Shown here: positions 1-64,000 of the stretch, piece by piece | How the letters are laid out: each line of letters starts with the position of its first letter | Position numbering within the stretch: position 1 is the first letter of the stretch | Assembly: GCA_015233195.1 (NCBI GenBank) | Contig: JADFYE010000006.1 | Location: 6,699-70,698 of the forward strand | Source of the DNA: Candidatus Omnitrophota bacterium | Lineage (GTDB): Bacteria > Omnitrophota > Gorgyraeia > Zapsychrales > Zapsychraceae | Reading direction: 5' to 3' | DNA: 64,000 nucleotides | The notes under the pieces: model-generated | The model's database searches: none | The model's input: only the letters and a program-made list of their open reading frames with translations | What the model was told of the DNA's origin: nothing | Program-made: the position numbers and the translations under genes

Positions 1-1356
1 TGGGGAAAGTTTGGAATATCTCAGGTATCAAAAGAAGCAACAACGTCGGAAAAAACTGCTACCCCTCAGCAAGCAATAAACGCGCTTAAGAAAAAAATTC
101 ATGAAAAATTGGTCGAGCGTTTACATATGGAAGGGATTGCCCTCGACGGATCAGAAGACCCCGCAACTTTTAAGATGATCCGGAAAATGGCAGAGGATGT
201 GGTAGGCAATTTATTATTGGAAGAGATCGGCGGACACATACCGTCACATGAAGCGCGGATGCAATTGGTAAAAGAGGTGGTAGATGAGGCGTTGGGATTA
301 GGACCGCTCGAAGAATTTTTGCAGGATGAAGATGTAACTGATATTTTAGCTAATAGCGTCAATGATATTTATGTTGAGAAAAAAGGAAAACTGATTTTTA
401 CTGGAAAAAGTTTTGCCTCAGAAGAAAAAATGCGTTCAATCATTGACCGGATAATCGCGCCGCTGGGTCGGCGTATCGACGAGTCAGTGCCTATGGTGGA
501 CGCGCGTCTGCCTGATGGTTCCCGGGTCAACGCAATTATTCCGCCATTATCTTTGAATGGTCCAATGATTACGATTCGAAAATTCGGCGAGGAAAGATTG
601 GGGTTAGATGAACTGCTTAATAAATATCAGAGTTTGACTCCCAATATGGCGACTTTTTTAAAAGCTTGTGTAGAGTCCAGACAAAACGTGATTGTTTCCG
701 GTGGAACTGGTGCAGGTAAAACTACTTTTCTTAATTTAATATCTGAATTTATTCCGTCGAGAGAGCGGATTATTACCATTGAAGATGCTGCTGAGTTGCG
801 GATTAAAAAAAGTCATTGGGTTAGGTTAGAGGCGCGTTCAGCAAACGTGGAAGGACGGGGTGAAATAACTATCCGGGATCTTTTCCGCAATAGTTTACGT
901 ATGCGTCCTGACCGTATAGTAATTGGAGAGTGTCGTGGTCCGGAAGTTTTGGATATGTTGCAGGCAATGAATACTGGACATGACGGTTCTATGACTACAG
1001 TTCACGCTAATTCGACCAAAGATGCTTTGACTCGTCTACATTCTTTGATCTTGTTGACTGGCATTGAACTTCCGGTACGCGCCATCAATGAAATGGTCGC
1101 GTCCGCAATTGATATTATGGTGCACGTTAATCGTTTTTCAGACGGAACCAGAAAAGTAACTGGGATTTCTGAAATTGCCGGTTTGACCAGCGACTATCAA
1201 ATGGAATTAAAAGATATTTTTGTGTTTAAGCAAGAAGGGGTTGCTGAAGACGGAACCATTTTGGGCGGCTATCATCCCACGGGCTATATTCCGGAGTGTT
1301 ATCACAAGTTTGTAAATAGCGGTATAAAGATGAGCGCGGATATATTTAAAGAATAG
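1..1356 (+). CDS. cpaF: Tad/Cpa pilus assembly ATPase (CpaF/TadA family, T2SS-E/VirB11-like), 5'-partial at window edge
   Basis: Frame 1 is open from nt 1. Walker A VSGGTGAGKTT, Asp-box/Walker B RPDRIVIGECRG, His box GHDGSMTTVHAN. CpaF-typical N-domain LGLGPLEEFLQDEDVTDI..VEKKGKL. Conserved-looking ALKKKIHEKLVERL lies upstream of the TTG used by the ORF track (109), so the start is outside the window. TAG stop 1354-1356. Confidence 0.9.
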   Translation, partial: WGKFGISQVSKEATTSEKTATPQQAINALKKKIHEKLVERLHMEGIALDGSEDPATFKMIRKMAEDVVGNLLLEEIGGHIPSHEARMQLVKEVVDEALGLGPLEEFLQDEDVTDILANSVNDIYVEKKGKLIFTGKSFASEEKMRSIIDRIIAPLGRRIDESVPMVDARLPDGSRVNAIIPPLSLNGPMITIRKFGEERLGLDELLNKYQSLTPNMATFLKACVESRQNVIVSGGTGAGKTTFLNLISEFIPSRERIITIEDAAELRIKKSHWVRLEARSANVEGRGEITIRDLFRNSLRMRPDRIVIGECRGPEVLDMLQAMNTGHDGSMTTVHANSTKDALTRLHSLILLTGIELPVRAINEMVASAIDIMVHVNRFSDGTRKVTGISEIAGLTSDYQMELKDIFVFKQEGVAEDGTILGGYHPTGYIPECYHKFVNSGIKMSADIFKE

Positions 1357-1453
1357 AGGACAGAACATCGCTCAATTAAAAAATATCACCACAGGCTGCA
1401 TCATTGTTCCGCATCTTGAGATCGCGGATTCTTTTTTTTCTCGCGCGAAAGGT

Positions 1454-1711
1454 TTGTTAGGAAGAACCAGCATAGCTTTAGATGAAGGCTTGCTTATTAC
1501 CCATTGTAATTCTATCCATATGTTTTTTATGAAATTTAGTATTGATGCTGTGTTTTTAGATAAAAATAATAAAGTAGTAGGATTGGTAGAAAGAATCGCC
1601 CCTTTTCAGCTTAGTCCGATTTTTTGGAATGCGGATAAAGTTGTTGAACTTGCCCCAGAAACTATTCAAAACAAAGCCATTCAAAAAAATCATATCTTAG
1701 AAATTATTTAA
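1454..1711 (+). CDS. DUF192-family small protein
   Basis: GLLGRTSIALDEGLLITHCNSIHMFFMKFSIDAVFLDKNNKVVG fits the DUF192 pattern (GLMGR..L...G.L...C.SIHT..M.F.ID..FLD). In-frame family-like residues (PHLEIADSFFSRAKG) extend upstream to about nt 1400 with no canonical start codon, so the start is uncertain. Confidence 0.6.
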   Translation: MLGRTSIALDEGLLITHCNSIHMFFMKFSIDAVFLDKNNKVVGLVERIAPFQLSPIFWNADKVVELAPETIQNKAIQKNHILEII

Positions 1712-1733
1712 ATTTCTAAATTATTTTTTTTGT

Positions 1734-1774
1734 TTGGACATTATGTTATATTGTTAAGGTTAAACAATGTCCAA
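1734..1774. promoter_or_regulatory. Inverted repeat TTGGACATT-N23-AATGTCCAA flanking a TGnTATATT extended -10-like element; candidate operator/promoter of the HTH gene
   Basis: TTGGACATT at 1734-1742 and its exact reverse complement at 1766-1774. TGTTATATT at 1744-1752 lies between the half-sites. The repeat sits 40 nt upstream of ATG 1814. Confidence 0.35.
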
Positions 1775-1813
1775 TCTAGCTACTATTGGATTAAAAAATT
1801 ACGATAATTATCT

Positions 1814-3133
1814 ATGGGCGTAACCTATAAATTAAAAGAAGAAGTAATTAATTTTGTTTTAGAAATTAAACGTGACTTTCCTGATACTAGCTGCAGGCAG
1901 ATTGCTTCATTGGCTTCTGAAAAATTTAAAATAGAAATTTCCAAGTCTTCGGTAAACAGCATCCTTCAACGCTCAGCCTTAAGCAGTTCAGTTGGTCGGC
2001 GTAATTTATACGCTAAATTCCCAAAAAAATTTGAAATCCCTGCAGAAAAAAAGACTCAAATTACAGAAGTTTTTAAGAACATGCAGTTGGATGATAAAGG
2101 GGAGTTAAAAGCTGGAAAAACCGCGCATATAGAAACAGTAGTTAGCCTTGAAGTTGATGAGGTTGCTAAAAAAGAACTGGAAAATAAAAATTTAACGTTA
2201 TTAGGTGTGGGAATGAATAAGTCTGTGCCGGTATTTCAAGATTCCGGTGTAGAAAAAGTTTTATCTAAAAATTTTGCTTACGCTGGAATAGTATTTTTAA
2301 AAGCAGCAGCTCGGGATGTTTTGGCGCGGGAATTGTGGAGTGATGAAGAACAGGAAAACCGGATACTTCAGTATTTATGTTTAGATCGATATGGCATAAC
2401 TGAACATGATTCAGAAAAAGCTTTAAAAAATTTAGAGGCTCTTTTTTCAATGCAGACCAGAAGGGCGTTTTCGTTTGGTAATTTAAATGCTAAAGAAAGT
2501 ATAGACGTGGGAGTCACGGTCATAAAAGCGATCAAGATTGTTTTGGATGATGGGCGATATTTTTATTTTAGTCCGGATGATTTGGCAGTATGTGAAGATA
2601 TAGATGAGGCAGTTGCTGCGCCGTACCAGCGATGTTTAGATGTGTGCGCTGATGGATTTTTAATAAATAGGATACCATTGGTTTTGAATATTTCCAGTCA
2701 TTGCAGTCTTGAGACTGAGGCTGCAGTGGATAGTTTGATAAATGGGTCATCAACTTTGAAAAAAATTTGTTTTTTAGATCAGTTAAAAAATGTTTTTTTT
2801 GAGATCAAGCATATACCGAATTTGCCTAGAAAATTAGTTAAAGCTCGGGGGAGAATACGGTTGTCGGATAAGGGGGCGAGGGATTGGAAAGGATTTATTT
2901 TTGATGAACAAAAAATTCTGGATGATAATATCGGAGATTTGATATTTGAGCGGATGAAGCAGCGGTTTTTTTATGGAATTGAAGCGAATAAGGGAGAAGA
3001 TTTTTGGAAAAAAATATTTTCGCTGTCCGGCGAGATAGTAAAAAATGAAAATGTGACGCAAATAAAATTGAATTTAGAAGGCGGCACTTTTGATTTCGCA
3101 GTAGTTGACCGAATAAAAGAAATAAATTTTTAA
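1814..3133 (+). CDS. Hypothetical protein with N-terminal helix-turn-helix (possible locus regulator)
   Basis: 439-aa ORF. The N-terminus VINFVLEIKRDFPDTSCRQIASLASEKFKIEISKSSVNSILQRS looks like a homeodomain-like/transposase-type HTH. I do not recognise the remaining ~370 aa. No DDE motif and no terminal inverted repeats. Confidence 0.55.
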   Translation: MGVTYKLKEEVINFVLEIKRDFPDTSCRQIASLASEKFKIEISKSSVNSILQRSALSSSVGRRNLYAKFPKKFEIPAEKKTQITEVFKNMQLDDKGELKAGKTAHIETVVSLEVDEVAKKELENKNLTLLGVGMNKSVPVFQDSGVEKVLSKNFAYAGIVFLKAAARDVLARELWSDEEQENRILQYLCLDRYGITEHDSEKALKNLEALFSMQTRRAFSFGNLNAKESIDVGVTVIKAIKIVLDDGRYFYFSPDDLAVCEDIDEAVAAPYQRCLDVCADGFLINRIPLVLNISSHCSLETEAAVDSLINGSSTLKKICFLDQLKNVFFEIKHIPNLPRKLVKARGRIRLSDKGARDWKGFIFDEQKILDDNIGDLIFERMKQRFFYGIEANKGEDFWKKIFSLSGEIVKNENVTQIKLNLEGGTFDFAVVDRIKEINF

Positions 3134-3164
3134 GTAACCGCTTACATAATACTTATATATTTAA

Positions 3165-3193
3165 TTGCGGGGTGATTTTGGGCGTGGTATACT
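3165..3193 (+). promoter_or_regulatory. Sigma70-like promoter candidate for the flp operon (-35 TTGCGG, 17-nt spacer, extended -10 TGGTATACT)
   Basis: TTGCGG 3165-3170 and TATACT 3188-3193, preceded by TGG. The same TGnTATACTTT element recurs upstream of the giant ORF (17379-17389). Confidence 0.35.
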
Positions 3194-3345
3194 TTTATCA
3201 GCTCACTTATCATGTTCTCGTCGGAAGACGATGATCCTCAAAACGAGGACCGCGGGTGCGGTGATATAGTTATTTTAAGGCAGGGCTTACCTTAAAATAC
3301 TGATGAGCCTATGAGGTTCGGAAGCCGGCAGCGACGGAATAAAAA
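3194..3345 (+). promoter_or_regulatory. GC-enriched, hairpin-rich 5' leader of the flp pilin array (candidate cis-regulatory RNA, class unknown)
   Basis: Five consecutive stem-loops. ATCAT..CGTC-GGAA-GACG-ATGAT (3209-3235, GNRA-type loop). CCTC-AAAAC-GAGG (3236-3248). CCGC-GGGT-GCGG (3250-3261). ATTTTAAGG-N9-CCTTAAAAT (3272-3298, 9 bp). GAGCC-TATGA-GGTTC (3305-3319). Confidence 0.35.
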
Positions 3346-3486
3346 ATGAAAAGTAAAGGACAAAGCTTATTAGAATATTCTGTTATTGCCGCGGTTGCAG
3401 CTATGGTCTTGGTGACCATGAGCACCTATGTCTTTCGCGCTGTTCAAGGCGCTCGTCAGCATATTTATAATGAAGCCAAAAAATGA
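3346..3486 (+). CDS. flp: Flp-type prepilin (46 aa; not in the ORF track)
   Basis: ATG 3346, TGA 3484-3486. MKSKG/QSLLEYSVIAAVAAMVLVTM has a basic leader, G, then xxxxEY and a hydrophobic helix, which is the Flp/Fap motif. The size is typical of Flp pilins. Confidence 0.8.
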   Translation: MKSKGQSLLEYSVIAAVAAMVLVTMSTYVFRAVQGARQHIYNEAKK

Positions 3487-3503
3487 TTTACATGGGAGGG
3501 ATT

Positions 3504-3743
3504 ATGGGAAAAGGAGTATTTTGTAAGGCAAGGGAAAACAAAGGTCAAAGCACGATCGAATATATTATTTTGGTCACTGCTATTATCGCGGTAATGATTC
3601 TGTTTTTAGCTAAGGGCGGACCGTTTCAGAAAGCAGTAAATCAAACGTTGGAATCGTCGAAAAACAGCATGTTGGAAATGTCGAATCGGTTAAAAAACTC
3701 CAGACCGGCGGTAGGTACTTCAGTAGTTGACCCCAAAAAATAA
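3504..3743 (+). CDS. flp: Flp-like prepilin
   Basis: MGKGVFCKARENKG/QSTIEYIILVTAIIAVMILF. Strong SD GGGAGGG (3494-3500) precedes ATG 3504. The track start 3483 (ATGA overlap with the previous stop) is an alternative. Confidence 0.8.
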   Translation: MGKGVFCKARENKGQSTIEYIILVTAIIAVMILFLAKGGPFQKAVNQTLESSKNSMLEMSNRLKNSRPAVGTSVVDPKK

Positions 3744-3769
3744 GTGAAAATTTTTTCAGAGGAGAATAT

Positions 3770-4144
3770 ATGTTAAAACTAATGTGGCAAAATCGAAAAG
3801 GACAAAATACCGCGGAATACGCGATATTAATTTCTTTAGTTGTGGCAGGGGTAATAGCAATGCAGCAGTTTGCGCAGCGCGCTTTGCAGGCTAGGATCAG
3901 AGATGCTAGTGTTACTATGACACAGCAGACCAATGCGCTCGGATCTACAGTTCAATATGAGCCGTATTATAAAGAAAGTAAAACTTCCCGGACTGCAGTT
4001 GATAATGGGTATACGGATATTAATGCAGAAAAAGATAGACGCGGAACCAGAACAACCGATGATTCTTCCGGGTATGAAACTACTAAATATGGTAAGGGGA
4101 CGAAAGACAACGCCATTAACTTAGAGGACTTTAATTCGAAGTAA
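3770..4144 (+). CDS. flp: Flp-like prepilin with extended C-terminal domain
   Basis: SD GAGGAG then ATG. MLKLMWQNRKG/QNTAEYAILISLVVAGVIAM. Shares QRALQARIRDA and QYEPYY motifs with the 4586 paralog. Confidence 0.8.
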   Translation: MLKLMWQNRKGQNTAEYAILISLVVAGVIAMQQFAQRALQARIRDASVTMTQQTNALGSTVQYEPYYKESKTSRTAVDNGYTDINAEKDRRGTRTTDDSSGYETTKYGKGTKDNAINLEDFNSK

Positions 4145-4176
4145 TATAATTTGTTATTTAGATAAGAGGAGGAAAT

Positions 4177-4503
4177 ATGTTTAAAAAATTGAATGAACGC
4201 CGGAATAGAGGACAGAGTACGCTGGAATACGCGATACTTATAATTATTATTGCGGCGGCTTTGTTGTCGATACAAGCGTATATTAAACGCGGGTTACAAG
4301 GCAGGTTAAAATCCGCAACTGATGACATCGGCGGGCAATATTCAGTAGGAAATACCCGGGTTAATAAGATATCGACAAAAGTAACTAAAACAGAAGAAAC
4401 GTTTAATTTAGGAGTATCCAAGACTAATATCAATTCGGAAAATTCAAAAGTTAATGAAGAAACTGAAATTATTTCAGCAAATAAAGAGTATTGGGGAAAA
4501 TAG
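4177..4503 (+). CDS. flp: Flp-like prepilin with extended C-terminal domain
   Basis: SD AGAGGAGG. MFKKLNERRNRG/QSTLEYAILIIIIAAALLSI. KRGLQGRLKSATDDIGGQY motif shared with 5315 and 12357. Confidence 0.8.
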   Translation: MFKKLNERRNRGQSTLEYAILIIIIAAALLSIQAYIKRGLQGRLKSATDDIGGQYSVGNTRVNKISTKVTKTEETFNLGVSKTNINSENSKVNEETEIISANKEYWGK

Positions 4504-4585
4504 AGGGAGTGGATGGTATAGAGTATAGAGAAAAAAAGAGGTAACCCTGCTTCGCGTAAAGCTACGCAGAGCCAAGGATAAGTTA

Positions 4586-4999
4586 ATGTTTAGAATCATA
4601 TCACAGCATAGGAATAAAAGGGGCGATCAAGGGATCGCCCTTTTTTCTAAACGCGGACAAATTTTAGCGTCCGAATATGTGGTGATTTTTTCAGTAGTTA
4701 CAGGCATGATAATTATGATGACGGTTTTTGTGAAACGAGCTTTTCAGGCGCGAATTTACGACGCGCGGAATACTATGGTTGAACAGGCTCGGGCTAATGC
4801 CGGGGATAGTTATATCGGTACGATTAATGCTGAATATGAACCGTATTATATGCAGTCTAAACGATTTTCGGATTCTACAACGAACTCGCAAGAACAGATA
4901 TTACCAGGCGGAACAGACGGCACATATATTAAAAGTACTTTTGATTATTCAAATGAAAAGAAAAATGTGATTTATTTGCCGCCTAAGGATGCAAAATGA
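4586..4999 (+). CDS. Flp-like prepilin paralog (long leader, one-residue insertion in motif)
   Basis: ...FSKRG/QILASEYVVIFSVVTGMIIMM. KRAFQARIYDA and EYEPYY shared with 3770. The start codon is uncertain because of the 27-aa leader. Confidence 0.65.
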   Translation: MFRIISQHRNKRGDQGIALFSKRGQILASEYVVIFSVVTGMIIMMTVFVKRAFQARIYDARNTMVEQARANAGDSYIGTINAEYEPYYMQSKRFSDSTTNSQEQILPGGTDGTYIKSTFDYSNEKKNVIYLPPKDAK

Positions 5000-5313
5000 T
5001 ACGACAAAGAAAAAAAGCGCAGACGTTCGTCGAATACTCTTTAATTTTAGGGGTTATAGTTGTAACGATTTTAGCATTGCGTCCGATGATAATGCGGGGC
5101 GGGCAGAGCATGGTAAAAACTATGACTGACCAAATAGCTAATCAGCAGTCAGCTGAACAGGATTTTTCTCAGGGCTATCTGAAAGAACAAAAAGAAAAGG
5201 TTGCTACTGACGCAAGAAGATATAAGGGAGAAAATCGTGGAAATTATTTTTTTGGTTATAATGAAACCACCAGAACGACGATGAACATGACATATAATAT
5301 GGGGTATAGATAA
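4996..5313 (+). CDS. Flp-like prepilin paralog (Ala at the cleavage position)
   Basis: ATGA overlap with the previous gene. MIRQRKKA/QTFVEYSLILGVIVVTILAL. Confidence 0.7.
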   Translation: MIRQRKKAQTFVEYSLILGVIVVTILALRPMIMRGGQSMVKTMTDQIANQQSAEQDFSQGYLKEQKEKVATDARRYKGENRGNYFFGYNETTRTTMNMTYNMGYR

Positions 5314-5314
5314 A

Positions 5315-5626
5315 ATGTTAAAAAGAAGAAAAGTTTGCGGGCAATCAATATTGGAATATATGGTTTATTTTACTGTAATAGTCGCGGTATTTGTAACTAT
5401 ATCAACTTATTTTAAAAGAGGGTTAGCCGGCAAATGGAAAGCTTCAGTCGATGATCTGGGCGATCAGTATGATCCGCGCACAGCTGAGTCACATATTTAT
5501 TATAAAACTAACGGAACAACAGTTACTACGTTGAAAAGTACTGAGACTCCCAAAGGTCAATATACAAATCGGTTTGATACTAGTGATTTAACTGAGACCA
5601 AGACGGGGAATATAGTAGTAAAATAG
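5315..5626 (+). CDS. flp: Flp-like prepilin with extended C-terminal domain
   Basis: MLKRRKVCG/QSILEYMVYFTVIVAVFVTI. KRGLAGKWKASVDDLGDQY paralog motif. Confidence 0.8.
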   Translation: MLKRRKVCGQSILEYMVYFTVIVAVFVTISTYFKRGLAGKWKASVDDLGDQYDPRTAESHIYYKTNGTTVTTLKSTETPKGQYTNRFDTSDLTETKTGNIVVK

Positions 5627-5636
5627 TAGGATTAAA

Positions 5637-6902
5637 ATGTTAAAAGAAAAAAACAAAAAAGGGCAGGTTGTTCTCGAGCTAGCGGCTTTTGTGGCTGTAG
5701 TAGTGTTCATTATGGGAATGATCATTAAGCAGTCTATGGACGCTAAATATACGGCTAATGGAGAGTTCCGCGCGTTTAGGCTTGCGCTTAAGTCATCTTT
5801 TATGGCTTCAAAGGGATATATGGGCGGCGGAGGTGAAGATGGCAATAAATCCCGTAATACTGCGGCAATTATAGTTATTGAGGATAGGCTAGACGCTGGA
5901 TCAGGAAGATATGAAACTAAAGACCGTGTTCCGCGGGTAGCCCAAGGCAGTGCAATAGCTAGCGTGAATTTATTTTATACAGTTGATGCCGGAGAAACCT
6001 TTAATGAACCGGTTATGGATTTGTATATTAATAGTCAACATTTTGTATTATCTACCGCGAAATTGGAACGCAAAACTCCGACGGGAACCATATATGAGAG
6101 AATTGCTAATGGAGATAAAGATTATTGGCGAGAGGGCGATGTAAGCCGTTTTGATATTTATAGAGATGGAACTAAACGGGTAACTGATCCTAACTTAATG
6201 AAATATTTTGAGTGGCAGTGGATGGTGGTGCCTTCTAGTAAAATAGATGTGGATAAAGGTAATCATTTACAGGTGGATATAGACGGTGATTTAAAAGATG
6301 AAACTATAATTAAAAAGTGGTTGGTTATGGATAATCAAGACGGAGATATAGATTTAACTTATGATGAGCATGACGCTGATTTATATGATGCTTGTAAAGG
6401 TACTGAGACAATTGATGGAAGAGAATATGAGTATGTTGATCTTAATAAACCAAAATGCAGTAAAGTTAAATGGCGTTCTGGATTGACCAGCAATGCTACT
6501 TTTCTTTCACAACCCAGTCATGGAAAAATCCCTCCGCAGATGTTGGAGACTCAGGAGAAGACTGGAGCAGATGGTAAAAAGTACGCGATTTCTAAAAAGT
6601 TTAATAATAAAACAGATATAATTGAAAGAGAAATTCGGCTGGCTAATTATAGTGGCGCCTTGCGAACTTATGGATATACTACTGGAACAGTTAATCCTGT
6701 GGCAGTAACTTGTTCTAATCCTGTTCCGACCTGTTGTTTTGGAGACAACTATGATAAGACTTGTATTTTTAAGGGTGGCAAAAGCGGAAATAAAAAATAT
6801 TTACCAGTTGTTTATGTAAGATCCAGCGTCGGTGATACTAGAACCAAAGGCTGGGTTACGGATGTTTCGGATCAGAACGCGGGTGAGGTTTTTGGAAAAT
6901 GA
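5637..6902 (+). CDS. TadE-like pseudopilin (421 aa)
   Basis: MLKEKNKKG/QVVLELAAFVAVVVFIMGMII resembles the TadE N-terminal motif (G-x-x-x-x-E-h-A-h-hydrophobic helix). I do not recognise the large C-terminal domain. Confidence 0.7.
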   Translation: MLKEKNKKGQVVLELAAFVAVVVFIMGMIIKQSMDAKYTANGEFRAFRLALKSSFMASKGYMGGGGEDGNKSRNTAAIIVIEDRLDAGSGRYETKDRVPRVAQGSAIASVNLFYTVDAGETFNEPVMDLYINSQHFVLSTAKLERKTPTGTIYERIANGDKDYWREGDVSRFDIYRDGTKRVTDPNLMKYFEWQWMVVPSSKIDVDKGNHLQVDIDGDLKDETIIKKWLVMDNQDGDIDLTYDEHDADLYDACKGTETIDGREYEYVDLNKPKCSKVKWRSGLTSNATFLSQPSHGKIPPQMLETQEKTGADGKKYAISKKFNNKTDIIEREIRLANYSGALRTYGYTTGTVNPVAVTCSNPVPTCCFGDNYDKTCIFKGGKSGNKKYLPVVYVRSSVGDTRTKGWVTDVSDQNAGEVFGK

Positions 6903-7144
6903 AAAATAACGGTCAAATAACTTTAGAATTTGTTTTTTGTATGATCATAGTTTTTTTAATTATATTTTCTCTGACTAAAGTAATGTCTTGGTCTGGGGAT
7001 GGATATGTCGGCATATTTAAGGGACATAATAGTTCTATGACTAGCTGGCAGAGACCAGATCAGCTTGATCCTGGATATTGGAAAGGTAAAGATAAGTATT
7101 TGAACAGTGTTTATACCGGGAAGAATCCGGCGCAAAAAGATTGA
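6899..7144 (+). CDS. TadE-like minor pseudopilin (81 aa)
   Basis: ATGA overlap with the upstream gene. MKNNG/QITLEFVFCMIIVFLIIFSL. Confidence 0.6.
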   Translation: MKNNGQITLEFVFCMIIVFLIIFSLTKVMSWSGDGYVGIFKGHNSSMTSWQRPDQLDPGYWKGKDKYLNSVYTGKNPAQKD

Positions 7145-7147
7145 TAT

Positions 7148-10100
7148 ATGAATATTGAAAATAAAAATTCCGGAAAAAAAGGACAGGTAGCGATAATTTT
7201 ATTGTTAGTCGCTGCTATGGGTTTGATTTTTTATGCCGCGGTTTTAAATATCCAAAAGTCGGGCGAAACCAAAACCAAAGTTATACTTGCTGCTGATTCA
7301 GCTGCGAGCGTTATGGCGTCTGAGCTTGCCAGTTACGGACAAAAATTATTTAAAGAACAAATGGGCGGAGAAGAAGAGATTTGCGAGGGTTCGGGCTTTG
7401 GGTTTTTGCAGATTATAATTTCGATCATATTAGTTGTAGTAACAGTGCTTTCAGTTGTTTTTGCGCCAGGTATTAGTGCGGCATTGTTTTATACGACTGC
7501 GATCTGGCTGGCACTTTCCGCTAACACCATAGTTCAAGTGTTGGTAATTCAGCCGCAGATTACGTCTATGTGGAACAAGATGATGGAAGTTTCAGCGTCG
7601 CAAGCTGATACTTTTTCTGAAGGGGGAATGCAGGCAGCTTTGCAGGGCGCAGTTGCTGACAGCAAGGAGGTCGCGGATTTATTTGATATAAATACCAATG
7701 GAAAATATGGATATAAAGAGGATGGGACGCCGGAAGATAAAATCAGCCGGTATTCATATTATTATACTGAACGGATCCGCTTAAATGATGAGGGTAGATA
7801 TAATCCTGGAGGAGGCACTGGCACAGAGACGCCAACGTTTAAAATGGACGTTCCGTATGTGGTTAAAAAATTTCAGGATGAATTAGCTGATTTTCTTTAT
7901 GATAATCCGGATGGGTTAGACGAGAATGGCAGTTATGACCCGCGGTGCGATGTTCAAAAAAATCCAACCCAATTGTGTTTTGACCATACAGTTAATCAAT
8001 CTCCAGGGTTTTGTAGACAGGATATTTTCAGAGCTTGTAATGCTGGTGAAACTGGAGTGAGTAATCCGGTATATGACACAGTTAATCCTGGGGCTACTTG
8101 TCACCCTCGGGTTAGAGATTTTTGGGCACTGTTTACACCAGTTCCAGTAAGACAGTGTGAGTATGAATATACTGAGACTTTTCCTGAGGATCCTACTGTG
8201 CCGTTGTCGTATGTAGACGCGCAAGTTATGTATCCATATCCAGCGATAGATGCAAATCATCAGTGTCATTATGAAGAGGGGAAGGTTGTTCCTTCTGAAT
8301 GCAATCCTTGTTGTGTTCCCCCGTCAGTTCTTCTGTCAAATGTTACGACCATTAAAACTTTACCGGATTGTTGTGATTGTTCAGCCCGTCCGCCTAGGCA
8401 GGAATATTTACCGAGTAATTTAGGAGAGCCGGGAAATCTTTGTACTCAAGTAGACGAGGCGAGTCCAATAGTTTGTCCGAAAGATCCCATGTCGTGCGAT
8501 GGATCAGCCCAGTCAATAGGACCAGCAACATTACAATGCGGCGTTACTAGCACTTGTGATGTGGCTGCTCCGTATTCGACATTTAATCAATACACTAAAG
8601 CTAATTATCCTTGGGTTTATGATCCGTCATTGGATGATTGGACCACGTATTCAGACGGGATAAATTGGACGGCGTTTAATTGGACTAATTATGATTGGGT
8701 CAACAATCCGGATCAGCGACCGTTTGTATTCTCTAAATTATTAGGACGGGATGATGAGAATAAAAATTATTTTCGTAATCCGCGCCACGTAGATGATTAT
8801 TCCCATCATCCTCAGCAAGAAACCAGTTCTTGTTCTAATACGGATTTTAAGATCGAAGATGCGACTGGATATCAGACGGATAAGACTGATGCTTTTGGCG
8901 CTCCGCTATTTATTGCCAAAGACGAGAAACCAGGATTTATATTTCCGCTTTTATATAAAATGTCAAAGTGGGGGTTAGCTTTATCAACAGTATATCCTTC
9001 AACTAAAGATACAGCGGGCGCAACTATACCTTTGCCAAAAGACAGCAGCGGGGCTGTTTCTAATCCTCTTTACAATCTTTATAATGAATATTGGCAGAGT
9101 ACAGATAAGACTAATGTAGATAGCGTAATGGATGTTACTAATGCTAAATTTCATCAAAAATTTTATAAACCTGCAGGATGTGATTATCCGAATGTAGACG
9201 CTAATACTTGTCAGAGTAATGTTGTTGCAGGAATAAATGATGCTAATGATGTTTGTGGACGAAAAAATAACCGAGTTTGCGATATTGATTTATGCGCAAA
9301 TGCTTCGCCCTCCCCGCTGGTTCCAATGACCTGGGATGATTCAGAAGATTGTTATGGACGAGGCACAGGCTTTAGCAATGATCCTACATCAGGAAATCCG
9401 TATGTTGATGAAGCAACTGGAAAGGGTTTAGCTTGGGATAAATTGTTCCCGCCGGAAATGGAAGGCCGTTGGGTATTACCAATTCAAAAAGTAGAGGGAA
9501 AAGATATAAATTATAGGGTTAGATATGAAGGCGGACAAAAAATAAAAAATTATGTAAGATTGCAATTTGCGCCGCGATCGCAGGTTGACGGTATGGATAT
9601 GAATACCAGAGATAAAAGTGCTGCCAAAAATTTAGCGCCAGTAGGTATTGATATAGTACAACCAGTTGCTAATTTAATAGCAGGCGAAGATATCAGCAGT
9701 TTAAAGGCGAACTCTAATGAAGCGCAGTGCGCGCAGCAATCGGTTTTTGATTTTAATACTGGGATGTGGAGGAAAGGGGATGATTTATATTGTTCTTCAA
9801 CCTATCCTTATGATAAGCATTGCGATAAAAATAAACCACAGCCTTGGGCTTTAGAGCAATTAGGAATAGCGCTACCTGACTCTTGTCAATATTCTCGTGC
9901 TGCGGGTATTCCTGACGGAACAGTTGAGCCGAATCCTGTTGTTGATCCGTATGAACCGGATATTTCTCTAACTACTCCAATGACAAAAGGTGCCCCGACG
10001 GTAAAAGATTGCGCTTGTTCAGATAAAGGAGTGGATAAAGAAGATTTTCCAGATGATCCTTTAGATACAGTTATCTCGGATATGCATGATTTTATTGTTT

Positions 10101-12349
10101 GGGCGCAAAGTATTGTAAACTCTAATCCTTATACTTTGGCTGAGTCTTTTGCGAATTGGTATAGAGGCGCGGCATATTTCCTCGAAGCTGCTCCAATGGC
10201 AAGCTGTAGAATGATGGCTGGCTCAACGCTGGTTCCCCCTCGCAGGGATTGCGCGATGTGTGATAGTTTAACTGATTATCAACTTTATTCGGGTCAAGCT
10301 CTTTTAGCTGGACAATCATTCTGTTTTTACAAAAACAATCCTCCTCCGGGCGGACGGCTTTATTATTGGATCAGCACTTTAAAAATGTTGAGAGATCGGT
10401 TAAATAGTTTTTTGATTAGTAGTTATGAGACGATGAAACCGCATGGTAATAATCTTGAAAATTGTTACACGGCTTTTTGTGTGCCGAATGCCCAGTGCAG
10501 GAGCAATTCGAAATTTTATACTAACAGTGTAGAAAAAACTATTTTAGACAATTCTAGCGGATTGAATCAGGTTCAAGAGTGTTTAAATTGGAATGCTAAT
10601 GATGTTATACCTGGAGCTGACTTAACCAATCCCAGCGCTTATAAGGATGCGTTTCCGATATCAGACGCTCGTAAAAATTCTTCGTGGCCTTTAGATGAAA
10701 ATGGTCAATTTGAAGTTAAAGGTAACGCGGTTAAATTTTATGCTTGCGGACAGACTTGCTCGGATACTTATTGCGGGACAGATAAATTGCCGCGGTCAAT
10801 AGTTCCGGGTTGGAATCCGGCGAAATTTTCAACCGGTACAATAGGGAGTACACCTATTCTTAATAAAATGCTCGCATGTTGGGATGAATGTACTGAAACT
10901 GCGTGTGATGAAGCAGCTGATTCTTTAGTTAGTAACTGGGGAGCTGTGTCGAAGGTATTAAATGCTGATCCGGTTAATTTATCGGCGTTGAGTGCGTTGG
11001 GAGGACAAGCCGGCGTTGAAAACATTAAAGCTGCAGTATTAGCTTCGCCGTATTATGATTCGAATTGGCAGGTGGTTGCTCCTAAAAAAACCATTACTGT
11101 TATCGACGATGTTACTGGCGGTCCTAGTATTTCTATTACGGATTTTCCGCTTATAATTTGGCGTGGAGAGACTACTGAGTGCGCTAATACTGTAGCTGAA
11201 GATGGGACAACTGTAGAAAAATTATTAGGCGCTGGTATAGATAAGGGAAGTCCTTGGTATAACGCGGTTGCTCAAAGCGCGCAAGATGCCGGACCAGCTG
11301 CAACAGGATCGACTCCAGCTCCGTGTGATCCGAGATATGATCCAGATGATCCGACTAAAAGCGGGTGGCTGGGATTTGTCAGACAAAGCGCGGTAGAAGC
11401 TGAAAATCAAGTTGTTAAAATGCGGCGCAGGGCAGAATTTTTATCTGCACGTGAAAATGAAGTTAGATATGTCTTGGATAAAATTATAGGTCAAGAATTT
11501 AGTACTACGCCGACAACAACGCAAGCACACGGCATGTTGTGGCATTTAGAGAAATTTTTAAGCTGTACTCCGGATGATGTAACCGGAGAATTTGTAGGAC
11601 CAGTATGTAATTTGATTAAAGCGCGCAGATTGTATCCGTATGTTGGAAATCAGCCTCCTCAGCCTCCAGCAGATGGTGGTGGTGGTGGAGATGAAGGTGG
11701 AGACGATAGCAGCAATGATGAAGAAGATCAGCCGTCTAATCCGAAATATACTATTGATGCTATCTATGGATGGAGGACAGAAGGAAAAATTGTAAATAAT
11801 GAGGAAGTAAAAGACGGGTCTTGGCATATTGCTCAGGTAAAAGTATGGATGCCGAAAAAAGGATACAGTAAAAAATGGCCTTATATAAAAACCTGGACGG
11901 AGAATATGGGCACTACCCGTTGTTATGCCATGAAGAGCACCAACGGTATTGTGTATGCACAAGTAAGGCGCTGGGATCAAACTAAGCCTTCAGGAGTTAA
12001 CTTTGCTAATGGAATAAAAATGTGGGATTTTAAATCCGGGGCAAATCCATACGGTGTTAATTCGGACAGTTCTAATATAGAAACAACATGTAATACCGAC
12101 GGGGATACCAATCCTTTGTTTGTAAAATATAAAGGTAAAGTTGCTGATTATACTGAGGAGAGGCTGCATAAAGTATTTGATGGAGCGTTTATGTTAGGGC
12201 TTAATGGCGACGCTGGATGTAAGGCTTTATCTGAAAAGCTTTTATCAGAGCAAGGGTTTAAGGAAGACGCTTGTGCTGCGTATAAATTGCACGACGAAGG
12301 ATATCGAATATATTTAAAAAGTAAATGCCCGTTTGTTAAAAAGAATTAA
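7148..12349 (+). CDS. TadG-like giant pseudopilin / pilus-associated Cys-rich surface protein (1,733 aa)
   Basis: N-terminus KKG/QVAIILLLVAAMGLIFYAAVLNIQKSGETKTKVILAADSAASVMASELA fits the TadE/G-like 'Tad' N-terminal domain (hydrophobic helix followed by AaDaAaLAaa). A second hydrophobic segment lies at about 7390-7560. The rest is very Cys-rich (e.g. CNPCCVPPS, PDCCDCSARPP). An acidic/Gly low-complexity patch PPADGGGGGDEGGDDSSNDEEDQ lies at about 11660-11735. Confidence 0.75.
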   Translation: MNIENKNSGKKGQVAIILLLVAAMGLIFYAAVLNIQKSGETKTKVILAADSAASVMASELASYGQKLFKEQMGGEEEICEGSGFGFLQIIISIILVVVTVLSVVFAPGISAALFYTTAIWLALSANTIVQVLVIQPQITSMWNKMMEVSASQADTFSEGGMQAALQGAVADSKEVADLFDINTNGKYGYKEDGTPEDKISRYSYYYTERIRLNDEGRYNPGGGTGTETPTFKMDVPYVVKKFQDELADFLYDNPDGLDENGSYDPRCDVQKNPTQLCFDHTVNQSPGFCRQDIFRACNAGETGVSNPVYDTVNPGATCHPRVRDFWALFTPVPVRQCEYEYTETFPEDPTVPLSYVDAQVMYPYPAIDANHQCHYEEGKVVPSECNPCCVPPSVLLSNVTTIKTLPDCCDCSARPPRQEYLPSNLGEPGNLCTQVDEASPIVCPKDPMSCDGSAQSIGPATLQCGVTSTCDVAAPYSTFNQYTKANYPWVYDPSLDDWTTYSDGINWTAFNWTNYDWVNNPDQRPFVFSKLLGRDDENKNYFRNPRHVDDYSHHPQQETSSCSNTDFKIEDATGYQTDKTDAFGAPLFIAKDEKPGFIFPLLYKMSKWGLALSTVYPSTKDTAGATIPLPKDSSGAVSNPLYNLYNEYWQSTDKTNVDSVMDVTNAKFHQKFYKPAGCDYPNVDANTCQSNVVAGINDANDVCGRKNNRVCDIDLCANASPSPLVPMTWDDSEDCYGRGTGFSNDPTSGNPYVDEATGKGLAWDKLFPPEMEGRWVLPIQKVEGKDINYRVRYEGGQKIKNYVRLQFAPRSQVDGMDMNTRDKSAAKNLAPVGIDIVQPVANLIAGEDISSLKANSNEAQCAQQSVFDFNTGMWRKGDDLYCSSTYPYDKHCDKNKPQPWALEQLGIALPDSCQYSRAAGIPDGTVEPNPVVDPYEPDISLTTPMTKGAPTVKDCACSDKGVDKEDFPDDPLDTVISDMHDFIVWAQSIVNSNPYTLAESFANWYRGAAYFLEAAPMASCRMMAGSTLVPPRRDCAMCDSLTDYQLYSGQALLAGQSFCFYKNNPPPGGRLYYWISTLKMLRDRLNSFLISSYETMKPHGNNLENCYTAFCVPNAQCRSNSKFYTNSVEKTILDNSSGLNQVQECLNWNANDVIPGADLTNPSAYKDAFPISDARKNSSWPLDENGQFEVKGNAVKFYACGQTCSDTYCGTDKLPRSIVPGWNPAKFSTGTIGSTPILNKMLACWDECTETACDEAADSLVSNWGAVSKVLNADPVNLSALSALGGQAGVENIKAAVLASPYYDSNWQVVAPKKTITVIDDVTGGPSISITDFPLIIWRGETTECANTVAEDGTTVEKLLGAGIDKGSPWYNAVAQSAQDAGPAATGSTPAPCDPRYDPDDPTKSGWLGFVRQSAVEAENQVVKMRRRAEFLSARENEVRYVLDKIIGQEFSTTPTTTQAHGMLWHLEKFLSCTPDDVTGEFVGPVCNLIKARRLYPYVGNQPPQPPADGGGGGDEGGDDSSNDEEDQPSNPKYTIDAIYGWRTEGKIVNNEEVKDGSWHIAQVKVWMPKKGYSKKWPYIKTWTENMGTTRCYAMKSTNGIVYAQVRRWDQTKPSGVNFANGIKMWDFKSGANPYGVNSDSSNIETTCNTDGDTNPLFVKYKGKVADYTEERLHKVFDGAFMLGLNGDAGCKALSEKLLSEQGFKEDACAAYKLHDEGYRIYLKSKCPFVKKN

Positions 12350-12356
12350 GCAGAAG

Positions 12357-12596
12357 ATGAAAAAAAATCGCGCCCAATCTATTTCTGAGATTATGTTATT
12401 GCTAGCACTTTTAGCGGGTGTTATGATGCTGATGCAAAAATATGTTTTACGTTCTTTTATGGGACGGATGAAGACTGCAGCAGATCAGGTGGGGTATGGC
12501 AGGCAGTATGATAAAGAAAAAACCACAACTTGTGTTTTGGACGTCAAAACCAATTCTTGGAAAAAAGTAGATGGAACCGGCAGCTGTAATCCGTAA
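12357..12596 (+). CDS. Flp-like prepilin paralog
   Basis: MKKNRA/QSISEIMLLLALLAGVMMLM followed by RSFMGRMKTAADQVGYGRQY (the paralog motif of 4177 and 5315). The track start TTG 12333 overlaps the upstream gene; ATG 12357 is preferred. Confidence 0.6.
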   Translation: MKKNRAQSISEIMLLLALLAGVMMLMQKYVLRSFMGRMKTAADQVGYGRQYDKEKTTTCVLDVKTNSWKKVDGTGSCNP

Positions 12597-12619
12597 TTAA
12601 AATTGGTAAAAGGATAAAA

Positions 12620-13471
12620 ATGGTTTTTGTTTTTTTAATAGTGTTTGTAGCAGTCGGGTTTTCGGCTTTGACCGTTATTCCGATCGTCGAGAAATGGTTC
12701 GCGGTAGCCAGCGCGACCCAAGAACAGCAGTTTATGGAACGGATGGAACCTTTGATGGCTAAACAAAAAGCCAAGAAGATGTCTTATCTGTTCATTCTTT
12801 GTCCGTTGCTGCTGGGCGCTGGCGGATATTTTGCTTTACCTAATGTGCCGATGTTTTCGCTCCCGGTCGGAATAGGCTTAGGAATAATTTGTCCATATTT
12901 TATTGTTAAAACTATTATAAAACGTAATCAGGAAAAATTTCAGGATCAGCTGGTGGATGCCTTGCTGATTATGTCCTCGTCTTTTCGTGGAGGCTTAAGT
13001 TTGGTGCAGGCATTGGAAGCAGTAGTTGAAGAGATGCCGGATCCGATCCAGTCGGAATTCGGATTGGTTTTAGCTGAAAACAAAATGGGCGTGTCTTTGG
13101 AAGACGCGATGCAGCATTTGTTCCGCCGCATGCCGTCTATACCTTTACAACAAATGATTACTGCGATTTTGTTGGCGCGGGAAACCGGCGGTAATTTACC
13201 GGTAATTTTTAACCGCATCGTAAATAATATCCGGGAGAGGAAAAAAGTTAAACAGAATTTGGATACGTTGACTATACAAGGGAAAATTCAGGGCGCGGTT
13301 ATGACTTTTTTGCCGATTGGATTTGCTTTTGTGGTTTACTCGAGTAATCGACGGGTTTTTGATCACATGTTGCAGTCGCCGTTAGGGCAGAAATTATTGA
13401 TCGCGGCTTTTATTTTGTGGGTGGTAGGCGCGTTTATGATTTTGAAAATTAGTAAATTTGACGACTTTTAA
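12620..13471 (+). CDS. tadB: TadB-like pilus platform protein (T2SS-F domain)
   Basis: SD AAAGGA. N-terminal TM. QDQLVDALLIMSSSFRGGLSLVQALEAVVEEMPDPIQSEF...ARETGGNLPVIFNRIVNNIRERKKVKQNLDTLTIQGK matches the TadB/T2SSF consensus. C-terminal TM pair. Confidence 0.85.
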   Translation: MVFVFLIVFVAVGFSALTVIPIVEKWFAVASATQEQQFMERMEPLMAKQKAKKMSYLFILCPLLLGAGGYFALPNVPMFSLPVGIGLGIICPYFIVKTIIKRNQEKFQDQLVDALLIMSSSFRGGLSLVQALEAVVEEMPDPIQSEFGLVLAENKMGVSLEDAMQHLFRRMPSIPLQQMITAILLARETGGNLPVIFNRIVNNIRERKKVKQNLDTLTIQGKIQGAVMTFLPIGFAFVVYSSNRRVFDHMLQSPLGQKLLIAAFILWVVGAFMILKISKFDDF

Positions 13472-13568
13472 ATGAGCGCATAATTTACGGAACAAAGTGA
13501 ACGTAAGTTATTTGCGCGAATTTATCCTGAGCGAAGCCGAAGGATTACAATTTATAAAAAAGGTTTTT

Positions 13569-14444
13569 ATGTTAATCATAGTTTTAGTCATGATCTATAT
13601 CGCTGTTTTGACTTTTATCCTCGGGTGTTTTCCGCCGGAATGGGAAGAACGTCCGACGTTAAATGCTTTTGGCGAAGAGATTTATACCAGGAAACAGCGT
13701 AAAAGTTTTACGATTTTGACTTTGTTTGGGGTGATAAATAAACCGGTTTTGGAAATATTCGGCGACATAAAAAAACAATTAAATCGGGATCTGGCAGTAG
13801 CTCGCTTAGACCTGTCTCCTGAAGAATTCATGGTCGTACAAGAAGTAACCATTGGTGTATTATTAGTGGTGCTGCAGCCGATAGTTAAATCAGACATGGT
13901 CATATTTTATATTTGCGTTTCGCTCGCTGGAGGATATATGCTGCCCAGGATTTGGTTGAATGGAAAAATCCGAGCGGTTAAGAATGTGATTGTTAAAGAG
14001 CTGCCTGACGCCATTGACTTACTGGCGCTTTGCGTTAATGCCGGGTTAGATTTTATGCTGGCATTACGCTGGGTGGTCGAGAAATCCCCGCCGTCTTTAA
14101 TGATGACTGAGTTAAATAATCTTTTGCAGGAAATTAATATAGGTAAAACCCGCAGAGACGCGATTCGGGATTTGGCGTTTCGTTATCAGCTTCCTGATCT
14201 TTCGACTTTTTCACGTACGCTGATCCAAGCGGATAAAATGGGTACTTCGGTTACTGAGGCGTTGAATATTCTTTCTGAAGATATGCGTTTATCTCGTTTT
14301 CGACGCGGTGAACAAATGGCGTTAAAAGCTCCGATGAAAATGTTGATTCCGCTTTTATTATTTATCTTTCCAGTGGTAGGTATTTTAGTTGCTGGTCCCA
14401 TCCTTTTGGATTTTATAGAGAACAATCCGTTCAAAGCAATGTAA
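13569..14444 (+). CDS. tadC: TadC-like pilus platform protein (T2SS-F domain)
   Basis: ELPDAIDLLALCVNAGLDFMLALRWVVEKSP...IQADKMGTSVTEALNILSEDMRLSRFRRGEQMALKAPMKM matches the T2SSF consensus. ATG 13569 (AAAGG 6 nt upstream) gives an N-terminal TM like TadB. The track start GTG 13497 would read through a small hairpin (ATCCT..GCGAAGC..AGGAT, 13524-13545). Confidence 0.85.
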   Translation: MLIIVLVMIYIAVLTFILGCFPPEWEERPTLNAFGEEIYTRKQRKSFTILTLFGVINKPVLEIFGDIKKQLNRDLAVARLDLSPEEFMVVQEVTIGVLLVVLQPIVKSDMVIFYICVSLAGGYMLPRIWLNGKIRAVKNVIVKELPDAIDLLALCVNAGLDFMLALRWVVEKSPPSLMMTELNNLLQEINIGKTRRDAIRDLAFRYQLPDLSTFSRTLIQADKMGTSVTEALNILSEDMRLSRFRRGEQMALKAPMKMLIPLLLFIFPVVGILVAGPILLDFIENNPFKAM

Positions 14445-14451
14445 ACCGGCT

Positions 14452-14472
14452 CCGCAGATGCGTCATCTGCGG
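14452..14472. terminator. Hairpin between convergent genes (candidate bidirectional terminator)
   Basis: CCGCAGATG-CGT-CATCTGCGG is a perfect 9-bp stem with a 3-nt loop. It lies between the tadC stop (14444) and the stop of the minus-strand gene (14479). The flanking T/A runs are weak. Confidence 0.5.
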
Positions 14473-14478
14473 CGCTGG

Positions 14479-16632
14479 TTATTTCAAGTCTTGCCAGGTG
14501 ATGAGTTTGATTTTGTTCTGGTCTATAATTCGCTTGAGTTCGTCTGACATTAGGAATTGATAATCTGCTTCGCGTTCTTTCGCTGTTTCTTCTGAGGTTT
14601 GTTTGACAGAAGCTTCTTCGTAAATACTAGGATGGAGCAATAAAAGCGAAACGCCAACAGAGCAAGACACCATTTTTCTTTCTATTATTCTATCCAGCAC
14701 CATGGTATCCGCAGGGATTTTTTTCTCAATAGAGCGCGGCAAATAATTTCTACCGATTCTAACCGGAAGTTTATATTCGCGACCAATTTCTTCATATAGG
14801 TAAAGCAGTTTTAATGACTGGTATTCACAGCCCATATGTATGTCCAGATGAGACAATTTGATATTATCTGCTAAGGCTTGGTCGATTTGGGCTTTAAATT
14901 CTTTTTTAATCTCTTTAAAACCAAATTTATTTAAAGCTTCGGAGCAAGAATCTGGCATGTAACCACTTCCGTAACCCCCGGGGTTACGGAAGGTTGACCA
15001 TTCATTGGTTATGGTTAGGTGTACGCCCCAATCAAGTTCCGGGTGTTGTTTGGCGAATTCCGCGATTTCTTTATAAGCAGGCGCTTTAACCATGATACTT
15101 CCTGATTTAATTGCACCCTTTTCAACAGCATTGAAAAATGCTTGATTTGTAGCATGGTTTAAACCCAGGTCATCAGCAATAATAATTAAGTATCTATTTG
15201 GCGGTAAATTCAGCAGTTCGGTTAAGTTTTCATAGCCCAAACCGCGGTATTTTAAAGCCATACTTAAGGAATAAAAAAATTCTGGTTCTTGGTTGGGATC
15301 CAGTGTTTTGATATTGGGATTAGCTTTGATGTTTTCACAATCGTTTTTCAAGAAATTTATCTTACCTTTAAAGAATTGAAGATATCGGTAAGGGTAAATA
15401 AATTTTAAGTAGATTGGACAAATAATGATAAAAGCAATAGCTGAAATTACTGTTAAACGTTTAGTTTGGACATTATTTAGTTTGGACAAATGCTCTAAAC
15501 AGGCATTTTTTATCATAATTATAAATAATACTACTATTAAAAAATATTGGGCGCCTACCATTCTATATGGCATTTCTAATAAGAGTTGAGAGCGGAAGGT
15601 GGTCATTAATCCAGATTGGACATTTTTTAGAGATAAGATTAGCCCAAGGCAAAATGAAAGAGTTAAAAATAAAGAGATTATCTCTACGAATCTGGCTTCC
15701 CGCAATCTGGAGATGTTATTTGGCAGCTTTATTCGCTTGAAAAGCCAGTAGAAAATTCCAACATAAAAAAGCGATTTTATCGCGATCATCCAGTATGGCG
15801 TTAGTTCTGTAGGTAAAGCTACTGCTGAATTTAATTGCGGTAATATTTTGGCTTGAAATAATAAAGAGGGGATCGATAAACAGCAAATCAGTAAAGGAAA
15901 CGTCCAGGACAGCGTCGGAATTTTGTCTCCGGCTTTATCAGAAATTTTTTTGTGGATTAATATAGTTAAAGACAAAATCGGCAGAAGAATTAAAGCCATG
16001 CCTTTATGGTAGAACCAGAGCAACAAACATCCAGCAAAAAATAGAAGTGGTTTACTGCCAGCAAAGGCGATAAATATCGACGAGAAAATAAAAATAGCTG
16101 CACCGCGGGATGGGTACGCGATTGTTCCGTATACTCGCTGTTCAAGCTCAGGAGAGCCAAAATGCCATAGCCGAAACACTGCGAAAATTATTACGATCAG
16201 CATGGTCCAGGGAGAGAAAAAACTTTTGTTTCCGACGTAAAGAATGAACGCTAGGGCAAATATAAAAAGCAATAAAAAACTGTATTTCACGGCGAGAGCA
16301 TAAGGGAAATCGGTTTCAGGAAATTTGACACCCATTTTTTCGATTACTTTTGTCATTAAATTCGACGCTGGATAATTGGTAGCACTGGTTAAGCGGTTTA
16401 CTGTGCGTTGTTTTTGTTCAGGAGAAATATCCGCGTTTTTGACCAGGTCAGTTTCGATCGCGATGATTCTTTGTTTGGTGATTTTAGGCGCGAACATGAC
16501 TGCGGAAGAATACGCGTGCACAGCTTTGTCGTCGCAATCATCCGTCGGATAATAGAGTGAATAAATAATTACCGGCTGGATAAAGAGCCAGATAAATAAA
16601 ATGAATTTTAAAAATGGGTTAAATTTTTTCAT
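14479..16632 (-). CDS. Fusion protein: polytopic membrane domain + C-terminal YdjC/ChbG-type carbohydrate deacetylase
   Basis: 717 aa. The N-terminal ~440 aa hold many hydrophobic helices. The C-terminus LIIIADDLGLNHATNQAFFNAVEKGAIKSGSIMVKAPAYKEIAEFAKQHPELDWGVHLTITNEW matches the YdjC signature (DDfG.s..vn.gi.....G.v.s.s.Mv..p.........vGvHl.lt.g). Confidence 0.8.
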   Translation of the reverse strand: MKKFNPFLKFILFIWLFIQPVIIYSLYYPTDDCDDKAVHAYSSAVMFAPKITKQRIIAIETDLVKNADISPEQKQRTVNRLTSATNYPASNLMTKVIEKMGVKFPETDFPYALAVKYSFLLLFIFALAFILYVGNKSFFSPWTMLIVIIFAVFRLWHFGSPELEQRVYGTIAYPSRGAAIFIFSSIFIAFAGSKPLLFFAGCLLLWFYHKGMALILLPILSLTILIHKKISDKAGDKIPTLSWTFPLLICCLSIPSLLFQAKILPQLNSAVALPTELTPYWMIAIKSLFYVGIFYWLFKRIKLPNNISRLREARFVEIISLFLTLSFCLGLILSLKNVQSGLMTTFRSQLLLEMPYRMVGAQYFLIVVLFIIMIKNACLEHLSKLNNVQTKRLTVISAIAFIIICPIYLKFIYPYRYLQFFKGKINFLKNDCENIKANPNIKTLDPNQEPEFFYSLSMALKYRGLGYENLTELLNLPPNRYLIIIADDLGLNHATNQAFFNAVEKGAIKSGSIMVKAPAYKEIAEFAKQHPELDWGVHLTITNEWSTFRNPGGYGSGYMPDSCSEALNKFGFKEIKKEFKAQIDQALADNIKLSHLDIHMGCEYQSLKLLYLYEEIGREYKLPVRIGRNYLPRSIEKKIPADTMVLDRIIERKMVSCSVGVSLLLLHPSIYEEASVKQTSEETAKEREADYQFLMSDELKRIIDQNKIKLITWQDLK

Positions 16633-16723
16633 GGATTTTGTGGCGCTCTCGTCTTAAAACTAAAATTAATTTTACCACGAAAAAAGTAAAACTTGGAATT
16701 TAATTTTATGATATAATTCAAGT

Positions 16724-16960
16724 ATGAAAATTGATAAAGTCATATCTAGAATTAGGGCTGTGCGCTGGAGTATTTCAGTAAAATTTGGTCACAGCATAGA
16801 GCGTTTGGGAAATTATTATATGAAACTTCAGGTTAAACAAAAAAATAGGTTAGTAGCTGGGAAAAGCCCAAGCTTTAAAGAATATTTAATGAATGGTCCT
16901 TCTTTTAAAGGGGTGAATTTAAAGAGGGATCGTTCGTTGATGCGTGAAGTTAATTTATGA
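16724..16960 (+). CDS. Small antitoxin-like protein (orphan; possible leaderless mRNA)
   Basis: The C-terminus SFKEYLMNGPSFKGVNLKRDRSLMREVNL resembles the conserved tail of VapB/Phd-type antitoxins (..P....dl.l.RdrS..RevdL). A perfect extended -10 TGATATAAT (16709-16717) ends 6 nt before the ATG. The downstream ATGA-coupled ORF is only 28 codons (16957-17043), so no intact toxin is present. Confidence 0.4.
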   Translation: MKIDKVISRIRAVRWSISVKFGHSIERLGNYYMKLQVKQKNRLVAGKSPSFKEYLMNGPSFKGVNLKRDRSLMREVNL

Positions 16961-17027
16961 AAAGTATTAACAAGTGTTATCAGATCCTTCGTCGTTTTGC
17001 TCCTCAGGAGGACAGTTTTAATTCAGA

Positions 17028-17057
17028 TTGGACATTTATCTGATCAGTTTGGACATT
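17028..17057 (+). repeat. Two direct copies of TTGGACATT (17028-17036, 17049-17057), the same 9-mer as in the inverted repeat at 1734-1774
   Basis: Exact 9-mers, 21 nt apart, about 430 nt upstream of the giant ORF. Further copies at 15466-15474 and 15616-15624, and a variant TTGGACAAA at 15482-15490, lie inside the minus-strand gene. Confidence 0.5.
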
Positions 17058-17065
17058 AATTTGTA

Positions 17066-17098
17066 CCCTCCCACTTGTGGGGAGGGTTAGGGTGGGGG
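17066..17098 (+). other. CCCTCCC/GGGAGGG hairpin overlapping a four-run G-tract (GGGGAGGGTTAGGGTGGGGG)
   Basis: CCCTCCC 17066-17072 can pair with GGGAGGG 17080-17086. G-runs of 4, 3, 3 and 5 with loops A, TTA and T span 17079-17098. This is very unusual in the AT-rich surroundings. Confidence 0.5.
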
Positions 17099-17359
17099 TG
17101 AGTCGGAGTATTGGTTTGTCAATAAAAATCTTCACAATCTTTTTTCTTGACTTTCCCGCTGTTTTTTCAAGTCCGCAGTAAAATAATTCGTTTTAGGGCT
17201 GTTCTCCGTCGAGAAAGCTCCAAAAAATAAAGCATCAAAACAATGCGACTAAGGACCTATTGAAACTATTATTTTATAAAATAAAAAAATATTTTTGATT
17301 AGTATTTAAGCTATTGCAAGCCAACAACTTGTGTAATTAACCTTTTTGCTTTGCCTCCC

Positions 17360-17387
17360 TTGCCAGACGCAATATATATGTTATACT
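17360..17387 (+). promoter_or_regulatory. Sigma70-like promoter candidate for the giant ORF (-35 TTGCCA, 16-nt spacer, extended -10 TGTTATACT)
   Basis: TTGCCA 17360-17365 and TATACT 17382-17387, preceded by TGT. It lies about 100 nt upstream of ATG 17485 and shares TGnTATACTTT with the flp promoter candidate. Confidence 0.3.
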
Positions 17388-17484
17388 TTCAGTGCGATTG
17401 ACGGAAAGTACTCGAATCGGACCTCGGGTTTGAGATGTTGTAGGCGATAAACATTGGTTTGTCGTCAACAGAGGTTGAAAAAAA

Positions 17485-20400
17485 ATGAAAAAAGCCACGG
17501 AAAAAGGACAATTAGGTTTGCCTGAGAGAGATAATTCTCAAAGTCTTCCTATAGAAGATTTGGGAAATATCTCTTTTAATCCTTCTGAGGTTGAACTTCC
17601 AGAGTTCACCGCAGCCGATGTTGACCGTTTAAATATCGATAACAGCCTTGCCAATGAAGATTTTGATCACACTGCGTTTTTAATCCCAACAGAACCGTCA
17701 TTTATCAGCCGTTTTAACCGTTGGTTGAAAGTTACAGCAGTAGCTGTGATTTGTACTTTTGTGCCTCAGCAGATCAGTTGGGCGTTCAATTATAATCCTT
17801 CAATAATTTGGCACAGTTTAGCTCCGGTAACAGCGCCGATGATGTCGCCTTTATCCGACGGGATATTGTCCGGCACAGAGCACACTCCTAACACTGATTT
17901 TGACGCTCTTGAAAAAATCGAGTACGGCAAACAAGTTGCCACTTATGTTTCAGGCGGGTTGAACCAGCTTTTAAAACAGTTAGTTGATAAAAAAGATACC
18001 CGCGTCAAATTACAGCTCCCAGCTTCGCACGATAAAACCAGCCAAAACACTTTTGTCCAAATTGACATTGCTGATCCTTTGAAGCAGAAAACTGTGGATA
18101 ACTTTGTGGATTGGTTGAAAAAGCCGGAAATTCACGCCTTAAACTGCGGGGTTTACGCTTTGCAGGATATTTTGAAATTGTCAGGTGTACAGCTTAATCC
18201 CGAGGAAATTTCAGTTGCTACTTTGAGTGTGGACATTTTGTATAAAGTTATAAAGCCGGCAGAACCGAAACTTAAGACGTCGTTGTTTGCAATGGATAAG
18301 ATCGCCCGGGGATATGGGTTGGAATATGTGCCGGTTAAGCTGGATAAAAAAGCTGACGTGGTTGGGGTTAAGCCGCCGTTTATTGCGCATTTCTCAGACG
18401 AACATTTCGTAACTGTTACGTCGATCAACAGCACTAAAGTTACTTATTTGGATATTGGTCGCGAAACCTCGGCGGATACAGTTAAATTCATCAGCAATTT
18501 GAGCGGGTTTATTTATGCTAAGTCGTCGGCGTTAGAAGGCATTAGAGCAGAGAAGATTTCGGAATCTTTATCAGCATACGTCTGGGGTTCGAAATGGAAA
18601 GATAAGTCGAATGAGCTGCCTGGTTTCATGAATGATTCCAGTGTTTTGATGTCGTTCTTGACTGATATTATTTCTTTAATAATTGCGGCAATGTCGGGCG
18701 GAGTTGGGGTTATTAATTGGTTGATCACTAAACTGGTATCTACCATGTTTCAAATTTGTGTGGCGCAGGGAGCTTGCGACGAGAAAACAGCTTTTATTTT
18801 ATCTGCAGCAATTTCAGCGTCTTTAACTGCCGGGGTTAGCGCGCAAGCGTCGAACGCCAGTATTGCTTCCGGCGGTGCAACCGCATCTAATTCAGCTTCA
18901 TTTTTGGGTGGTTTTGGGCAGAGCGCTGACGCGTTTGCTGGTTCAATGTCTGGTTTAAAAAGCATGTTCATGGGTATGCCTGGAGTAAGTGGAATGATGG
19001 GTTCACTTAGTTCGATTAACCCAATGAATTTATTTGGAGGAATGGGCGCTAGTGTTGTTGGCGGTACAGCAGCTCAGGCAGCAACTCAGTCAGTCGGGTT
19101 TGCTATGGCAAAAGGATTTTTCTCTGGATTAATAAAAGCGTTCGTACAGTGGGAAGTTAAAGAGGCAATTGCTCCTCAGCAAAAAGATAAAGATGGTAAC
19201 GCAGTAGCTGGAAAGAATGATTGGATCGCAGGATGTGTTTCCGGATTAGCTGCAACATTTGCTGGATTTGTGGTTGATACTGCGTTTGATGCTGGAGCTG
19301 GTATTTCAAATGCGTTTGCTAAGAATAGTCAGGCATTGATGTCGAGCATTTCCAAACAATTGATGATTTTTGGTCTTAGAGCAGTTTTGGATGCTGCAGG
19401 CGTGGATGGTAATTCTGCGGTATCGAGTTTGATAGGGGATACTTTGAGCAGTTTAATGGATTTGGCGCAGCAAGCAGCACAAGAACAACAGCAGGCTGAA
19501 GAACAAGCTCGGGCTGGACAGCAAGGCGGGCAACAGGGTGGACAAATCAAAGTTACGGATTATAATCCGACTACAAAACTTTATACAGTGGTATTTTCCG
19601 ACGGAACAACATCCCACATGACTGCAGATCAGCTTCAGGCAGCTGGAATTGATGTTGCGAAATTGCAAGCACAAATAGCGCAAGCTGGGACAGCGAAAAC
19701 CCAGGTGAAACAAGCACAAAATAAAGATTTGGCTGTAAAGAATGACCATGGCGCGCTTATTCAAAGCGTTGCTAAAAACGGCGATATTTATACTGTGGTA
19801 GTTGTGGGAAAAGAGACTCAGACCTTTACTGGAACAACAGCAGAATTGGACATAAAGTTTAAAGCAGCAGGACTAGTTATCCCGGTATTGACTGAAGGCG
19901 CAAAAGTAATTTTTGCAGATCAAGGATTTAAAGGTCAGACTGAAGGTTTTGAGGTTGGCGCAGACGGTAAGGTTGTAAAAGCTAACTTCTCTAATGGTAT
20001 GACGGCTAAAAATCTGGGCGCTGCTAACTCAGAGGTTTATTTAGATAAAGTTGGTTGGGATAATACAACTTTAAGTAAAGAGAATGCGGATAAATTAGCA
20101 ACAGCTTTTGGCTGGAATAATATTGTTGCTGTTGACGGAAAAAAAGGTTTAGATGCTGTAAATCTTACTTGGGGGAATGTTTTAACTGGCGCTGGAGCTG
20201 GTACAGTTTACGCTGGAAGCGATAAATCAAAAGCTTACGCGGTTGCGAGTTCAGGACAATATATTGCTGCGCTTACGAAGACGACAGACGATAATACTAC
20301 TCATTTTATGGCTAATGGAGAACCGTTATTTTATACATTTTCAGGCACACATTTACTTGGAATCGGTGACGCGTTTACTCCGCAAATGCCAAGTCAAAGA

Positions 20401-23400
20401 CAGGATAGTTTCTCTTTTGTGCAGGAATTTAAAGACGGAGCAGTAGTTAAAGGTACCACTTTACAAGATTCAGTTTTATGGATCACCCCGAAAAGTTTAG
20501 AGTTTAAAGGTTACGCAGATCTTAATTTGAGTAAGACTATATTGCCGACCGGCGAAGTGTTAAACATGACAATTTTGGCTAACGGCAAATTGTTCATGAG
20601 AAATATTACTGCAGATCAGCTTGGTAAAGGCGGTCCGGGTGAGAAATCGGATATTCCACAGCCGCAAGCACGTATCGGGTATTACGAAGTAGCAAATCGG
20701 ACAGGGAATGATAACCAAGTATTAATATCAGCTGCGAATAAAAGCAGTGTAGTTTTAATGGATACATCGTCGGGCAGCATGTCAGCAACCGCGCAGAAAG
20801 ATGATGTGTTTGTAGTTAAAGCTGGAACAACAGTTAAGTTGGACGATAGATATACGTTTACTCAGGCTCCTGACAAGGCAATACATGTAACTAATCATGC
20901 CACCTTAGGTAGAATTCTAGAATCTGGTGTTATGGGGGGTATTTATGGAGTTATGCCGTCGGAAAATGCACACTTAACTTTTAAAACTATGAATGTGACA
21001 GGTAAGACCGAGAACGGAGAATATCGTTTAGTAGCAGGCGGAACAATTTATGGTACAGGCGGATCTGAGAATAAAAATCCGTATGTTACAGATTCGAATT
21101 TTAAAGTTAGTGGTAAGGTTTATTCAGGAGAGGTTAAGCAAAAAGACGGCAGCGTGCGCTGGAGCGATATTGCTACTATTACTGGAGTAGAAACCCGGAA
21201 TTTAACCAAGGGTATTGATACTACAGTGTTTGTTGCTAAAGGTTCAGAGTTAAGTAAAAACGATATATCAAGAGATGGGAAATCAGGCGGTGGACCGCAA
21301 CTAAAAACTGATACATTGGTTTTAGCTACAAAAGTTACAAAAGATTTAAATCGTTATTCTACTGATTTACCTACTGGTAAAGAAGGTCGACTAGAATACG
21401 ATGGTCGTGACATGAGCTCAATGGTATTGAATGAAGGGTCGAGGATTTATACTTCTGCTAAAGAAAAAGAAGCAGTGCCATTGTTGGGTTGGAATAATTA
21501 TGGAGATGGCGGGAGCAATTACGGTTTTTTCAAAATTACGGATAAAGGGCTTATTCCTATTTCAGGAACAACTTCAAATTCTTTCAAAGACGGTGTGTTT
21601 GTAAAAAATGTATATGATAAATTGAATCCAGACACAAAGCTTCAGGAAAAAGTTGTATCTGTCATATCAGGCACAGCTCATTATTCTGGTAAGAATGGTG
21701 AGTGGACCAGTCAATCGTCGGGATTAACTTTAAATCAAAAAACATATCAATCTGATCCAACAGGAACAAAACCAGCTAAACAGTTTGAAACCTCAGAACC
21801 TGTGGTTTTTCAAGACGGGAAAATTTACCCTAAAGAAATCAATGCTCCACCGCCATTAAAAAGCGTAGACGCGCCTGAATCAAATTTGCCGAGCGACGCG
21901 TCAAAAGCTATATATCGCAGGGATCAAAGCGCATTAGGAAACGGAAGCGCGATATCGCATTTAATTAATGAAATTCCTGGTCAGAAAGGCGTGGAAGTAG
22001 GGATAAATAATATGCCAACTCCAGCCACAGCTAAATTAAGCACTATGGGATCTTTTGATTTTCAACCCACATTTAGTAATAAAACATTTACTGGCGATAC
22101 AAGCAAAATTTATTATGGAGTGCAGTCTTATGAGGGGAATGCGAATGACTTTATGTATTTAACAACCAATAAATCGACAATGTCTTTTGATAAATCTGGC
22201 ACACCTGAATTTAATACATATAAAGGTGATACTAATCAGACGTATGGATTTGGAAATGATTTTGTAAAAGTAGCTAATATGACAATTTTTGATGATTTTT
22301 TTGGGGATTATTTTGTGGATAAAGTTTATCAAAAAGGTGGAATGGAATATTATGCTTTCGGAGATATTAAGTCGTTAAATCCAACTGCGCAGGTTAGTTT
22401 TAATAATAAAGATTGGATTGGAGCAAAAGCTGAGGAAGGAAATAAAGGTCAGGTTAAGCTGTCCTGGGGTTCTGCTGATAGCGCAGAAACAACAGTGCCG
22501 CATGGTATAAAAACTACGGAAAGTAAGGCAATTGAAACCGGGCTCGACGTAAAGGATTTATGGAATAAAGCAACAGATTGGTATTTGGGAAGACAGTCTA
22601 TAAAAACTACGACAGCTGATAAGGCTACAGGTTCTACTGCTAAATATGATTTGCGGGAAACCGTTAATAGCGATGGAGTTGTTTCTTTAACTGGTAAACA
22701 ACATGCAATGGATTTTAGTTTTGGTGCTTCGGGCAGAGGCGCTGCTGTAACAGATTTCGGAAATGTTAATTTAACCAAAAATGAATCAACCTCTTTCCCA
22801 TTAGGCGTTGCTGTTGATTCAAAAGGTAAAGTGGTTGCTGAGGATTTTCTTCGAGAAAATCATACCAACGTATCTTTTGACCAAAATGGGGATATTAATT
22901 ATGACAGCAAAAATACTAATGTGACTCCGTTGAGAACAGTGCGTGCTTATAACGCAGATACTTATACAATGCCTTTCATTGGACAGGTTAGAGTTTTTGG
23001 GGTAGAAGAGGCAGGAGATGTTGATTATAAAACTGCCATGACATTTAAACAGATTGATTTTATGGCTAACGGCAGCGTTAAAGCTGAGAACGTTAGTTTG
23101 GATTTCGGACGGGGTTCAAAAGTAGAAGGTTCATTAGCAAGAGCTGCAGCAAATGATAAAGGACAGGTCGGGCAAGTAGATTTTGTTGGGAAAGAAAAAG
23201 TAGTTTTAGCGCCGTGGTTATTGCCTTCTGCTCCTAAACAAGAAAATCCCAGTGTAGGAAAGCCTGCAACTTTTGATGCCGCTTCTTCTGGAAATACCAC
23301 AGAGCGGGCAGCTACACATGTAGCCACTGTTGGTAAACAAGATGGAGTGGCTTTATTATCCGGTCAGGCTGCATACAGTTTACAATTCAGTGATCTTGAA

Positions 23401-26400
23401 GGTGGACGCATTGCTACAAATTATCGCGGTGTTGACGGTAAAGGCATGGTGATTGGAAACAATACCGGCGCTAACGATATGATTTACATGGTGCAGACCA
23501 ACGCCGCTAATAAATCAATTGGCTGGATTGCAGCTGAGGGACAGAAAGGTGTTCCATTAACTAAAATAGAATTTAATGATACTGGAGCAATGACGTCGAG
23601 AGTCGGCGGTTACGCTGAAGCATTTGATAGTGAAGGCGTGCGGTTTGCGTTGAAAGGAAAATATCAGCAGGACGGAATGGAGTCTTATTTAGGCGATGTG
23701 TACCCAGTTAAGAAATATATGGAAGGGGAAGCTTTAATTGATGTCGGGTTTGTGCGTTGGGGTGCAAATGGAGAAACGTTGGATTTAGTAGCGTCGCCGC
23801 AAAGTAAAATGGGAATGCTCGACGGTGCTGGAAAAACTGTTTGGAAAAATGTTGATATTTATAAAGATAAAGAAGGCTCTGCTGTTATTAAATTAGAAAA
23901 TAATGATAACGGCAAAGGGGAAGGAATTTTCTTTATTCCGTCTAAAGGTCCAGGACAAGATAAGGGCGATGCTAAAGCAGGTAAAGATGGTTCTTTAGAT
24001 ATCAGTGCCACTTATCCTGAAGGAAAAGCAGAGGATATTTTACACCGGACTGATTTGTCATACGGCGCTGATAGGGGAGTCAGGATTAATGGCGAGGACT
24101 TATCTTATAACGCGACATTCGGACATAATTTTTCTGGAAGCATTCAATCAGATTTACGTTATGTTGATAAATTTAATGTTGGAGAGGTTAAAGATGGAAC
24201 TTACGCGTTTGTAACCGATAAAAATGGAAAGACTAGAGAAGCAACTTGGGAGCTTAAGGATAATGGTCAAATTGAAACTAAACGTCAAGAGATAAAAAAC
24301 ATAGACAAACAACTTGCAGATATAGACAGCAAGATCAACAGTGTTACTCCTGAAAAAGAAGCTCTTGGCGGAGGTGGAGACAATAGTGATAAGTTTGTTA
24401 ATATAGATGATTTAAAGGCGCAGCGCGACAATTTATTAAAACAAAAAAATCTGGCATTGTCTCAATTAGACGACATGACTACTGTAACTTTGAAAAATGG
24501 AAGCATTGATCTGACACCTAAAAACGCTACTGTGGTTAAATTGGGCATGCAGGAAGTCTTAGGTAAAAAGGATAGCTCTGTAATAAATACTAATGGAGCT
24601 CCTAATGGTAAATATAAGTTAGACGATCTGGCTAAGGTTTTAGATAAATCCCCGTCGGAATTAAGAAAAGCCTTAAATTTAAGCGCTGGAGATAATCCGG
24701 ATTTTGAAGTAAAGGGCGGGTTTGCTTTCCGCGTAGGAAATCTTGAAAATAAACCGCAGGAAAGCGAAAAAAGTTTACCACGTGAAGCTCAAAAAAATAT
24801 AGCGGTTTTATTGGGTGGTGAAGCTGGAGGTAACATTCCTCCTTCTGTCAGAGCTAGTTTAATGCAGAATAAAGATTTTCAAGCTACTGCAGTGGCTGAC
24901 GGAAGCTCTTTAGTTTATATTCCGAAGGTTAATGATGACGGGAAAAATTATGGCGGATATTATGTGTTTGTAGACGGAAAAAATAATGCTCAGAAAATCG
25001 AAGGTGGTTTTCAGCCAGTGAACGAAAATGAGATTCCGTACGAAGCAAAGAAAGAGATGCAGGGTGAGTGGGAAAGACGAGGATTTAGTCCAGAACAAAT
25101 AAATAATATGATGTTTGGAGAAGGAACTGCTGAAAAACTGGTTTTACCCGGCGGATATGAAGTTATTAAATATAAAGATCAGAACCAATTTTATGTTGGC
25201 GGTAGTGAAACTTATAACGGAGGAACAGTAGTAGTAGATACAAAGAATAAGCAAGTTTACACTTGGTTGAATATGGGTTCGAATAAGAGCAGTTCTTATT
25301 CTGAAGTTGGATCAAGTTATGAAGAAAATTTGAAAAATCCAAACGATGTAGTAAAAGTTATAAATATGTCAACAGGTTCTGTTTTTGATTTTAAAGGAAC
25401 TGTTGCGGATGTGGCAAATATAAGTCCTTCAGCCGTTATAATTGCAGGTTCTGCGTTGCAGCGCATTCCGGGCGCAGATCCTAATTCTGCTATTTATGCT
25501 TCGATCAGCAGACCATTAAGTACCGGAGCTGTTGAAGTTAGAGTTCCTTCTTCGTCGGGTGAAACTTTTAATGTGGTTACTGATATGTCGACTTTGCAAT
25601 CTTCAGCAAAAATTGCTGGAAGAATGTACGACAATTATAAACTTTATATTGCAACTCCAATTGAACAAAGAGCTGCTCTCGGTGAACAGGTTAAAAGTGA
25701 TTTTAAAATTTTAAATCAAGCTTTGGTTAGGGAAGAGCTTAGTCCGTCGGTTTTATATGATGCTTATAAAAATAGCAATGGGGTTGAATTTATTACCAGA
25801 GCAAACGTGGTCGGACCTGAAACCGGTGAGCCAGGAATGGCTTTGCGTATGCCGGGAATGGTGTCATTTGAGAATGTTACAAAGCAGATTCCAGTTGTAG
25901 ACGATAATGGTAGAAATTTGACTTTGACTATTTTGGATCGGGGCAATGGTAAATATCAAACCGTAATTCCTGAAACCGGAGAAGTAATAAAAGAAGGCGC
26001 CAGAACTTTTTATAATCAAAATTACAGTGAGTATTTGGGATATAAATTTCAGATCAGTGCTTATCAGGATAAAATTACAATTGCCGGCGCGGGCGGATTT
26101 TTACAAAACGCGGTTTTTTGGATGGAATCGCCGTTATTTAGAGCACCGAATTTAATGCTTTGGAGCGTTACAGAAGGAAAAATGGGTGAGTGGGCAGTAG
26201 CTGGTAATACGACTTGGACCGATAGTATTAAAGCAAAACACGCGCTTGATGCAGTGCTTATAGGAGGTGGAATTGTTGAGGGCGGACTTCTTGCTGCAGA
26301 AAATGCAACAATTAAAGCAGCAGCTGAAGCTTCAGGCAGAACAGTTTTTACCGAGGGAGCGCTTAATGCAGCAAAAGGAATAACGCAAACTGGTTTGACT

Positions 26401-29400
26401 TTTGGTGCTTTTGATGGAGCAGTTGCTGGCATTGGCGCAAAAGTAAACGGCGCATCTTGGTCAGATGCTGGAAGCGCTGCAGCATCTGCTTTTGCGAATG
26501 GATTTATTTCAGGTGCTGCGCTTCATGGTGGAATACAATTCATGGGCGGCATGGCGAGCGGGTTTGTGGCTAAAGCTACAACAGAAGGTTCGTGGATCTC
26601 TAAAGCAGATAATTTTTTGGCAAGCAATCCTACATTGACAATGAGCGCTGGCGGTGGCGTGGTAAACGCTGGTCGTGGATTTATTGAAGCCTCATTAGAT
26701 AATAATAACAATTATGGTTTAAAACAAGCTGTTACTGATTTTGCTTTTGGCGCAGTAGCTGGAGCAGTTGCTGGCGGATTTGGTGCAAAATTTAGTGGAT
26801 TGGCAGAACGTCCGAGCATGTTTAGCGGATCTACTTGGGGAACGACTATTTATAGGGTTACTTCTTACACTGGTATAGGAACAGTTGGAAAAATTTTGGA
26901 TAACTATAGTGAGGGAAAAAGTATTTTAGATAATTTAGGTCGCTCAGTAGCTATTTCTGCAGGTTTAGGAATTTTAACCAATGCTTCGACTCATTGGATC
27001 GGTAATATTGCAGGCGGTGAAAAATTTACTAAATCTTTTGATTTGGCAGCTAAAGAAACTGCTCCTGTTGTTTCAGAGGTAAAAATAGCGGAAACTGGGG
27101 TTGCTGAAACAGGAACTGCTAAAACGGGAGAACTTTTAGTTCCAAAAGCTCCTCTTATAACAGAAGAACATAGTATTGCAGATGGAGTTACTTGGTTAGA
27201 TCGTAAGATAGGAAATGCTGAAAATATATGGAAACCCACCTGGAATTCTTTTGAGAAAAGCAGCCCAGGGATTGCTAAGTTTGTAGCAACAACAACACCT
27301 TCAGCAGGGTTAGGAGCAGCAGCAGGTTATGGTTTATCATTTGTTGATGGAAAAGATCGAGGAGGTTTGCTTAGTTCAGAAAGGTTGCATTGGGCTTTGC
27401 ATGGTGCAGTTATAGGTGCTGCTGGTAAATGGGCGTGGGGTCAAGAAACTTTGATGGGGTCTGGATTACAAAAAATTTCAAAAATAGGTATTGGTAGTGC
27501 TGCCGGCGGTTATGGCGGATATTTATTGTCGTATGCTGATCCTGATCTTAAAGGAAAAGGATTTGAAGCGCGGATAGGTCATATTTTATATGGGGCAGCT
27601 GCAGGCGGATTAATGAGTGGAATAACTATAGCTCGTCCGACATTAAACGCTTGGACTCATTCTCCGGAAAAAACTTTAGGAGAAATACTAAAAACTCCAG
27701 CATCTGTTTTGAGACCTACAGAAACTGGAATTAGTTTGTCTACTTTAGCGAGCAATCCAAATTTATTTACTAGGTTAGCAATTAGCGGGGCTACTGATTT
27801 TGCCGGAATTATGCCAGCGTGGGGAATGGTTGCTGTTCCTGCGCATGCCATAGCAGAATCTACAATAGGCGGCAGACCAGGTACAGCATGGGAAACTGCA
27901 TATGAAAGATTTAATCCCAAAATTGATCAGGCTGGAAATCGAGCTTCTTTAGATGCCGCATTTGTAAATCAAGTCGTGTCAGGCGCTAAAATGGGTTTAA
28001 CTATGGGACCGATGTTAGCTGTCGCGCAAATGCCTTTATCTTCTTTAACATCTACAAATACCGGTGTTCTTGGCAACGCTTTAAATTTAACACATTCTAT
28101 GCCAGCTACAATTGGATGGTTAAGCGCTGTAGAAGTTGGCACTTCAGAATTTTTAAAAGCACAACCGTTGTATTCAGATACCATGAACGGTACGCCGGAA
28201 GAAATATTAAAAAAACGTGGGTTTGTAGCGCCGAATGCTGACGGTACTGGCGGTACTAAATCTTATGGAATAGCTTTAAAAGAATTGAATGCTCAGCGCG
28301 CAATTGATTCACAAGAGATAGCTACAAGATCACAAAAAGTTGCGTTTTATAGTTTACTGGTTAAACCTGTAGGAAAATTGACGCCGCAAGAGATGATAGA
28401 TGTTCAAAGTAAAAAAGCATTTGATAATGTTTTCTATAATGGAAAATCCGGTCGTTCTATGGACGCAAAAGATTGGGCGAAGTTAGAAAGCGATGCGGCA
28501 GACTCGTCAAATCCAGCAGTTCAAGCAAAGGCAGTTAAAGCGTTGTTACCTATGGCGCAGGCTGGTTTAAATCCTATGGCTGATGCAGCAACTCAGCAAT
28601 CAGCGCGTGAAAAAGTTGATAGTTTATTGAATACTCCGGGAGGACAGCGTTACCAGGCTGAGGAAATAGCTCAACCTAGAGGAAAAGAAACAGTTGAACA
28701 GGCTGTAACAAGATTAGAAGTAAGCACAGATAAAGCTGACCGTGAAAAAGCTTTTGATGCCAGAATGGCTTTAGGAAGAGCCGACGGATTACAAGGAACA
28801 GCAGATGTTGATAACACACATTTTAACGCTGCTAGGAAATTAATTGCTGGGTTGATTTCAGGAAATAACGGTAAAGTATCCTCAGATTTTGTCCGACTGT
28901 CAGAATTAGAGACTAGGTTAGGACAATACAATGATGCAGCGAAATCGACTAGGATTGCTATAGAAATTGATGGAAATAGTATAGCGGCAAGAGCAGCACA
29001 TTTAAATGCTTTATTAAATTTAAAATTACAAAACGCTTCAGGCAATAAAGAAGTATCAGACCCTGGTTCTGTGGAGATAAATAAAGCATCTAGGGAGTTG
29101 AGTGCGGCATATGCAAAAGCAAACATGAAAGAAGCGGCTGGTGATATTTTGTTGCAAGCTGCTGTTCGTGATGCTCGGCAAGGTGGAATAGAATCGTTAA
29201 GTTTGTTACGAGAATCTATTGATATGCATATTACAGCAGACAAAATGTTAATGATGCATGATTTGCAAAAACAAGCAGGTGTGGAGCCAAAATACAAAAT
29301 CGAAGAAATACGTAATAGAGCTGAGAGGGAAAATAATACTGAAATTTTAAATAAACTAAAGGTGAGAGATTTACAAAAAGAGATTGATAGAGAATGGGTT

Positions 29401-32400
29401 AAAGGTGAGGCTCGAAAGCACGATGTATTAATTAGTAATTTAGAAGCTTTAATTAGACTTAGACCGACTGCTGAAAATTATTTATATTTGGCACAAGCAA
29501 AAGCAGTTAGAGGCGACGCTATAGACGTCATTCAGGATGCAATTAGACAAGCAGAACAAAGAGTTACGCCGAATTCTGATACAGCTGAACATATTGGAAA
29601 AATTAAAGAAGCGCTTCAAACAACTGCAGACATTGAAGCTCTTGAAGTGAAACATAGTAATGCTGCAGACGCAGCCAAAGAAAAAATAAGTCGAGACTTA
29701 GAACAAAAGAAAGTTGATTTGTTAACATTATTAACGGCTGCAAAAAATAGCCGAACTGAGGCAGCAGATAAACCAAACCCATTAGAAGATTTGCAGCCCC
29801 CTAAACCAGCTGGTGAACGAATGGCTGAGCCGCCAAATACAGAAGCTTCGCATGCTACTGATAGTGTTAAGACTCCGGAACCCCAAGCTCCTCCGGCTGA
29901 ACAAGCAGAAGTTAAGCCTAAAGATACTAGCATGTTTTCTGCAGCAACACCTACTGCTCGACGAGGACTGGTTTTTGATGCTATCCGCGGTGAACGTATT
30001 ATTGAAAAAGAAACAGTACCATTAACTGATCGGGAACGGGCAATGGGGGATTTAGTTAAAGATTTTGCATTGCGTATCTTAAACTCTTCTAAGGATGCGG
30101 TTGGTAATGTTTATGAGGCTTCTCATACGGATGTAAAGGAATTAGCAAAAAAGAATCCTAACCAATTAGGAGATATGACGGCAGAAGAACGTGATCGAGT
30201 TATTGATACAGCTAAAAAAATTGCAACGATAATGACTGAGAATAAAAAGTTTTTCCCTGTGCTTGAATATGGTTTACCAAAAAGTTTTGTTAAGGAAGTG
30301 GTGGATGACATATTAAAGAAGGCTGGTATCGAGACATCTAAAATGTCGGATGAACAAAAAATAGATGAAGCATTTAAAGAAATTAAAAAGATTTTTGCTT
30401 CCGGCGATCAGGCAAGAATTGATGAATTGAAAGCCGCAGACGTTAGTATAAATAAGGCTAATGGGGAAGTTTCTATTAAAGGAGACCGTACCCAAGCTGT
30501 AACAGTTTTGACCGATCTTTATATGGCTTTTGAAAAAGCCTTTTTAGCATCTCAAGATGGAAAAACTTTCAGGTTTGTTTCCAGCGCTGGTTTGGGTGCA
30601 GGTAAAACTTTGGCGATGATGGCTATTGCACGGGAAATTATAAATGAGCATCCAGAAGTGCAAATCATTTTGGTTATGCCGCAAAATAAAGTTACGGAAA
30701 TTAGAACTGGAATTGACGCCTTAAAAACTAATAAAGCTAATGCAGTAGCTGTGTTGTTGGGACATCAACTAGGAGAGAACCTGGATTTTTCACATTTGGC
30801 TTTTACGGAAAGGGAAAATAATCAAATAGTAATAAAGGATTATTACGGTAATACTTTAACAGATCTTAAAGGCAGGATTATAGTTTCTTCTGATTCTGAC
30901 GCTTTAACTATAGCTCGAGAAAATCCAGATTTGATTAAACAGTCTTTTGTTCATATTGGTGAGATCGACCAATTTTTACGTGCTCATCCTTTGATAACTG
31001 GATCTGGTCGCTCTGGTGAACAAATTGTGGAATTAGCTTTTAAAGGCAATCGTGATTGCCAGGAGACACTAAGAATAGCAACAGCAGATTCAAAAGAGCT
31101 TACGCTCGTTTATGATGCTCTGATGGGTGTAATTGCAGATGCGGGTGGAAATATCCGGGGTAATATTGTTAATATTCGTGAAAAAAATATTACATTAAGC
31201 ACTGTAGAAGGTGCAGATGGTGAATCAGCTAAAACTCGCTTTGATGCAGCATTAGAAAAGTTAATTAAGGATGGCTTGATTCATGCATCATGGCGCGGAG
31301 AAGAATCAGAAAGTAAACTTTTGAATTCTATTTTAAGATTGGTTTTACAGCGGGGTACACCAGATCAAGTTAAAGAAGATAACGAGCAAGGTTATACTTT
31401 ATTAGATAGGTTAAACGCGCTTAAACAAAAAAACACTGTTCCGTCAGATTCTTTGGAAGCGCGCATTCGTCTAATTGAAATAGCAAGAGCTAATAATGAA
31501 CCTGTTAAGCCGGCTCAGTATATTAATGCTTTACTGCAAGGAAAGGAAAAACCAACTTATTCTGCAGATTTGATCCGTTTGGCAAAAGGGGTTTTCGGTG
31601 ATACTGGAACTGCTAAATCAGCTAGATTGCAATTTGATACACTAGGAGTTCATGTTAAAGAAGCAGAAATAGAACATGATTTGACATTGCATGCGAGTCA
31701 GTTACGTATTTCTAATTATAGTTCAGTATTTGAAATTCATAATGAACAAGTAAAAGCAGTTGTCAATGAGTTGGTCCAACAAGGAAGAATTAAAATTGAG
31801 GAAATGGGGTCATTAGTTACAGCATTAAATCGATTAACTTCAGGTGATTATGCTGGAGGTCGCGCTACATTGATGTCTGTGACAGCCCGTGAGTTAGAAA
31901 TTTTTAAAATGATTGTAGAAGAGAATGGTGGAAAATTACAGAGGGATTTTCTAGATGCGGATGGGAAAGTTATTGGAGCAATGGATATTCCATGTATGTT
32001 TGTCGGAGAAGCTAAAGAGGGCGGCGAAGATATTGTAGAAAAGAAGGCAGCAGAGGATAAGATGGAAGAGTTGCAGGGATTAAATAATAGAGATCATGTA
32101 AACATCTTTTATATTGGTTTAACTGCAGGATCAAATATTGCTGAAATTAAAGTAGAAGGGACTGATTTAAAAGTTAATATTTTACGTGCGAACGCGATTG
32201 AAAAAGCAGAACTTGGGCAATTATTCGGACGGGTTGATTTATTAGAAGTTGGTAATGGTCGTTTAGGCGCTAATCGGGTTGAGGCTTGGATTAATGTGGG
32301 AAGTGATGCTAATGTTACTGATCAGGAATTAGAGCGCGCGCAAGAAATTATGAAAATGCCGGCAGTGTCTTTGGCTAGGCTTGAAGCTGAAAGAAAATTA

Positions 32401-35400
32401 GTTCTAGAGATTATTAGCGGTATAGAAGTTTCAGGACAAATCGGAAACGTTTATCAGGCATCAAATACTCAAGGTCGTATCGGCGACGAACAGTTATTAA
32501 ATAATGTTAAAGATTTTAATAAAAAATATGATGCTGAACGGGCTGCTCAAGAATTTGAGAGAAGCGAATCCACTGAAGGCGCAACAGTTGATGTTTCGAA
32601 TTACAAGGGTGAAATTAAGACGTATAGATTGAGCGCAGACGCAGAAGGAAAATTATTGCCGGTATTTGTGTCGCAAACTTCTGTAGCGCAGATTGAGATG
32701 ACTACACCTCAAGGCAGTCAGGTGTCTGTTCCGATCACGCTGATACAGCAGCCTCAGTCAAAGGATGATACAGATTTAAAAGTTGTTAGCGCGTCAGTTG
32801 ATAGAGATTTTGATTTTGGTGATGTACACTTGCAAAAAGGCGACAGCGTTGTTGATAAAGGCGTGGTTCCGATGGATATGATGATTTTGCAACGGACCAG
32901 CACAGATGCCCAGGGTAAGCCTATTGTCGACGCTCAAAATCAACCTGTAACCACTCAATTGAATGCAGTTATTTATCAGGGCAAGCTTTATGCTGCAACT
33001 CCGACCATGATTGATCAGGAAGATCCAAAAACTAAAGAGACAACTCAAGTTTCTACTATGCAATTTACAGTATTTGATCACGATGATGCGTGGGACACCG
33101 GCATTGCTAATAAAGGGACGGTTTATAACGTTGTTCAGGCTGAGAATGCGGAAGATAAATTAGAAGCTAAAGAAGCTGAGTTTATTGTTGAAGGTACTGT
33201 TAGAGATTTTCTAATGTTAAGAATGAAACGAGCTGAGATTAGAGCAGCAAAATATGTTATGCCGTCACATGTTGGTTATCGTAGAAAAGGAACCCGGCTT
33301 TTAAAATTAAGTAAAAATCAATATAAGCAATATCTTAAAATGGCTACAGATGATGCAACAGGTCAAAAAGATTTCAATATCGTCTTAGCTCGCTTACAAA
33401 ATTATTTATACGCCAGAGAAATGAGACGTCATGGCATGAAAGCTGTAACTGCTCAATCAGACGGCAGACAGTTTCAACGGGTTGAAAGGGTGCGGACTTA
33501 TTTGAGAAGCTTGGCAGAACACAGCCCTGAAGTATTGAATAATTTGGTAAGGATGGCAAGAGAACACAATGAAATTTTAGATTTTATTTCCAGCCAGCCT
33601 TATGTTGTAGCAGAATTTGCGTCGCTGCTCGGGAAAGATAAATTAGATATTGATGTGTTTGATGCAGCGTTAGGGAGATTGGCTACGATTACATACGATC
33701 AAGACGGTCAAAGAATTAGTTCTGGTGAAATGGTTAAACGCGGAAAGAAAATGGATTTTATTTTGAAGTTCTTAGCTGATATGAGACGTTTAAAAGTTGC
33801 TAATCCTAAAATGCTGCTTCAGGTTTTGGGAGTAGTGTCGCAACAAAGCGAAGTGGTCCAAGAGTTAGTTACCCGTAAAAACTTGGTCAGAGAATTAGGA
33901 ACTGTAGGCGATCATTTAGATAATGCTCAGGAACTGCGGAATGTGGTTGAACGCGCGATAGACCAAACAGTTGCTGAAGAAAATATTTTTGTTCAAGAAA
34001 ATAGAGACGCTATTCAGGCAGCTCACACCAGGATAAGCGCTATGGAAGCAGAGTTGATCAAGAAAGCGCCTAGACCTGGAGAGACATTAAAAGTCCGTCT
34101 GGAAAAAGGCAGTGAGGAAAGAGAAGTTACTGCAGAAGAGTGGAATACCATGATCCGCCATATCCGCGGAACTCGGCAATTGTTAGCCGCAATGTTAGAT
34201 TCCAATAATTCACGCGTTAATTATTATTTCGCGAATTTAGGTACAACTGATGTTAATAAAACCTTGGATGAATTTTTGCAATATGTTATCGGAGGAGAAA
34301 CTACTCCAGGATACGATCAATTATCTGCAGAAGAAAAAAATGAAATTATGGAAGCTAGAAAAGAGTTTAAAGCGCGAGGGTATGCGCTTAATCAAGGTTT
34401 GCGTATTAAGGTGAAGCATAATTTTAAGAACACCAGTGTGGCAGCTCACGGCGGTAAATATAAAAACTTAAGAAACCTTTTTATGACTCGGGATATGAAT
34501 ATTGCTGAATTCTTTAAAGATATTGGACGGGAAGAGTTGGCGCGTAATGCTACTGAACTTCAGAAGATTTTTTACACTGTAATTCACGAATCTCAGGAAT
34601 TGACTGCCAGCGGGTCTCACGAAAAACATGTGGCTGATTTACAGAATTGGGAAACTTGGCTGCAGATGATCCTCGGTGGGTCAGATAAATTTGCAAGTGC
34701 TGAAGTAACAGTAGCTGATTATTTTAATCAAATGGCAGATACTGCTGCACCTGAACATCAAGAAAAACTGAGAGAAAGTGCTTCTAAAATTATCGCAGAC
34801 ATGGGAGAAGGCGCTACTATCAATAGAAATACCGGCGTTATCCGTCATGCGCAAGGTCAAATTATGGCTATATTTGATGCGTATTCTGGACATTTAGTAG
34901 GCATTGATTCTAACGGTAATTTTACCTATACATTTAAACAGCCGGTTCATGAAGGGGCTTTAACAGTTACAGTACGTGGAACAATTTCTAAAGAAGGCGC
35001 TGTATCTAAATTATTTGATGTTCAAGGAAAGAAAGCAGATTTAATTGATTTAGGATTGATACGCGAAGATGGTGAAGATTTAGGTGTAAAAACTGAAAAC
35101 GCGCCAGACGGTGAAGTGGTCGCAAAAGACATTTATGAAAATGATTTTATTGATAGCATAAGCAGACCAACTGCTGCACAGCAGAAGAAAATGATTGAAC
35201 AAATACAGAAACAGGCTGAAGATGCTGCGAAGAAAAAAGCAGCGGAAGCACGGGATGCAGGAACATTAAGTGGGATAGAACATTTAGGCGCAGAGGCGGA
35301 TAGAAATGCAAGTATTGTTCCACCACCAGAAGAAATAGATGTTAATCAGTCGTCGACACAGGATGAGACCCCCTCGTCAATCGCACCTCGTCCTGTGTCT

Positions 35401-38400
35401 TCGGCTGCTGAACAACGTGCAACAGAGGTTATTAGTAGGGTAGTTGCAAAAGTCGCTCCTGAAACTGGTCGAGTTGCAGATTTACCGAAAACAGAGGTAC
35501 AGCCAGCGCCAAGCGATGAAGCTGACCGCGCGCTTATGGCCACGTTAGCTGTACCTAAAGCAGAGGCTATTGCGGCGGAGGCAGCTCCGATTGCCAAGGC
35601 ATCTCCTAGCGCTGCTATTTTACCTGTTAATCTATCGATTTGGCTTGTTAATGAGAATAATGAGTCGGTACCAAATATAAGAAGAAAGCAAATCAGAGCA
35701 GCTTTTGCAAGAATTTTAGCAAAACGCACTAACGTTAATAAAGTTATGGCTATTAAGCCTGATTTAGGTGTTCAATTTGTGCGAGATCAAAAGGATGTTA
35801 GAAAAGGAGCGTTAGCTATAAGCTTACGTAGTTTGAATTCAATATTTGGATATAGTTTGGATACTAAGAAGCGGGGTAAAGCGTTTGAGGCAGAAGTGGA
35901 TTTTGTAATTAATACTTATTTAAATGGTTTAGCAAACGATTCGATAGTGACAGGCGATGGTCTTGAAATTAAAGCCCAAGCCATGCCATCTCCTGGTTCT
36001 GTATTCTTTGCTTCTTGCACCACTAAGGGTACGCCGATGGATGCTACTTGGAGAAATTATTTTGAAAGCAAGCTCAGAGCTGGCGATCAAATTAAGATCA
36101 ACGAATATGCTAAACAATTAGGCTTTGCTTCAATCAATTCTGAAGATCCTGTAGAACAAGGCTGGGCTGCATTCAGAGCTTTATTAGAGAAGAAAACAGC
36201 TTTAACTGCAGAAGAAAAAGACATTTTGAAAAACCGCGCGTTATGGGATGACTTGTTAGTTAAAGCTAAGCTCATGGCAAAGAATGGTCCAAACAGCGAG
36301 AGTTATTTAAAAGTAGCTCGTCCATTAAATAAATTAGTATCTGCTGAACAAGCTTTAATAAAACAACTCAAAGATAATCCTTTATCTATTCGTTTGAACG
36401 CTTTGAAAAAGGTGGAAGACGAAGCCATGTTAGTAATGGAATTCAGATTATTGAATTTCGACGGGTTAAGAGCGTTTATTGCTGGCGGGTCGAATGATAG
36501 TAATAAGTTGTTTGCTGAGTTGAGCGCGTTTATTAAGAAGAATAAAACTGCTCCGCAATTCAAAGCTTTGATACAAGAGAACAAGCCGGTTTATATTATG
36601 GATGAAAAAGGCTTGCTGCATAAAGTCACCATTATCGCAGTTATGGATAAAGCTAAAGACGGTGAAGTTGCGGCTATTAAAGATGTGACTTTGACCTTGG
36701 CTAAAGATGGCGTTGCCCTCGAGAGTGTTAGCTCAGCGTTAGTAATTGTTGGACCGAACACAATTGACAGCAAGATAGCAGCAAGATTGAATAAAGCTGA
36801 CGTTGTTGACGGAAAAGCTTTAGTAATGCCTGCAGCGCCGGCTTTATCAGCTGATGAAATTACTCCGCAGAATTTATCTCTTTCAGTTTCTGCGCGTATG
36901 GGTAATCCAATGACTCAAAAACTGGGAGCTGCTGAGGATTTAAGCGCGAAATTAGACGTGGTATTCCAATTCCGATTAAACACTATGATACCAGTTATAG
37001 TTGAAGGAACAGTTGCAGATTTAGGAAAATTATTGAATTTGAAAAAAGATCAGCCGGAATATAGCAAATTGATTAAAGCCGCGAATGTTTATGTGATTGG
37101 AAAAGACGGCGTGATCAAAGAAGCAAAAATTCAAGCTGTGTATGCTCCGTTAGCAAAAGGAGAGTCTGAACCAAAGATCAAGACTGTGAAACTGACTGTA
37201 ACTGACAAGGTGGTTTCGCCAGAAGCTTTACCTATTGGTTTAGATATTAGCGAGGGTGTTTTGCCTGAAAGCATTTTGAAACAATTGCCCAAGGCAGCTG
37301 TAGTAGATAAGGATGCGATGGTTAAAAAAGATAGTCAGATTGTTCAGCCTACAGCGCCGGCAGATATGGTGCCAGCTCAGTTTACTCCTGTACCAGCAAA
37401 CACAATCATGCCTGTACCTGCAGAAGTGCCGGCTCAGCTGCCGAATAGTATGGTTTTAGCAAAAGAAGCTCGCGGTCCGCCGTTAGTAGAAGCTAAGCTT
37501 TCTAAAAGACCTGAAACATTTATGGTATCCGAGAAACCTGGAACTACAGATGACGGGTTTATTCGTGTTGATGTGCCACAATTTAAGCCATCCTTATACG
37601 ATCCTAAACAAATAATGAATGTTGATGCTAAACGGGATACCCGTTTAGTTGCAAAAGCTAAAGCATATGGTGAAAAGACCTCGCAAAATGGTGCTGCGGA
37701 CATTTTAAGAGATGTTTCTAAGGATGATGGATTTGATGATGGGGCGATGTTGACCAAAGTCGACGAGGCAGCAGTTCTTCACGCGGTTGCGGTTTGGGAA
37801 CAAGAAGAAAAAGCCAAAGGCCGTACCAGCGAGATCGACGATATAAACGCAGCGTTTGAAAATATCCGCACCAACAGTCCTGAAGTATTTACCCAAGCAA
37901 TTAATATTTATGACGCTTTGAATACAGCATCAAAAGGCACACCAAAAGCGTTTGATCTTAAAGGCGGGTCATTTATCCATACCGTCATCAGCGCGGATCA
38001 TATTGTTAAGCGTAGTTTAGAGATTGAAGCTGGCCATGGTTTAGCTATTCTTGAAAAATTGGGAGCTGGAAAAACTTACGCTGAAAAAGCCGCTGAATTG
38101 ATAGCAATGCGTATTTTAAAATCTAATCCTAAAACTCACGGTGTAATGGAAACTTGGGTGCCGACCAAACCTTTGATTTCAAATATTCCGCATAAAGATG
38201 CGTTGACTATGACGATATTAAAAATGATGTCGGATGAAAATTTGGCAGATGCTTTTATTTTGGAAGCTGATGAAAACAATCCAGAATCGCAGGCTTTTGA
38301 AACCGCGTTTCCTGGGTTTGAGAATTTAAATAAAGGAAACAGGCCATTTAAAGTAAGATTCGCGTATACTGAATCAATTCTTCGTCGTGCTGGTGATATG

Positions 38401-41400
38401 AAAGACGGGATTATATCCACATTATTATTACCGGGTGATAAGCAATTCGTACGGGTTGTAATTGACGAGCCGCAGACTTTTTTTGAGCAAGCTACCCGGA
38501 TTACCGCTCCAGGATACATGATGGAATATTTAAAGAAAAACCATCCTGATCAATACGCTTTAATGATGAAAGCCGCAAGTTTTATTAATCGCGTTGGAGC
38601 AGAGATTGAGAAACGTATAAACGCTGATCCAGATTTTATTGATAACCGTTCGATAGGTGAAGGGTCGTCAGTACAGAGCCGTTATGCTTATCAGATTAAT
38701 CGAAATAACATTGAGGCGATGAAAGGACTTAAAGAACTTTATGAGTCGGAAAAGCCGAATTTACCTGGGCAATACGCTGAATACGCTGATTTCTTGAGGT
38801 TTGCTGACGCGGTAGCTGATATTTACCGTTCTCAGGAAGAAAAGGATCACGACGCTGTTGTAACTATTGTAACTCCTGGAAAAACCGGATACACCAAAGG
38901 TCAGCAAGTATCTTATTCTGAATTTAAACAAAAGAATTCAGAACTTGCCGCAGCTAATCTGGAACAAGCAACTGCTGTTATGGGAGCGCAAGAGGACGTG
39001 GATAATCCTCAGAAAATGAGTCTCTATTCTATTCGTGATGAAGCCTGGAAATTACGTCCGAACACTATTCGCGGCGACCAGGAAAGTTCCAGCGTTTTAG
39101 TTGCTCGGTTAGCTCGGGCTTATGCCGCGGATCCAAATGTTTTGTATGGTAAGGGCGATGACAATGAAGACGTTAATCATGATATTGCAAACGCCCGTTT
39201 TACTAAGCCGACTAGAACAATCAATATTACGGAAGCAATTAATCATGCTCGGGCTGGTATCGGACGGGCACGGGTTGATTTCATGACTGGAACTGGTGAA
39301 GTGGTTAAGGATTCTTTGAAAGAATTAGGCGCTGAAACAGTGAGAGTTACGGAAGAACCATTGATGGATACTGAAGCAGCTGGAGATTTACGGATCGATG
39401 TATTAGATGCTCAGGCGGATAAATTAGCTAAAGCTTTTGAGGATGGTCAAGCGCTTCGTGCTGCGGCACAAAATAAGGGCGGAAAGTTATCGCAATTGTT
39501 TTTTGGTCCGGATCTTGATTTGCGTCCTTTAGCACAGAAATTCATAGCTGAGATTGGCGCGGATAAAGTGGTTTATATCGACGGGTTAGATCCAGTCAGA
39601 AATGAACAGATGGTCGAAGAAGTGGCTCAAAGATTAAGCAATGGTGAAGAGCTGGTGGTTTTATTAGCAGGCGACCCGACTGGACAGAATTTCTTGACTA
39701 CTTTTGGTAAATTGGAATTTGGAGCCACTCATTTGTTGGCTTTACGCGGCTTGACCAGTATGACCCAATGGTTAAAACGGGCTAAGTCAGAAAACCGTTT
39801 AGGCGCTGATAAGTTGGGATTGCCGACTTGGTATGTGACAGTTGATCTTAAAGATAATATGTTTTTATTGGCAGAACGAAAAATGATGCAGAACATGAAT
39901 CCGTCGCAGCGTAAAGCAGTTTTGTTGGCTGCGGCAAGCGATATAGACCATCAGATTTCGCACCGTTCAGTTAATTATGTAGCGCAGGTTACTCATCAGC
40001 GTCCGAATCGGGAAACCATTAAAAATTCTTTAGACGCTTTGCAGTACGGAGTGGTAAGAACCAAACAAGCAGCTGGATCAGTTTTATTAGCTCCGTATTT
40101 TAAAATTAAAGGGTTTACTAAAGCTCGTCAGGAAGTTATGGCGGATATTTTGGAGCAGAATGGGTTTATTCAGCAGGATATGTTTACGTCCGACGGTTTA
40201 CGTTTTATAGCTTTGATCAACGCGTTTTTATCAGTGGTGCATAATCAAAAGAAAAGTCCGCAGGAGATTTTTGACGCGGTTAAAAATTTACAGGCTCGAG
40301 GAATAAATACTCCTTTAGCTATGCGAACAGCAGTTTTCTTTGAACAGATCGGTTCGCCGCTAACTGACGCAGAGATTAATCAGATTCAAACTTCGACTCA
40401 AATTAATCCGGTTTTGGATATGGTGGTTAAGAAATTAGCTGGAAAATCTGTTTTGCAAGAGACCAAGGATATTTTAAAGCAATTATTAGAGAATCAGCAG
40501 GAGCAAGACAAATTAGACGAAGAATTTTTTAGAGCAGGCACCAAGATTCAATCTAAAGTTCAGGAGAGCGAAGCAAAACGCGCTGCGCAGAATCCGTATA
40601 CTATTGTAAACGGAAAGAAACAGAAGGTCGGGTTGTGGACGAGAATTACTGGTGGTTTAACATTTAGCTGGTTAGAAACGAAACGTAGACAGCTTCAGAA
40701 ACAATATTATGCCTTGTTAATCCAGTTTACACAGCAGATCGAGACCAAGCTGGCAGAAATAAATGCAGGCAAAAATGAACAGGATAAAATTTGGACTAGC
40801 GAATTATTTGAGGCGATTGGAATTGATATTCGATCTTTGCGCAGTGATGACAAGAAACATAAGGAAACAATTGAAAAATTATTCGCGCAGCTGCTTGAGC
40901 ATCAGAAAGTGTTATGGCAAATTAATAGTGTAACAATCGACGGCAGAGTGGTGGCGTTTGAAACTGTGGACGGAAGAGATGCGGGTGAGGATAAACAAAA
41001 GGTTCAGGCAATTTTGGATTATTTGAATTTAAAACAAGGCGATGAGGTTTTCCCTGCTTGGCGGATAGTGCTGCAAAATGTGAAACGGGTCAAAATCGTT
41101 ACTGATCAGGAAACTACAGAGCTGGTCTCTCTGGTAGAAGAAACTGTAGTTGATGCGGGTAAAATTTTAGTTTTAAGAATCAATATTGCCGCGCTAGATG
41201 AAAGCAATAAAGATACCTTATCAGCAGAGTTAAAGCGGATGGAAGCCAAATTTTTGGCAGATAACCGTCCAGTTGAGCAGAATAATCCGGGAAATGGTGA
41301 GAATCAAGAACCGCCTCAAGCCGGACAAGCTGCGCCAGTTAATCCAACTAATTTGCCTACCGGTACTTTGCCAAATACTCCGGCAGTGACGCCTACTCAA

Positions 41401-44400
41401 GCAGGACCTGCGATGTTATTAGTGAGAGTAGAGCGTAGGCAGGATGAAACTGTTCAAGAGTATATTGAGCGGGCTGAGAAAGCAAGACAGGATGCTACTA
41501 GAAATAATGCAAGTGATACTAGCGATCATACTCCGCAAGGGGTATTGCCTGCGCCGGTTACTGCTCCAGTGGCAGGACCACAAGAAGTCGGAGACGCGCC
41601 TAAGACAGCACAGGTTAAGAATGTTAAACCTATGCCTAAACAGCCGGCAGTGGTAAGGAATCAAGCTTTACAACAATTAGCATTGAATGGAACAGCACAT
41701 AGAGGTGTAAATTCAGAAACAGCACAAACAGATGCAGGTAAACATACCGGTCCTGCGCCTCCAAGTTTGAAACGCAAGCTTTCTCGCGCTTTAGCCGGGA
41801 TAGCTCTTGTAGGAACGCTAGTTGTTGGCGGGTTTGTTGCGAATCCTTTGATAGATCGCATGCTGGGAATTAGAAGTGCAGTTGCAGCAAATGTAGTAAG
41901 TAGTGATGTAGATAGTCGTAGAAGCAGTGCAGTTGCAGTAAGTTCGCGCTCTGTTGCAGTTGAGCCGAATAGCTCTTTAGGCGGCGCGCCTGTTGTTCGC
42001 GCAGAAGAAACGAGTGTAAAAGGACCAGTATCAAATGTTGTAGGCACATCAAGTTCTAAAGGTGTGTCCGCTGCTCGGACTGTGAAGTCTGAGGGCGCTA
42101 ATCGTCGTGCGAATGGCGATGCAAGAAGAGTCGTAGAAGATGCAAAAGTTGTTGGAGTAAAAGCAGGCGTAGTAAGTAAGTCTGCTAAAGCAGGCAAGGT
42201 TAGTCCGAGCCGTGCTGATAAAGTGGGTGAGAATAGTAGATCGCGCCCTGTAGCAGTTGGGCCGAATAGCTCTGTCGTCTCTGGTTCGCCAGTTGACGTA
42301 AAACGTTCTAATGTAAAAGCAGCTCGTGAACCTAGTAGGGTTCCGGGTGCGGGTCAGCAGGTGCAGATAGCACGTAGTCAAGCAGTAACCAGTGCTACTG
42401 TATCAGGTTCTGTAAGTATGAACCAAGCTGGTACTCGTTCAAATGATGATCAGGTTCCTGGAGTGCAGGAAGTTGCTGCCACAGTTGAAGCTGTAACAGA
42501 TTCTCAGACTGCGTCGTCAGCATTAAATACGACAACTGCTGAGAATACAGGTTTAACCAGTGCGACAACTTCAAGCACAGAAACTACAGGAACTCAAAGT
42601 ATAGATTCTGTGTCAACCTCAAGCGTGGAAGAAGCGCCTGAGGCTTCTCGTCGTTCATTCGTTGGATCTTTAGTTTCCAGCTTAGTTCCTAACGTTGTTC
42701 AATCTGCTGTTTATGATATTCCCTCAGCTATTCATGGAATTGCCACTGCTTCTATGGCGGAGAATTTGTTTGCAGGTATTGCGGCATTAGCGCTTTTGAC
42801 TGCAGGTATTTTATCTTTCCGTAAATTCCGTAAAGAAGTTCTGGATGGGGATAAAGGCTTTTTCGTTTGGCTGCGTTCGAGTCATGGAAAAGCCAGAGCA
42901 TTGATGTTTGCTTTCCTTTTGTTTGTGCCAATGAAAGATAATCAGAATAATAAACGTAGTGTGACCGTGACCCGCGTATTAAATAAAGATTCTTTTCCGG
43001 GAATAACAGATACAGCTTTTACTACTTCTGGTTTCACTGTAGTGTCCGATGCTGAAAGCACAGCTACAGCTAAAATCACTACTTCACCGATAACTTTAAG
43101 AAAAGTTCAAGTTGCTGTAGATGACAATACCAGCACTACAAAATTATCTCCGAAACAAATAGCAGAAATTAAAGCTAACCGCGAAAAAGCTCAGGCAGAT
43201 TTCAAAAAGCTGTTGCAACAGATAAATGAAATGCCGGCGAATAACCAAAAATTAAGCGCAGCTATCGCAAAAGCTTTATCCGCTGCTGAAACTTTGAATT
43301 ATGAAGATCTGATAACTTTAGGCGCTAAATTTGATTGGAACAAAAATACTGGAGTAATTCCAGGAATGACTTTTGGCGGAAAATACGGTCCTTATGGTGA
43401 GTTAGTGATGAGTTTGGCAGGTATGAAAAATGTGGTAGCGGTTGATGGTGTGGCTAGCGGAATGATCTGGGCGGATTTAGCTAAAAAGATATTGAATATT
43501 TTCAACGCGCAGGAATTTGAAGAGATCACTCGTAACGGCGGCATCATCCATGTTACCCGTCAAGGTCCGGATGGAATACGTTTATGGATATTTAATTTAA
43601 AAGGGGAAGGACAAGCCTTAATTGATTTGAATAATATTACTGATATCGGCGGCGAAGTTAAATTAGGCGGGTTAAATGTTATCGCGAATGTGAATCCGTT
43701 GAATTGGAGAAAAATGGGGAAGATCGCTGCTCCGAAAGTTGATGCTGAAGTTGGGTTAGGCCGCGCTAAATTAGGAATAGGCACGACTGTAGTAGAACAA
43801 AATTCTCCGATCAGCGAACGCGGTGCTGACGCTTCTCCTATATTCAAAGGCGAATCCCGGATGATCAAAATTAATCTTCCGGGCGATACTATCAAAGCTT
43901 TAATGCAAGGTTTAATGGAACAACGGTTTAATGAATATCCGGCGATTGTCATCCAGAGTGAAGAAATGAGATTCTGGTACAGCACCGCAGTAGCTAATGG
44001 TAATTGGAAATTGGTATTCTTTACTGAAAGAGACGGTGAAAATCAACGGATATTCGTAAAGAACGTAGGAACAAAGAGTGAAGTGTTGAGCGGATGGATG
44101 GGTGTTAATGTGTCGGTTGCTCCGGGTGAGAAAAGAATTTTAGCAGAACAAAAAATGTTCACGCCTGAAACCCAAGCGTTTTTGAATAGTCCGAAAGTTA
44201 ATTTATGGGCGAAAGAAGGAATTAATCGCGTGTTCGGGTTAAAAGATCTTTGGGCAAGTCAAGTTTCTAATGCCGCGATCGCAAAAGGCTGGGGCGTGGT
44301 AATTGATCCGGTTACTGGCGAGATTAAACATCTTATTAAAGGTGCTGAAGATATTGGTTTAGGCGTCAAAATCATGATGCCGGAAATGAAAGACGGACAA

Positions 44401-47400
44401 TATACCGGAAAAGATGTGGAAGTATTACAAACTTTAGACGGTAATTTAGTAATGACTGGTGTCAAATCTGCTTTATGGGAAAAAGCTTTTAGAGAAGGAC
44501 AGACCGGGAAGGCGCGTGGCGCCGGGGTTGAGGTTATGGTTTCAGAAGCTCGTTTGATAGGGTTAAACGGAACAATATTATTAAGCAAAGATGAAGCCAA
44601 GAAAAATTATGTGGTATACAAGGTTACTAACGATAATGATCCGGTTGCAATAGGTGTCGGCGATAAAGTAGTGGTATTTGAAGAAAATACCTTGGTCGCT
44701 TTTGACCAGAACGGAAAATTCGCGGGCATATTAGAGTTTGCCGCGCCTAAAAATATTGAAGTTAAGAAAACTGAAGAATCCAAAGCAAAGCCTGCTAAAA
44801 AAGTTGTTAAATCTTCTGATAAAGTCAGAGCAAATCGTAAATCTGTGAAAGAAGAAACCGTTGCAATCCCGCAAGGACAAACTCCTGAAGTTGAAAAAGG
44901 CATTTGGAAACGGACTTTAGAAAAAGGATCGATTTTACAATTAGGTTCTAATTATGTTCAGATCGGCGGACGCAAAGGTTCTCCGATGAATGTTAGCGGC
45001 GGCATTGTTTGGCCGGTTATGAATGTTGCCCCGTCGGTTACTCAGGTTGCCAGCGCTACCAGCACCCATAATTTTGGACCGGGCAGCACCGTAACTATCG
45101 CAGACAATAAGACGCAGACGATAACCAGTAAAGAAAAATATGCTGCAGTTGATTGGAAACAGATCGGGGTTCAAGTAGGCATTGGGGATATGATCCGTTT
45201 CGGACGGAATAATAATCAATTAGCCGAAAAAATGAGTCAAGGCGGAAGAGTTATCAATGGCAGAACCTATGGTTCTATCCGTCAGACCGGAAAAGTAATT
45301 GACCAGATAACCGCGCGAACAATTAAATCCGTTGGTTCTATAGATTTATATGGTACTGCAGCCGCGTTTGAAAAAGCTAAAGACAGTTTAGATGCTCAGC
45401 TTTTCAGCGATATCGGCATGAGCAAAGACATAGTCCAGGTGGTTAAAGACGGAAAAATATTTGCTAAAAAGAATGTTGAGACAGGAAAATATGAATACGC
45501 GATAGCAGATGCTAAAGGTAATAAGCACATGTTGGAAGTTACCGACGAAGGATTTGCCTCGTTAACTGCTTATAAAAATTCAAAAGATATTGTAGGGTTT
45601 GCTTATGAAGTTCAGGCTGACGGCTGGTCAAAGACTATTCCAGTTTTAAAGAGAGAAGATGTAAAAACTGCTCAAGTTAAACAAGATGGCAAATTCGTTT
45701 GGCAGCAAAAAGATGGTCAATATGTAGCTACTGATTTTGATATGAATTCTCCGCAAGGTCAGGATCTTTTGTTAGATGGATTTACTGCAGTAATTATGAA
45801 TGTTGACGCTAAAGGCAATGTTATTGAGTTAGGTGATAACGCTGAAACAGTTTGGACACCAAAAGCAAAAACTCCTGCTGCACAACCAGCTCCGGTTACA
45901 ACTACACCGGCTGATAAAACCACTACAGCGTCTGACGAAACTGGAACTAAAACTGCAGCATTGTCAATTTTACCTTTACCTGAATATCAACCGGTTGGCA
46001 CATTCGCGCAGATTGCAAAAACTTCCTTAAAATCACCAAAACCAGTTAAAGCTGCAGAAGCAAAATTAGTTAATAAAATCGTTAAACTTGTCGAAGGACA
46101 GACCATTGGACAAATCGTTCCAGACGATAAATTAGAAGCAGCTATTACTGAAGATCCTACAGCAATGTATCAGCGTATAGTCATTAAAGGTGAAGACAGC
46201 CAGATAATCGAAAGATATTATTACGACGCTGATAATGACATTATCAAAGTTGTTGACGTGGCAGCTAATACTGTTCGTAATTTAAAAGATGATCCTAAAA
46301 CAGCTAAGCCGATTAAAGATTTAGGTAAGTTCTCAATTGTAGAGAATGGAAAGGTAGTATTTAAAATCAAATTGAGTCAAGATCCTGAAGGAGTAATTCG
46401 CGGGGTTAACGCAAAGGGTCAAGAAGTGTTGCGCGTATACGTTAGAGAATATGAAAGTGTGGCTGTGATTAAATTGAATAATACGCAGGCTGCAATATAT
46501 CTTTGGGAAAATGGAAAGATCGGCGCAAAAATCGGTGAAATTATCACAGTTAAAGGTGATGAAAAAAATCCAACCGTGAATACTCGTCATGGAGCAGTGA
46601 CCATTGACGCGAATTTAATAAAAGGTAATAAAATTTTGGTTACATATGATGTCCGTTCCCAATCTGAAACAGTGGAAATTTATAATGGACGCGGACAAAA
46701 ATTAGCCGTGTATGATCCTACAACCAGGGAAGCTTTGTTCTATGCTGCGGTTGGTAAAGCTCAAGAAAGTCATGAACTTTACCGGATCAGTATTGACGGC
46801 AATAATGGGGAGACGATCAAGATCAATGGCAAGCCGGTTTCGCATGTAACTGGTGTATTTGGAATTTATGAACAAGGAAGTAATAAAACAGCGATATTTG
46901 TGAATTTACGGGATATTCGTAAGAATCCGGATTTCTGGTTAGTGAAAAATTCACAATTTATCAAAGGTAGTTTTGCTAAGACTGAAAAAGTAGGGTATTT
47001 GGCAGTTGATGCTGATATGCAAAACAAATTAGCGAAGGGGCAGTTAAGCCGAGAGGATATTTTAGCAGCAACAGCGCGTACTGTTTATAATTATACTGAT
47101 ATTAAAGATGCTGAAGGAAAAAAACGTATTAATAATGTTATATCCGGCGAAAAAGAAGAGACAGTTAAAATTATTACTAGAGCGCCAGCGGTGACGGTAA
47201 ATAGTGACGAATATTTAAGAAAACTTTGGGCTAACGAAGAGGTTAGAAATGCTTGGGCGCGCTATGGTGTAACGGCAAATACTAAAATGAGTGTTGCCTT
47301 TGTGGAAGAGGATCTTGAACAGGGATATCACATTATTACCCGCGATTATCGTTTAGAAAACGACTCGACTGAAAAAGTTTTTGCCAGCATCCGGCTTGAA

Positions 47401-50400
47401 AATAATTTTATAGTTAAGGTTATAGCTGGAAAAATATTTAATATGGTTACCGGGGCAGCACTGGAATCGTATGGATTTACAACAGACTTAAAACAGATCA
47501 AGTCGAGATTTGTGACAGAGGAGACAATAGGAGAGCAGATTGTCGAAATTATTACGCCTCGAATAGCTAAGATCTATGCTGCCCTGGCTCACCGCAGATT
47601 TAATGATTTTAAAATTACCCCATCGGATTCAACCAGTAATTTGTTGCAGTTGTATCCGTTTACTAAAGGGAATAAGAATTATTCCGGAGCGTTGGCAGAC
47701 GTCGCTGTCTCTAAGAAAACAATACCAACAGTTGTATTGGAATATCAACGCTTAATGGAAACAACCGGATATTCTGATAAGGGATATCAATCTATTAAAG
47801 GGCAATTAGAAAATTATTGGAGAGAGTATGAGTCTGTATCTACCGAAAGCACCAAGCGAGATATTTTACAGAAGATGGCAGCTGTTATCCGTAATTTTGA
47901 GAATGGGGCAACTAAATATTCAAACGTAGAAGCTGCTCCAGTGAAGCATTATTTGTTGCCAAATGATTCACGCGGTCGTGATTTAGCCCGCGCATATCCA
48001 AATGGTGATGTTGCTGTAGATATGTGGTGGTTAGAGGGGGATAACGTTATTGTTAAGAATGGCATTTACGAGGAAGTTTTAGAACAATTTGGTATTTTAC
48101 CGGGTTCGTTCGTGGTAAATAATTCCGGCAAGTTAGCTAGCGCGTCGTTATTAAAAGAAGATACAACAGTAAGCGCCATAAATCCTGCAGGCGATTGGTC
48201 AGTTTTTAAAGGACACCAATATCATGTATTAGATTCTAATATTAAGAAGAGCAATATTTATACGGTCGGCGGTATGTTGGTTGCGGAAAAATTTGACCAT
48301 GTAATTCTTCGGGTTGCGAAGGAAATTTTCGGGGTAGCGACTAATGGGGAAGAGTTAATTACATATGACGCGTTCGGTCCTAAGCCGATGCCATTATTCG
48401 GAACCATGATCACGGATGATAAAACTGTGACGTTGAATAACGGACAGGAAGATAATCGTTCGAGATTGACTATGGTTCAGTTGGATCAAAAATATACTTA
48501 TGATCGGAAGAATGTTGCGATAGGTGAAGGTAAAAAAATCGAAGCGGTTGGTTTAGGGCCACACTTAAAACAAGTTATGGGTACAAAAACCGAGGGTGAA
48601 AAAGTTTTATCGGAGAGCCGCGAAAATATTTGGGGCGAATGGGGAGAGACACTTACAAATAGTTTTAAAGCAGCAGCTCCGTATTTGGAATGGATCACGA
48701 TTGGTTTAATTTTGATGAATTTCATACTGCCTATTGTTGGTTTATTATTCCAGCGTAAACGAAGTAAAAGTTTAATTGAAAAAGTTTATGATAAAACAAT
48801 CGGGAAATTTTATGGTTGGTATTATTCAGGGTTTAATAAATATCGCAGTGAAAATCCATACGTTGAAGCGTATCGTATTTGGCTTGATCTTACTGGTAGA
48901 AAAGATTCTTGGACGAATGAGCTTGATATAGAGCAGGCTTTTGAAAAAATTTACAGAATGGCTAATCGGCTTAAAGATGCCTCGGATTTTATTAATTATT
49001 TAATGTTTTTATCGCGTACGAACAACAATGTAAAGATAGAAGACCACATTAAATTAATGGATGATTTGATCTCCGCAAATCAACAATTCGCTAAAATTAA
49101 CGGAGATCTTAGTGTTTCATATTGGGTAACATATGATGACATTAATAAAATGTTCCGGACTAAAGAATTTTTAAGAAGATATGAACAGTATGGTATTGAG
49201 GCTTATAGAACTTATGTTAACGCATTGAACCAGCGAGAAACTATCGGACAACTTCAAGCAAGTAAACTCACAGTTCAAGAGCTTAAAATTCTTCATTTGA
49301 AGACTGATTCGCAGGCTGCTTTAGACATAGCTAAAAAATATGGTGTAAGCGTTCAGAATGAAAGCTTGCTTTGGAAGGTTTATTATTCTCCCATCGGCGG
49401 AGCTTTCGCGGTTAAAGGGTTTATTGGGGTACTGGGCGTTTTATTCAAACAAGCCGCGATTTTCCCAGTAATGTTATTAGTGCTTTTATCTGTTTATATC
49501 TCAATGCCAACAGCAGTGATCATTATTTTTACCGTAGGTGGCGGGATAGGAACAATATTATTTATTTTGAACGCTCTTACCAAGAATCAAGACCGATTAA
49601 AGACACCAGCTTTAATTGTTCGTGTCTGGGGCAGAATTTTTAATGGATTTACTTTATCATTAGCTGCTTTGTACTCAGCCGGATTATATGTAGGAGTTGC
49701 CGGTACCGTCGGAGCATATACAGCAGTTTTTGTGGGGTTACTGGGTATATTGCTTGGAAGTTATGCGCTGATTGATAAATATACGTCGGTTAAATTCAAT
49801 GCTCCGACCGATGATGAAGGACATGCTCCTTTACGGGATTGGAAATGGTTTAAAGAAATACAAATTTCTACTTTTATGGTGGTCACCAGTTTTGCCGCAA
49901 AATTTGTTTGGAACTTATGGATGTTTAAATGGCTATTGAAATCTGCTGCACTTGTTGCCGGCGGCACGTATGTATTACCCACTTCGATATTGCTTTTGTG
50001 GGGAGTATACGCAGTGATTTACTATGTATTAAGAGCTGGGAAAGCAAAAAAATTATGGCATACAGAAGCATTTTTAAACGCATTGTTTTTCTTGGGGTTA
50101 GCTGTTGGTTTATGGCAACTCGGTGCAGTGGTTTTAACCGGGTTGATGCTCTATCCATTTGTGATGTTCTTTTTGGTAGATACATTTTTCTTTTTCTATG
50201 TGTTGGAAGCATTACTTGGTTTTATCTATGGCAGATTTTTAGGATTAGGAACGATCACTTCTTGGCCGACGGTTAGAATCTTTAAATATATGGTTAAAGC
50301 GCAATTTAAGAATAAATTTATACCTAAAAAATTAGGTTTTAGTGAACAAGTTAAGGAACAAATCTGGCGTGAATTTTTAGTTGATGAAATGAAAACTTTA

Positions 50401-53400
50401 GCTAAGGAAGATCGATTGACTGAAGAAGAATATAATCGTTTTACAAATGATGATTTCAGCAAAGCCCCTCGAAATGAAGACGCGAAAGATCGGTTGATTT
50501 GGTTTTTCAATTCTTTATTAATGCAAATGCCTGAAGGGGCGCCTAAATGGGAATCAATACGAGCGCATGCGGTGGTATTACCCGCCAATAATGAAGATGT
50601 TCTTTATAGTAAAAAACAAGCAAATGAATTAGCTCGTATTGATGGTTCATTGGAAGATACCGGAGTAACATTCTTGAATTATATTATTCATAATATGCCG
50701 GATGAATTTGATAATTTTATTAATCGTATGTATAGAGAAGGATATAGCAGTGTTGAAATTGCCATCTTACGTCGTCATTATGATTTAGTGGTTAAGAATG
50801 GTGAGCTTAATCATAGTTTAGAGGGAATAGATAATGATAAATTATGGTTAGAGATCCGTCTCTGGCTTTCGATGAGATTTCAACCTTTGATCAGAACTAT
50901 TAGAGGTTTAGAGTATCGTAGAGAAGCCTTGAGATTTAAAGCTAAACATATTTATTTTAGGGGACAAGAAAAAACAGATGCAGAGATTGATGATTTGGTT
51001 GATGGAAAATTTGGAATTGTCGTAGGTTATCAAACTTATAAAGATAAAGAAAGCGAAGCTATAAAAGGAAATGATGTTGCTAAATCTACGGTTGAAGGAA
51101 TTAGAGAAATTATGAAACAGTTCCCGAGGATTAAAGTTCCATATGTAGTTACAGATGAAGATACTAAAGTTGTTTCGACTGTATGTATGCAGAATAATAA
51201 GGAAATCGGCAGGGAAATATTGTTACGTCATTTCTGGGTCAATGCAACTATTTGTGCCGGAAAACCTGAGCATCAAAAAGTTTTGTCAATGTGGGTTGAT
51301 CCTAAATATGATTATGTTGATACTTTGGATATGAATCAGGATGATTATTTTGAAGAAGCGTTTAAACACGATTTGGTGTTGGAAGAGCATCGTCCAGGAG
51401 TGGCTATTGTTGGTTTACCAGAAAGAATCTTTACTGATAAATTTAATAAACACGCGAAATTTTATGCGGATTCAGAATCTACTTTTTCAAGTACTATTCA
51501 ACGGGATTCAGCGTTAGGCGGAACCCGGTTCCATTATGGGCATCCAGATTCATTTGATCGTAGATTCGCCATATCTATGGGATGGACTTCTATTTCTTCT
51601 AAATTAAATGAAGATATTTTTGCAGGTTATCGCAGCGTGTTAAGAGGTAGACGTATCATAATGGTTGAATACCGCAGAGTGGGTAAAGCTAGAGAGGTTA
51701 GATTCCCGACGGTAGTTGGTTTGTTCCAAAAATTTGGTCGCGGGGCTGGTCAGCAAGCGCGGGATTTGATGTTGAAGGAATTAATGGCCAGCCGCAATTT
51801 CGGATTTATTAAAGGTATGTCGTTTGTTTTAGGCGCTATTGGATATTATATTCGTAAACCTTTTGTAGTTATGGCAATACGCGGATATTTATTTTTATTG
51901 GTCTTCCTTGGCGTCAGCGGGTTTGCGGGTTTTCCTAATGAGGCGTTGTTAGGGTTTGCCGGTTTGGTTGCATCTCAGGGTATTGTAACTACCGGGTTGG
52001 TGAATGGGATCTTACGTAAAGGATTTTTTGTGGGAACTTGGGATTTGATTAAAACCATGTTCCGGGGGAATGTTTTATCTTTCATGGGACATATTTATAC
52101 CAATGCGGTTGGTTTTAAAGAAGCACAAAATGGAATTAGTACATATATCGGTACTGGTCGCGGGCCAGTACTATATCATATTCCATTATTCCATAAAGAT
52201 ACGTCTAAGAGTTTATATGATGGATTTTTATATGGAAAACAAATGACGATGCAGGTGGTCGGTGATATGGTTTTGATTTTAGTAGCAATTAAAATATGGA
52301 TGAGTATTCCGATGGCTTGGTCGGCATTATTTATGTTAATTCCTTTTGCCGCGTATTTTTATCCGGTTTTATCTAATGCCGGAGCATTGATGGGAGATGG
52401 GACTGATTATAATAAATCAATGAAGATTTTATCGGAAGATATTTCGTTATGGAAAGAAAGAATGAAAGTGCGGTTTAATGGGCAAACTAAGCAAGATGAA
52501 AAAATTGGGTTTGTTGAAAGTTTGGAAATATTTATTCACGGCGTTATTTTATTCTCGGCAATATATATTATAAATCAAATTTTAAGGGTTCTTTATTGGG
52601 TTTGTGGGGCAGCTACATTTTCCGGAAAACTAAAAAATGCGGTTGTAGTACGCAACATTCATTCTTCTTCTGTGTTTTCTTTCGCGCAAACTATTGAAGA
52701 CCCGTTTGTTAAAAGTCAGTTATTGCGTAGAGGGGAAGCTATATCAATTTTGGAAGGATATTTAGTAGGCTCAAGTGTAGTAGCTTGTTATAACTGTGCT
52801 AAAGAGCAGATTCAATATAACCTTTCTCAAGAGCAAGTTTTTGATATATTAAGTCAGTCAGGATTTTCTAACGATGAAATCGTAGATGTTTGGTTTTTTA
52901 TTGAAGAACATGAAACTCTGCATAGTCAATTTCCCAATTTGAATGATGAACAGGATATTTTAACGCTTCAAATACAACCTCAATCTCAGAAAAAAACTAA
53001 CACTTTTGATCTGCTTACTAGAGAACAGGCAGCAGCTGTATTCCAGGAAAAATTCGATCGTATGAAAAAGAATGGAGACGCTGCATTATTACAAATATCT
53101 TTTGCTAGAAGAGGGACAAGAGATTCGCGGGCGAGCAGGGTAGAACAAAGAATGAAAACTAGTGTGTGCCGCGTTAATGGTATAGAAGGAATAGAAAAAG
53201 AAATTAATATTCCAGTTGTGCCGGAATTTAATAAGGAAAAGATAGCTGCTGACGAGATAGCTGCAGCTGAAGACATGCAGGTGAATGGTAAAGTAACCCC
53301 ATTATTATTAATGGGCGGGGCGATGACCAGAATGATAAGTTCGATTGTAGGGTTAAGCCGGAGATTTTTACATAAAGTTGAAAGTTTATGCGAATTTGAG

Positions 53401-56400
53401 CCTGGTCGGGCGATGCTGGCATTTTTGAAAAAAAATCCGGAATCACCGATAAGTCATATTATACAAAAGTTTTTGGATAATTCTGGTCGTTTTCTTTATG
53501 CTTTGGGTCCGCGTCAATTAATTATTTATCGGGGATACCTCGAACGTTTAGCCAGACAAAGAGGAATTCCTTTTTCTGAAATGATGCAAAAACAGCAGAT
53601 TGTAATCGCGATCAATGTTAAAAATAAGCGGGAGATTTTGGGGGATATGTTACGACATAAATTTTATGGGTTTAGACCTGAAAATGTTTGGTTTGTAATG
53701 CAGAATGTGTATCGCGGGGTTCAATCAAAAGAAAACGGCTCAGTAGGTGATAATCTTTTTAGTGATCAATATCCTCGCGGACAAGCTGAACCTTTGATGT
53801 TAGCTGCAAAACCTGGGTGTGCTTTTCGTTTATTGCATAATGATACCCGAAATCTTACTTGGCAAAATGGAGCGCTTTGTGACGAGCTGGTCCGTAGGGG
53901 TTCAGAGATTCTTATGACCCATAGAGTTAATGACTTGACGCGGTTAACCATGGATGAGGTTTCTTCGCCGACGACGCTGGCTTATATTATACGACAGATG
54001 AAAGCTGGATATAATATGACTGCAGAAATGGTAAAAAATTATGAAGGAACCCCGCAAAAGGGAGGATATCTTTTTCAACGTGCTGACGGCGCCTTTATTA
54101 TTCTTGAGAATGAAAAAATCCAGGCTAATCCAGAGTTAAAGGCAATGATTTTGCACGAAGGCGCTATGTATAATTCCGGCAGGTTCGCGTTTAAGTTGAG
54201 TGATTTTGGTTCAATTGTGCGTACTTCGCCTTTATGGGATTTGCGGTTTAATAATGGGAATTTTTATTTGGACGCTTCATCCGGAGATTTTACTTTGAGT
54301 CCGCAATGTCATTTAGCTGGGTATAACAGCGGAAAAAGGATTCAAGATTTTAAACATTTGGGACCAGAGCAGATGGTAGATGCTATACCGATTTTGGAGA
54401 GAAGTGATAATGAAATTGCTGAAATTTTGTGGCATGAAGGTGAAGAGGCTATTCCGGTAGAGCGCGGAGAAGGTTTTATTTTGCACCGTTATTTTTGGGG
54501 TGACGCAAAAGTTCGCGTTATGTTGATCGAAAGAGATGGCGAGCTGTTGGTACGAAAAGAAGAAAAAAGAGACGAGACCACTCCTGAAGGGGAAGACGTT
54601 AAATTAATCCGGGAAATAAAATTTATTCAGGAACTTCCTCCGGCAGTACAGCCGAAATTCGCGGCTATTAAAAGTTATCATATTGCGGAAGGTGATAAAG
54701 TTACCTGGTATGAAATGCCTTATTATATGGGCGAAGATTGGGTTTCGCTTGAAATGTTGATCCTTCAAGGATTGATTACTCCGCAACAGACCATAGATTT
54801 AATAGCCAAGATATTTAGGGAATTGATAAACGATGGTTTTTATGTTGAAATGGCAGCGTCGGTAGATGCTGAAGCTTATTGGGATAAATTTCTTTTTGGC
54901 AAAGTTGAAAAACGGCTTCAAGAAGCAGCTGAAAAATCTCCGGTATTTGCGTCAATTTTACAAAAAGGCGTGGAAATAAATGGACAAAAATATCCGCCAT
55001 TATTAGAACAGTTAACGAGGCTGAGAAATGAGGCAAGCTTTTCCGAGCATATTGCGCCCAATAAACTTTTCCGGATCCATGGAAACTTACAGCCGGATAA
55101 TATTTTAGTTAATGTTAATCAGTTGAGACAAGGTAAATCTCCGGATTATATTCTTTTGGATCCTCGGGGTGGTCAATTCGGTTATGATATTTATTATGAA
55201 TTCGCGAAATTGGCGCAAAGCATCATTGGCTTGCAGGGCATGTCGTTTAATCGACCGAACAGCATAGCGTTAAGCTATAAAAATGGAGAGGAAGATTATA
55301 TTGTTCCTGCTATTCAGGCATATGTCAGACCAGTAGATTGTCTGGAATCTTATATCGAAATACAAAAACTTTTTTGGGAATATTTACAGGGACCGGATAA
55401 TCCTTTTCTCGCTTTAGAAGGCAGCGACGAGATGGATATGAAACGTTTTTATTTTCTTTTAGTTAATGTTATTGCCTCTACTATTCCTTTACATATACGC
55501 GAATTTCAATTCCCGAAACATTCTCTATTTATGTATTTTATGGGCGCGCGGCTATTGGACCTGGTTCGCTCACAACAAGATAATAGGATTTTTATTGAGG
55601 ATCTTATTGGTGAACCGCATCGGAGTAGTATTAATTTTAACATTTCAAATTTAATCAAAAGCGCGCACGCAGAGGGGCGTTATCTTTTGGTAGGCTTTGA
55701 TGTTAATGGGGCGATCTGCGAAAGAGATGAATTTGAATGCAGGGATGATATTTTATCTCAAATGATTGAAACCGCGAAAATTTTAGGTGATAAAGGTTCC
55801 ATTTTTATTAATGCTGGACGAGATATTCGGTTGTTGAAGCAGAGATTTTTAACACCGTATCATAAATTAGTTTTGCAGAACCGGACATTTGATCCAGGCT
55901 ACTCCATGTATATTTTAGTGCAAAACGGCGCTGAAATTTTCGAGTATTATCCCATGACTGATACTATGGAACGAGTATTCCATACGGCTTATGAGCGACA
56001 CGAACAGGGAAACGCGATCAAGCGAACCACGAAGAAAGTAATGCTGATGCTTATAAAAAACAGAAACTTGACAAGACTACCGGCAATTATCTATGTTGAC
56101 GACGGGGCATTAAATGTTTTAGACGGCATTGATCTTTATATAAATGTCGGGATAAGTCCGGTTCGTATAGATGGTTTATATATAAATAGTGTTCAAGATA
56201 TCAGAGCTAACGGCACTGAGGCAACATCACATTATATAAAAAGTATGATCGTGTGTTTAGGTGAAGCAGGTTATAGTAAAGAACAACAAATCGTCCAAGA
56301 CGGTGATGAAGATGAAGAAACTTTCCCTGCGCCAGTGCATCCCATATCAAAAGCTGCGCAGCGGTATAGTCCTGAAGATTTTAGCGCGCAAGTTACAGTC

Positions 56401-59400
56401 GATGAAACAAATACTAATATAACCATCGCAGTTGAAAAAGGTGAATTGAATAAAACTCGGGCAGAAGCTATCGTGGATATTTGGAGCGGTACCAATATGC
56501 AGGCTATGGCTCCTCCGGAGGATGATCAACAACCTGGTTTTACGGTTATAGTTACCTCGGATTTTTCCAAAACTAAAAATTCTGTCGCCGCGTATAACAA
56601 ACGTACCAACACTCTTTATATCCACGTATTTCTCGTCGATAAATTAGTAGAAGCAAAACTAGGAAACCGCAAGCTTCAATATAGATTTTTCTCTAATTTT
56701 ATCCGCGGTGTACTACAAGCTCATGAAAGAATTCATATTTTAGGTCTGGATGAAGACCAGGCTCGTCCGATTACTTTAGCTATGCTGGATTATTATTCTG
56801 ATATTCGTTTTGCTTGGCAGCAGGTATTGGTGACTGATCCTGACTTTTATGAAGTGGAAGCTGATGCGGATTTTGAAAGTGATCTGAAGGAAGCTTTAAA
56901 TAATTTTCAAACCATTAAACAGGGGCAAAAGGTAATAATCTCATTAACCGTGGCTGGTGTGAATTTGTTATCTACTTCCGCTGTTGGTTTTAATTCGTCA
57001 ATCGCAGATGAAAAAACTGACAGCGGAAGACCTGTTTATAAACCTGCTTCTTTACCTGAACCTACTCGTTTGTTTAAATTTGTAACATGGATAAGAAGGT
57101 TTATTATGCCGTTTATTACAGTACTTCTTCTTTCGGCATTTTTTTGTAGCGGCTGCTCGACTATAAATAATAATATCGCTATCAGCTCCTTGAAAAAAAT
57201 TACTATCGCGTTACCGGAAATTGCTGATCCTTCAGGAGTAGAAGTGTTTGATTTTAATCCGTATATGATCATACCTGCCGAAGATCGGGAAGAGGTTAAA
57301 GAAAATCAAATCGCTATATTAGGAAAAAATGGGGAAGCGCAAAGTTCTCCGCTTTATTTGGATCAGTGTACTGCGGTTTTATTTATAGACATTGACGGTA
57401 ATGCGAGTATCGCGCATATTCTCCCGTGGGACGCGCTCACGCCTTATGTGCGCAGATATAAAACTACTGAAGACCATAAAGTCACCTTAAAAAATCTTAC
57501 TTCTCTTCTCAAGAAATATAAATTTGATACCCGCAATATGGCGGTATATCCGTTTTGTGCCGGTAATCCGGATAAAGATTTGGAAGCAGCGTTAAGGGAA
57601 ACTTTTGGCGCTCAAAATGTGAATAACAGTATAACTCCTCTGAATCAGGCTTGGGTTAAGGTTGATTATAATGCTAACCGGAAAATCGGGCATGTAACTT
57701 TTGATACTACAGCCAAAGATCAAGAACGAAAATTTGTTATAGATGGCAGCACGTTGTGGATAAAAATTTTGCCATACACTTCTGTACCTGTGGATAGTTT
57801 AATGTTTACAGAGAACATGCAAAAAAATTCGCCGATGCAGGCAGCAGTAGGTATGCCGGTTGGTTTTATGGTAGGAGCTTTAGGCGCGTTTAGACGCCGC
57901 ACCATTCGTACTACTGCGCGTTTAGGCGGGATCCTTTTTTTGTTAGGCGCTATTTTACTTTCCGGATGTTCCGGTGAAAGAAAAGAAGCAGCTGCACAGT
58001 CAAGTGCTATACAAACTCAGACTTTAATAATTCCTAATAAAGAAGAATTTTTGCCGGAATTATTGCCGAATTATAAGCCTGATCCTCGAGAAATAGTGTT
58101 TGAAATTAAATCTAACGAATCAAAGGCAGAGCAAGAACTTAAGGCTAAAGGCTATCCTGTTCCTGTACGTAAGATTTCAAAACCGACCAGTAGTAAACGT
58201 TCTGATTTATCAGAAAATTATAAATTGCTTAGCGTTAATCAGCAGGTTCGTTTCAGCAAAGAAAATAACAGTTTTAGAGCTAGAGCGTTATCCGGAAGAT
58301 CAGCAGTTATAATTGGTATTGACGGGAAAGACAATGGTTTTATTTCGCATATATCCACCTCAAATTTGACTCAACCTAATAAGAATTTAACAGTTCCCCA
58401 CTTAATAGTCCAGGCACACGCAGAAGCGTCAGTTAAAGCTTTACATTCATTTGCTGTTAAACAGAATATTGATTTATCGGCGTTGACAGTTTATTCAATT
58501 ACGCCAGACGGCGGATATCAAAATGATGTATTAGAGAACGCGCTTAAAAATCAGTTTGCAGAAAGTACAGTTTTGCCTACGTATTTTTTTGGTCGCGACC
58601 AGGTTGAAGTTGATTTTGATTTTTTGAAAAAGACCGGGCATATAGTTACGGATAAAGAAGGACCTTTAGCTGGTGCAGATATTCCATCCGGGATGATGTT
58701 TGGCGCGTCTATTTTTTTGTTGTCGAGGAGAAAGCGGTTTCATTTTGCGCAGATATTGAAAAGGGTAAGAAAATTCGCAGAAGTTACTGGTCTTTCAGCA
58801 GTATTATCACTGGCTGGAGTTGTTCAAGCTAAGAGCGATAAAAAGGTGCCAGCGCCGGGATTAAATTATTATTTGCCTGAGCCTTCGATTATAAATACGC
58901 CGGCTCCTAAAATAAATTATTATCTGCCTAAAACAGCGGAAACTACTACCGCTTCAGCTGCGACAAAATATGAGTTTAAAGACGGGTCATTGGTGCCGGT
59001 AAATGACGGTAAGCCTTATGAAGTTGGATTTCGCCAGGTGGTATTTTTTGATCAAGCCAGGTCAGAACTAAAAACTGATAAAGTTATTTTTACAGTAGCA
59101 GCTGTAATTATCGGAGTAGATGCGCAGGGTCATGGGTTTATGGCGCATGTTTCAATTCCTGATTTTTACAAAAAAGATTTATCTACCGACGATGTTGTAA
59201 ATGAATGGGATAGCGCGGTAAAAGCTATTCAAGAAGAAGTTTTAGAGGATAAACATAATATAGATCCTAAAACATTAATCGTGTTTTCTTTTGCCGCAGG
59301 TGAAGCCAACGATATTTTACCCGCTATATTGAGACGATATTTTGACGAAGAGCCTTTCACCAGTTTAAGTAAGAATAATAGGGAAGTAGCTGCGAAAACC

Positions 59401-62400
59401 ATCTTTTTTCCTTCGAAATATATTCAGGGCGTTTTTGATCCCGTGTTAACACGGGTAAAAATTAATACTGATAAAAAAGGCGCGGAACAACAGCGTAATT
59501 TCACTATAGATCCTGTAAAAGCTACGATTCGTCTTGAACGAGGTAACGATTCTTTAAAATTTTCTGATTCCCAGATAAACGAAGAGGAACCGCATGACTT
59601 TGCCGCTACCGTGGATAAGAAAGAATTAAGCCCGCAGGAAATTCTCTCCGTCGAAGAAATTGTGAGCGAGCAGGAAAGCACGTTTGAAAATTTTGAAATA
59701 GTTGAAGATATGTTTATTGACCTAGCCGGAGAAGTTTTAAAACGTTTAGGGTTTGAAGGTACGACTGCAGAATGGTTAAAAGCTAAACAGAATAAAAAGA
59801 TCCGCTGGGGGTCTGAAGATTTGTTCGACCGGTTTGCTATTAAAGGAATACGTTTAGCAGCGTTTAACCGTAAGGATACAGGATGGATAATTCTTAATCG
59901 TTCGTATCATGTTGCTCCGATATATGAGACGGCATATTTAGCTGGTATCATTGCACACGAAGCTGGCGCGCTTGCCGGAAAATCACATAAAGAAAATGTG
60001 TGGCTGCAAAGGACAGTTGAACGGGCAGTGTCTCCTGATAATAGAAAAGTTATTTCGTCTTTAAGAGTGGCAGTGTCTTTGCGGGATATCGGCGCTGAAG
60101 CAGGAGCTTATGCGGAAAATATTAATAAGATCAGACGAGCTTTGCCGGTTTTAGCAACACAGGGAGTAGGTTGCGTTGGTTTATCCGAAGAGTTTTACGA
60201 GAATGGTTCAGTTTCCCAAAATAGTCAAAGCGAGTTCGCACTGTTTAAACGTACTGCTAATGAGCTTAATATAAGCATTATTGCTACAGCTGATCAAGCG
60301 GCGCGTTATGATACAGGTTTTTTACATGCTTATGCTAAAGTTATGCGGGGAGAAAGTTCAATAGTGAATTTATTTCAAACTTTGGTTTTTGCGGTACAGG
60401 TCACATCTTTTTATAAGGTTTTTTCTTTTATTGATAATGATTTGTCTTTATCAAATATCAATGGGAAGCATCAAACTTTTCTAACTATGTTAATTGGTTT
60501 AGCCCAAACAGGTATGAACGTTATGCTTGGGTTTCAAGATTGGATGAATCATGAAGATCAGGACGCTTCTGATTTTGAGCAATTTGTCGACGAATTTCAG
60601 AACGACCGGGAGTATATGTCGCGCAGAGGATTAATAGATATTGATACAGTTGACGCGCTTAAAGGGGAGTTGGTTGAATTTTCGTCTAGGTATATTGGCA
60701 TATATTTTTATACTGATTTATTGCCGGAGCATGATTCGGTTAATCGGCAACCTCAGGTATTAGTTATCCTGGATACGCAGCAGGAAGAAGCTGGTACTAT
60801 GGCTTGGTTTAGGGCGCCGCGGGAAATGGAAGATCAGCATAAGCAAGTTAATAAAAATATGAGATTAAAATTATTTATAGGTAATGGCGGGAAGATAGTT
60901 GATGGAATATATGGAATCCCACACAATATGGCAGATCAGGCGGTTGAATATTTGGATTTTAATGATGTTGAATGGGCTAATAAATTATTTGAGCTTTACG
61001 AAAAAACTTTTAAGTTTATGGGGGAAATCGGAGCAGCTTTTTGGGGAAAAACATTGTTACGGGTTTATCATTGTATTCCTAAAGGACCAGAGGGTAACAA
61101 TCATCGGGCAAAATTTAAAGAATGGTTTTTATTTTTAAATGAAGATTTGCCTGCTCAAGCAAAGGATAGTCATTATTATGAATTATTAGGCATAGTTGAT
61201 CCGGATGAGGAGCTTTCTGTAGAGGTTGATATAAATGCTGAGGAAACGCGTCATTCTACTCTGGATGTAGTATTAAATATTCCAAGTGATGTTGAGCTAA
61301 TAACTACGCCGATTGATTTAGGCACAATAGTATTTTCTGGCAAAGATTTCTTTATGGGCAGCGATTATCGTCAATTAATTATTGCGCATATAAATAGATT
61401 GAAGAATATGTTAACGCTGGCAGTTTATTATATGCCACATTTCACGAGCACAGAAGATGGTCCATCTGTATTGGTTTTCAACGTTATAATAGAACCTGCT
61501 CAGATCGGCATGCCGTCTGCCTGGTATGTTCCTGAGACTAGGACCATACATTTACAAGCAGTATTATTGTCGGAACAGGTTTCGTTAGAAGCCGCTTATT
61601 ATTCCGCGCATCAGGTTTTTGATTTATATGGTTTTTATGGATGCGACGAGGAATCTGCTCGAATAGGAAGCCAGGTTTATCTTGATGAAATGGTTACTTA
61701 TGAAACATTCTTTTCAGCCTCTTTAGAGGATAGTGGGAATGTTGATGAACCTTATGATGCTCAGTTCCATAGATTAATTCAAAAATTACATAACTTGAAT
61801 ACTTTAGCAGAGATTGGTCAAAAGGATGAAAATTATTATACCGAAGGAACAGCAATATTAATTGCAGCAAAAAGAATTTTATTGGGTATGGACTTTGAAG
61901 AAGAAAACAATTTTCTGTTTAAAAGCCTTTTGGATAAAGAAGAGATGCGTTTTAACGCTTTAAGAGCAGGCATTGTAAAACCAGTTGAATATATAGAGCG
62001 AAAAATGCAGAGGACCGTGCCTGATTTGTGGAGACACGTTCCGGGTAATGGTTTGGTTATTGAGAAGGTATCTAAGCACATATTGTCTTTAGCTATAGTA
62101 ATGTTTGAAGGCGGGATATATTGGGCGAAGATTTCAGACGGTAGTGGTTGGGAGGATACAATAAATATGAATCAAGCCAGAGTTCTGGATTATTTAAAAA
62201 AACATAATGTTTCTGACGTGAGAGCGGTTGATTTTATTTATTCTAAAGGTCAATATATTATTTTATTAGAAGAACTGTCAAAAGGTAAAGAGTGGGATCC
62301 TAAAAAAAGTATAAGTTTTGCAGAGGCTTTAGACCGCGTTATAAAAATGGCGCAATTAGTAGGCGAATTAATTAGACATGGTATATGTCATTGGGATTTA

Positions 62401-64000: not shown

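Follow-up and report, generated by a model that had tools for sequence, protein, structure and literature searches.

What would a single locus do with eleven candidate pilin subunits? This question is raised by a 64,000-nucleotide stretch of DNA from an uncultured Omnitrophota bacterium (hereafter the window), in which positions 3346-12596 hold eleven consecutive prepilin-like open reading frames (P1-P11), located, like all features described here, on the + strand. Their N-termini are alike, with a basic leader, a Gly or Ala, a Gln and a hydrophobic helix, and the block is bordered by a CpaF/TadA ATPase gene on one side and by split TadB/TadC platform genes on the other. P1-P11 are likely to supply the pilins of a Tad-type (type IVc) pilus machine, with a heteromeric filament and a TadE/F/G-like tip. 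Gene content and neighbourhood, motifs, collinear orthology and the predicted folds of the monomers are observations; we infer processing, stoichiometry, the identity of the major subunit and a role in adhesion or predation.

The Tad locus type of Omnitrophota has already been published (Seymour 2023; West-Roberts 2023), and Tad complexes have been reported from members of the group, among them the predator V. archaeovorus, which expresses them (PMC10066038). New here is the detail of a fixed eleven-gene cassette and an extended Flp family. Omnitrophota are suspected micro-predators, and the cassette is a real but only partly described trait of theirs, because at least five further genomes of the group share gene number and order, often with a giant gene adjoining. 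All eleven ORFs and the N-terminal strings given in the initial annotation were recovered, and its reading as one Tad-like operon of class III signal peptide genes agrees with the flanking ATPase and two single-domain T2SSF proteins; the observation itself is confirmed and the interpretation partly supported.

Prepilin-like N-termini and the Flp-like genes

When all six frames of the 64 kb were scanned, the motif [KR][GA]Q-x3-4-E-[YFLI] marked eight sites, all of them at pilin gene starts and followed by tails that are 88-100% hydrophobic. An additional match on the minus strand was rejected as spurious, its tail being just 31% hydrophobic. A looser scan yields ten such N-termini within the first 20 kb, each with a basic leader, G/A, Q, Glu at +5 or +6 and at least 16 hydrophobic residues; the eleventh, P10, is TadG-like and carries no Glu. 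EppA-type archaeal pilins and Flp pilins are characterised by Gly at -1, Gln at +1 and Glu at +5 (PMC3875500). The division into eight Flp-like genes (E-Y) and three TadE/F/G-like genes (E-L, E-F and no E) fits both motifs and gene order. No curated pilin model reached its cut-off on any of P1-P11, with scores of 18.1 bits for Flp_Fap (gathering cut-off 32.2), 15.1 for TadE (22.9) and 21.1 for Class_IIIsignal (23.7). The Flp and TadE models, proposed earlier as a check, bear out the assignment only in part: weak matches exist, but all lie under the gathering scores. Such sub-threshold matches recur in the family, to Class_IIIsignal in 24 of 68 members and to Flp_Fap in 10 of 68. Since the model matches are only sub-threshold, the genes were assigned by motif, context, orthology and predicted folds; the AF2 models of P4 and P8 are pilin-like, each joining a long N-terminal helix to a beta part.

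P1 (3346-3486; MKSKG/QSLLEY) is a short Flp-type prepilin of 46 aa, about 41 aa when mature, and consists entirely of helix-type sequence. Its Flp_Fap match (0.0024) is below cut-off, and the orthologues in L083 and L085 match weakly too; positional orthologues in L081 and L083 are 45-49% identical, and those in L086 and L087 are present though uncalled. The short Flp-like P2 (3483-3743; KG/QSTIEY; Class_IIIsignal 2.8e-4; orthologues 45-54% identical) is listed with 86 aa, yet its real start is probably 3504, giving 79 aa, with a GGGAGGG Shine-Dalgarno site 3 nt ahead of the ATG; the orthologues in L081 and L083 also have a strong Shine-Dalgarno site.

The remaining Flp-like genes encode extended prepilins or, for P11, a Flp-like prepilin after the TadG-like gene. 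Long C-terminal extensions, as described initially, are present, but counted beyond a 45-aa mature core they measure 20-68 aa (P1 = 0), slightly under the 40-90 aa that had been given. The paralogue groups noted at the outset are real, P4, P7 and P11 being of the KRGLQGRLKSATDDIGGQY type and P3 and P5 of the Q/EYEPYY type. P3 (3770-4144; 124 aa; KG/QNTAEY; QYEPYY type) is identical to NCBI protein HQL25_03555, and its orthologues share 67% over 70 aa (L081), 47% over 116 aa (L083) and 40% (L002). P4 (4177-4503; 108 aa; RG/QSTLEY; KRGLQGRLKSATDDIG type) is the best-conserved member, with 53% full-length identity to the orthologues in L081 and L083; in its alignment of 68 sequences QSTLEYA, Y35, K37, R38, G42, D49 and G52 are invariant, and its AF2 model (pLDDT 76.8) predicts a helix at 15-54 and a beta-hairpin at 60-77/80-98. 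In P5 (4586-4999; 137 aa; RG/QILASEY; EYEPYY type) a one-residue insertion kept in all orthologues puts the Glu at +6; L081 and L086 have a Gln in its place. P6 (4996-5313; 105 aa; KA/QTFVEY), identical to HQL25_03570, overlaps P5 by 4 nt and has positional orthologues at 29-35% identity, and P7 (5315-5626; 103 aa; CG/QSILEY; KRGLAGKWKASVDDLGDQY type) has orthologues at 35-41%. P11 (12333-12596; 87 aa with 2 Cys; RA/QSISEI) overlaps P10 by 17 nt; its orthologues hold the same position at 35-41% identity, the L081 version reading G/FSMVEY.

Could several of these small proteins be surface or periplasmic proteins instead of filament subunits, using the class III signal peptide for membrane anchoring and release, as substrates of the archaeal bindosome do? 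Among Pfam models the archaeal Class_IIIsignal comes closest, the ATPase resembles the bindosome ATPase BasE (though far more weakly than TadA), and the polar extensions abound in S/T/N/K/E. However, the products measure just 41-113 aa after cleavage, no ligand-binding domain is detectable in them, and all genes sit between those for the ATPase and the platform. Furthermore, the segment right after the helix, M-Q-x-Y-x-K-R-G-x-Q-G-R, is conserved as expected for filament packing, and a bindosome-like function appears very improbable.

Flanking genes and parts of the machine

The pilus reading is consistent with the genes around the cassette. The ATPase of CpaF/TadA type (1..1356; T2SSE 1.4e-61; TadA-family TIGR03819 2.8e-100) is represented by its C-terminal 451 aa, which are 66% identical to residues 269-715 of a 719-aa ParA-like::T2SSE (TadZ::CpaF) fusion in L001; the fusion is also called in L081, L085, L086 and L087. 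Because this ORF has no start within the window, being open from nt 1, and aligns to the fusion, it most likely encodes the CpaF half of such a TadZ::CpaF protein, whose TadZ half is cut off by the window edge. The absence of a secretin, a prepilin peptidase and a separate TadZ from the window, reported earlier, was borne out, but secretin, RcpC and TadZ do belong to the system: in every relative they are encoded just ahead of the ATPase, with RcpC, a secretin and the TadZ::CpaF fusion directly upstream. A prepilin peptidase is encoded neither in the window nor in any related locus examined, so that processing of the pilins is assumed.

The DUF192 protein (1361..1711; PF02643 6.4e-12) belongs to the conserved accessory genes of such loci and is found at the same position in L001, L083, L085, L086 and L087 and, as a homologue near CpaF, in 37 of 84 loci. 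Its ORF is listed from 1454, and homology to relatives begins at ~1361, where there is no ATG, GTG or TTG. A conserved protein with an HTH-like N-terminus follows (1814..3133; weak HTH_32 match, 5e-4), in which no TM-like segment was found; its orthologues (587-632 aa) occupy the same position in L081, L083, L085, L086 and L087, always between DUF192 and the first pilin gene. On the other side of the cassette lie the TadB-like (12620..13471; 1.5e-19) and TadC-like (13497..14444; 4.2e-14) platform proteins, each with a single T2SSF domain; orthologues of the former in L081 and L083 are 50-58% identical, and orthologues of the latter 49-64%.

Conservation and transcription of the cassette

In L081, L083 and L084, the best match of each of P1-P11 stands at the corresponding place in the gene order, and all eleven also occur in L085, L086 and L087. 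Outside the source genome, five Omnitrophota genomes share all eleven orthogroups in unchanged order, and lineage-specific expansion was rejected on these grounds; a sixth, more distant Omnitrophota genome has a rearranged set of at least nine. Clear orthologues of P3 and P4 exist even in L002, whose ATPase is 58% identical, and by these comparisons the paralogues are old. The set had initially been called expanded and diversified. It is unusually large, as 52 Tad loci of other phyla have 0-6 such N-termini and this one has 9-10 with Glu, besides a TadG-like gene, but recent diversification is contradicted by the fixed, collinear orthogroups.

A promoter-like site precedes P1 at 3165..3193 (TTGCGG, 17 nt, TATACT, with an upstream TG as in an extended -10), and in L081, L083, L085, L086 and L087 the P1 orthologue is preceded by CTTGACA-N17-TGTTATACT. 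The motif TGNTATACTTT occurs just twice in 64 kb, at 3185 and 17379 (0.23 expected). We infer that site 3165..3193 acts as a promoter, and P1-P11 are probably transcribed from their own promoter along with tadB and tadC. The pilin genes overlap or are separated by gaps of 1-82 nt. Within the block no terminators or promoters above chance and no invertible or silent-cassette-like repeats were found, nor inverted repeats flanking a promoter; the longest direct repeat measures 48 nt at 71% identity.

This arrangement bears on whether the Flp-like paralogues take turns as the major subunit, only one being expressed at any time, in a switchable or antigenically variable fibre that would serve adaptation to different hosts or escape from recognition. 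Pilin variation has precedents in other type IV systems, and eight Flp-like genes with divergent exposed C-terminal parts would suit it. By contrast, one-to-one orthogroups in fixed order across genomes indicate that the paralogues are not a variable repertoire, the overlapping or tight junctions suggest co-translation, and the block holds neither internal signals above chance nor switching repeats, so that a switchable fibre is hardly to be expected. Of the heteropolymeric or switchable fibre envisaged at first, the heteropolymeric form is plausible and the switchable form is without support, given tight junctions and no invertible repeats. The strongest Shine-Dalgarno sites belong to P2, P3 and P4 in three genomes, a pattern that, Shine-Dalgarno strength being a weak proxy of abundance, was counted with little weight toward a heteromeric shaft.

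The proposed filament and the giant neighbouring gene

In the heteromeric Tad pilus proposed here, each pilin product would insert in the inner membrane via its N-terminal helix, and a prepilin peptidase encoded elsewhere in the genome would cut after the conserved Gly/Ala, so that the mature subunits would start with Gln (+1) and have Glu at +5. The TadZ::CpaF ATPase and the TadB/TadC platform would assemble the mature subunits into a filament that exits through RcpC and the secretin, both presumably encoded just upstream of the window. P1 and P2 would be the classical short Flp subunits. P3-P7 and P11 may be derived from Flp, with a C-terminal beta-hairpin that decorates the helical core, and may act as additional shaft subunits or as tip-to-shaft adapters, which would make the fibre heteromeric. 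P8, P9 and P10 are the putative TadE/TadF/TadG equivalents and would form the priming tip complex.

P8 (5637-6902; 421 aa; G/QVVLEL) is a large minor-pilin-like protein with a TadE-like N-terminus. Its AF2 model (pLDDT 71, pTM 0.65) predicts a helix at 5-59 and an all-beta domain of ~360 aa; the acidic motifs of this beta-rich domain (DxDGDLK, GDIDL and FD-x-x-RDG) are conserved. No Pfam family matched P8, and no PDB entry by sequence or by fold; its 16 homologues are all unnamed and without Pfam domains, one having a weak EF-hand match. P9 (6899-7144; 81 aa; NG/QITLEF) is a small TadE/TadF-like minor pilin that overlaps P8 by 4 nt, has positional orthologues and matches TadE PF07811 below cut-off (0.026). 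P10 (7148-12349; 1733 aa; KG/QVAIILLL), a TadG-like giant minor pilin or anchor, has no match in Pfam, NCBIfam or PDB, and conservation is limited to its first ~15%. Its C-terminal part is Cys-rich and variable (55 Cys in P10, 42-44 in orthologues), and nearly all of its 37 homologues match just 12-18% of the query, the N-terminus; the N-terminal 223 aa are 30% identical to an 800-aa gene adjoining the ATPase in L002. Its variable C-terminus would be the distal tip that touches a prey or host surface. In the Kil Tad pilus of predatory Myxococcus, the TadE/F/G-like tip proteins KilL/M/N are disulfide-rich with a variable distal domain, and Flp "adapter" minor pilins are present (PMC12075869); the P10 homologues, Cys-rich and with only the N-terminus in common, parallel this tip. 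P10 has TM-like segments at 14-32, 86-104 and 116-134, and since the two extra ones are unusual for a subunit that leaves the membrane, it may be a membrane anchor instead of a tip subunit.

Downstream of the cassette, a stop-free frame (17485..63999) of >15,505 aa starts 3 kb past tadC and runs off the window, preceded by its own promoter-like site (17360-17387). It raises the possibility of a Tad-derived secretion or display system, in which a short periplasmic pseudopilus, like GspG-K of type II secretion, in place of a long adhesive pilus, moves the giant protein or another cargo through the secretin. Besides this adjacency, both TGNTATACTTT promoter motifs of the window belong to the pilin cassette and the giant gene, tadC of this cassette is followed by a giant gene also in L085, in L086 (with 47,583 aa) and probably in L087, and pseudopili feature many different pilin-like subunits. 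Yet L081, with nuo genes next, and L083 have the cassette without an adjoining giant gene, the ATPase, split platform and RcpC are of Tad and not of T2SS type, and neither GspC/L/M homologues nor an N-methyl-type pseudopilin motif was found. The giant protein spans the membrane in one region, its N-terminus is not pilin-like and lacks a class III signal helix, and secretion of folded cargo is not known from any Tad system. Secretion is an unlikely main function, and the giant ORF is a neighbour of the pilin set, outside it, and possibly a functional partner.

Eleven pilin-like genes in a fixed order

The eleven pilin-like ORFs of the window (P1–P11, forward strand, 3346–12596) follow each other with four overlaps of 4–17 nt (P1/P2, P5/P6, P8/P9 and P10/P11) and six gaps of 1–82 nt. 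The N-terminus of every product has a short, basic leader that ends in Gly or Ala, and Gln and at least 16 hydrophobic residues come next. Ten of the proteins carry a Glu at position +5 (at +6 in P5, 4586–4999), and P10 (7148–12349) is without this Glu. In P1 (3346–3486), P2 (3483–3743), P3 (3770–4144), P4 (4177–4503), P6 (4996–5313) and P7 (5315–5626), the Gly or Ala is followed by Q-x-x-x-E-Y and at least 16 hydrophobic residues, with E-I instead of E-Y in P11 (12333–12596). The combination of Gly (−1), Gln (+1) and Glu (+5) is known from EppA-type archaeal pilins and also from many Flp pilins (PMC3875500). When all six frames of the 64 kb were scanned for [KR][GA]Q-x3-4-E-[YFLI], the sites were confined to the starts of the P genes, apart from one spurious site without a hydrophobic tail, so that the pattern is no effect of chance or composition. 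The paralogue motifs quoted in the initial annotation are correct, namely KRGLQGRLKSATDDIG..QY in P4, P7 and P11 and Q/EYEPYY in P3 and P5. Five of the products (P3, P4, P6, P8 and P10) are identical to the NCBI proteins HQL25_03555, HQL25_03560, HQL25_03570, HQL25_03580 and HQL25_03590, respectively, which are entries of a “Candidatus Omnitrophica bacterium” MAG.

Among the family models, Flp_Fap (PF04964) scores best on P1 (18.1 bits against a cut-off of 32.2), Class_IIIsignal (PF04021) on P2 (21.1 bits against 23.7, with 15.9 bits on P4) and TadE (PF07811) on P9 (6899–7144; 15.1 bits against 22.9). No pilin-family Pfam match was obtained for P3, P5–P8, P10 and P11, including TadG (PF13400) for P10, TadE did not match P8 or its 15 homologues, and NCBIfam gave nothing useful on the eleven proteins. 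The expectation that Flp_Fap, TadE and Tad models would recognize the set is only half borne out: P1 and P9 are matched weakly, all matches remain below the gathering scores, and P8 and P10 have none. A profile of 14 of these pilins retrieved 1830 database proteins at E ≤ 1e-3. Among the 120 best-scoring ones listed, none has a Pfam domain, the organism is Omnitrophica/Omnitrophota, and entries with a name appear as “Flp pilus assembly pilin Flp,” as “UPF0333,” as “RodZ” or as hypothetical proteins. Within the P4 type (68 members), Class_IIIsignal is seen in 24 (best E 1.6e-4) and Flp_Fap in 10 at E ≤ 0.01, all of them sub-threshold. Since the models stay below threshold, the set is assigned to the Tad pilin class by its motif, genomic context and fold instead of curated HMMs, and the family as a whole escapes the current Flp and TadE models. 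That the small proteins are class III substrates that do not form a filament is unlikely, given their small sizes and the conserved helix-proximal segment.

The number of these genes is out of the ordinary. With the same ATPase query and the same N-terminus detector, 52 Tad loci of more than 15 kb from many other phyla gave 0–6 matches per locus (none in 15 loci, one in 8, two in 7, three in 12, four in 6, five in 3 and six in a single locus), compared with 9–10 genuine N-terminus matches plus a TadG-like gene in the Omnitrophota loci, in agreement with the initial view that pilin candidates are unusually many. The G/Q start itself is not special, as GQ..EY or GQ..EF is also found in Bdellovibrionota-like, “Deltaproteobacteria” and Elusimicrobia loci.

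The set had been regarded as expanded and diversified, but the related Omnitrophota loci reveal instead a fixed cassette of eleven orthogroups. In three of them (L081, L083 and L084), the best BLAST match of each of P1–P11 occupies the same ordinal position in an eleven-gene run of similar sizes. The cassette of the relatives starts with seven small genes (52–124 aa), continues with a large gene at the P8 position (478–529 aa), a small one at the P9 position (~110 aa) and a very large one at the P10 position (~1120–1150 aa), and closes with a small gene at the P11 position (105–117 aa), after which TadB and TadC follow. The same eleven genes are found in L085, L086 and L087, where the shortest, P1, is uncalled in two of the loci, yet present. 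The more distant L002 contains a rearranged set of at least nine such genes, in which P3 and P4 still have clear orthologues (40% over 126 aa and 38% over 104 aa, respectively). The collinear orthologues in the relatives indicate that the paralogues are older than the divergence of these lineages and that each of them was retained, which argues for eleven non-redundant roles rather than a recent expansion. In the P5 orthogroup (window, L081, L083, L085, L086 and L087), an additional residue invariably stands between the cleavage site and the acidic position, and in two genomes (L081 and L086) the acidic residue is replaced by Gln, so that the otherwise invariant Glu is dispensable in this one subunit.

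A switchable fibre, which the initial annotation had considered in view of the many candidates, is disfavoured, because the orthogroups are fixed, the gene junctions are coupled and no switching elements are present. Long direct or inverted repeats were not detected, and the search for invertible or cassette elements gave short low-identity matches only. With the fixed orthogroups, what was a vague collection of small class III signal genes becomes a set of defined parts that can be tested, namely short Flp pilins, extended Flp derivatives that form a Pfam-less family, and a TadE/F/G-like trio in which one Cys-rich subunit is hypervariable. These parts can be used for metaproteome abundances and the search for pyroglutamate N-termini, for modelling of the filament and its tip, and for comparing the variability of P10 with host range.

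Tad-type machinery around the cassette

The ORF that is open from nt 1 of the window (1–1356, forward strand) encodes a CpaF/TadA-type ATPase (T2SSE 1.4e-61; TIGR03819 2.8e-100). The best NCBIfam model is the TadA-family TIGR03819, with 335.8 bits against a cut-off of 373 for an ORF that is cut by the window edge, and the closest ATPases among 185,579 species genomes come from Candidatus Omnitrophota MAGs (68% and 58% identity). Downstream of P11, the forward strand encodes a TadB-like (12620–13471; 1.5e-19) and a TadC-like platform protein (13497–14444; 4.2e-14), each with a single T2SSF domain. No secretin, RcpC or separate TadZ is encoded within the window. In L001, the 10 kb located 5′ of the ATPase encode a Rotamase PPIase, then an RcpC/CpaB-like protein, then a secretin and finally a 719-aa protein, in which the N-terminal half is ParA/TadZ-like and the C-terminal half is CpaF. 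Residues 269–715 of this fusion align to the first 451 codons of the window with 66% identity. RcpC (PF16976), Secretin (PF00263) and ParA-like::T2SSE are placed directly 5′ of the orthologous ATPase in L001, L002, L081, L083, L085 and L086, and Pfam assigns RcpC, Secretin with TonB_C, and ParA with T2SSE to the upstream block of L081, L083, L085 and L086. As the window ATPase continues the fusion and the upstream block recurs in the relatives, the TadZ, RcpC and secretin genes are most likely located just before nt 1. The absence of secretin and TadZ that had been noted initially therefore applies to the window, but probably not to the system, where RcpC, the secretin and TadZ::CpaF stand directly upstream in the relatives.

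TadZ::CpaF is a single polypeptide of 717–725 aa with a fused ParA/MinD-like (TadZ-type) domain (L001 9095–11254, L002 2368–4545, L081 4459–6612, L085 949–3114, L086 582–2747 and L087 78–2249), of which the window most likely contains the C-terminal part (1–1356, forward strand); classical Tad systems have TadZ as a protein of its own. The secretin carries a C-terminal TonB_C domain (PF03544), which is unusual for the RcpA/CpaC type (L081 2811–4433, L083 2399–4072, L085 1–878 and L086 1–516), and rcpC is always preceded by a Rotamase-type PPIase gene in the related loci. An A24 prepilin peptidase (TadV/CpaA) was found neither in the window nor in the related 20-kb loci.

Upstream of the pilin cassette lies a DUF192 (PF02643) gene (1361–1711, forward strand). 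Of 84 Tad loci from many phyla, 37 have such a gene no more than a few kb away from CpaF, which suggests that DUF192 has an unrecognised accessory role in these systems. The homology to DUF192 begins at ~1361 of the window, where no ATG, GTG or TTG is present, so that translation may start at an unusual codon. The adjacent gene for the conserved protein X (1814–3133, forward strand), with an HTH-like N-terminus, invariably separates DUF192 from the first pilin gene. The protein comprises 439 aa in the window and 584–632 aa in the relatives, and the good alignment with the latter is limited to the N-terminal ~90 aa, which are HTH-like. X may be a regulator of the pilin cassette. An own promoter-like site for X is seen in L081, L085 and L086. 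X was also considered as the missing prepilin peptidase, and rejected, as it has no membrane segment. On the other side of the cassette, between tadC and the giant gene, a reverse-strand gene (14479–16632) encodes a 717-aa protein with a polytopic membrane N-terminal part and a YdjC-like carbohydrate deacetylase (3.5e-37); this gene is missing at that position in L081, L083 and L085–L087. Neither tRNA genes nor Rfam families were found in the window.

With canonical Tad/Flp systems (Aggregatibacter tad, Caulobacter cpa and Pseudomonas tad/rcp) the locus shares the CpaF/TadA ATPase, separate TadB and TadC, small Flp pilins of the G/xxxxEY type, candidate TadE/TadF/TadG-like pseudopilins and, in the relatives, RcpC and the RcpA secretin. 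By contrast, the Omnitrophota locus has eleven pilin-like genes, a P4 extension predicted to form a beta-hairpin, TadZ fused to CpaF, a secretin carrying TonB_C, and pilins that score below the cut-offs of the curated Flp and TadE models. The gene order is likewise different (rcpC-rcpA-tadZ::cpaF-DUF192-X-pilins-tadB-tadC), with no tadV and no tadD in the locus. Tad complexes (TadBC, RcpA) have been reported across Omnitrophota and are expressed in the predator V. archaeovorus (Seymour et al., 2023; PMC10066038), and the window is a member of this locus type.

Pilin architecture and a candidate tip

The evidence best supports reading the locus as a Tad (type IVc) pilus built from a heteromeric set of subunits. 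P1 and P2 would represent the subunits that resemble classical Flp, and P3–P7 and P11 would be Flp derivatives with polar C-terminal extensions (28–68 aa beyond the 45-aa core in six Flp-like genes), probably serving as co-major shaft subunits or as adapters. Processing is assumed to be performed by a peptidase encoded elsewhere in the genome. The P4 model, based on a 68-sequence alignment, contains a helix of 40 residues (15–54) and a beta-hairpin (60–77/80–98; mean pLDDT 76.8), and thereby differs from classical Flp, which is helical only. For P8, the model (16 sequences) combines a 55-residue helix with a beta-rich domain of ~360 aa (pLDDT 71, pTM 0.65), so that its predicted shape is that of a pilin-type “lollipop.” Foldseek searches of the P4 and P8 models against the PDB gave no match at E < 0.1, and nothing meaningful came from searching the PDB by sequence, whether with P10, with P8 or with the pilin profile. 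A likeness of the P4 hairpin to the MS2 coat protein and to the stems of pore-forming toxins is generic and was discounted.

P8 (5637–6902, 421 aa), P9 and P10 (1733 aa) begin with QVVLEL, QITLEF and QVAIILLL, respectively, and their sizes and gene order fit TadE/F/G; from motif, size class and order we infer that they would correspond to TadE, TadF and TadG. The P8 homologues (P0122–P0136) keep the motifs DxDGDLK(E/D)E, GD(I/L)D(L/F) and FDLDRDG, and a weak match to an EF-hand model was obtained in one of them; the acidic motifs look like calcium-binding loops. In the tip complex of the T2SS, the large subunit GspK binds calcium. About half of the P8 homologues have a Cys/Pro-rich insertion of roughly 100–150 aa, which is absent from P8 of the window. 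P10 contains 55 Cys and, after the prepilin-like helix, two more hydrophobic segments, and both features are kept in the orthologues. Only 12–18% of P10, at the N-terminus, is shared by 33 of 35 homologues (query and closest relative left out), and the protein is variable beyond it. BLAST comparisons of P8 and P10 with the giant ORF, and of P10 with itself, revealed no shared modules and no internal repeats.

The Kil system of Myxococcus xanthus, a contact-dependent Tad machine of a predator, uses a major Flp and Flp-type minor pilins as tip-to-shaft “adapters,” and its TadE/F/G-like tip complexes are disulfide-rich, with the largest subunit exposing a variable distal domain (Herrou et al., 2025; PMC12075869). 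By architecture, this pattern is matched by P8, P9 and P10, with the 55 Cys and the conservation of the N-terminus alone. The Cys-rich variable C-terminus and conserved N-terminus of P10 would fit a Kil-type tip, with the extra hydrophobic segments as a caveat. Kil has four scattered paralogous three-gene tip clusters in combinatorial use, whereas each Omnitrophota locus has one tip-like trio and the Flp-like genes are multiplied. A comparable gene number is known from the Epd pili of Methanococcus maripaludis, where ~ten pilin-like genes encode one major and several essential minor pilins (PMC3875500). The Epd pilins likewise have Gln at +1 and Glu at +5 after a signal peptide whose last residue is Gly, and the archaeal Class_IIIsignal is the best Pfam model on P2, on the family of P4 and on orthologues. 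However, the Omnitrophota system is bacterial and diderm, has a secretin, RcpC and TadZ in the relatives, is encoded in one operon, and carries a Tyr at +6 that is absent in Epd.

Transcription, leaders and the giant gene

An extended −10 element (TGGTATACTTT) is located ~160 nt 5′ of P1, with TTGCGG ahead of it at 17 nt, and promoter-like or terminator-like sites inside the cassette are no commoner than in shuffled sequence. We infer that the genes from P1 through tadC are transcribed as a single unit, from a strong promoter of their own. The 11-mer TGNTATACTTT occurs twice in the 64 kb (0.23 expected), at 3185–3195 and 17379–17389 on the forward strand, that is, 5′ of the pilin cassette and ~105 nt 5′ of the giant ORF. 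In five relatives, CTTGACA-N17-TGTTATACT is present 5′ of the P1 orthologue (L081 8927, L083 8688, L085 5637, L086 5344 and L087 4651), and in L085 (16400) and L086 (17674) also 5′ of the giant genes. The shared motif could reflect shared regulation, or merely the strong-promoter consensus of the phylum. It is also found in relatives before the ~600-aa unknown gene that is the orthologue of X.

The giant ORF starts downstream of tadC and runs stop-free off the window (17485–63999, forward strand; more than 15,505 codons). A pilin-like helix is lacking at its N-terminus (MKKATEKGQLGLPERD...), and the first ~470 aa include a membrane region as well as a C39-peptidase-like stretch. Pfam gave no match at 1e-5 over the first 10,000 aa, and no similarity to P8 or P10 was found. 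The C39 region was rejected as a processor of the pilins, since C39 enzymes cut after leaders of the Gly-Gly type, whereas the pilin leaders end in K/R/N-G/A.

Giant genes directly follow the Tad cassette in the window, in L085, in L086 (called at 47,583 aa) and probably in L087, and the locus has been labelled “type II secretion-like” (West-Roberts et al., 2023; bioRxiv 10.1101/2023.11.21.568195), so that a secretion pseudopilus serving the giant protein keeps some weight. However, L081 and L083 contain the cassette without an adjoining giant gene, and every component of the machine is of the Tad type and not of the T2SS type. The T2SS pseudopilus (GspG–K) likewise combines several pilin-like subunits with an ATPase, a platform and a secretin, but the Omnitrophota locus has a TadA-type ATPase, a split platform of single-domain proteins and G/Qxxx-E-Y instead of G/FTLxE, and no homologue of GspC/L/M. 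GspE models reach 48–49 bits against cut-offs of more than 600, GspF 18 bits against 424, and P4 matches XpsH at 0.0065 (16 bits against a cut-off of 160); no GspC/L/M, no N_methyl match and no T2SS family at threshold were found at the locus. The result corrects the label towards Tad.

In the published locus type (West-Roberts et al., 2023), the giant gene of an Omnitrophota genome is preceded by a conserved block that encodes PPIase, RcpC, the secretin, the ATPase, several small proteins with class III signals and GspF-like proteins, and the window fits this block, with its upstream part seen in relatives only; a 2026 preprint repeats the observation on the giant-gene flank. In the accessible parts of this literature, including Seymour et al. 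(2023), the small genes are mentioned in passing, and no description was found of the eleven-gene count, the collinear orthogroups, the hairpin-extended Flp family, the TadE/F/G trio with its variable Cys-rich P10 or the separate promoter. What is new in this otherwise ordinary Tad module is therefore that eleven genes form a fixed cassette, that the extended Flp family falls outside Pfam, and that the TadG-like subunit is hypervariable.

A Tad pilus of this composition could also form one unit with the giant protein, such that a heteromeric, hairpin-decorated filament with a variable, Cys-rich tip docks to prey and deploys or presents the membrane-anchored giant protein. We consider this improbable: the adjacency in four of six close loci and the shared promoter motif are in its favour, but the presence of the cassette without a neighbouring giant gene speaks against an obligate coupling. 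If true, it would constitute a new Tad-based system for effector delivery or display, analogous to type II secretion and independent of it. Omnitrophota are abundant, uncultured, ultra-small and suspected predators or parasites, for which the Tad locus and the giant genes are the main genomic clues to attack.

In three genomes, the strongest Shine-Dalgarno interactions belong to P2 (counted from the likely start at 3504), P3 and P4 (−9 to −12 kcal/mol, compared with −1 to −8 kcal/mol for the rest), which hints that more than one Flp-like subunit may be made in quantity. In four relatives (L083 8673–9060, L085 5596–6006, L086 5321–5590 and L087 4608–5160), the leader 5′ of P1 consists of the promoter followed by a GC-rich hairpin and U-tract, which are terminator-like, before the pilin start, suggesting an attenuator or a small RNA. 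The leaders of the window and of L081 are shorter and have no hairpin or U-tract. The P1 leader matched no Rfam family, including in a sensitive scan, and the 212-nt leader of the window folds modestly better than shuffled sequences (z = −2.25).

Follow-up and report, generated by a model that had tools for sequence, protein, structure and literature searches.

A large cysteine-rich pilin-like protein of Omnitrophota Tad operons as a candidate counterpart of the TadG/CpaL/KilN tip subunits

The large Myxococcus pilin KilN is TadG-like, has an extra domain without a PDB homolog and many predicted disulfides, and occupies the pilus tip together with KilL and KilM (PMC12075869). PilK/GspK-type apical subunits invariably lack the Glu at position +5 (Glu+5), and in Tad pili their role is filled by TadG/CpaL (PMC12918778). 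CpaL and canonical TadG proteins are characterized by PF13400 plus PF09977/vWA (PMC12607857, PMC12918778), and CpaL and Sphingobium TadG are ~585 to 625 aa long with a Tad_C and/or vWA domain. In Bdellovibrio, where a TadZA fusion is present, TadG is needed for prey invasion (10.64898/2026.07.08.737194), and the TadB/C proteins of Omnitrophota cluster with homologs from Bdellovibrionales (PMC10066038). Here we analyze a 64,000-nt stretch of Omnitrophota DNA (the window), in which a Tad operon encodes a probable member of the TadG/CpaL/KilN class of tip proteins, much larger than those known and with a presumed location at the tip.

Operon context and protein family

The target ORF (7148..12349, + strand, as are all features given below) starts with ATG and encodes 1,733 aa. 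Its product is 100% identical to the NCBI MAG protein HQL25_03590 (Candidatus Omnitrophica bacterium), which is annotated as "hypothetical protein." An earlier sequence-only reading had proposed the ORF as a TadG-like pilus-tip candidate. The ORF and every motif listed for it were found at the positions claimed. In support of that proposal, the target lies in a Tad operon, right after two minor-pilin-like genes and ahead of TadB/TadC.

The window opens on the C-terminal part of the Tad ATPase (T2SSE/CpaF; 1..1356, cut by the window start), which in related loci is a ~720-aa TadZ(ParA-like)-TadA fusion. Six Flp or class-III-signal pilin-like genes (3483..5626; 86 to 137 aa) with [GA]-Q-x-x-x-E-[YF] leaders lie upstream of the two minor-pilin-like partners. 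The larger of these, p421 (5637..6902; 421 aa), has the leader KKGQVVLEL with Glu+5, and the smaller, p81 (6899..7144; 81 aa), has the leader NNGQITLEF, a weak TadE match, and a stop codon 3 nt ahead of the target ATG. On the other side, an 87-aa small pilin-like ORF (12333..12596; leader NRAQSISEIM), which has homologs among the upstream small pilins, overlaps the target end by 17 nt and is followed by two inner-membrane T2SSF-domain proteins, the TadB-like and TadC-like platform (12620..14444).

This slot is fixed in 29/29 loci examined, with the gene order secretin, TadZ-TadA fusion, DUF192, HTH-like gene, ~6 Flp-like pilins, minor pilins, target, small pilin, TadB, and TadC; the last two are seen in every locus whose contig extends far enough. 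Across loci the minor pilins upstream of the target measure 430 to 710 aa and then 74 to 139 aa, and the p421 homolog sits immediately 5' of the p81/target pair in all 29, always with [GA]QxxxE. The p421 and p81 N-termini align with each other by hhalign (P = 2.4e-6), and the two proteins are candidates for the TadF/KilL-like and TadE/KilM-like tip subunits, respectively. KilN is likewise encoded beside two minor pilins smaller than itself, and the Tad-type system to which it belongs is that of a predator. Whereas Myxococcus has four paralogous tip clusters, one copy per locus is present in the Omnitrophota loci seen. No prepilin peptidase (A24) gene was found in the window or within 10 kb in related loci, and no recognizable TadD or RcpB was found in the loci examined.

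Farther downstream, a giant ORF begins (17485..64000; >15,505 codons) and runs past the window end. Its first 10,000 aa gave no Pfam match at E<=1e-5. A giant gene also lies 3' of this operon in 11 or more related loci, with a product of 47,583 aa in one case, and a same-strand giant ORF is absent from L012, L015, and L035 despite enough downstream sequence. In the passages searched, West-Roberts et al. place a conserved secretion locus ahead of the giant genes of Omnitrophota (10.1101/2023.11.21.568195), and a 2026 preprint has 13/14 giants flanked by secretion or pilus genes (10.64898/2026.06.07.730766); those passages of the two sources make no mention of the largest non-giant component of the Tad/T2SS-like locus.

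The target belongs to a family that is widespread in Omnitrophota and is without a curated-family name. A profile search gave 850 representative clusters (median, ~1,250 aa), and a homolog search with the family alignment yielded just 2 further sequences. The only Pfam/NCBIfam domain in the family is a CBM60 carbohydrate-binding insert in one member, and Pfam, NCBIfam, and PHROGs scans of the full target and of its first 212 aa returned no usable match. The target had been described as outsized, which is correct relative to the usual TadG; large size is the norm for its own family, of which it is an unusually large member. Its additional 622 residues are 19 scattered loop inserts, and an added adhesion domain as the source of the extra length was rejected on that ground. 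No Pfam domains were found in five other members of >1,600 aa. Variation in the family falls mostly in loops, with the core conserved.

Leader peptide and N-terminal helix

The protein begins with a basic leader peptide, MNIENKNSGKKG (7148..7183; aa 1 to 12), which ends at invariant G12. At the leader/mature junction, KKG is followed by QVAIILLLVAAMGLIFYAAVL, giving a basic leader, a Gly at -1, and then a hydrophobic alpha1N helix; the prepilin-peptidase site is presumed to lie between G12 and Q13. Both residues are invariant in 37 homologs, and GQ is present in at least 138/166 family representatives. The alpha1-like helix (7184..7360; aa 13 to 71) has a hydrophobic N-half (TM1; aa 14 to 32), an invariant N34, and the motif AADSAASVMASELA at aa 48 to 61, and AF2 places a helix at aa 10 to 71. 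Besides G12 and Q13, residues N34, S58, and S62 are conserved in a family with a mean column identity of 18%.

The target has Ile rather than Glu at position +5, and I, V, L, M, or T occupies this position in 148/166 representatives (those with the leader motif located). At the locus level, Glu+5 occurs in 0/29 cases for the target family versus 29/29 for p421 homologs and 25/25 for p81 homologs, all of which, along with ~6 small pilins per locus, carry the [GA]-Q-x-x-x-E leader. The [GA]-Q motif of the target leader is common to every neighboring pilin gene, the [KR]-G-Q form also matches neighbors, and hhalign of the target N-terminus with those of the neighbors (P = 0.002) places the GQ motifs in register. 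Two N-terminal features support the sequence-only reading, a leader of the same type as that of the neighboring pilins and the absence of Glu+5 as in apical tip subunits.

Known tip proteins share these traits to different extents. KilN has a pilin-type leader and a hydrophobic alpha1, and CpaL and canonical TadG are, like the target, minor-pilin-like proteins of Tad loci with Gly or Ala at -1; their apical role, analogous to that of PilK/GspK, would also be that of the target. As with GspK/PilK(PilX), the apical minor (pseudo)pilins of T2SS and T4aP, no other minor pilin of the system is larger than the target, which lacks Glu+5 and is encoded with Glu5-bearing minor pilins (two or three for GspK/PilK). 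GspK is a protein of ~330 aa. In contrast to GspK/PilK, the target has no match to T2SSK in Pfam, PDB-sequence, or Foldseek searches, and its machine is of the Tad/T4c type.

The Tad N-terminal domain signature that had been read into this region fell below the Pfam threshold. In a Pfam scan the target itself has no PF13400 match, and every family member tested stays below the gathering score of 22.3, the relatives scoring 9.5 to 19.8 bits, with 13/36 at E<=10 and a best E of 1e-3. The relatives' sub-threshold matches always begin at the G of GQ, a consistent register; PsbT-type transmembrane-helix noise matches are about as frequent among them, and the family consensus N-terminus returned PsbT noise only against Pfam. 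For comparison, N-termini of real TadG proteins match PF13400 in 9/9 cases (best E = 4e-11), while a full-length bona fide Sphingobium TadG reaches only 20.8 bits. Alignment of the family N-terminus with real TadG N-termini by hhalign gave P = 0.064 and a probability of 0.9%, a test weakened by the narrow TadG reference alignment, which was built from plasmid records, the TadG-seeded search having yielded just 5 close relatives. Judged by these scores, N-terminal similarity to PF13400 is present but sub-threshold.

Cysteines, disulfides, and fold

With 55 Cys residues (3.17%), the target exceeds its 15 neighboring ORFs (0 to 2.3%), and the adjacent giant ORF has 0.23%; the very high Cys density reported for the protein is therefore real. 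Mapping of Cys conservation, suggested by the same reading, shows that 32/55 are kept in at least 80% of homologs, which argues that the enrichment is not due to chance. The CC and CxC clusters also exist, but their being frequent was overstated, as there are 2 CC, 2 CxC, and 3 CxxC motifs. The CC and CxC motifs that had been named are confined to aa 385 to 412, comprising CNPCCVPP (8300..8323; aa 385 to 392), in which C388 and C389 are invariant and C385 nearly so in the 37-sequence alignment, and PDCCDCS, which starts at aa 406.

The extracytoplasmic Cys count is even in 98/110 representatives (p = 6e-18), a parity which implies that essentially all Cys are disulfide-paired, and we propose that the target body may hold about 27 disulfides. 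Co-loss of Cys columns predicts local pairs (408-450, 1106-1117, 678-743, and 1244/1248/1253) and one long-range pair. Cys79 (7382..7384) is nearly invariant and lies in a loop just ahead of the hydrophobic hairpin described below. Of 110 sequences, 6 lack this Cys and 6 lack C1592; five lack both (Fisher p = 2.9e-7), and these five are mutually distant. The predicted C79-C1592 disulfide would tie the post-alpha1 loop to the C-terminal beta domain, and the co-loss suggests that the C-terminus comes back to the N-terminal module. Parity and co-loss together sustain the idea of a large disulfide-stabilized ectodomain. In CpaL the C-terminus returns to the N-module by a beta-strand, and the same topology is seen in GspK (PMC12918778); the predicted C79-C1592 disulfide and the conserved terminal strand of the target would fit it.

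Past Cys79 comes a hydrophobic helical hairpin (TM2-TM3; 7394..7552; aa ~83 to 135), followed by a QP-x-I-T-x-x-WNK motif. A second hydrophobic segment had been noted here; it exists, but as the two helices of a hairpin rather than as a single segment. By hydropathy the hairpin is present in 36/37 homologs and missing in P0002 alone, and AF2 predicts helices in this region at aa 83 to 105 and 111 to 149. It stands, right after alpha1, where a pilin usually has its beta-sheet. Such a hairpin after alpha1 is without precedent in known TadG proteins, and its conservation in the Omnitrophota family is also a difference from KilN. Tentatively, we take its two hydrophobic helices as additions to the alpha1 bundle, joining or capping it where the tip complex has its base.

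The remainder of the protein comprises three parts. A membrane-proximal N-domain (7553..7933; aa 136 to 262), with invariant D177, D180, D197, R201, and F242, consists of helices and just two short strands, the only ones predicted by AF2 after alpha1 and the hairpin (aa 174 to 176 and 198 to 200); the N-terminal 215 residues are the best-conserved part of the target. In the Cys-rich ectodomain core (7934..11728; aa 263 to 1527), conserved blocks are accompanied by 19 loop inserts of 8 to 70 aa. An acidic poly-Gly patch had been reported near 11.7 kb and is indeed present as a 30-aa insert (11639..11728; aa 1498 to 1527), with GGGGGDEGGDDSSNDEEDQ at aa 1510 (nt 11675); with occupancy in <50% of homologs and a mean identity of 0.01, it is probably a flexible loop. 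The C-terminal beta-rich domain (11729..12346; aa 1528 to 1733) is conserved, holds Cys1592, and has a strongly conserved terminal strand.

An AF2 model of the relative P0036 is fairly confident (pTM 0.72), with pLDDT mostly 80 to 95 in the ectodomain core and beta strands at residues 836 to 1034, its C-terminal domain. Foldseek searches with this model against PDB and BFVD, and with the query N-domain model against PDB, gave no match at E<=1e-3, and neither the whole-family nor the N-domain profile found anything among PDB sequences. The vWA or lectin-like fold that the earlier reading had suggested was not seen in Pfam or in Foldseek of the P0036 model, and vWA, lectin, and beta-propeller folds were rejected for want of a match in either. 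A likeness to ClyA-family alpha-pore-forming toxins, prompted by the hairpin and by noise matches in the whole-chain Foldseek search (AhlB, SmhA/B, Cry6Aa, HblL1, and MakB; E 1.4 to 7, TM <=0.25), was dropped after the search with the N-domain alone, in which these matches were gone.

The ectodomain thus described recalls KilN, which combines a large extra domain of long helices and a beta scaffold with many predicted disulfides and no PDB homolog and is proposed as both backbone and extremity of its tip complex. The likeness is to KilN as described, and the Omnitrophota family differs in its size of 1,000 to 1,750 aa and its ~20 to 40 predicted disulfides. Unlike CpaL and canonical TadG, the target has no vWA or Tad_C domain by Pfam or Foldseek, only sub-threshold PF13400 similarity, and, in addition, the hairpin and a new Cys-rich fold. 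The PilY1/PilC tip adhesins of T4aP are comparable in being >1,000 aa long, in their proposed adhesion at the pilus tip, and in their disulfide-dependent structure. However, they lack a pilin-like N-terminus and have a C-terminal beta-propeller, whereas the target has a pilin-type N-terminus and no beta-propeller by Pfam or Foldseek.

Candidate function and alternatives

We consider it somewhat probable that the target is the Omnitrophota counterpart of TadG/CpaL/KilN, that is, a large Glu5-less pilin-like subunit which primes the Tad (type IVc) pilus and ends at its apex. The operon slot, the leader, the lack of Glu+5, and the disulfide ectodomain support the original pilus-tip proposal; the Tad signature is sub-threshold, and the role in target specificity that was also proposed is conjectural. 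The basic leader and hydrophobic alpha1 would insert the protein into the inner membrane, leaving the ~1,600-aa remainder outside the cytoplasm, where it would be oxidized to a rigid body with about 27 disulfides. The C-terminal beta domain would fold back onto the segment just past alpha1, with the predicted C79-C1592 disulfide as the staple. Together with the 421-aa and 81-aa minor pilins, both with Glu+5, the target would then form an initiation complex on the TadB/TadC platform. Addition of Flp-type pilins below, driven by the TadZ-TadA ATPase, would push this complex through the secretin, and the disulfide-locked ectodomain, displayed at the pilus tip, would make contact with prey or host cells or adhere to them. 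In this scheme we infer cleavage, complex formation, tip location, and binding function.

For the balance of evidence on tip location, the CBM60 insert in one member and loop variation on a conserved core were counted in favor, and counted against were the lack of a nearby prepilin peptidase gene, of a vWA domain, and of a PDB pilin or adhesin match, the hairpin, and the sub-threshold PF13400 similarity.

With alpha1, the hairpin would make a three-helix membrane anchor that is costly to extract into a fiber. The target could instead be a resident polytopic inner-membrane part of the Tad machine, anchored by these three helices. Its periplasmic body might then align TadB/C with the secretin, form a conduit or gate between them, or act as a sensor in the periplasm. 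The three hydrophobic helices in ~36/37 homologs and the missing recognizable TadD and RcpB in the loci examined are consistent with this, and the high conservation of the N-terminal 215 residues is as expected of a machine-contacting part. Aggregatibacter TadG is reported to be membrane-associated and is not known as an established TadV substrate, both points in the same direction. A resident membrane protein is nonetheless doubtful, as the invariant G-Q leader common to nine neighboring pilins and the strict lack of Glu+5 would be hard to explain. Moreover, P0002, the closest relative, keeps everything but the hairpin, which is therefore dispensable for the fold, and a body of 1,000 to 1,600 aa with hypervariable loops and one CBM60 insert looks more like an exposed surface than like a periplasmic strut. 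The hairpin has also been considered as a payload rather than an inner-membrane anchor, carried with alpha1 to the pilus apex and inserted into the prey or host membrane. The pilus would then be a membrane-piercing harpoon, and its disulfide-locked head might in addition attach the giant protein to the cell under attack. We rate this as very improbable; if true, no counterpart of such a pilus-delivered device for membrane insertion has been described.

The giant ORF found 3' of the operon here and in no fewer than 11 related loci and the secretion locus beside giants in the passages of the two sources cited above would fit a different partner, with the target, anchored in the membrane and rich in disulfides, acting as a dock, chaperone, or export adaptor between the T2SS-/Tad-like machine and the secretion or surface display of the giant. 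This is improbable, given that the minor-pilin linkage holds in 29/29 loci, yet L012, L015, and L035 have no same-strand giant ORF, and that a pilus role accounts for the pilin-type leader. The N-terminus might also be an ordinary signal anchor and the target a generic Cys-rich surface or periplasmic protein riding in the operon, in keeping with curated families (Pfam, NCBIfam, and PHROGs) recognizing no part of it and with sub-threshold PF13400 matches about as frequent as PsbT-type noise. We hold that to be extremely improbable, in view of the invariance of G12 and Q13, the conservation of N34, S58, and S62 against an 18% mean column identity, the 29/29 operon slot, the consistent PF13400 register, and the alignment of the leader with the neighbors' pilin leaders.

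Omnitrophota are abundant, ultra-small, and mostly uncultivated bacteria, presumed to live as predators or parasites. The target, as the probable apical subunit of a Tad pilus, is a concrete candidate for an Omnitrophota cell-contact determinant. Its key features are its TadG/KilN-class character at 2 to 3 times the usual size, a new fold with ~20 to 40 predicted disulfides across the family, hypervariable loops on a conserved core, and a hairpin without precedent. The target ectodomain is tractable for antibodies, pull-downs, and heterologous expression, with enrichments such as Velamenicoccus-Methanosaeta as a setting, and the tip assignment would carry the concept of adaptable Tad tips, developed for Myxococcus and Bdellovibrio, to another phylum.

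Operon context and family

The forward-strand ORF 7148-12349 runs without interruption from its ATG start and encodes the protein under study, whose 1,733 aa match "hypothetical protein HQL25_03590" of a Candidatus Omnitrophica MAG with 100% identity. Each motif quoted in the sequence-only reading is found at its reported position: AADSAASVMASELA spans aa 48-61, CNPCCVPP lies at aa 385 and PDCCDCS at aa 406, and the acidic poly-Gly run falls at aa 1510, which is nt 11675. The high cysteine density described there is borne out, with 55 Cys (3.17%) versus 0-2.3% in neighboring ORFs and 0.23% in the adjacent giant ORF, but the CC/CxC clusters said to be frequent are few, with two CC and two CxC, those named lying at aa 385-412.

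As the window begins inside the ATPase gene, only the C-terminal part of CpaF/TadA is seen (1-1356), followed by a DUF192 protein (1454-1711), an HTH-like protein (1814-3133), six Flp/class-III-signal pilin-like proteins, and 421-aa and 81-aa minor-pilin-like proteins immediately upstream of the 1,733-aa protein. Directly after it come an 87-aa pilin-like ORF (12333-12596) and two T2SSF (TadB/TadC) proteins. The 87-aa ORF has a TTG start and a 17-nt overlap with the preceding stop, is smaller than its homologs elsewhere (111-193 aa), and is homologous to some upstream small pilins. Between the operon and the giant ORF lies a 717-aa YdjC-like gene on the reverse strand (14479-16632), whose product begins with a long hydrophobic, polytopic-looking region and ends in a YdjC-like carbohydrate deacetylase domain.

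The same gene order is found in four contigs with gene calls and, by our own ORF and BLAST script, in 29/29 loci: secretin (placed from loci with a sufficiently long upstream flank), TadZ-TadA fusion, DUF192, HTH-like gene (~440-670 aa), five or six small pilins, one protein of 430-709 aa, another of 74-139 aa, the family member, a small pilin, TadB, and TadC. Wherever the upstream flank suffices, the DUF192 and ~440-670 aa HTH-like proteins lie between the ATPase and pilin genes. The fusion, in related loci, joins a ParA/TadZ-like part to TadA in ~720 aa (L001:949-3114, L002:78-2249, L003:582-2747), and the secretin carries TonB_C besides the Secretin and T2SS-T3SS_pil_N domains (L001:1-878, L003:1-516, L004:1-117). 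In at least 11 loci a giant ORF lies downstream, one of 47,583 aa. The ORF here (17485-64000, forward strand, >15,505 codons) leaves the window, shows no Pfam match at E≤1e-5 over the initial 10,000 aa, and resembles an Omnitrophota "giant gene." A Tad/T2SS-like locus beside such genes has already been described (PMC10066038; 10.1101/2023.11.21.568195; 10.64898/2026.06.07.730766); the passages searched contain no discussion of the present family.

Thirty-six homologs identified by BLASTP are collinear with the protein over four blocks (aa 1-265, 365-620, 830-1260, and 1400-1720), and when 1.84 billion cluster representatives were searched exhaustively with an HMM, 850 passed E≤1e-3 and 399 passed E≤1e-30. 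Lengths in the 166 sequences retrieved have a median of 1,248 aa and reach 1,745, with our protein among the top five. Its 622 additional residues are spread over 19 loops, each an insert of 8-70 aa in a conserved family core of ~1,100 aa; the acidic poly-Gly patch is one of them. It has no match among Pfam, NCBIfam, and PHROGs models, and no domains were found in five other very long members. One family member, P0019, has a CBM60 carbohydrate-binding module, a Ca-dependent xylan-binding type, inserted in a variable loop region (residues 455-532). Family genome matches are labeled Omnitrophota nearly throughout, with a few labeled Planctomycetales. The same operon occurs in records L012, L018, L020, L022, and L033, labeled Planctomycetales or Planctomycetia, which may be a MAG labeling problem.

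The N-terminal leader and similarity to TadG

Every neighboring pilin-like gene encodes the leader [KR]-[GA]-Q-x-x-x-E-[YFL], and the motif, including Glu at position 5 (Glu+5), occurs in all homologs of the two upstream minor pilins (29/29 for the 421-aa protein, 25/25 for the 81-aa protein). Nine pilin-like genes flank the ORF (3483-7144 and 12333-12596), all with a [GA]-Q-x-x-x-E leader and Gln at +1, an unusually large set for one Tad operon. The family itself keeps the basic leader, with G-Q invariant, and its residue at +5 is without exception hydrophobic; Glu is found there in 0/29 loci, and I, V, L, M, or T occupies the position in 148 of the 166 representatives, those in which the leader motif was located. 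According to published work, PilK/GspK-type subunits, which occupy the most apical position, invariably lack Glu+5, and TadG/CpaL takes this role in Tad pili (PMC12918778).

Of the Tad N-terminal domain proposed from sequence alone, the pilin-type leader stands, supported by the invariant G-Q and by alignment of the family N terminus to those of the two upstream neighbors with leaders in register (hhalign, P=0.002), whereas formal membership in PF13400 does not. The model has no match in our protein and matches 13/36 relatives at E≤10 below threshold (best E=1e-3; 9.5-19.8 bits versus a cutoff of 22.3), without exception starting at model position 1, the G of GQ. As calibration, a genuine full-length Sphingobium TadG whose gene lies in a canonical tad locus reaches no more than 20.8 bits; N-terminal fragments of nine real TadGs match 9/9 (best E=4e-11). 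Against these nine, the family N terminus aligns by hhalign in the expected register, but with P=0.064. Direct homology to TadG is weaker than the leader evidence. We conclude that the N terminus is a pilin-type leader plus helix (alpha1), as opposed to an ordinary signal anchor.

Topology, disulfides, and predicted fold

AF2 predicts alpha1 at residues 10-71, then hydrophobic helices at 83-105 and 111-149; the "second hydrophobic segment" of the sequence-only reading is real, but as a two-helix hairpin (aa ~83-135) rather than a single segment. All homologs keep this hairpin except the closest, P0002 from another Omnitrophota MAG (L035:9956-15121, 43% identity), in which it is lost and the rest of the protein kept.

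When the cysteines of the pre-hairpin loop are added to those beyond the hairpin, the sum is even in 98/110 full-length representatives (binomial p=6e-18), implying that essentially all are paired. Our protein, with 55 Cys and three otherwise conserved Cys missing, belongs to the 12 representatives with an odd count. In co-loss analysis, two residues stand out: C79, which immediately precedes the hairpin, and C1592 of the C-terminal beta domain. Each is absent in 6/110 sequences, five of them in common (Fisher p=2.9e-7). These five share only 32-41% identity and each has a closer relative keeping both residues, which points to repeated independent co-loss. The pairing would place loop and ectodomain on the same, oxidizing side of the membrane and predicts that the C-terminal domain turns back to meet the N-terminal module, a topological principle reported for CpaL and GspK (PMC12918778).

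The shortest full-length relative, P0036 (1,039 aa), was modeled with AF2 (39-sequence alignment; mean pLDDT 78.8, pTM 0.72). A long N-terminal helix and a low-confidence hairpin precede a well-predicted, coil-rich, Cys-dense middle, then long helices (aa 758-829) and a C-terminal beta domain. Foldseek against PDB and BFVD gave no match at E≤1e-3, and neither the vWA or lectin-like folds raised earlier nor propeller or pilin folds were matched. Likeness to ClyA-type pore-forming toxins came from noise-level whole-model matches that vanished in the domain-level search. The N-domain of our own protein (aa 1-262; pLDDT 69.7, pTM 0.32) likewise has no Foldseek match.

A candidate pilus tip subunit

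What the analysis shows is the gene order, the logic of the leaders, the conservation, and the statistics on disulfides; reading the protein as an apical subunit of the TadG/CpaL/KilN class has the best support, with its cleavage, its assembly into a complex, its place at the tip, and its binding of targets all inferred. Together with the two minor pilins from the genes immediately before its own, both of which carry Glu5, it would prime Flp polymerization on TadB/C and would then reach the pilus tip, displaying a rigid, disulfide-locked head with variable loops. In the main rival, the three hydrophobic helices would instead retain the protein in the inner membrane, where it would serve the machine in a structural or sensing role; we consider this unlikely. 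That it serves only the adjacent giant protein is less probable again, and that it is a mere passenger is the most improbable of all.

The apical-subunit reading parallels the KilL/M/N "Tip" complexes of Myxococcus, whose TadG-like member KilN, a large pilin, has many disulfides and an extra domain lacking a PDB homolog (PMC12075869). Bdellovibrio offers a further parallel: TadG is required there for prey invasion, and an unusual TadZA fusion was recently reported (10.64898/2026.07.08.737194), as in the related loci here. A large Tad tip minor pilin is a known kind of protein; new and undescribed are the size class, fold, very high disulfide content, inserted hydrophobic hairpin, and restriction to Omnitrophota, a few Planctomycetales-labeled records apart. 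At the level of functional inference, the protein is a concrete, testable candidate for a cell-contact determinant of an enigmatic phylum.

Follow-up and report, generated by a model that had tools for sequence, protein, structure and literature searches.

The window analysed here (the whole stretch of 64,000 nucleotides) very probably contains a genuine giant gene of the Omnitrophota, complete at its 5' end and truncated at its 3' end, which belongs to the class headed by a C39 protease domain and is located directly downstream of a Tad/T2SS-like cluster. Six-frame ORF recomputation across the window reproduced the claimed single ORF of 46.5 kb or more: frame 1 contains no stop codon between 17479 and 64000 (46,522 nt) and is still open at the window edge. 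The upstream in-frame TGA, the Shine-Dalgarno-like GAGG and the ATG start proposed with it were all recovered (Table 1), and the start codon is also backed by homologs at loci L004 and L012, which align from residue 1. The promoter-like site further upstream has 10 of 12 consensus matches and an extended -10 TG; the count of such sites around it is not above the shuffled expectation. As had been pointed out, the giant ORF is missing from the program-made ORF list, because that list omits ORFs running off the source; two antisense ORFs of at least 150 aa are listed in the region. The view that no recoding is involved was likewise upheld, since the neighbouring genes terminate in TAA, TAG and TGA.

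Table 1. Features of the window, with nucleotide positions in the window and residues (aa) of the giant protein or of the gene product named
Feature	Position	Strand	Evidence
TadA/CpaF-type secretion ATPase (T2SSE), first gene of the cluster in the window	109..1356	+	Pfam T2SSE, E 1.4e-61
Six consecutive small pilin-like ORFs, 86-137 aa	3483..5626	+	Translations, motif search
421-aa protein, pilin-like N-terminus KKGQVVLEL	5637..6902	+	N-terminal sequence
81-aa pilin-like ORF (NGQITLEF)	6899..7144	+	Sequence
1733-aa protein, pilin-like hydrophobic N-terminus KKGQVAIILLLV	7148..12349	+	Sequence
87-aa pilin-like ORF (RAQSISEI)	12333..12596	+	Sequence
T2SSF/TadB-like inner-membrane platform protein 1	12620..13471	+	Pfam T2SSF, E 1.5e-19
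T2SSF/TadC-like inner-membrane platform protein 2	13497..14444	+	Pfam T2SSF, E 4.2e-14
717-aa protein, C-terminal YdjC-family carbohydrate deacetylase domain	14479..16632	-	Pfam YdjC, E 3.5e-37
Promoter-like TTGCCA-16 nt-TG-TATACT	17360..17387	+	~100 nt 5' of start codon; consensus match only
Shine-Dalgarno-like GAGG	17471..17474	+	10 nt 5' of ATG 17485
In-frame TGA upstream of giant ORF	17476-17478	+	
Giant ORF	17485..64000	+	15,505 codons from ATG; non-repetitive
Conserved head, aa 1-460	17485..18864	+	Alignments; 40 GTDB loci
First predicted TM helix, aa 83-101	17731..17787	+	Hydropathy scan
Peptidase C39 (double-glycine cysteine protease) domain, aa 221-323	18145..18453	+	Pfam PF03412
Gly/Ala/Ser-rich low-complexity linker, aa ~430-690	18772..19554	+	Sequence, composition
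Conserved Ala/Gly-rich hydrophobic island, aa 3346-3645	27520..28419	+	tblastn
SF2-helicase-like P-loop, Walker A SSAGLGAGKTLAMMA, aa ~4343-4426	30511..30762	+	Below significance
Two strong TM-like helices, aa 8102-8120 and 8427-8445	41788..42819	+	Hydropathy scans
Conserved region of unknown fold before synthase unit, aa ~9618-10400	46336..48684	+	blastp
FKS1_dom1-like cytosolic accessory domain and TM helices, aa ~10430-10720	48772..49644	+	Pfam FKS1_dom1, E 0.12 (faint)
GT48 glycosyltransferase domain, FKS1/callose-synthase type, aa 10883-11475	50131..51909	+	Pfam Glucan_synthase, E 2.5e-62
C-terminal TM bundle of synthase unit, aa ~11460-11715	51862..52629	+	Hydropathy; homologs align to aa ~11,715
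TM-like helix cluster, aa 13150-13495	56932..57969	+	Hydropathy
Sole internal duplication, two ~125-aa domains	58300..59481	+	Self-blastp, E 3e-8
Protein-kinase-like region, aa 14895-15049	62167..62631	+	HWDLKTFN and DFD motifs
P-loop NTPase-like region (uridine kinase/PRK-like)	63403..63705	+	Pfam PRK, E 3e-4, 21.0 bits (cut-off 22)

The 46.5-kb frame is a genuine protein-coding gene of at least 15,505 codons. At the base composition of the window (39.6% GC, 7.2% stop probability per codon), the chance of that many stop-free codons is P ~1e-503. The runner-up among stop-free stretches in any of the six frames measures 5.2 kb, and the other five frames within the region of the ORF hold 19-129 stops per 3 kb. 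GC1 > GC2 > GC3 was found in all 15 three-kb segments of the ORF. Its codon usage correlates with that of the upstream genes at r = 0.93 (off-frame control, 0.32), and when a codon model trained solely on neighbouring genes was applied to 51 consecutive 900-nt segments, the ORF's own frame scored best in every one. Composition, GC3 and codon usage are uniform along the ORF. Repeat searches showed its DNA to be unique, with no long dispersed repeats found and a single 41-nt array reported by Tandem Repeats Finder.

There is a very slim chance that the frame is an artefact, produced by chimeric joining or by consensus errors that mask stops and frameshifts. Errors do occur, as the homologous gene is broken into shifted frames in two long-read-style contigs (L003 and L041), but they break frames and do not create a stop-free run of this length at this GC content. 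The uniform composition and the one best frame throughout also argue against an artefact, as do the lack of repeats able to seed a mis-join and the co-linearity of the head, the hydrophobic island and the synthase cassette in independent assemblies. Furthermore, in 35 of the 40 independent loci that carry the head, the ORF is open to the end of the available DNA (up to ~3,900 codons).

The T2SSE protein of the upstream cluster has the TadA family as its top NCBIfam match (335.8 bits, below the cut-off of 373), and the six small pilin-like ORFs carry the N-terminal G-Q-x-x-x-E-Y prepilin (class III signal peptide) motif. No Pfam or NCBIfam match was found for either the 421-aa or the 1733-aa protein. 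The former is conserved in related Omnitrophota loci (tblastn, 24-42% in many), while the latter is 42% identical over its full length in L004 and ~27-38% identical over its N-terminal ~210-290 aa in most loci with upstream DNA; its position between the pilins and T2SSF is conserved in Omnitrophota giant-gene loci. In L004 the TadB-like protein is 86% identical and the TadC-like protein 79%; elsewhere the former shows 45-65% identity in Omnitrophota loci and the latter, along its entire length, 48-63%. The divergently oriented YdjC-domain protein has a partial 43% match in L004 and is matched, below their cut-offs, by the NCBIfam carbohydrate and chitin-disaccharide deacetylase models.

The order of the 421-aa protein, the 1733-aa-like protein, two T2SSF proteins and the head is kept in nearly all head loci with upstream DNA, and pilin-like genes nearly always form part of the cluster there. 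T2SSF homologs at 32-35% identity, which served as a negative control, sit in ordinary Tad loci without a giant gene. The cluster resembles Tad (type IVc pilus) systems in its TadA/CpaF-like ATPase, its two TadB/TadC-like proteins and its many Flp/TadE-like pilins with the prepilin motif. Unlike in the ordinary Tad loci of the distant homologs, a secretin, RcpC and a prepilin peptidase are not visible in the 17 kb of the window concerned; the locus also adds the two large pilin-headed proteins, and in this clade a locus of this type is always followed by a giant gene.

The head of the giant protein is predicted to be a membrane-anchored C39 cysteine protease. It comprises an N-terminal tail of ~80 aa, a TM helix, the C39 domain, a WG-x-KW-x-D-x-S-x-x-LPG motif and two to three hydrophobic helices. 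The first of its TM helices is preceded by a basic stretch (SRFNRWLK) and ends in a P-x-Q-I-S-W-A-F motif that is invariant in the alignments. PF03412 is matched with 27.3 bits (cut-off 22; E 3.5e-6) and is also matched by all 37 head homologs. Cys221, His307 and Asp323 are invariant across the 37 head sequences, and a head profile matches the LahT protease (6MPZ), whose catalytic Cys and His align with those of the head. The domain thus shares with the C39 domains of PCATs such as LahT and ComA a papain-like character, the aligned Cys and His, the conserved Asp and a PF03412 score above gathering. In contrast to PCATs, it lacks a fused ABC transporter and sits between TM helices at the opening of a giant protein; PCAT C39 domains are cytoplasmic, whereas the positive-inside rule suggests that this one may face outwards. 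The linker after the head is 32% G+A+S and contains several GG dipeptides, terminating in QQGGQQGGQ (aa 681-686).

A pattern-based search of GTDB genomes found the head at 40 loci. Titles of 23 of these name Omnitrophota, Omnitrophica, Omnitrophus, Zapsychrus or Aceula (the affiliation of the last two was checked in the NCBI taxonomy), 16 read 'uncultured Planctomycetales' and one 'uncultured bacterium'. None is titled Velamenicoccus, which is not proof of absence. The closest head is from the Ca. Omnitrophota MAG nDJH6bin5 (65% identity over aa 1-451), and the remaining loci show 31-39% identity. Protein homology and synteny point to the Omnitrophota as the source of the window, in whose 64 kb no rRNA, tRNA or marker genes were found.

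The product as a whole is predicted to be a non-repetitive multi-pass membrane mosaic, in which the head and linker are followed by ~7,400 aa, TM helices, a synthase unit, more TM helices, a kinase-like region and a degenerate P-loop domain. The original statement that recognisable domains occur in the same frame is borne out for C39, GT48 and the kinase-like and P-loop-like regions; they are very sparse, however, as the four Pfam-detectable regions cover ~5% of the 15,505 aa. For around 90% of the protein no homolog was detected, the GT48 unit being the exception. In the ~7,400 aa after the linker, no domain is recognisable except the hydrophobic island and the sub-threshold helicase-like P-loop. 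The island is 28-31% identical to L007, L036, L018 and L009 (tblastn), where it lies equally far from the head, so that its place is co-linear in distantly related giants of the Omnitrophota; it is probably membrane-embedded. The helicase-like P-loop matches Pfam ResIII at E 0.007 with 16.8 bits (cut-off 22.5) and the DEAD-box helicase 1HV8 at E 0.16. Outside the synthase unit, hydropathy predicts 13 TM helices at a strict threshold, only a modest excess over the 6.1 +/- 2.0 of shuffled sequences. The kinase-like region matches Pfam Pkinase at E 4e-4 (20.3 bits, below the cut-off of 31.7) and the TTK kinase in the PDB at E 8e-4. The P-loop NTPase-like region also matches AAA_18 (E 0.04) and has a degenerate Walker A, GVSCCGETT, with Lys replaced by Glu. 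Two structure predictions gave no usable model (pLDDT of 32-33).

The protein resembles giant repeat-type surface adhesins (RTX, Bap, LapA, SiiE) or the Omnitrophota 'tandem-repeat scaffold'/dockerin class in being very long, in its association with membrane or surface and in having a secretion system nearby, but it is very improbable that it belongs there. Besides the single 41-nt array in its DNA, self-comparison of the 15,505 aa yielded only one weak duplicated pair (aa 13606-13726 and 13872-13999, 29% identical). No Pfam repeat family was found at threshold (one NHL-like match, E 0.011), and Pfam scans of the giant protein gave no match to dockerin, TSP3, Ig-like, cadherin or RTX. A bacterial gene that exceeds 10 kb is usually explained as coding for a non-ribosomal peptide or polyketide megasynthase. 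Size is the one point that this gene has in common with such genes, and we consider the probability of this explanation negligible: whole-protein Pfam scans at E up to 1 revealed no condensation, adenylation, PP-binding, ketosynthase or acyltransferase domain, modular repetition is lacking, and multiple TM helices and a GT48 synthase are present.

Residues ~10,430-11,715 are predicted to form a complete beta-glucan synthase unit of the FKS/callose-synthase type (GT48). Its GT48 domain matches Fks1/Gsc2 in the PDB at E 1e-24, and a two-iteration profile built from bacterial homologs of the accessory domain matches the Pfam FKS1_dom1 of genuine FKS/callose synthases. In the C-terminal TM bundle, a YIGTGRGP motif aligns to YISTGRGF of Gsc2. 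Essential residues of Fks1, as reported in PMC10499315 and PMC12715860, were mapped by alignment and found to be kept: E851 (E11037), K1082 (K11260), D1102/N1104 (D11282/N11284), N1220-E1221-D1222 (N11375-E-D11377) and K1246/R1248 (K11401/R11403), with HYGHPD identical. Three substrate-binding positions are changed (D1080 to A, N1085 to H and Y849 to N), and the donor sugar or activity may therefore differ from that of Fks1.

With Fks1/Gsc2 and plant callose synthases, the unit shares an architecture of FKS1_dom1-like domain, TM helices, GT-A-type GT48 domain and C-terminal TM bundle, as well as a DAN-type motif (here DMN), the 'ED' of NED, GK-x-R and TGRG. It differs from these eukaryotic enzymes in that it is embedded in a far larger bacterial polypeptide and falls into a separate, mostly Omnitrophota sequence set; identity to the plant and yeast enzymes is only 23-28%, and Rho1-type regulation is not expected. 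Among the best 150 matches, the top 44 are not eukaryote-like. Other large proteins, the longest of them 7,886 aa, contain the cassette too; where the source of such a protein is named, it is mostly Ca. Omnitrophota. The conserved region preceding the unit is co-linear in other large GT48-bearing proteins, with 22-25% identity (E 1e-45 to 6e-22) to P0071, P0076, P0080, P0104 and P0120, in which no Pfam domain was found besides the synthase.

The ORF is a further example of the already described Omnitrophota giant genes and not a new phenomenon. Giant membrane-protein genes are typical of the tiny, host-dependent bacteria of this phylum. That proteins of this size are extremely rare in bacteria, as originally stated, holds in general but not for the Omnitrophota, where 93.8% of 176 complete genomes encode at least one protein of at least 10,000 aa (bioRxiv 10.64898/2026.06.07.730766). 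The same study reports 3,650 such proteins in its own samples and clustered 5,761 from in-house and NCBI data, the longest of which has 147,155 aa. An earlier study described Omnitrophota proteins of up to 85,804 aa and set the threshold for 'giant' at 30,000 aa (West-Roberts et al., bioRxiv 10.1101/2023.11.21.568195), which the present gene, seen to 15,505 codons, may or may not exceed.

Published giant genes have an N-terminal C39 domain, many TM helices and an upstream T2SS-like locus with gspE/gspF and class III signal peptide genes. The present gene shares with the C39 giants (West-Roberts et al. 2023; the PF03412 'architecture cluster' of Nielsen and Lui 2026) the phylum, as judged by homology, a length above 10,000 codons, C39 near the N-terminus beside a TM/signal-like helix, multiple TM helices and a mostly unannotated, unique sequence. 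It also shares the upstream Tad/T2SS-like cluster with gspE/gspF homologs and small class III signal peptide genes, and the truncation by the end of the available DNA that is common in MAGs. In contrast, no SecA_DEAD domain, which is reported for 'most' giant genes, could be detected within the 15.5 kaa that are visible, where the nearest feature is the sub-threshold helicase-like P-loop, and Pfam scans of this part found none of the HEAT, GT1, GT5, methyltransferase and NUDIX domains typical of 'Archaeovorins' (West-Roberts et al.). The GT48 FKS-type unit is a further difference, as no mention of such a module was found in either giant-gene paper. The ~39,000-aa 'Archaeovorin' of Velamenicoccus archaeovorus LiM is likewise a giant, TM-containing, multi-enzyme Omnitrophota protein; compared by domain description, its typical domains were not found in the protein of the window. 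LiM (Kizina et al. 2022) is a cultured episymbiont or predator and, as cited by West-Roberts et al., its protein is the only giant with proteomic expression evidence.

We hypothesize that the giant gene is translated as one polypeptide, which would insert in the cytoplasmic membrane so that successive segments lie in turn in the cytoplasm and at the cell surface. Homology with Fks1 would place the GT48 and accessory domains on the cytoplasmic side. The synthase unit may polymerise beta-glucan from UDP-glucose and extrude it through its own TM channel. C39 enzymes cut after Gly-Gly, and the head may cleave the giant polypeptide or partner proteins at such sites.

A polyprotein would depart from this explanation solely in how the product works: one real precursor chain would be cut at Gly-Gly by the C39 head or other proteases into ordinary-sized proteins, among them a separate glucan synthase, a kinase and surface proteins. 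We regard this as possible but rather unlikely. The intact, invariant catalytic triad and the match to LahT are consistent with it, and so are the GG dipeptides after the head, although a Gly-rich linker would be expected to contain such pairs by chance. The GT48 cassette can work outside a giant, because it is also present in proteins of 2,300-4,500 aa, some with their own Met and signal-like N-terminus. West-Roberts et al. (bioRxiv 10.1101/2023.11.21.568195) raised the same possibility, but their reanalysis of the V. archaeovorus giant-protein proteomics leaves processing unsettled.

As a single membrane-inserted chain, which is the reading we prefer, the giant protein would combine with the neighbouring Tad-like machinery into an apparatus on the cell surface that makes contact with the host or prey cell and processes carbohydrates there, which is the role that the literature proposes for giant proteins of the Omnitrophota.

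The original prediction had claimed a single open reading frame that runs from an ATG at 17485 to the 3' edge of the window; the observation was confirmed and its interpretation was supported overall. The window (64,000 nt, GC 39.6%, no N) contains the TGA at 17476-17478, the GAGG at 17471-17474 and the ATG at 17485 that had been named as its signals. The frame was found to be free of stop codons from 17479 to 64000 (46,522 nt); counted from the ATG it spans 15,505 codons, and it is still open at the edge. An exact search with 70 nt at the window edge, aimed at the 3' end of the gene, gave no match in GTDB genomes or JGI metagenomes, and three complete neighbour proteins had no identical entry on record. 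In the six-frame recount that had been proposed as a check, the next-longest stop-free stretch in any frame was 5.2 kb. The giant ORF had also been described as absent from the ORF track, with short antisense or off-frame ORFs shown in its place. The absence of this plus-strand ORF is real and arises because the listing drops ORFs that run off the source; of ORFs of at least 150 aa, it shows only two in the region, both antisense.

The chance of such a stop-free run is ~1e-503, given that a random codon is a stop with a probability of 7.2%. Across the same region, 19-129 stops per 3 kb interrupt the other five frames. GC content followed the order GC1 > GC2 > GC3 in 15 of 15 3-kb windows of the giant ORF, and its codon usage correlated with that of the upstream genes at r = 0.93, compared with 0.32 for an off-frame control. 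When a codon log-likelihood model was applied, for which the training set consisted of the seven neighbouring genes only (4,323 codons), the frame of the giant ORF was the best of six in 51/51 consecutive 900-nt windows. Its start at ATG 17485 is supported by homologs aligning from residue 1, and the amino-acid composition of the protein is ordinary. The neighbouring genes end with TAA, TAG and TGA, as had been claimed; no recoding is therefore needed, and an alternative genetic code was rejected. An assembly chimera was rejected on the basis of uniform coding signal and composition, together with the lack of long repeats in the DNA. Base composition and GC skew were even along the window, and a search for long direct or inverted repeats in its DNA found none, the repeats consisting of one 41-nt tandem array. 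At the protein level, the sole internal duplication is weak (aa 13,606-13,726 versus 13,872-13,999, 29% identity, ~125 aa each). The giant ORF codes over its entire visible length and did not arise through assembly.

Upstream of the giant gene are a TadA-like ATPase (T2SSE), two T2SSF genes and nine pilin-like ORFs, with prepilin motifs such as KGQNTAEYAIL and RGQSTLEYAIL. A 1733-aa ORF (7148-12349, +) opens with a related N-terminal motif, KKGQVAIILLLV, and together they therefore form an unusually large pilin-like set, two members of which are very large. Between the ATPase and the next gene there is an 85-aa ORF with a TTG start (1454-1711, +), which by eye only resembles the small DUF192-type proteins beside T2SSF in L047, a locus with a distant T2SSF homolog. 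The divergent gene next to the giant gene encodes a YdjC-domain protein whose N-terminal 480 aa are unannotated, and the two genes are parted by a spacer of 852 nt (16633-17484).

Coordinates of features in the window and in the giant protein (aa counted from ATG 17485)
Feature	Position	Strand	Remarks
Nine prepilin-motif ORFs, 81-421 aa	3483-7144 and 12333-12596	+	motif G/A-Q-x-x-x-E-Y/F/L
717-aa protein with YdjC carbohydrate-deacetylase domain	14479-16632	-	divergent from giant gene
Promoter-like TTGCCA-16-TG-TATACT	17360-17387		within 852-nt spacer
Peptidase_C39 (PF03412)	aa 221-323	+	27.3 bits (cut-off 22), E 3.5e-6
Ala/Gly-rich hydrophobic island	27520-28419, aa 3346-3645	+	conserved
SF2-helicase-like Walker A SSAGLGAGKTLAMMA	30511-30762, aa ~4343-4426	+	sub-threshold
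Co-linear ~780-aa region before synthase	46336-48684, aa ~9,618-10,400	+	P0071, P0076, P0080, P0104, P0120
GT48 unit: FKS1_dom1-like accessory domain, GT domain, TM bundle	48772-52629, aa ~10,430-11,715	+	
Duplicated domain pair, fold unassigned	58300-59481	+	self-comparison of 15,505 aa
Kinase-like region, then uridine-kinase/PRK-like P-loop	62167-63705, aa ~14,895-15,407	+	weak matches

The C39 match lies in the first ~450 aa of the giant protein (the ‘head’). Aligned homologous heads matched PF03412 in 37/37 cases (best E 9.4e-13), and a head profile matched the double-glycine protease LahT (6MPZ). In that alignment the catalytic residues coincide, the Cys221 motif (LNCG) pairing with LECG and the His307 motif (EHFV) with NHFV. 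Cys221, His307 and Asp323 were invariant across 37 head sequences. A TM helix at aa 83-101 precedes the domain, which is thus an N-terminal C39 next to a TM helix. Judged from these matches, the head is a C39 peptidase. PCATs have an ABC transporter fusion and a double-glycine leader substrate, whereas the C39 domain of the giant protein stands without an ABC fusion. No ABC transporter domain was found in the visible part of the protein or in its neighbours, and the domain is therefore of the C39 family but not a PCAT. Gly-Gly dipeptides occur after the head.

The upstream T2SSF genes have homologs at 49-62% identity. On the contigs of these homologs, the ORF that comes after the T2SSF pair shares 35% identity with the N-terminus of the giant protein over its first ~450 aa. 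Past ~450 aa, similarity to these relatives vanishes. A pattern search based on the head alignment, with one genome per GTDB species, yielded 40 loci, and the gene order p421, p1733-like, T2SSF, T2SSF, head (p421 and p1733 being pilin-headed proteins of 421 and 1733 aa) was found in nearly every locus with upstream DNA. More distant T2SSF homologs of only 32-35% identity (in L044-L047 and in a JGI 3300072015 contig) served as a negative control: they were located beside FHA-domain proteins or in conventional Tad loci, which contain a prepilin peptidase, RcpC, a secretin and a fused ParA-T2SSE ATPase, and none has a giant gene. The C39 head (~450 aa) and the upstream T2SSF pair make a compact, specific marker of giant-gene starts, which revealed 40 such starts in GTDB genomes; in 35 of them the head ORF was still open at the end of the fetched DNA, after up to ~3,900 codons. 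In two loci, L003 (8566-16882) and L041 (about 10001-11250), the head-bearing gene is split into consecutive ORFs in shifted frames; both contigs have long-read-style names, and indel errors or pseudogenisation probably account for the broken frames. In L004 (9920-12238), which is the closest relative, the ORF ends after 773 codons, ~600 nt short of the contig end.

Titles of the 40 head loci name no phylum besides Omnitrophota or the label ‘uncultured Planctomycetales’. Twenty-three are titled Candidatus Omnitrophota, Omnitrophica, Omnitrophus, Zapsychrus exili or Aceula lacicola, the last two of which belong to the phylum Omnitrophota according to NCBI taxonomy; the others are ‘uncultured Planctomycetales’ TPA MAGs (16/40) and one ‘uncultured bacterium’ (1/40). 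The Planctomycetales-titled bins (loci L005, L014-L019, L021, L026, L028-L031, L034, L035 and L043) are GTDB representative MAGs from a TPA co-assembly and possess an Omnitrophota-type head and a Tad-like locus. The title ‘uncultured Planctomycetales bacterium’ probably does not give the real phylum of these 16 MAGs. The best head match was found in the Candidatus Omnitrophota MAG nDJH6bin5 (JADFYJ010000023.1; 65% identity over aa 1-451), in which the T2SSF genes are 86% and 79% identical to those in the window and the 1733-aa protein is 42% identical. By sequence affinity, the giant gene belongs to a genome of the phylum Omnitrophota. tRNA and Rfam scans of the window gave no match, with neither rRNA nor tRNA and no taxonomic marker gene present.

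Giant genes of Omnitrophota, encoding up to 85,804 aa, have been reported by West-Roberts et al. together with an upstream secretion system of gspD/E/F homologs and small class III signal-peptide genes (bioRxiv 10.1101/2023.11.21.568195). Nielsen and Lui found 3,650 proteins of at least 10,000 aa in their own samples (maximum 147,155 aa), and at least one such protein in 93.8% of 176 complete Omnitrophota genomes; singletons made up 80% of the sequence clusters, one architecture cluster of 24 proteins was defined by PF03412, and T2SS/pilus flanks were present in 13/14 of the largest giants (bioRxiv 10.64898/2026.06.07.730766). They also observed that contig ends systematically cut long ORFs in MAGs (bioRxiv 10.64898/2026.06.07.730766), and the present case bears out that such genes stay hidden in simple ORF tracks and in fragmented assemblies. 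With 15,505 codons in the window, the giant ORF exceeds the 10,000-codon long-protein threshold of Nielsen and Lui; the ‘giant’ threshold of West-Roberts et al. is 30,000 codons, and the window shows the first 15,505 of the gene. Like the Omnitrophota giants, it has an N-terminal peptidase (C39 or S8 in the giants, C39 here), numerous TM helices and a T2SS/pilus-like upstream cluster. ‘Most’ of these giants also contain a SecA_DEAD or SecA preprotein-binding domain, often at the C-terminus. In the visible 15.5 kaa, Pfam gave no SecA_DEAD match even when hits up to E 1 were admitted; the C-terminal portion of the gene lies beyond the window. A helicase-like P-loop with its Walker A at aa ~4,368 (ResIII E 0.007, DEAD-box 1HV8 E 0.16, both below threshold) could be a divergent SecA_DEAD-type motor of this gene class. 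The window fits the published description in every testable respect, and the gene therefore belongs to the known class. It is a further example of a phenomenon already described for Omnitrophota and adds to the thousands of giant genes already catalogued there.

Other classes of giant proteins were compared. Archaeovorins, as described by West-Roberts et al., contain HEAT, GT5/GT1, methyltransferase, glycosyl hydrolase and NUDIX domains, and Pfam detected no HEAT, GT1/GT5, methyltransferase, glycosyl hydrolase or NUDIX domain in the visible part of the giant protein; the two have only a peptidase (here C39) and a glycosyltransferase, here of another family (GT48), in common. A dockerin-type or tandem-repeat scaffold was rejected for the visible part, where there were no Pfam matches to dockerin, TSP3 or other single repeats and the one duplication is weak. 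A repeat adhesin was also rejected. An NRPS/PKS megasynthase was rejected as well, given the absence, in the visible part, of Pfam matches to condensation, adenylation, thiolation or KS/AT/ACP domains and of modular repetition.

Around 90% of the giant protein is unannotated. Whole-length Pfam scans returned few matches (C39, Glucan_synthase, a sub-threshold kinase and a borderline P-loop), and when the limit was relaxed to E 1, the additional hints (NHL, ResIII, tudor-like, Tox-MPTase3) were all below threshold. For aa 1 to ~9,800, a phmmer comparison with all sequences in the PDB gave no match. When the last 1,005 aa were compared through a word index with 5.8 billion protein clusters, no homolog at E ≤1e-5 was found among 8,000 word-sharing candidates. 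AlphaFold2 models made without an alignment were unusable (mean pLDDT 32.1 for aa 700-1,300 and 33.3 for aa 14,821-15,440). The sub-threshold Pfam protein-kinase match is near aa 14,900-15,000, where phmmer against PDB found TTK kinase (E 8e-4, aa 14,895-15,049) and the motifs HWDLKTFN and DFD are present. In the borderline PRK/AAA_18 match that follows (aa 15,307-15,407), the Walker A is degenerate (GVSCCGETT), with Glu in place of Lys, and this P-loop is probably inactive or altered in function.

Strong hydrophobic helices were predicted at aa 83-101, 392-410, 8,102-8,445, 10,404-11,700 (a dense cluster) and 13,150-13,495. At a Kyte-Doolittle mean of at least 1.9, there were 13 TM-like segments versus 6.1 ± 2.0 in shuffled sequences; a lower threshold was uninformative (31 versus ~20), and the strict one was used instead. 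These segments cluster at aa 10,404-11,700, where homology with Fks1 predicts TM helices. The hydrophobic island was found at an equal distance from the head in four related loci (L007, L036, L018 and L009); it is the only conserved one beyond the head in the first 8,000 aa and probably represents a membrane-embedded segment. The divergence of this gene is extreme: apart from the head, one hydrophobic island and the synthase cassette, nothing in the protein can be recognised in its relatives.

The cassette is an FKS-type (GT48) unit. Pfam Glucan_synthase (PF02364) matched within aa 10,995-11,476 with 211.7 bits (cut-off 37.2, E 2.5e-62), and phmmer against PDB found Fks1/Gsc2 (E 1e-24, aa 10,883-11,475). 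The region is 28% identical to plant callose synthase and 23% to yeast FKS. Catalytic and substrate-binding residues of yeast Fks1 include E851, K1082, D1102/N1104, H1195, N1220-E1221-D1222 and K1246/R1248 (PMC10499315, PMC12715860). When mapped by alignment to Gsc2 (Fks1 numbering +19), they correspond to E11037, K11260, D11282/N11284 (the DAN motif), the identical HYGHPD at aa 11350, N11375-E-D11377 and K11401/R11403 of the giant protein; the positions of D1080, N1085 and Y849 are substituted. A profile of the accessory region (aa 10,430-10,720), built locally in two iterations, landed on Pfam FKS1_dom1 of genuine FKS/callose synthases, and the GT domain has TM-like helices on either side (aa 10,404-10,911 and 11,460-11,700). 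With accessory domain, GT domain and TM bundle all present, the full Fks1 core is reproduced. The unit thereby matches the organization of Fks1 and callose synthase, in which a cytosolic accessory domain and a GT domain between TM helices are combined with a C-terminal TM bundle that makes up the glucan channel.

A word-indexed search with the GT48 region gave two eukaryotic matches only, and it took an exhaustive HMMER search (query aa 10,600-11,799; 786 representatives at E ≤1e-3) to recover the bacterial relatives. The best relative was 44% identical, followed by 34-39% in the next dozen of at least 1,000 aa, and the best ones sit deep inside other large proteins (2,300-7,886 aa), several of which are co-linear with the giant protein over aa ~9,600-11,715. 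Among the best 150 of the 786 matches, ranks 1-44 were not eukaryote-like and 44/150 were eukaryote-like. Of the top 20 matches, which were looked up, 12 had a taxon-bearing source name: nine Candidatus Omnitrophota MAG proteins, mostly ‘partial’, two labelled Patescibacteria or Parcubacteria, and one ‘bacterium’. The FKS cassette recurs in other large proteins of Omnitrophota (matches P0040-P0083); stand-alone proteins homologous to it include RKY39097.1 and MFH1317989.1. The co-linear region before the synthase had no Pfam match, and Pfam likewise gave no annotation there in two stand-alone cassette proteins, P0071 and P0076; the bacterial GT48 cassette may have in this region a partner domain that is conserved. 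Neither giant-gene preprint (West-Roberts et al.; Nielsen and Lui) mentions glucan synthase, PF02364 or GT48. The sole match to Omnitroph* with ‘glucan synthase’ in the full-text literature was, by its title and abstract, a salt-lake microbiome survey. We tentatively propose, with more doubt than confidence, that the unit in this protein and in other large Omnitrophota proteins is a working processive beta-glucan synthase.

The mode of action that we infer, including channel, topology, proteolysis and joint function with Tad, would be as follows. Homology with Fks1 would place the accessory and GT domains in the cytoplasm, with the helices around them lining a channel for the polysaccharide; a cytoplasmic position is likewise expected for the kinase-like and P-loop regions. 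If these domains are cytoplasmic, the polypeptide would be anchored in the inner membrane, its TM helices separating blocks that lie by turns in the cytoplasm and at the surface. The invariance of the C39 triad speaks for cleavage at Gly-Gly, either of the giant protein itself, which would then be a polyprotein, or of its partners. The strict linkage to the Tad-like cluster suggests a joint role in surface display, secretion or attachment, and the synthase and the divergent YdjC-family deacetylase point to carbohydrate chemistry at the cell surface. Such chemistry is consistent with the role in host or prey interaction proposed in the literature, with polymer synthesis as a possible addition.

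Most of the remaining interest of the giant gene resides in the GT48 unit. The structural literature treats the GT48 family as fungal and plant enzymes. The unit points to polysaccharide synthesis, besides degradation, at the predator-prey or symbiont-host interface, and it bears on the source of the eukaryotic beta-1,3-glucan synthase. If the synthase works as proposed, some Omnitrophota would not solely break down the wall of the partner: where they touch host or prey, they would synthesise and export a beta-1,3-glucan of the eukaryotic type, or a related polymer, that could serve for instance as tether, sheath or plug. The Omnitrophota sequences would then be a deep bacterial branch of the GT48 family, and a prokaryotic origin of the eukaryotic Fks1/callose synthase would become testable.
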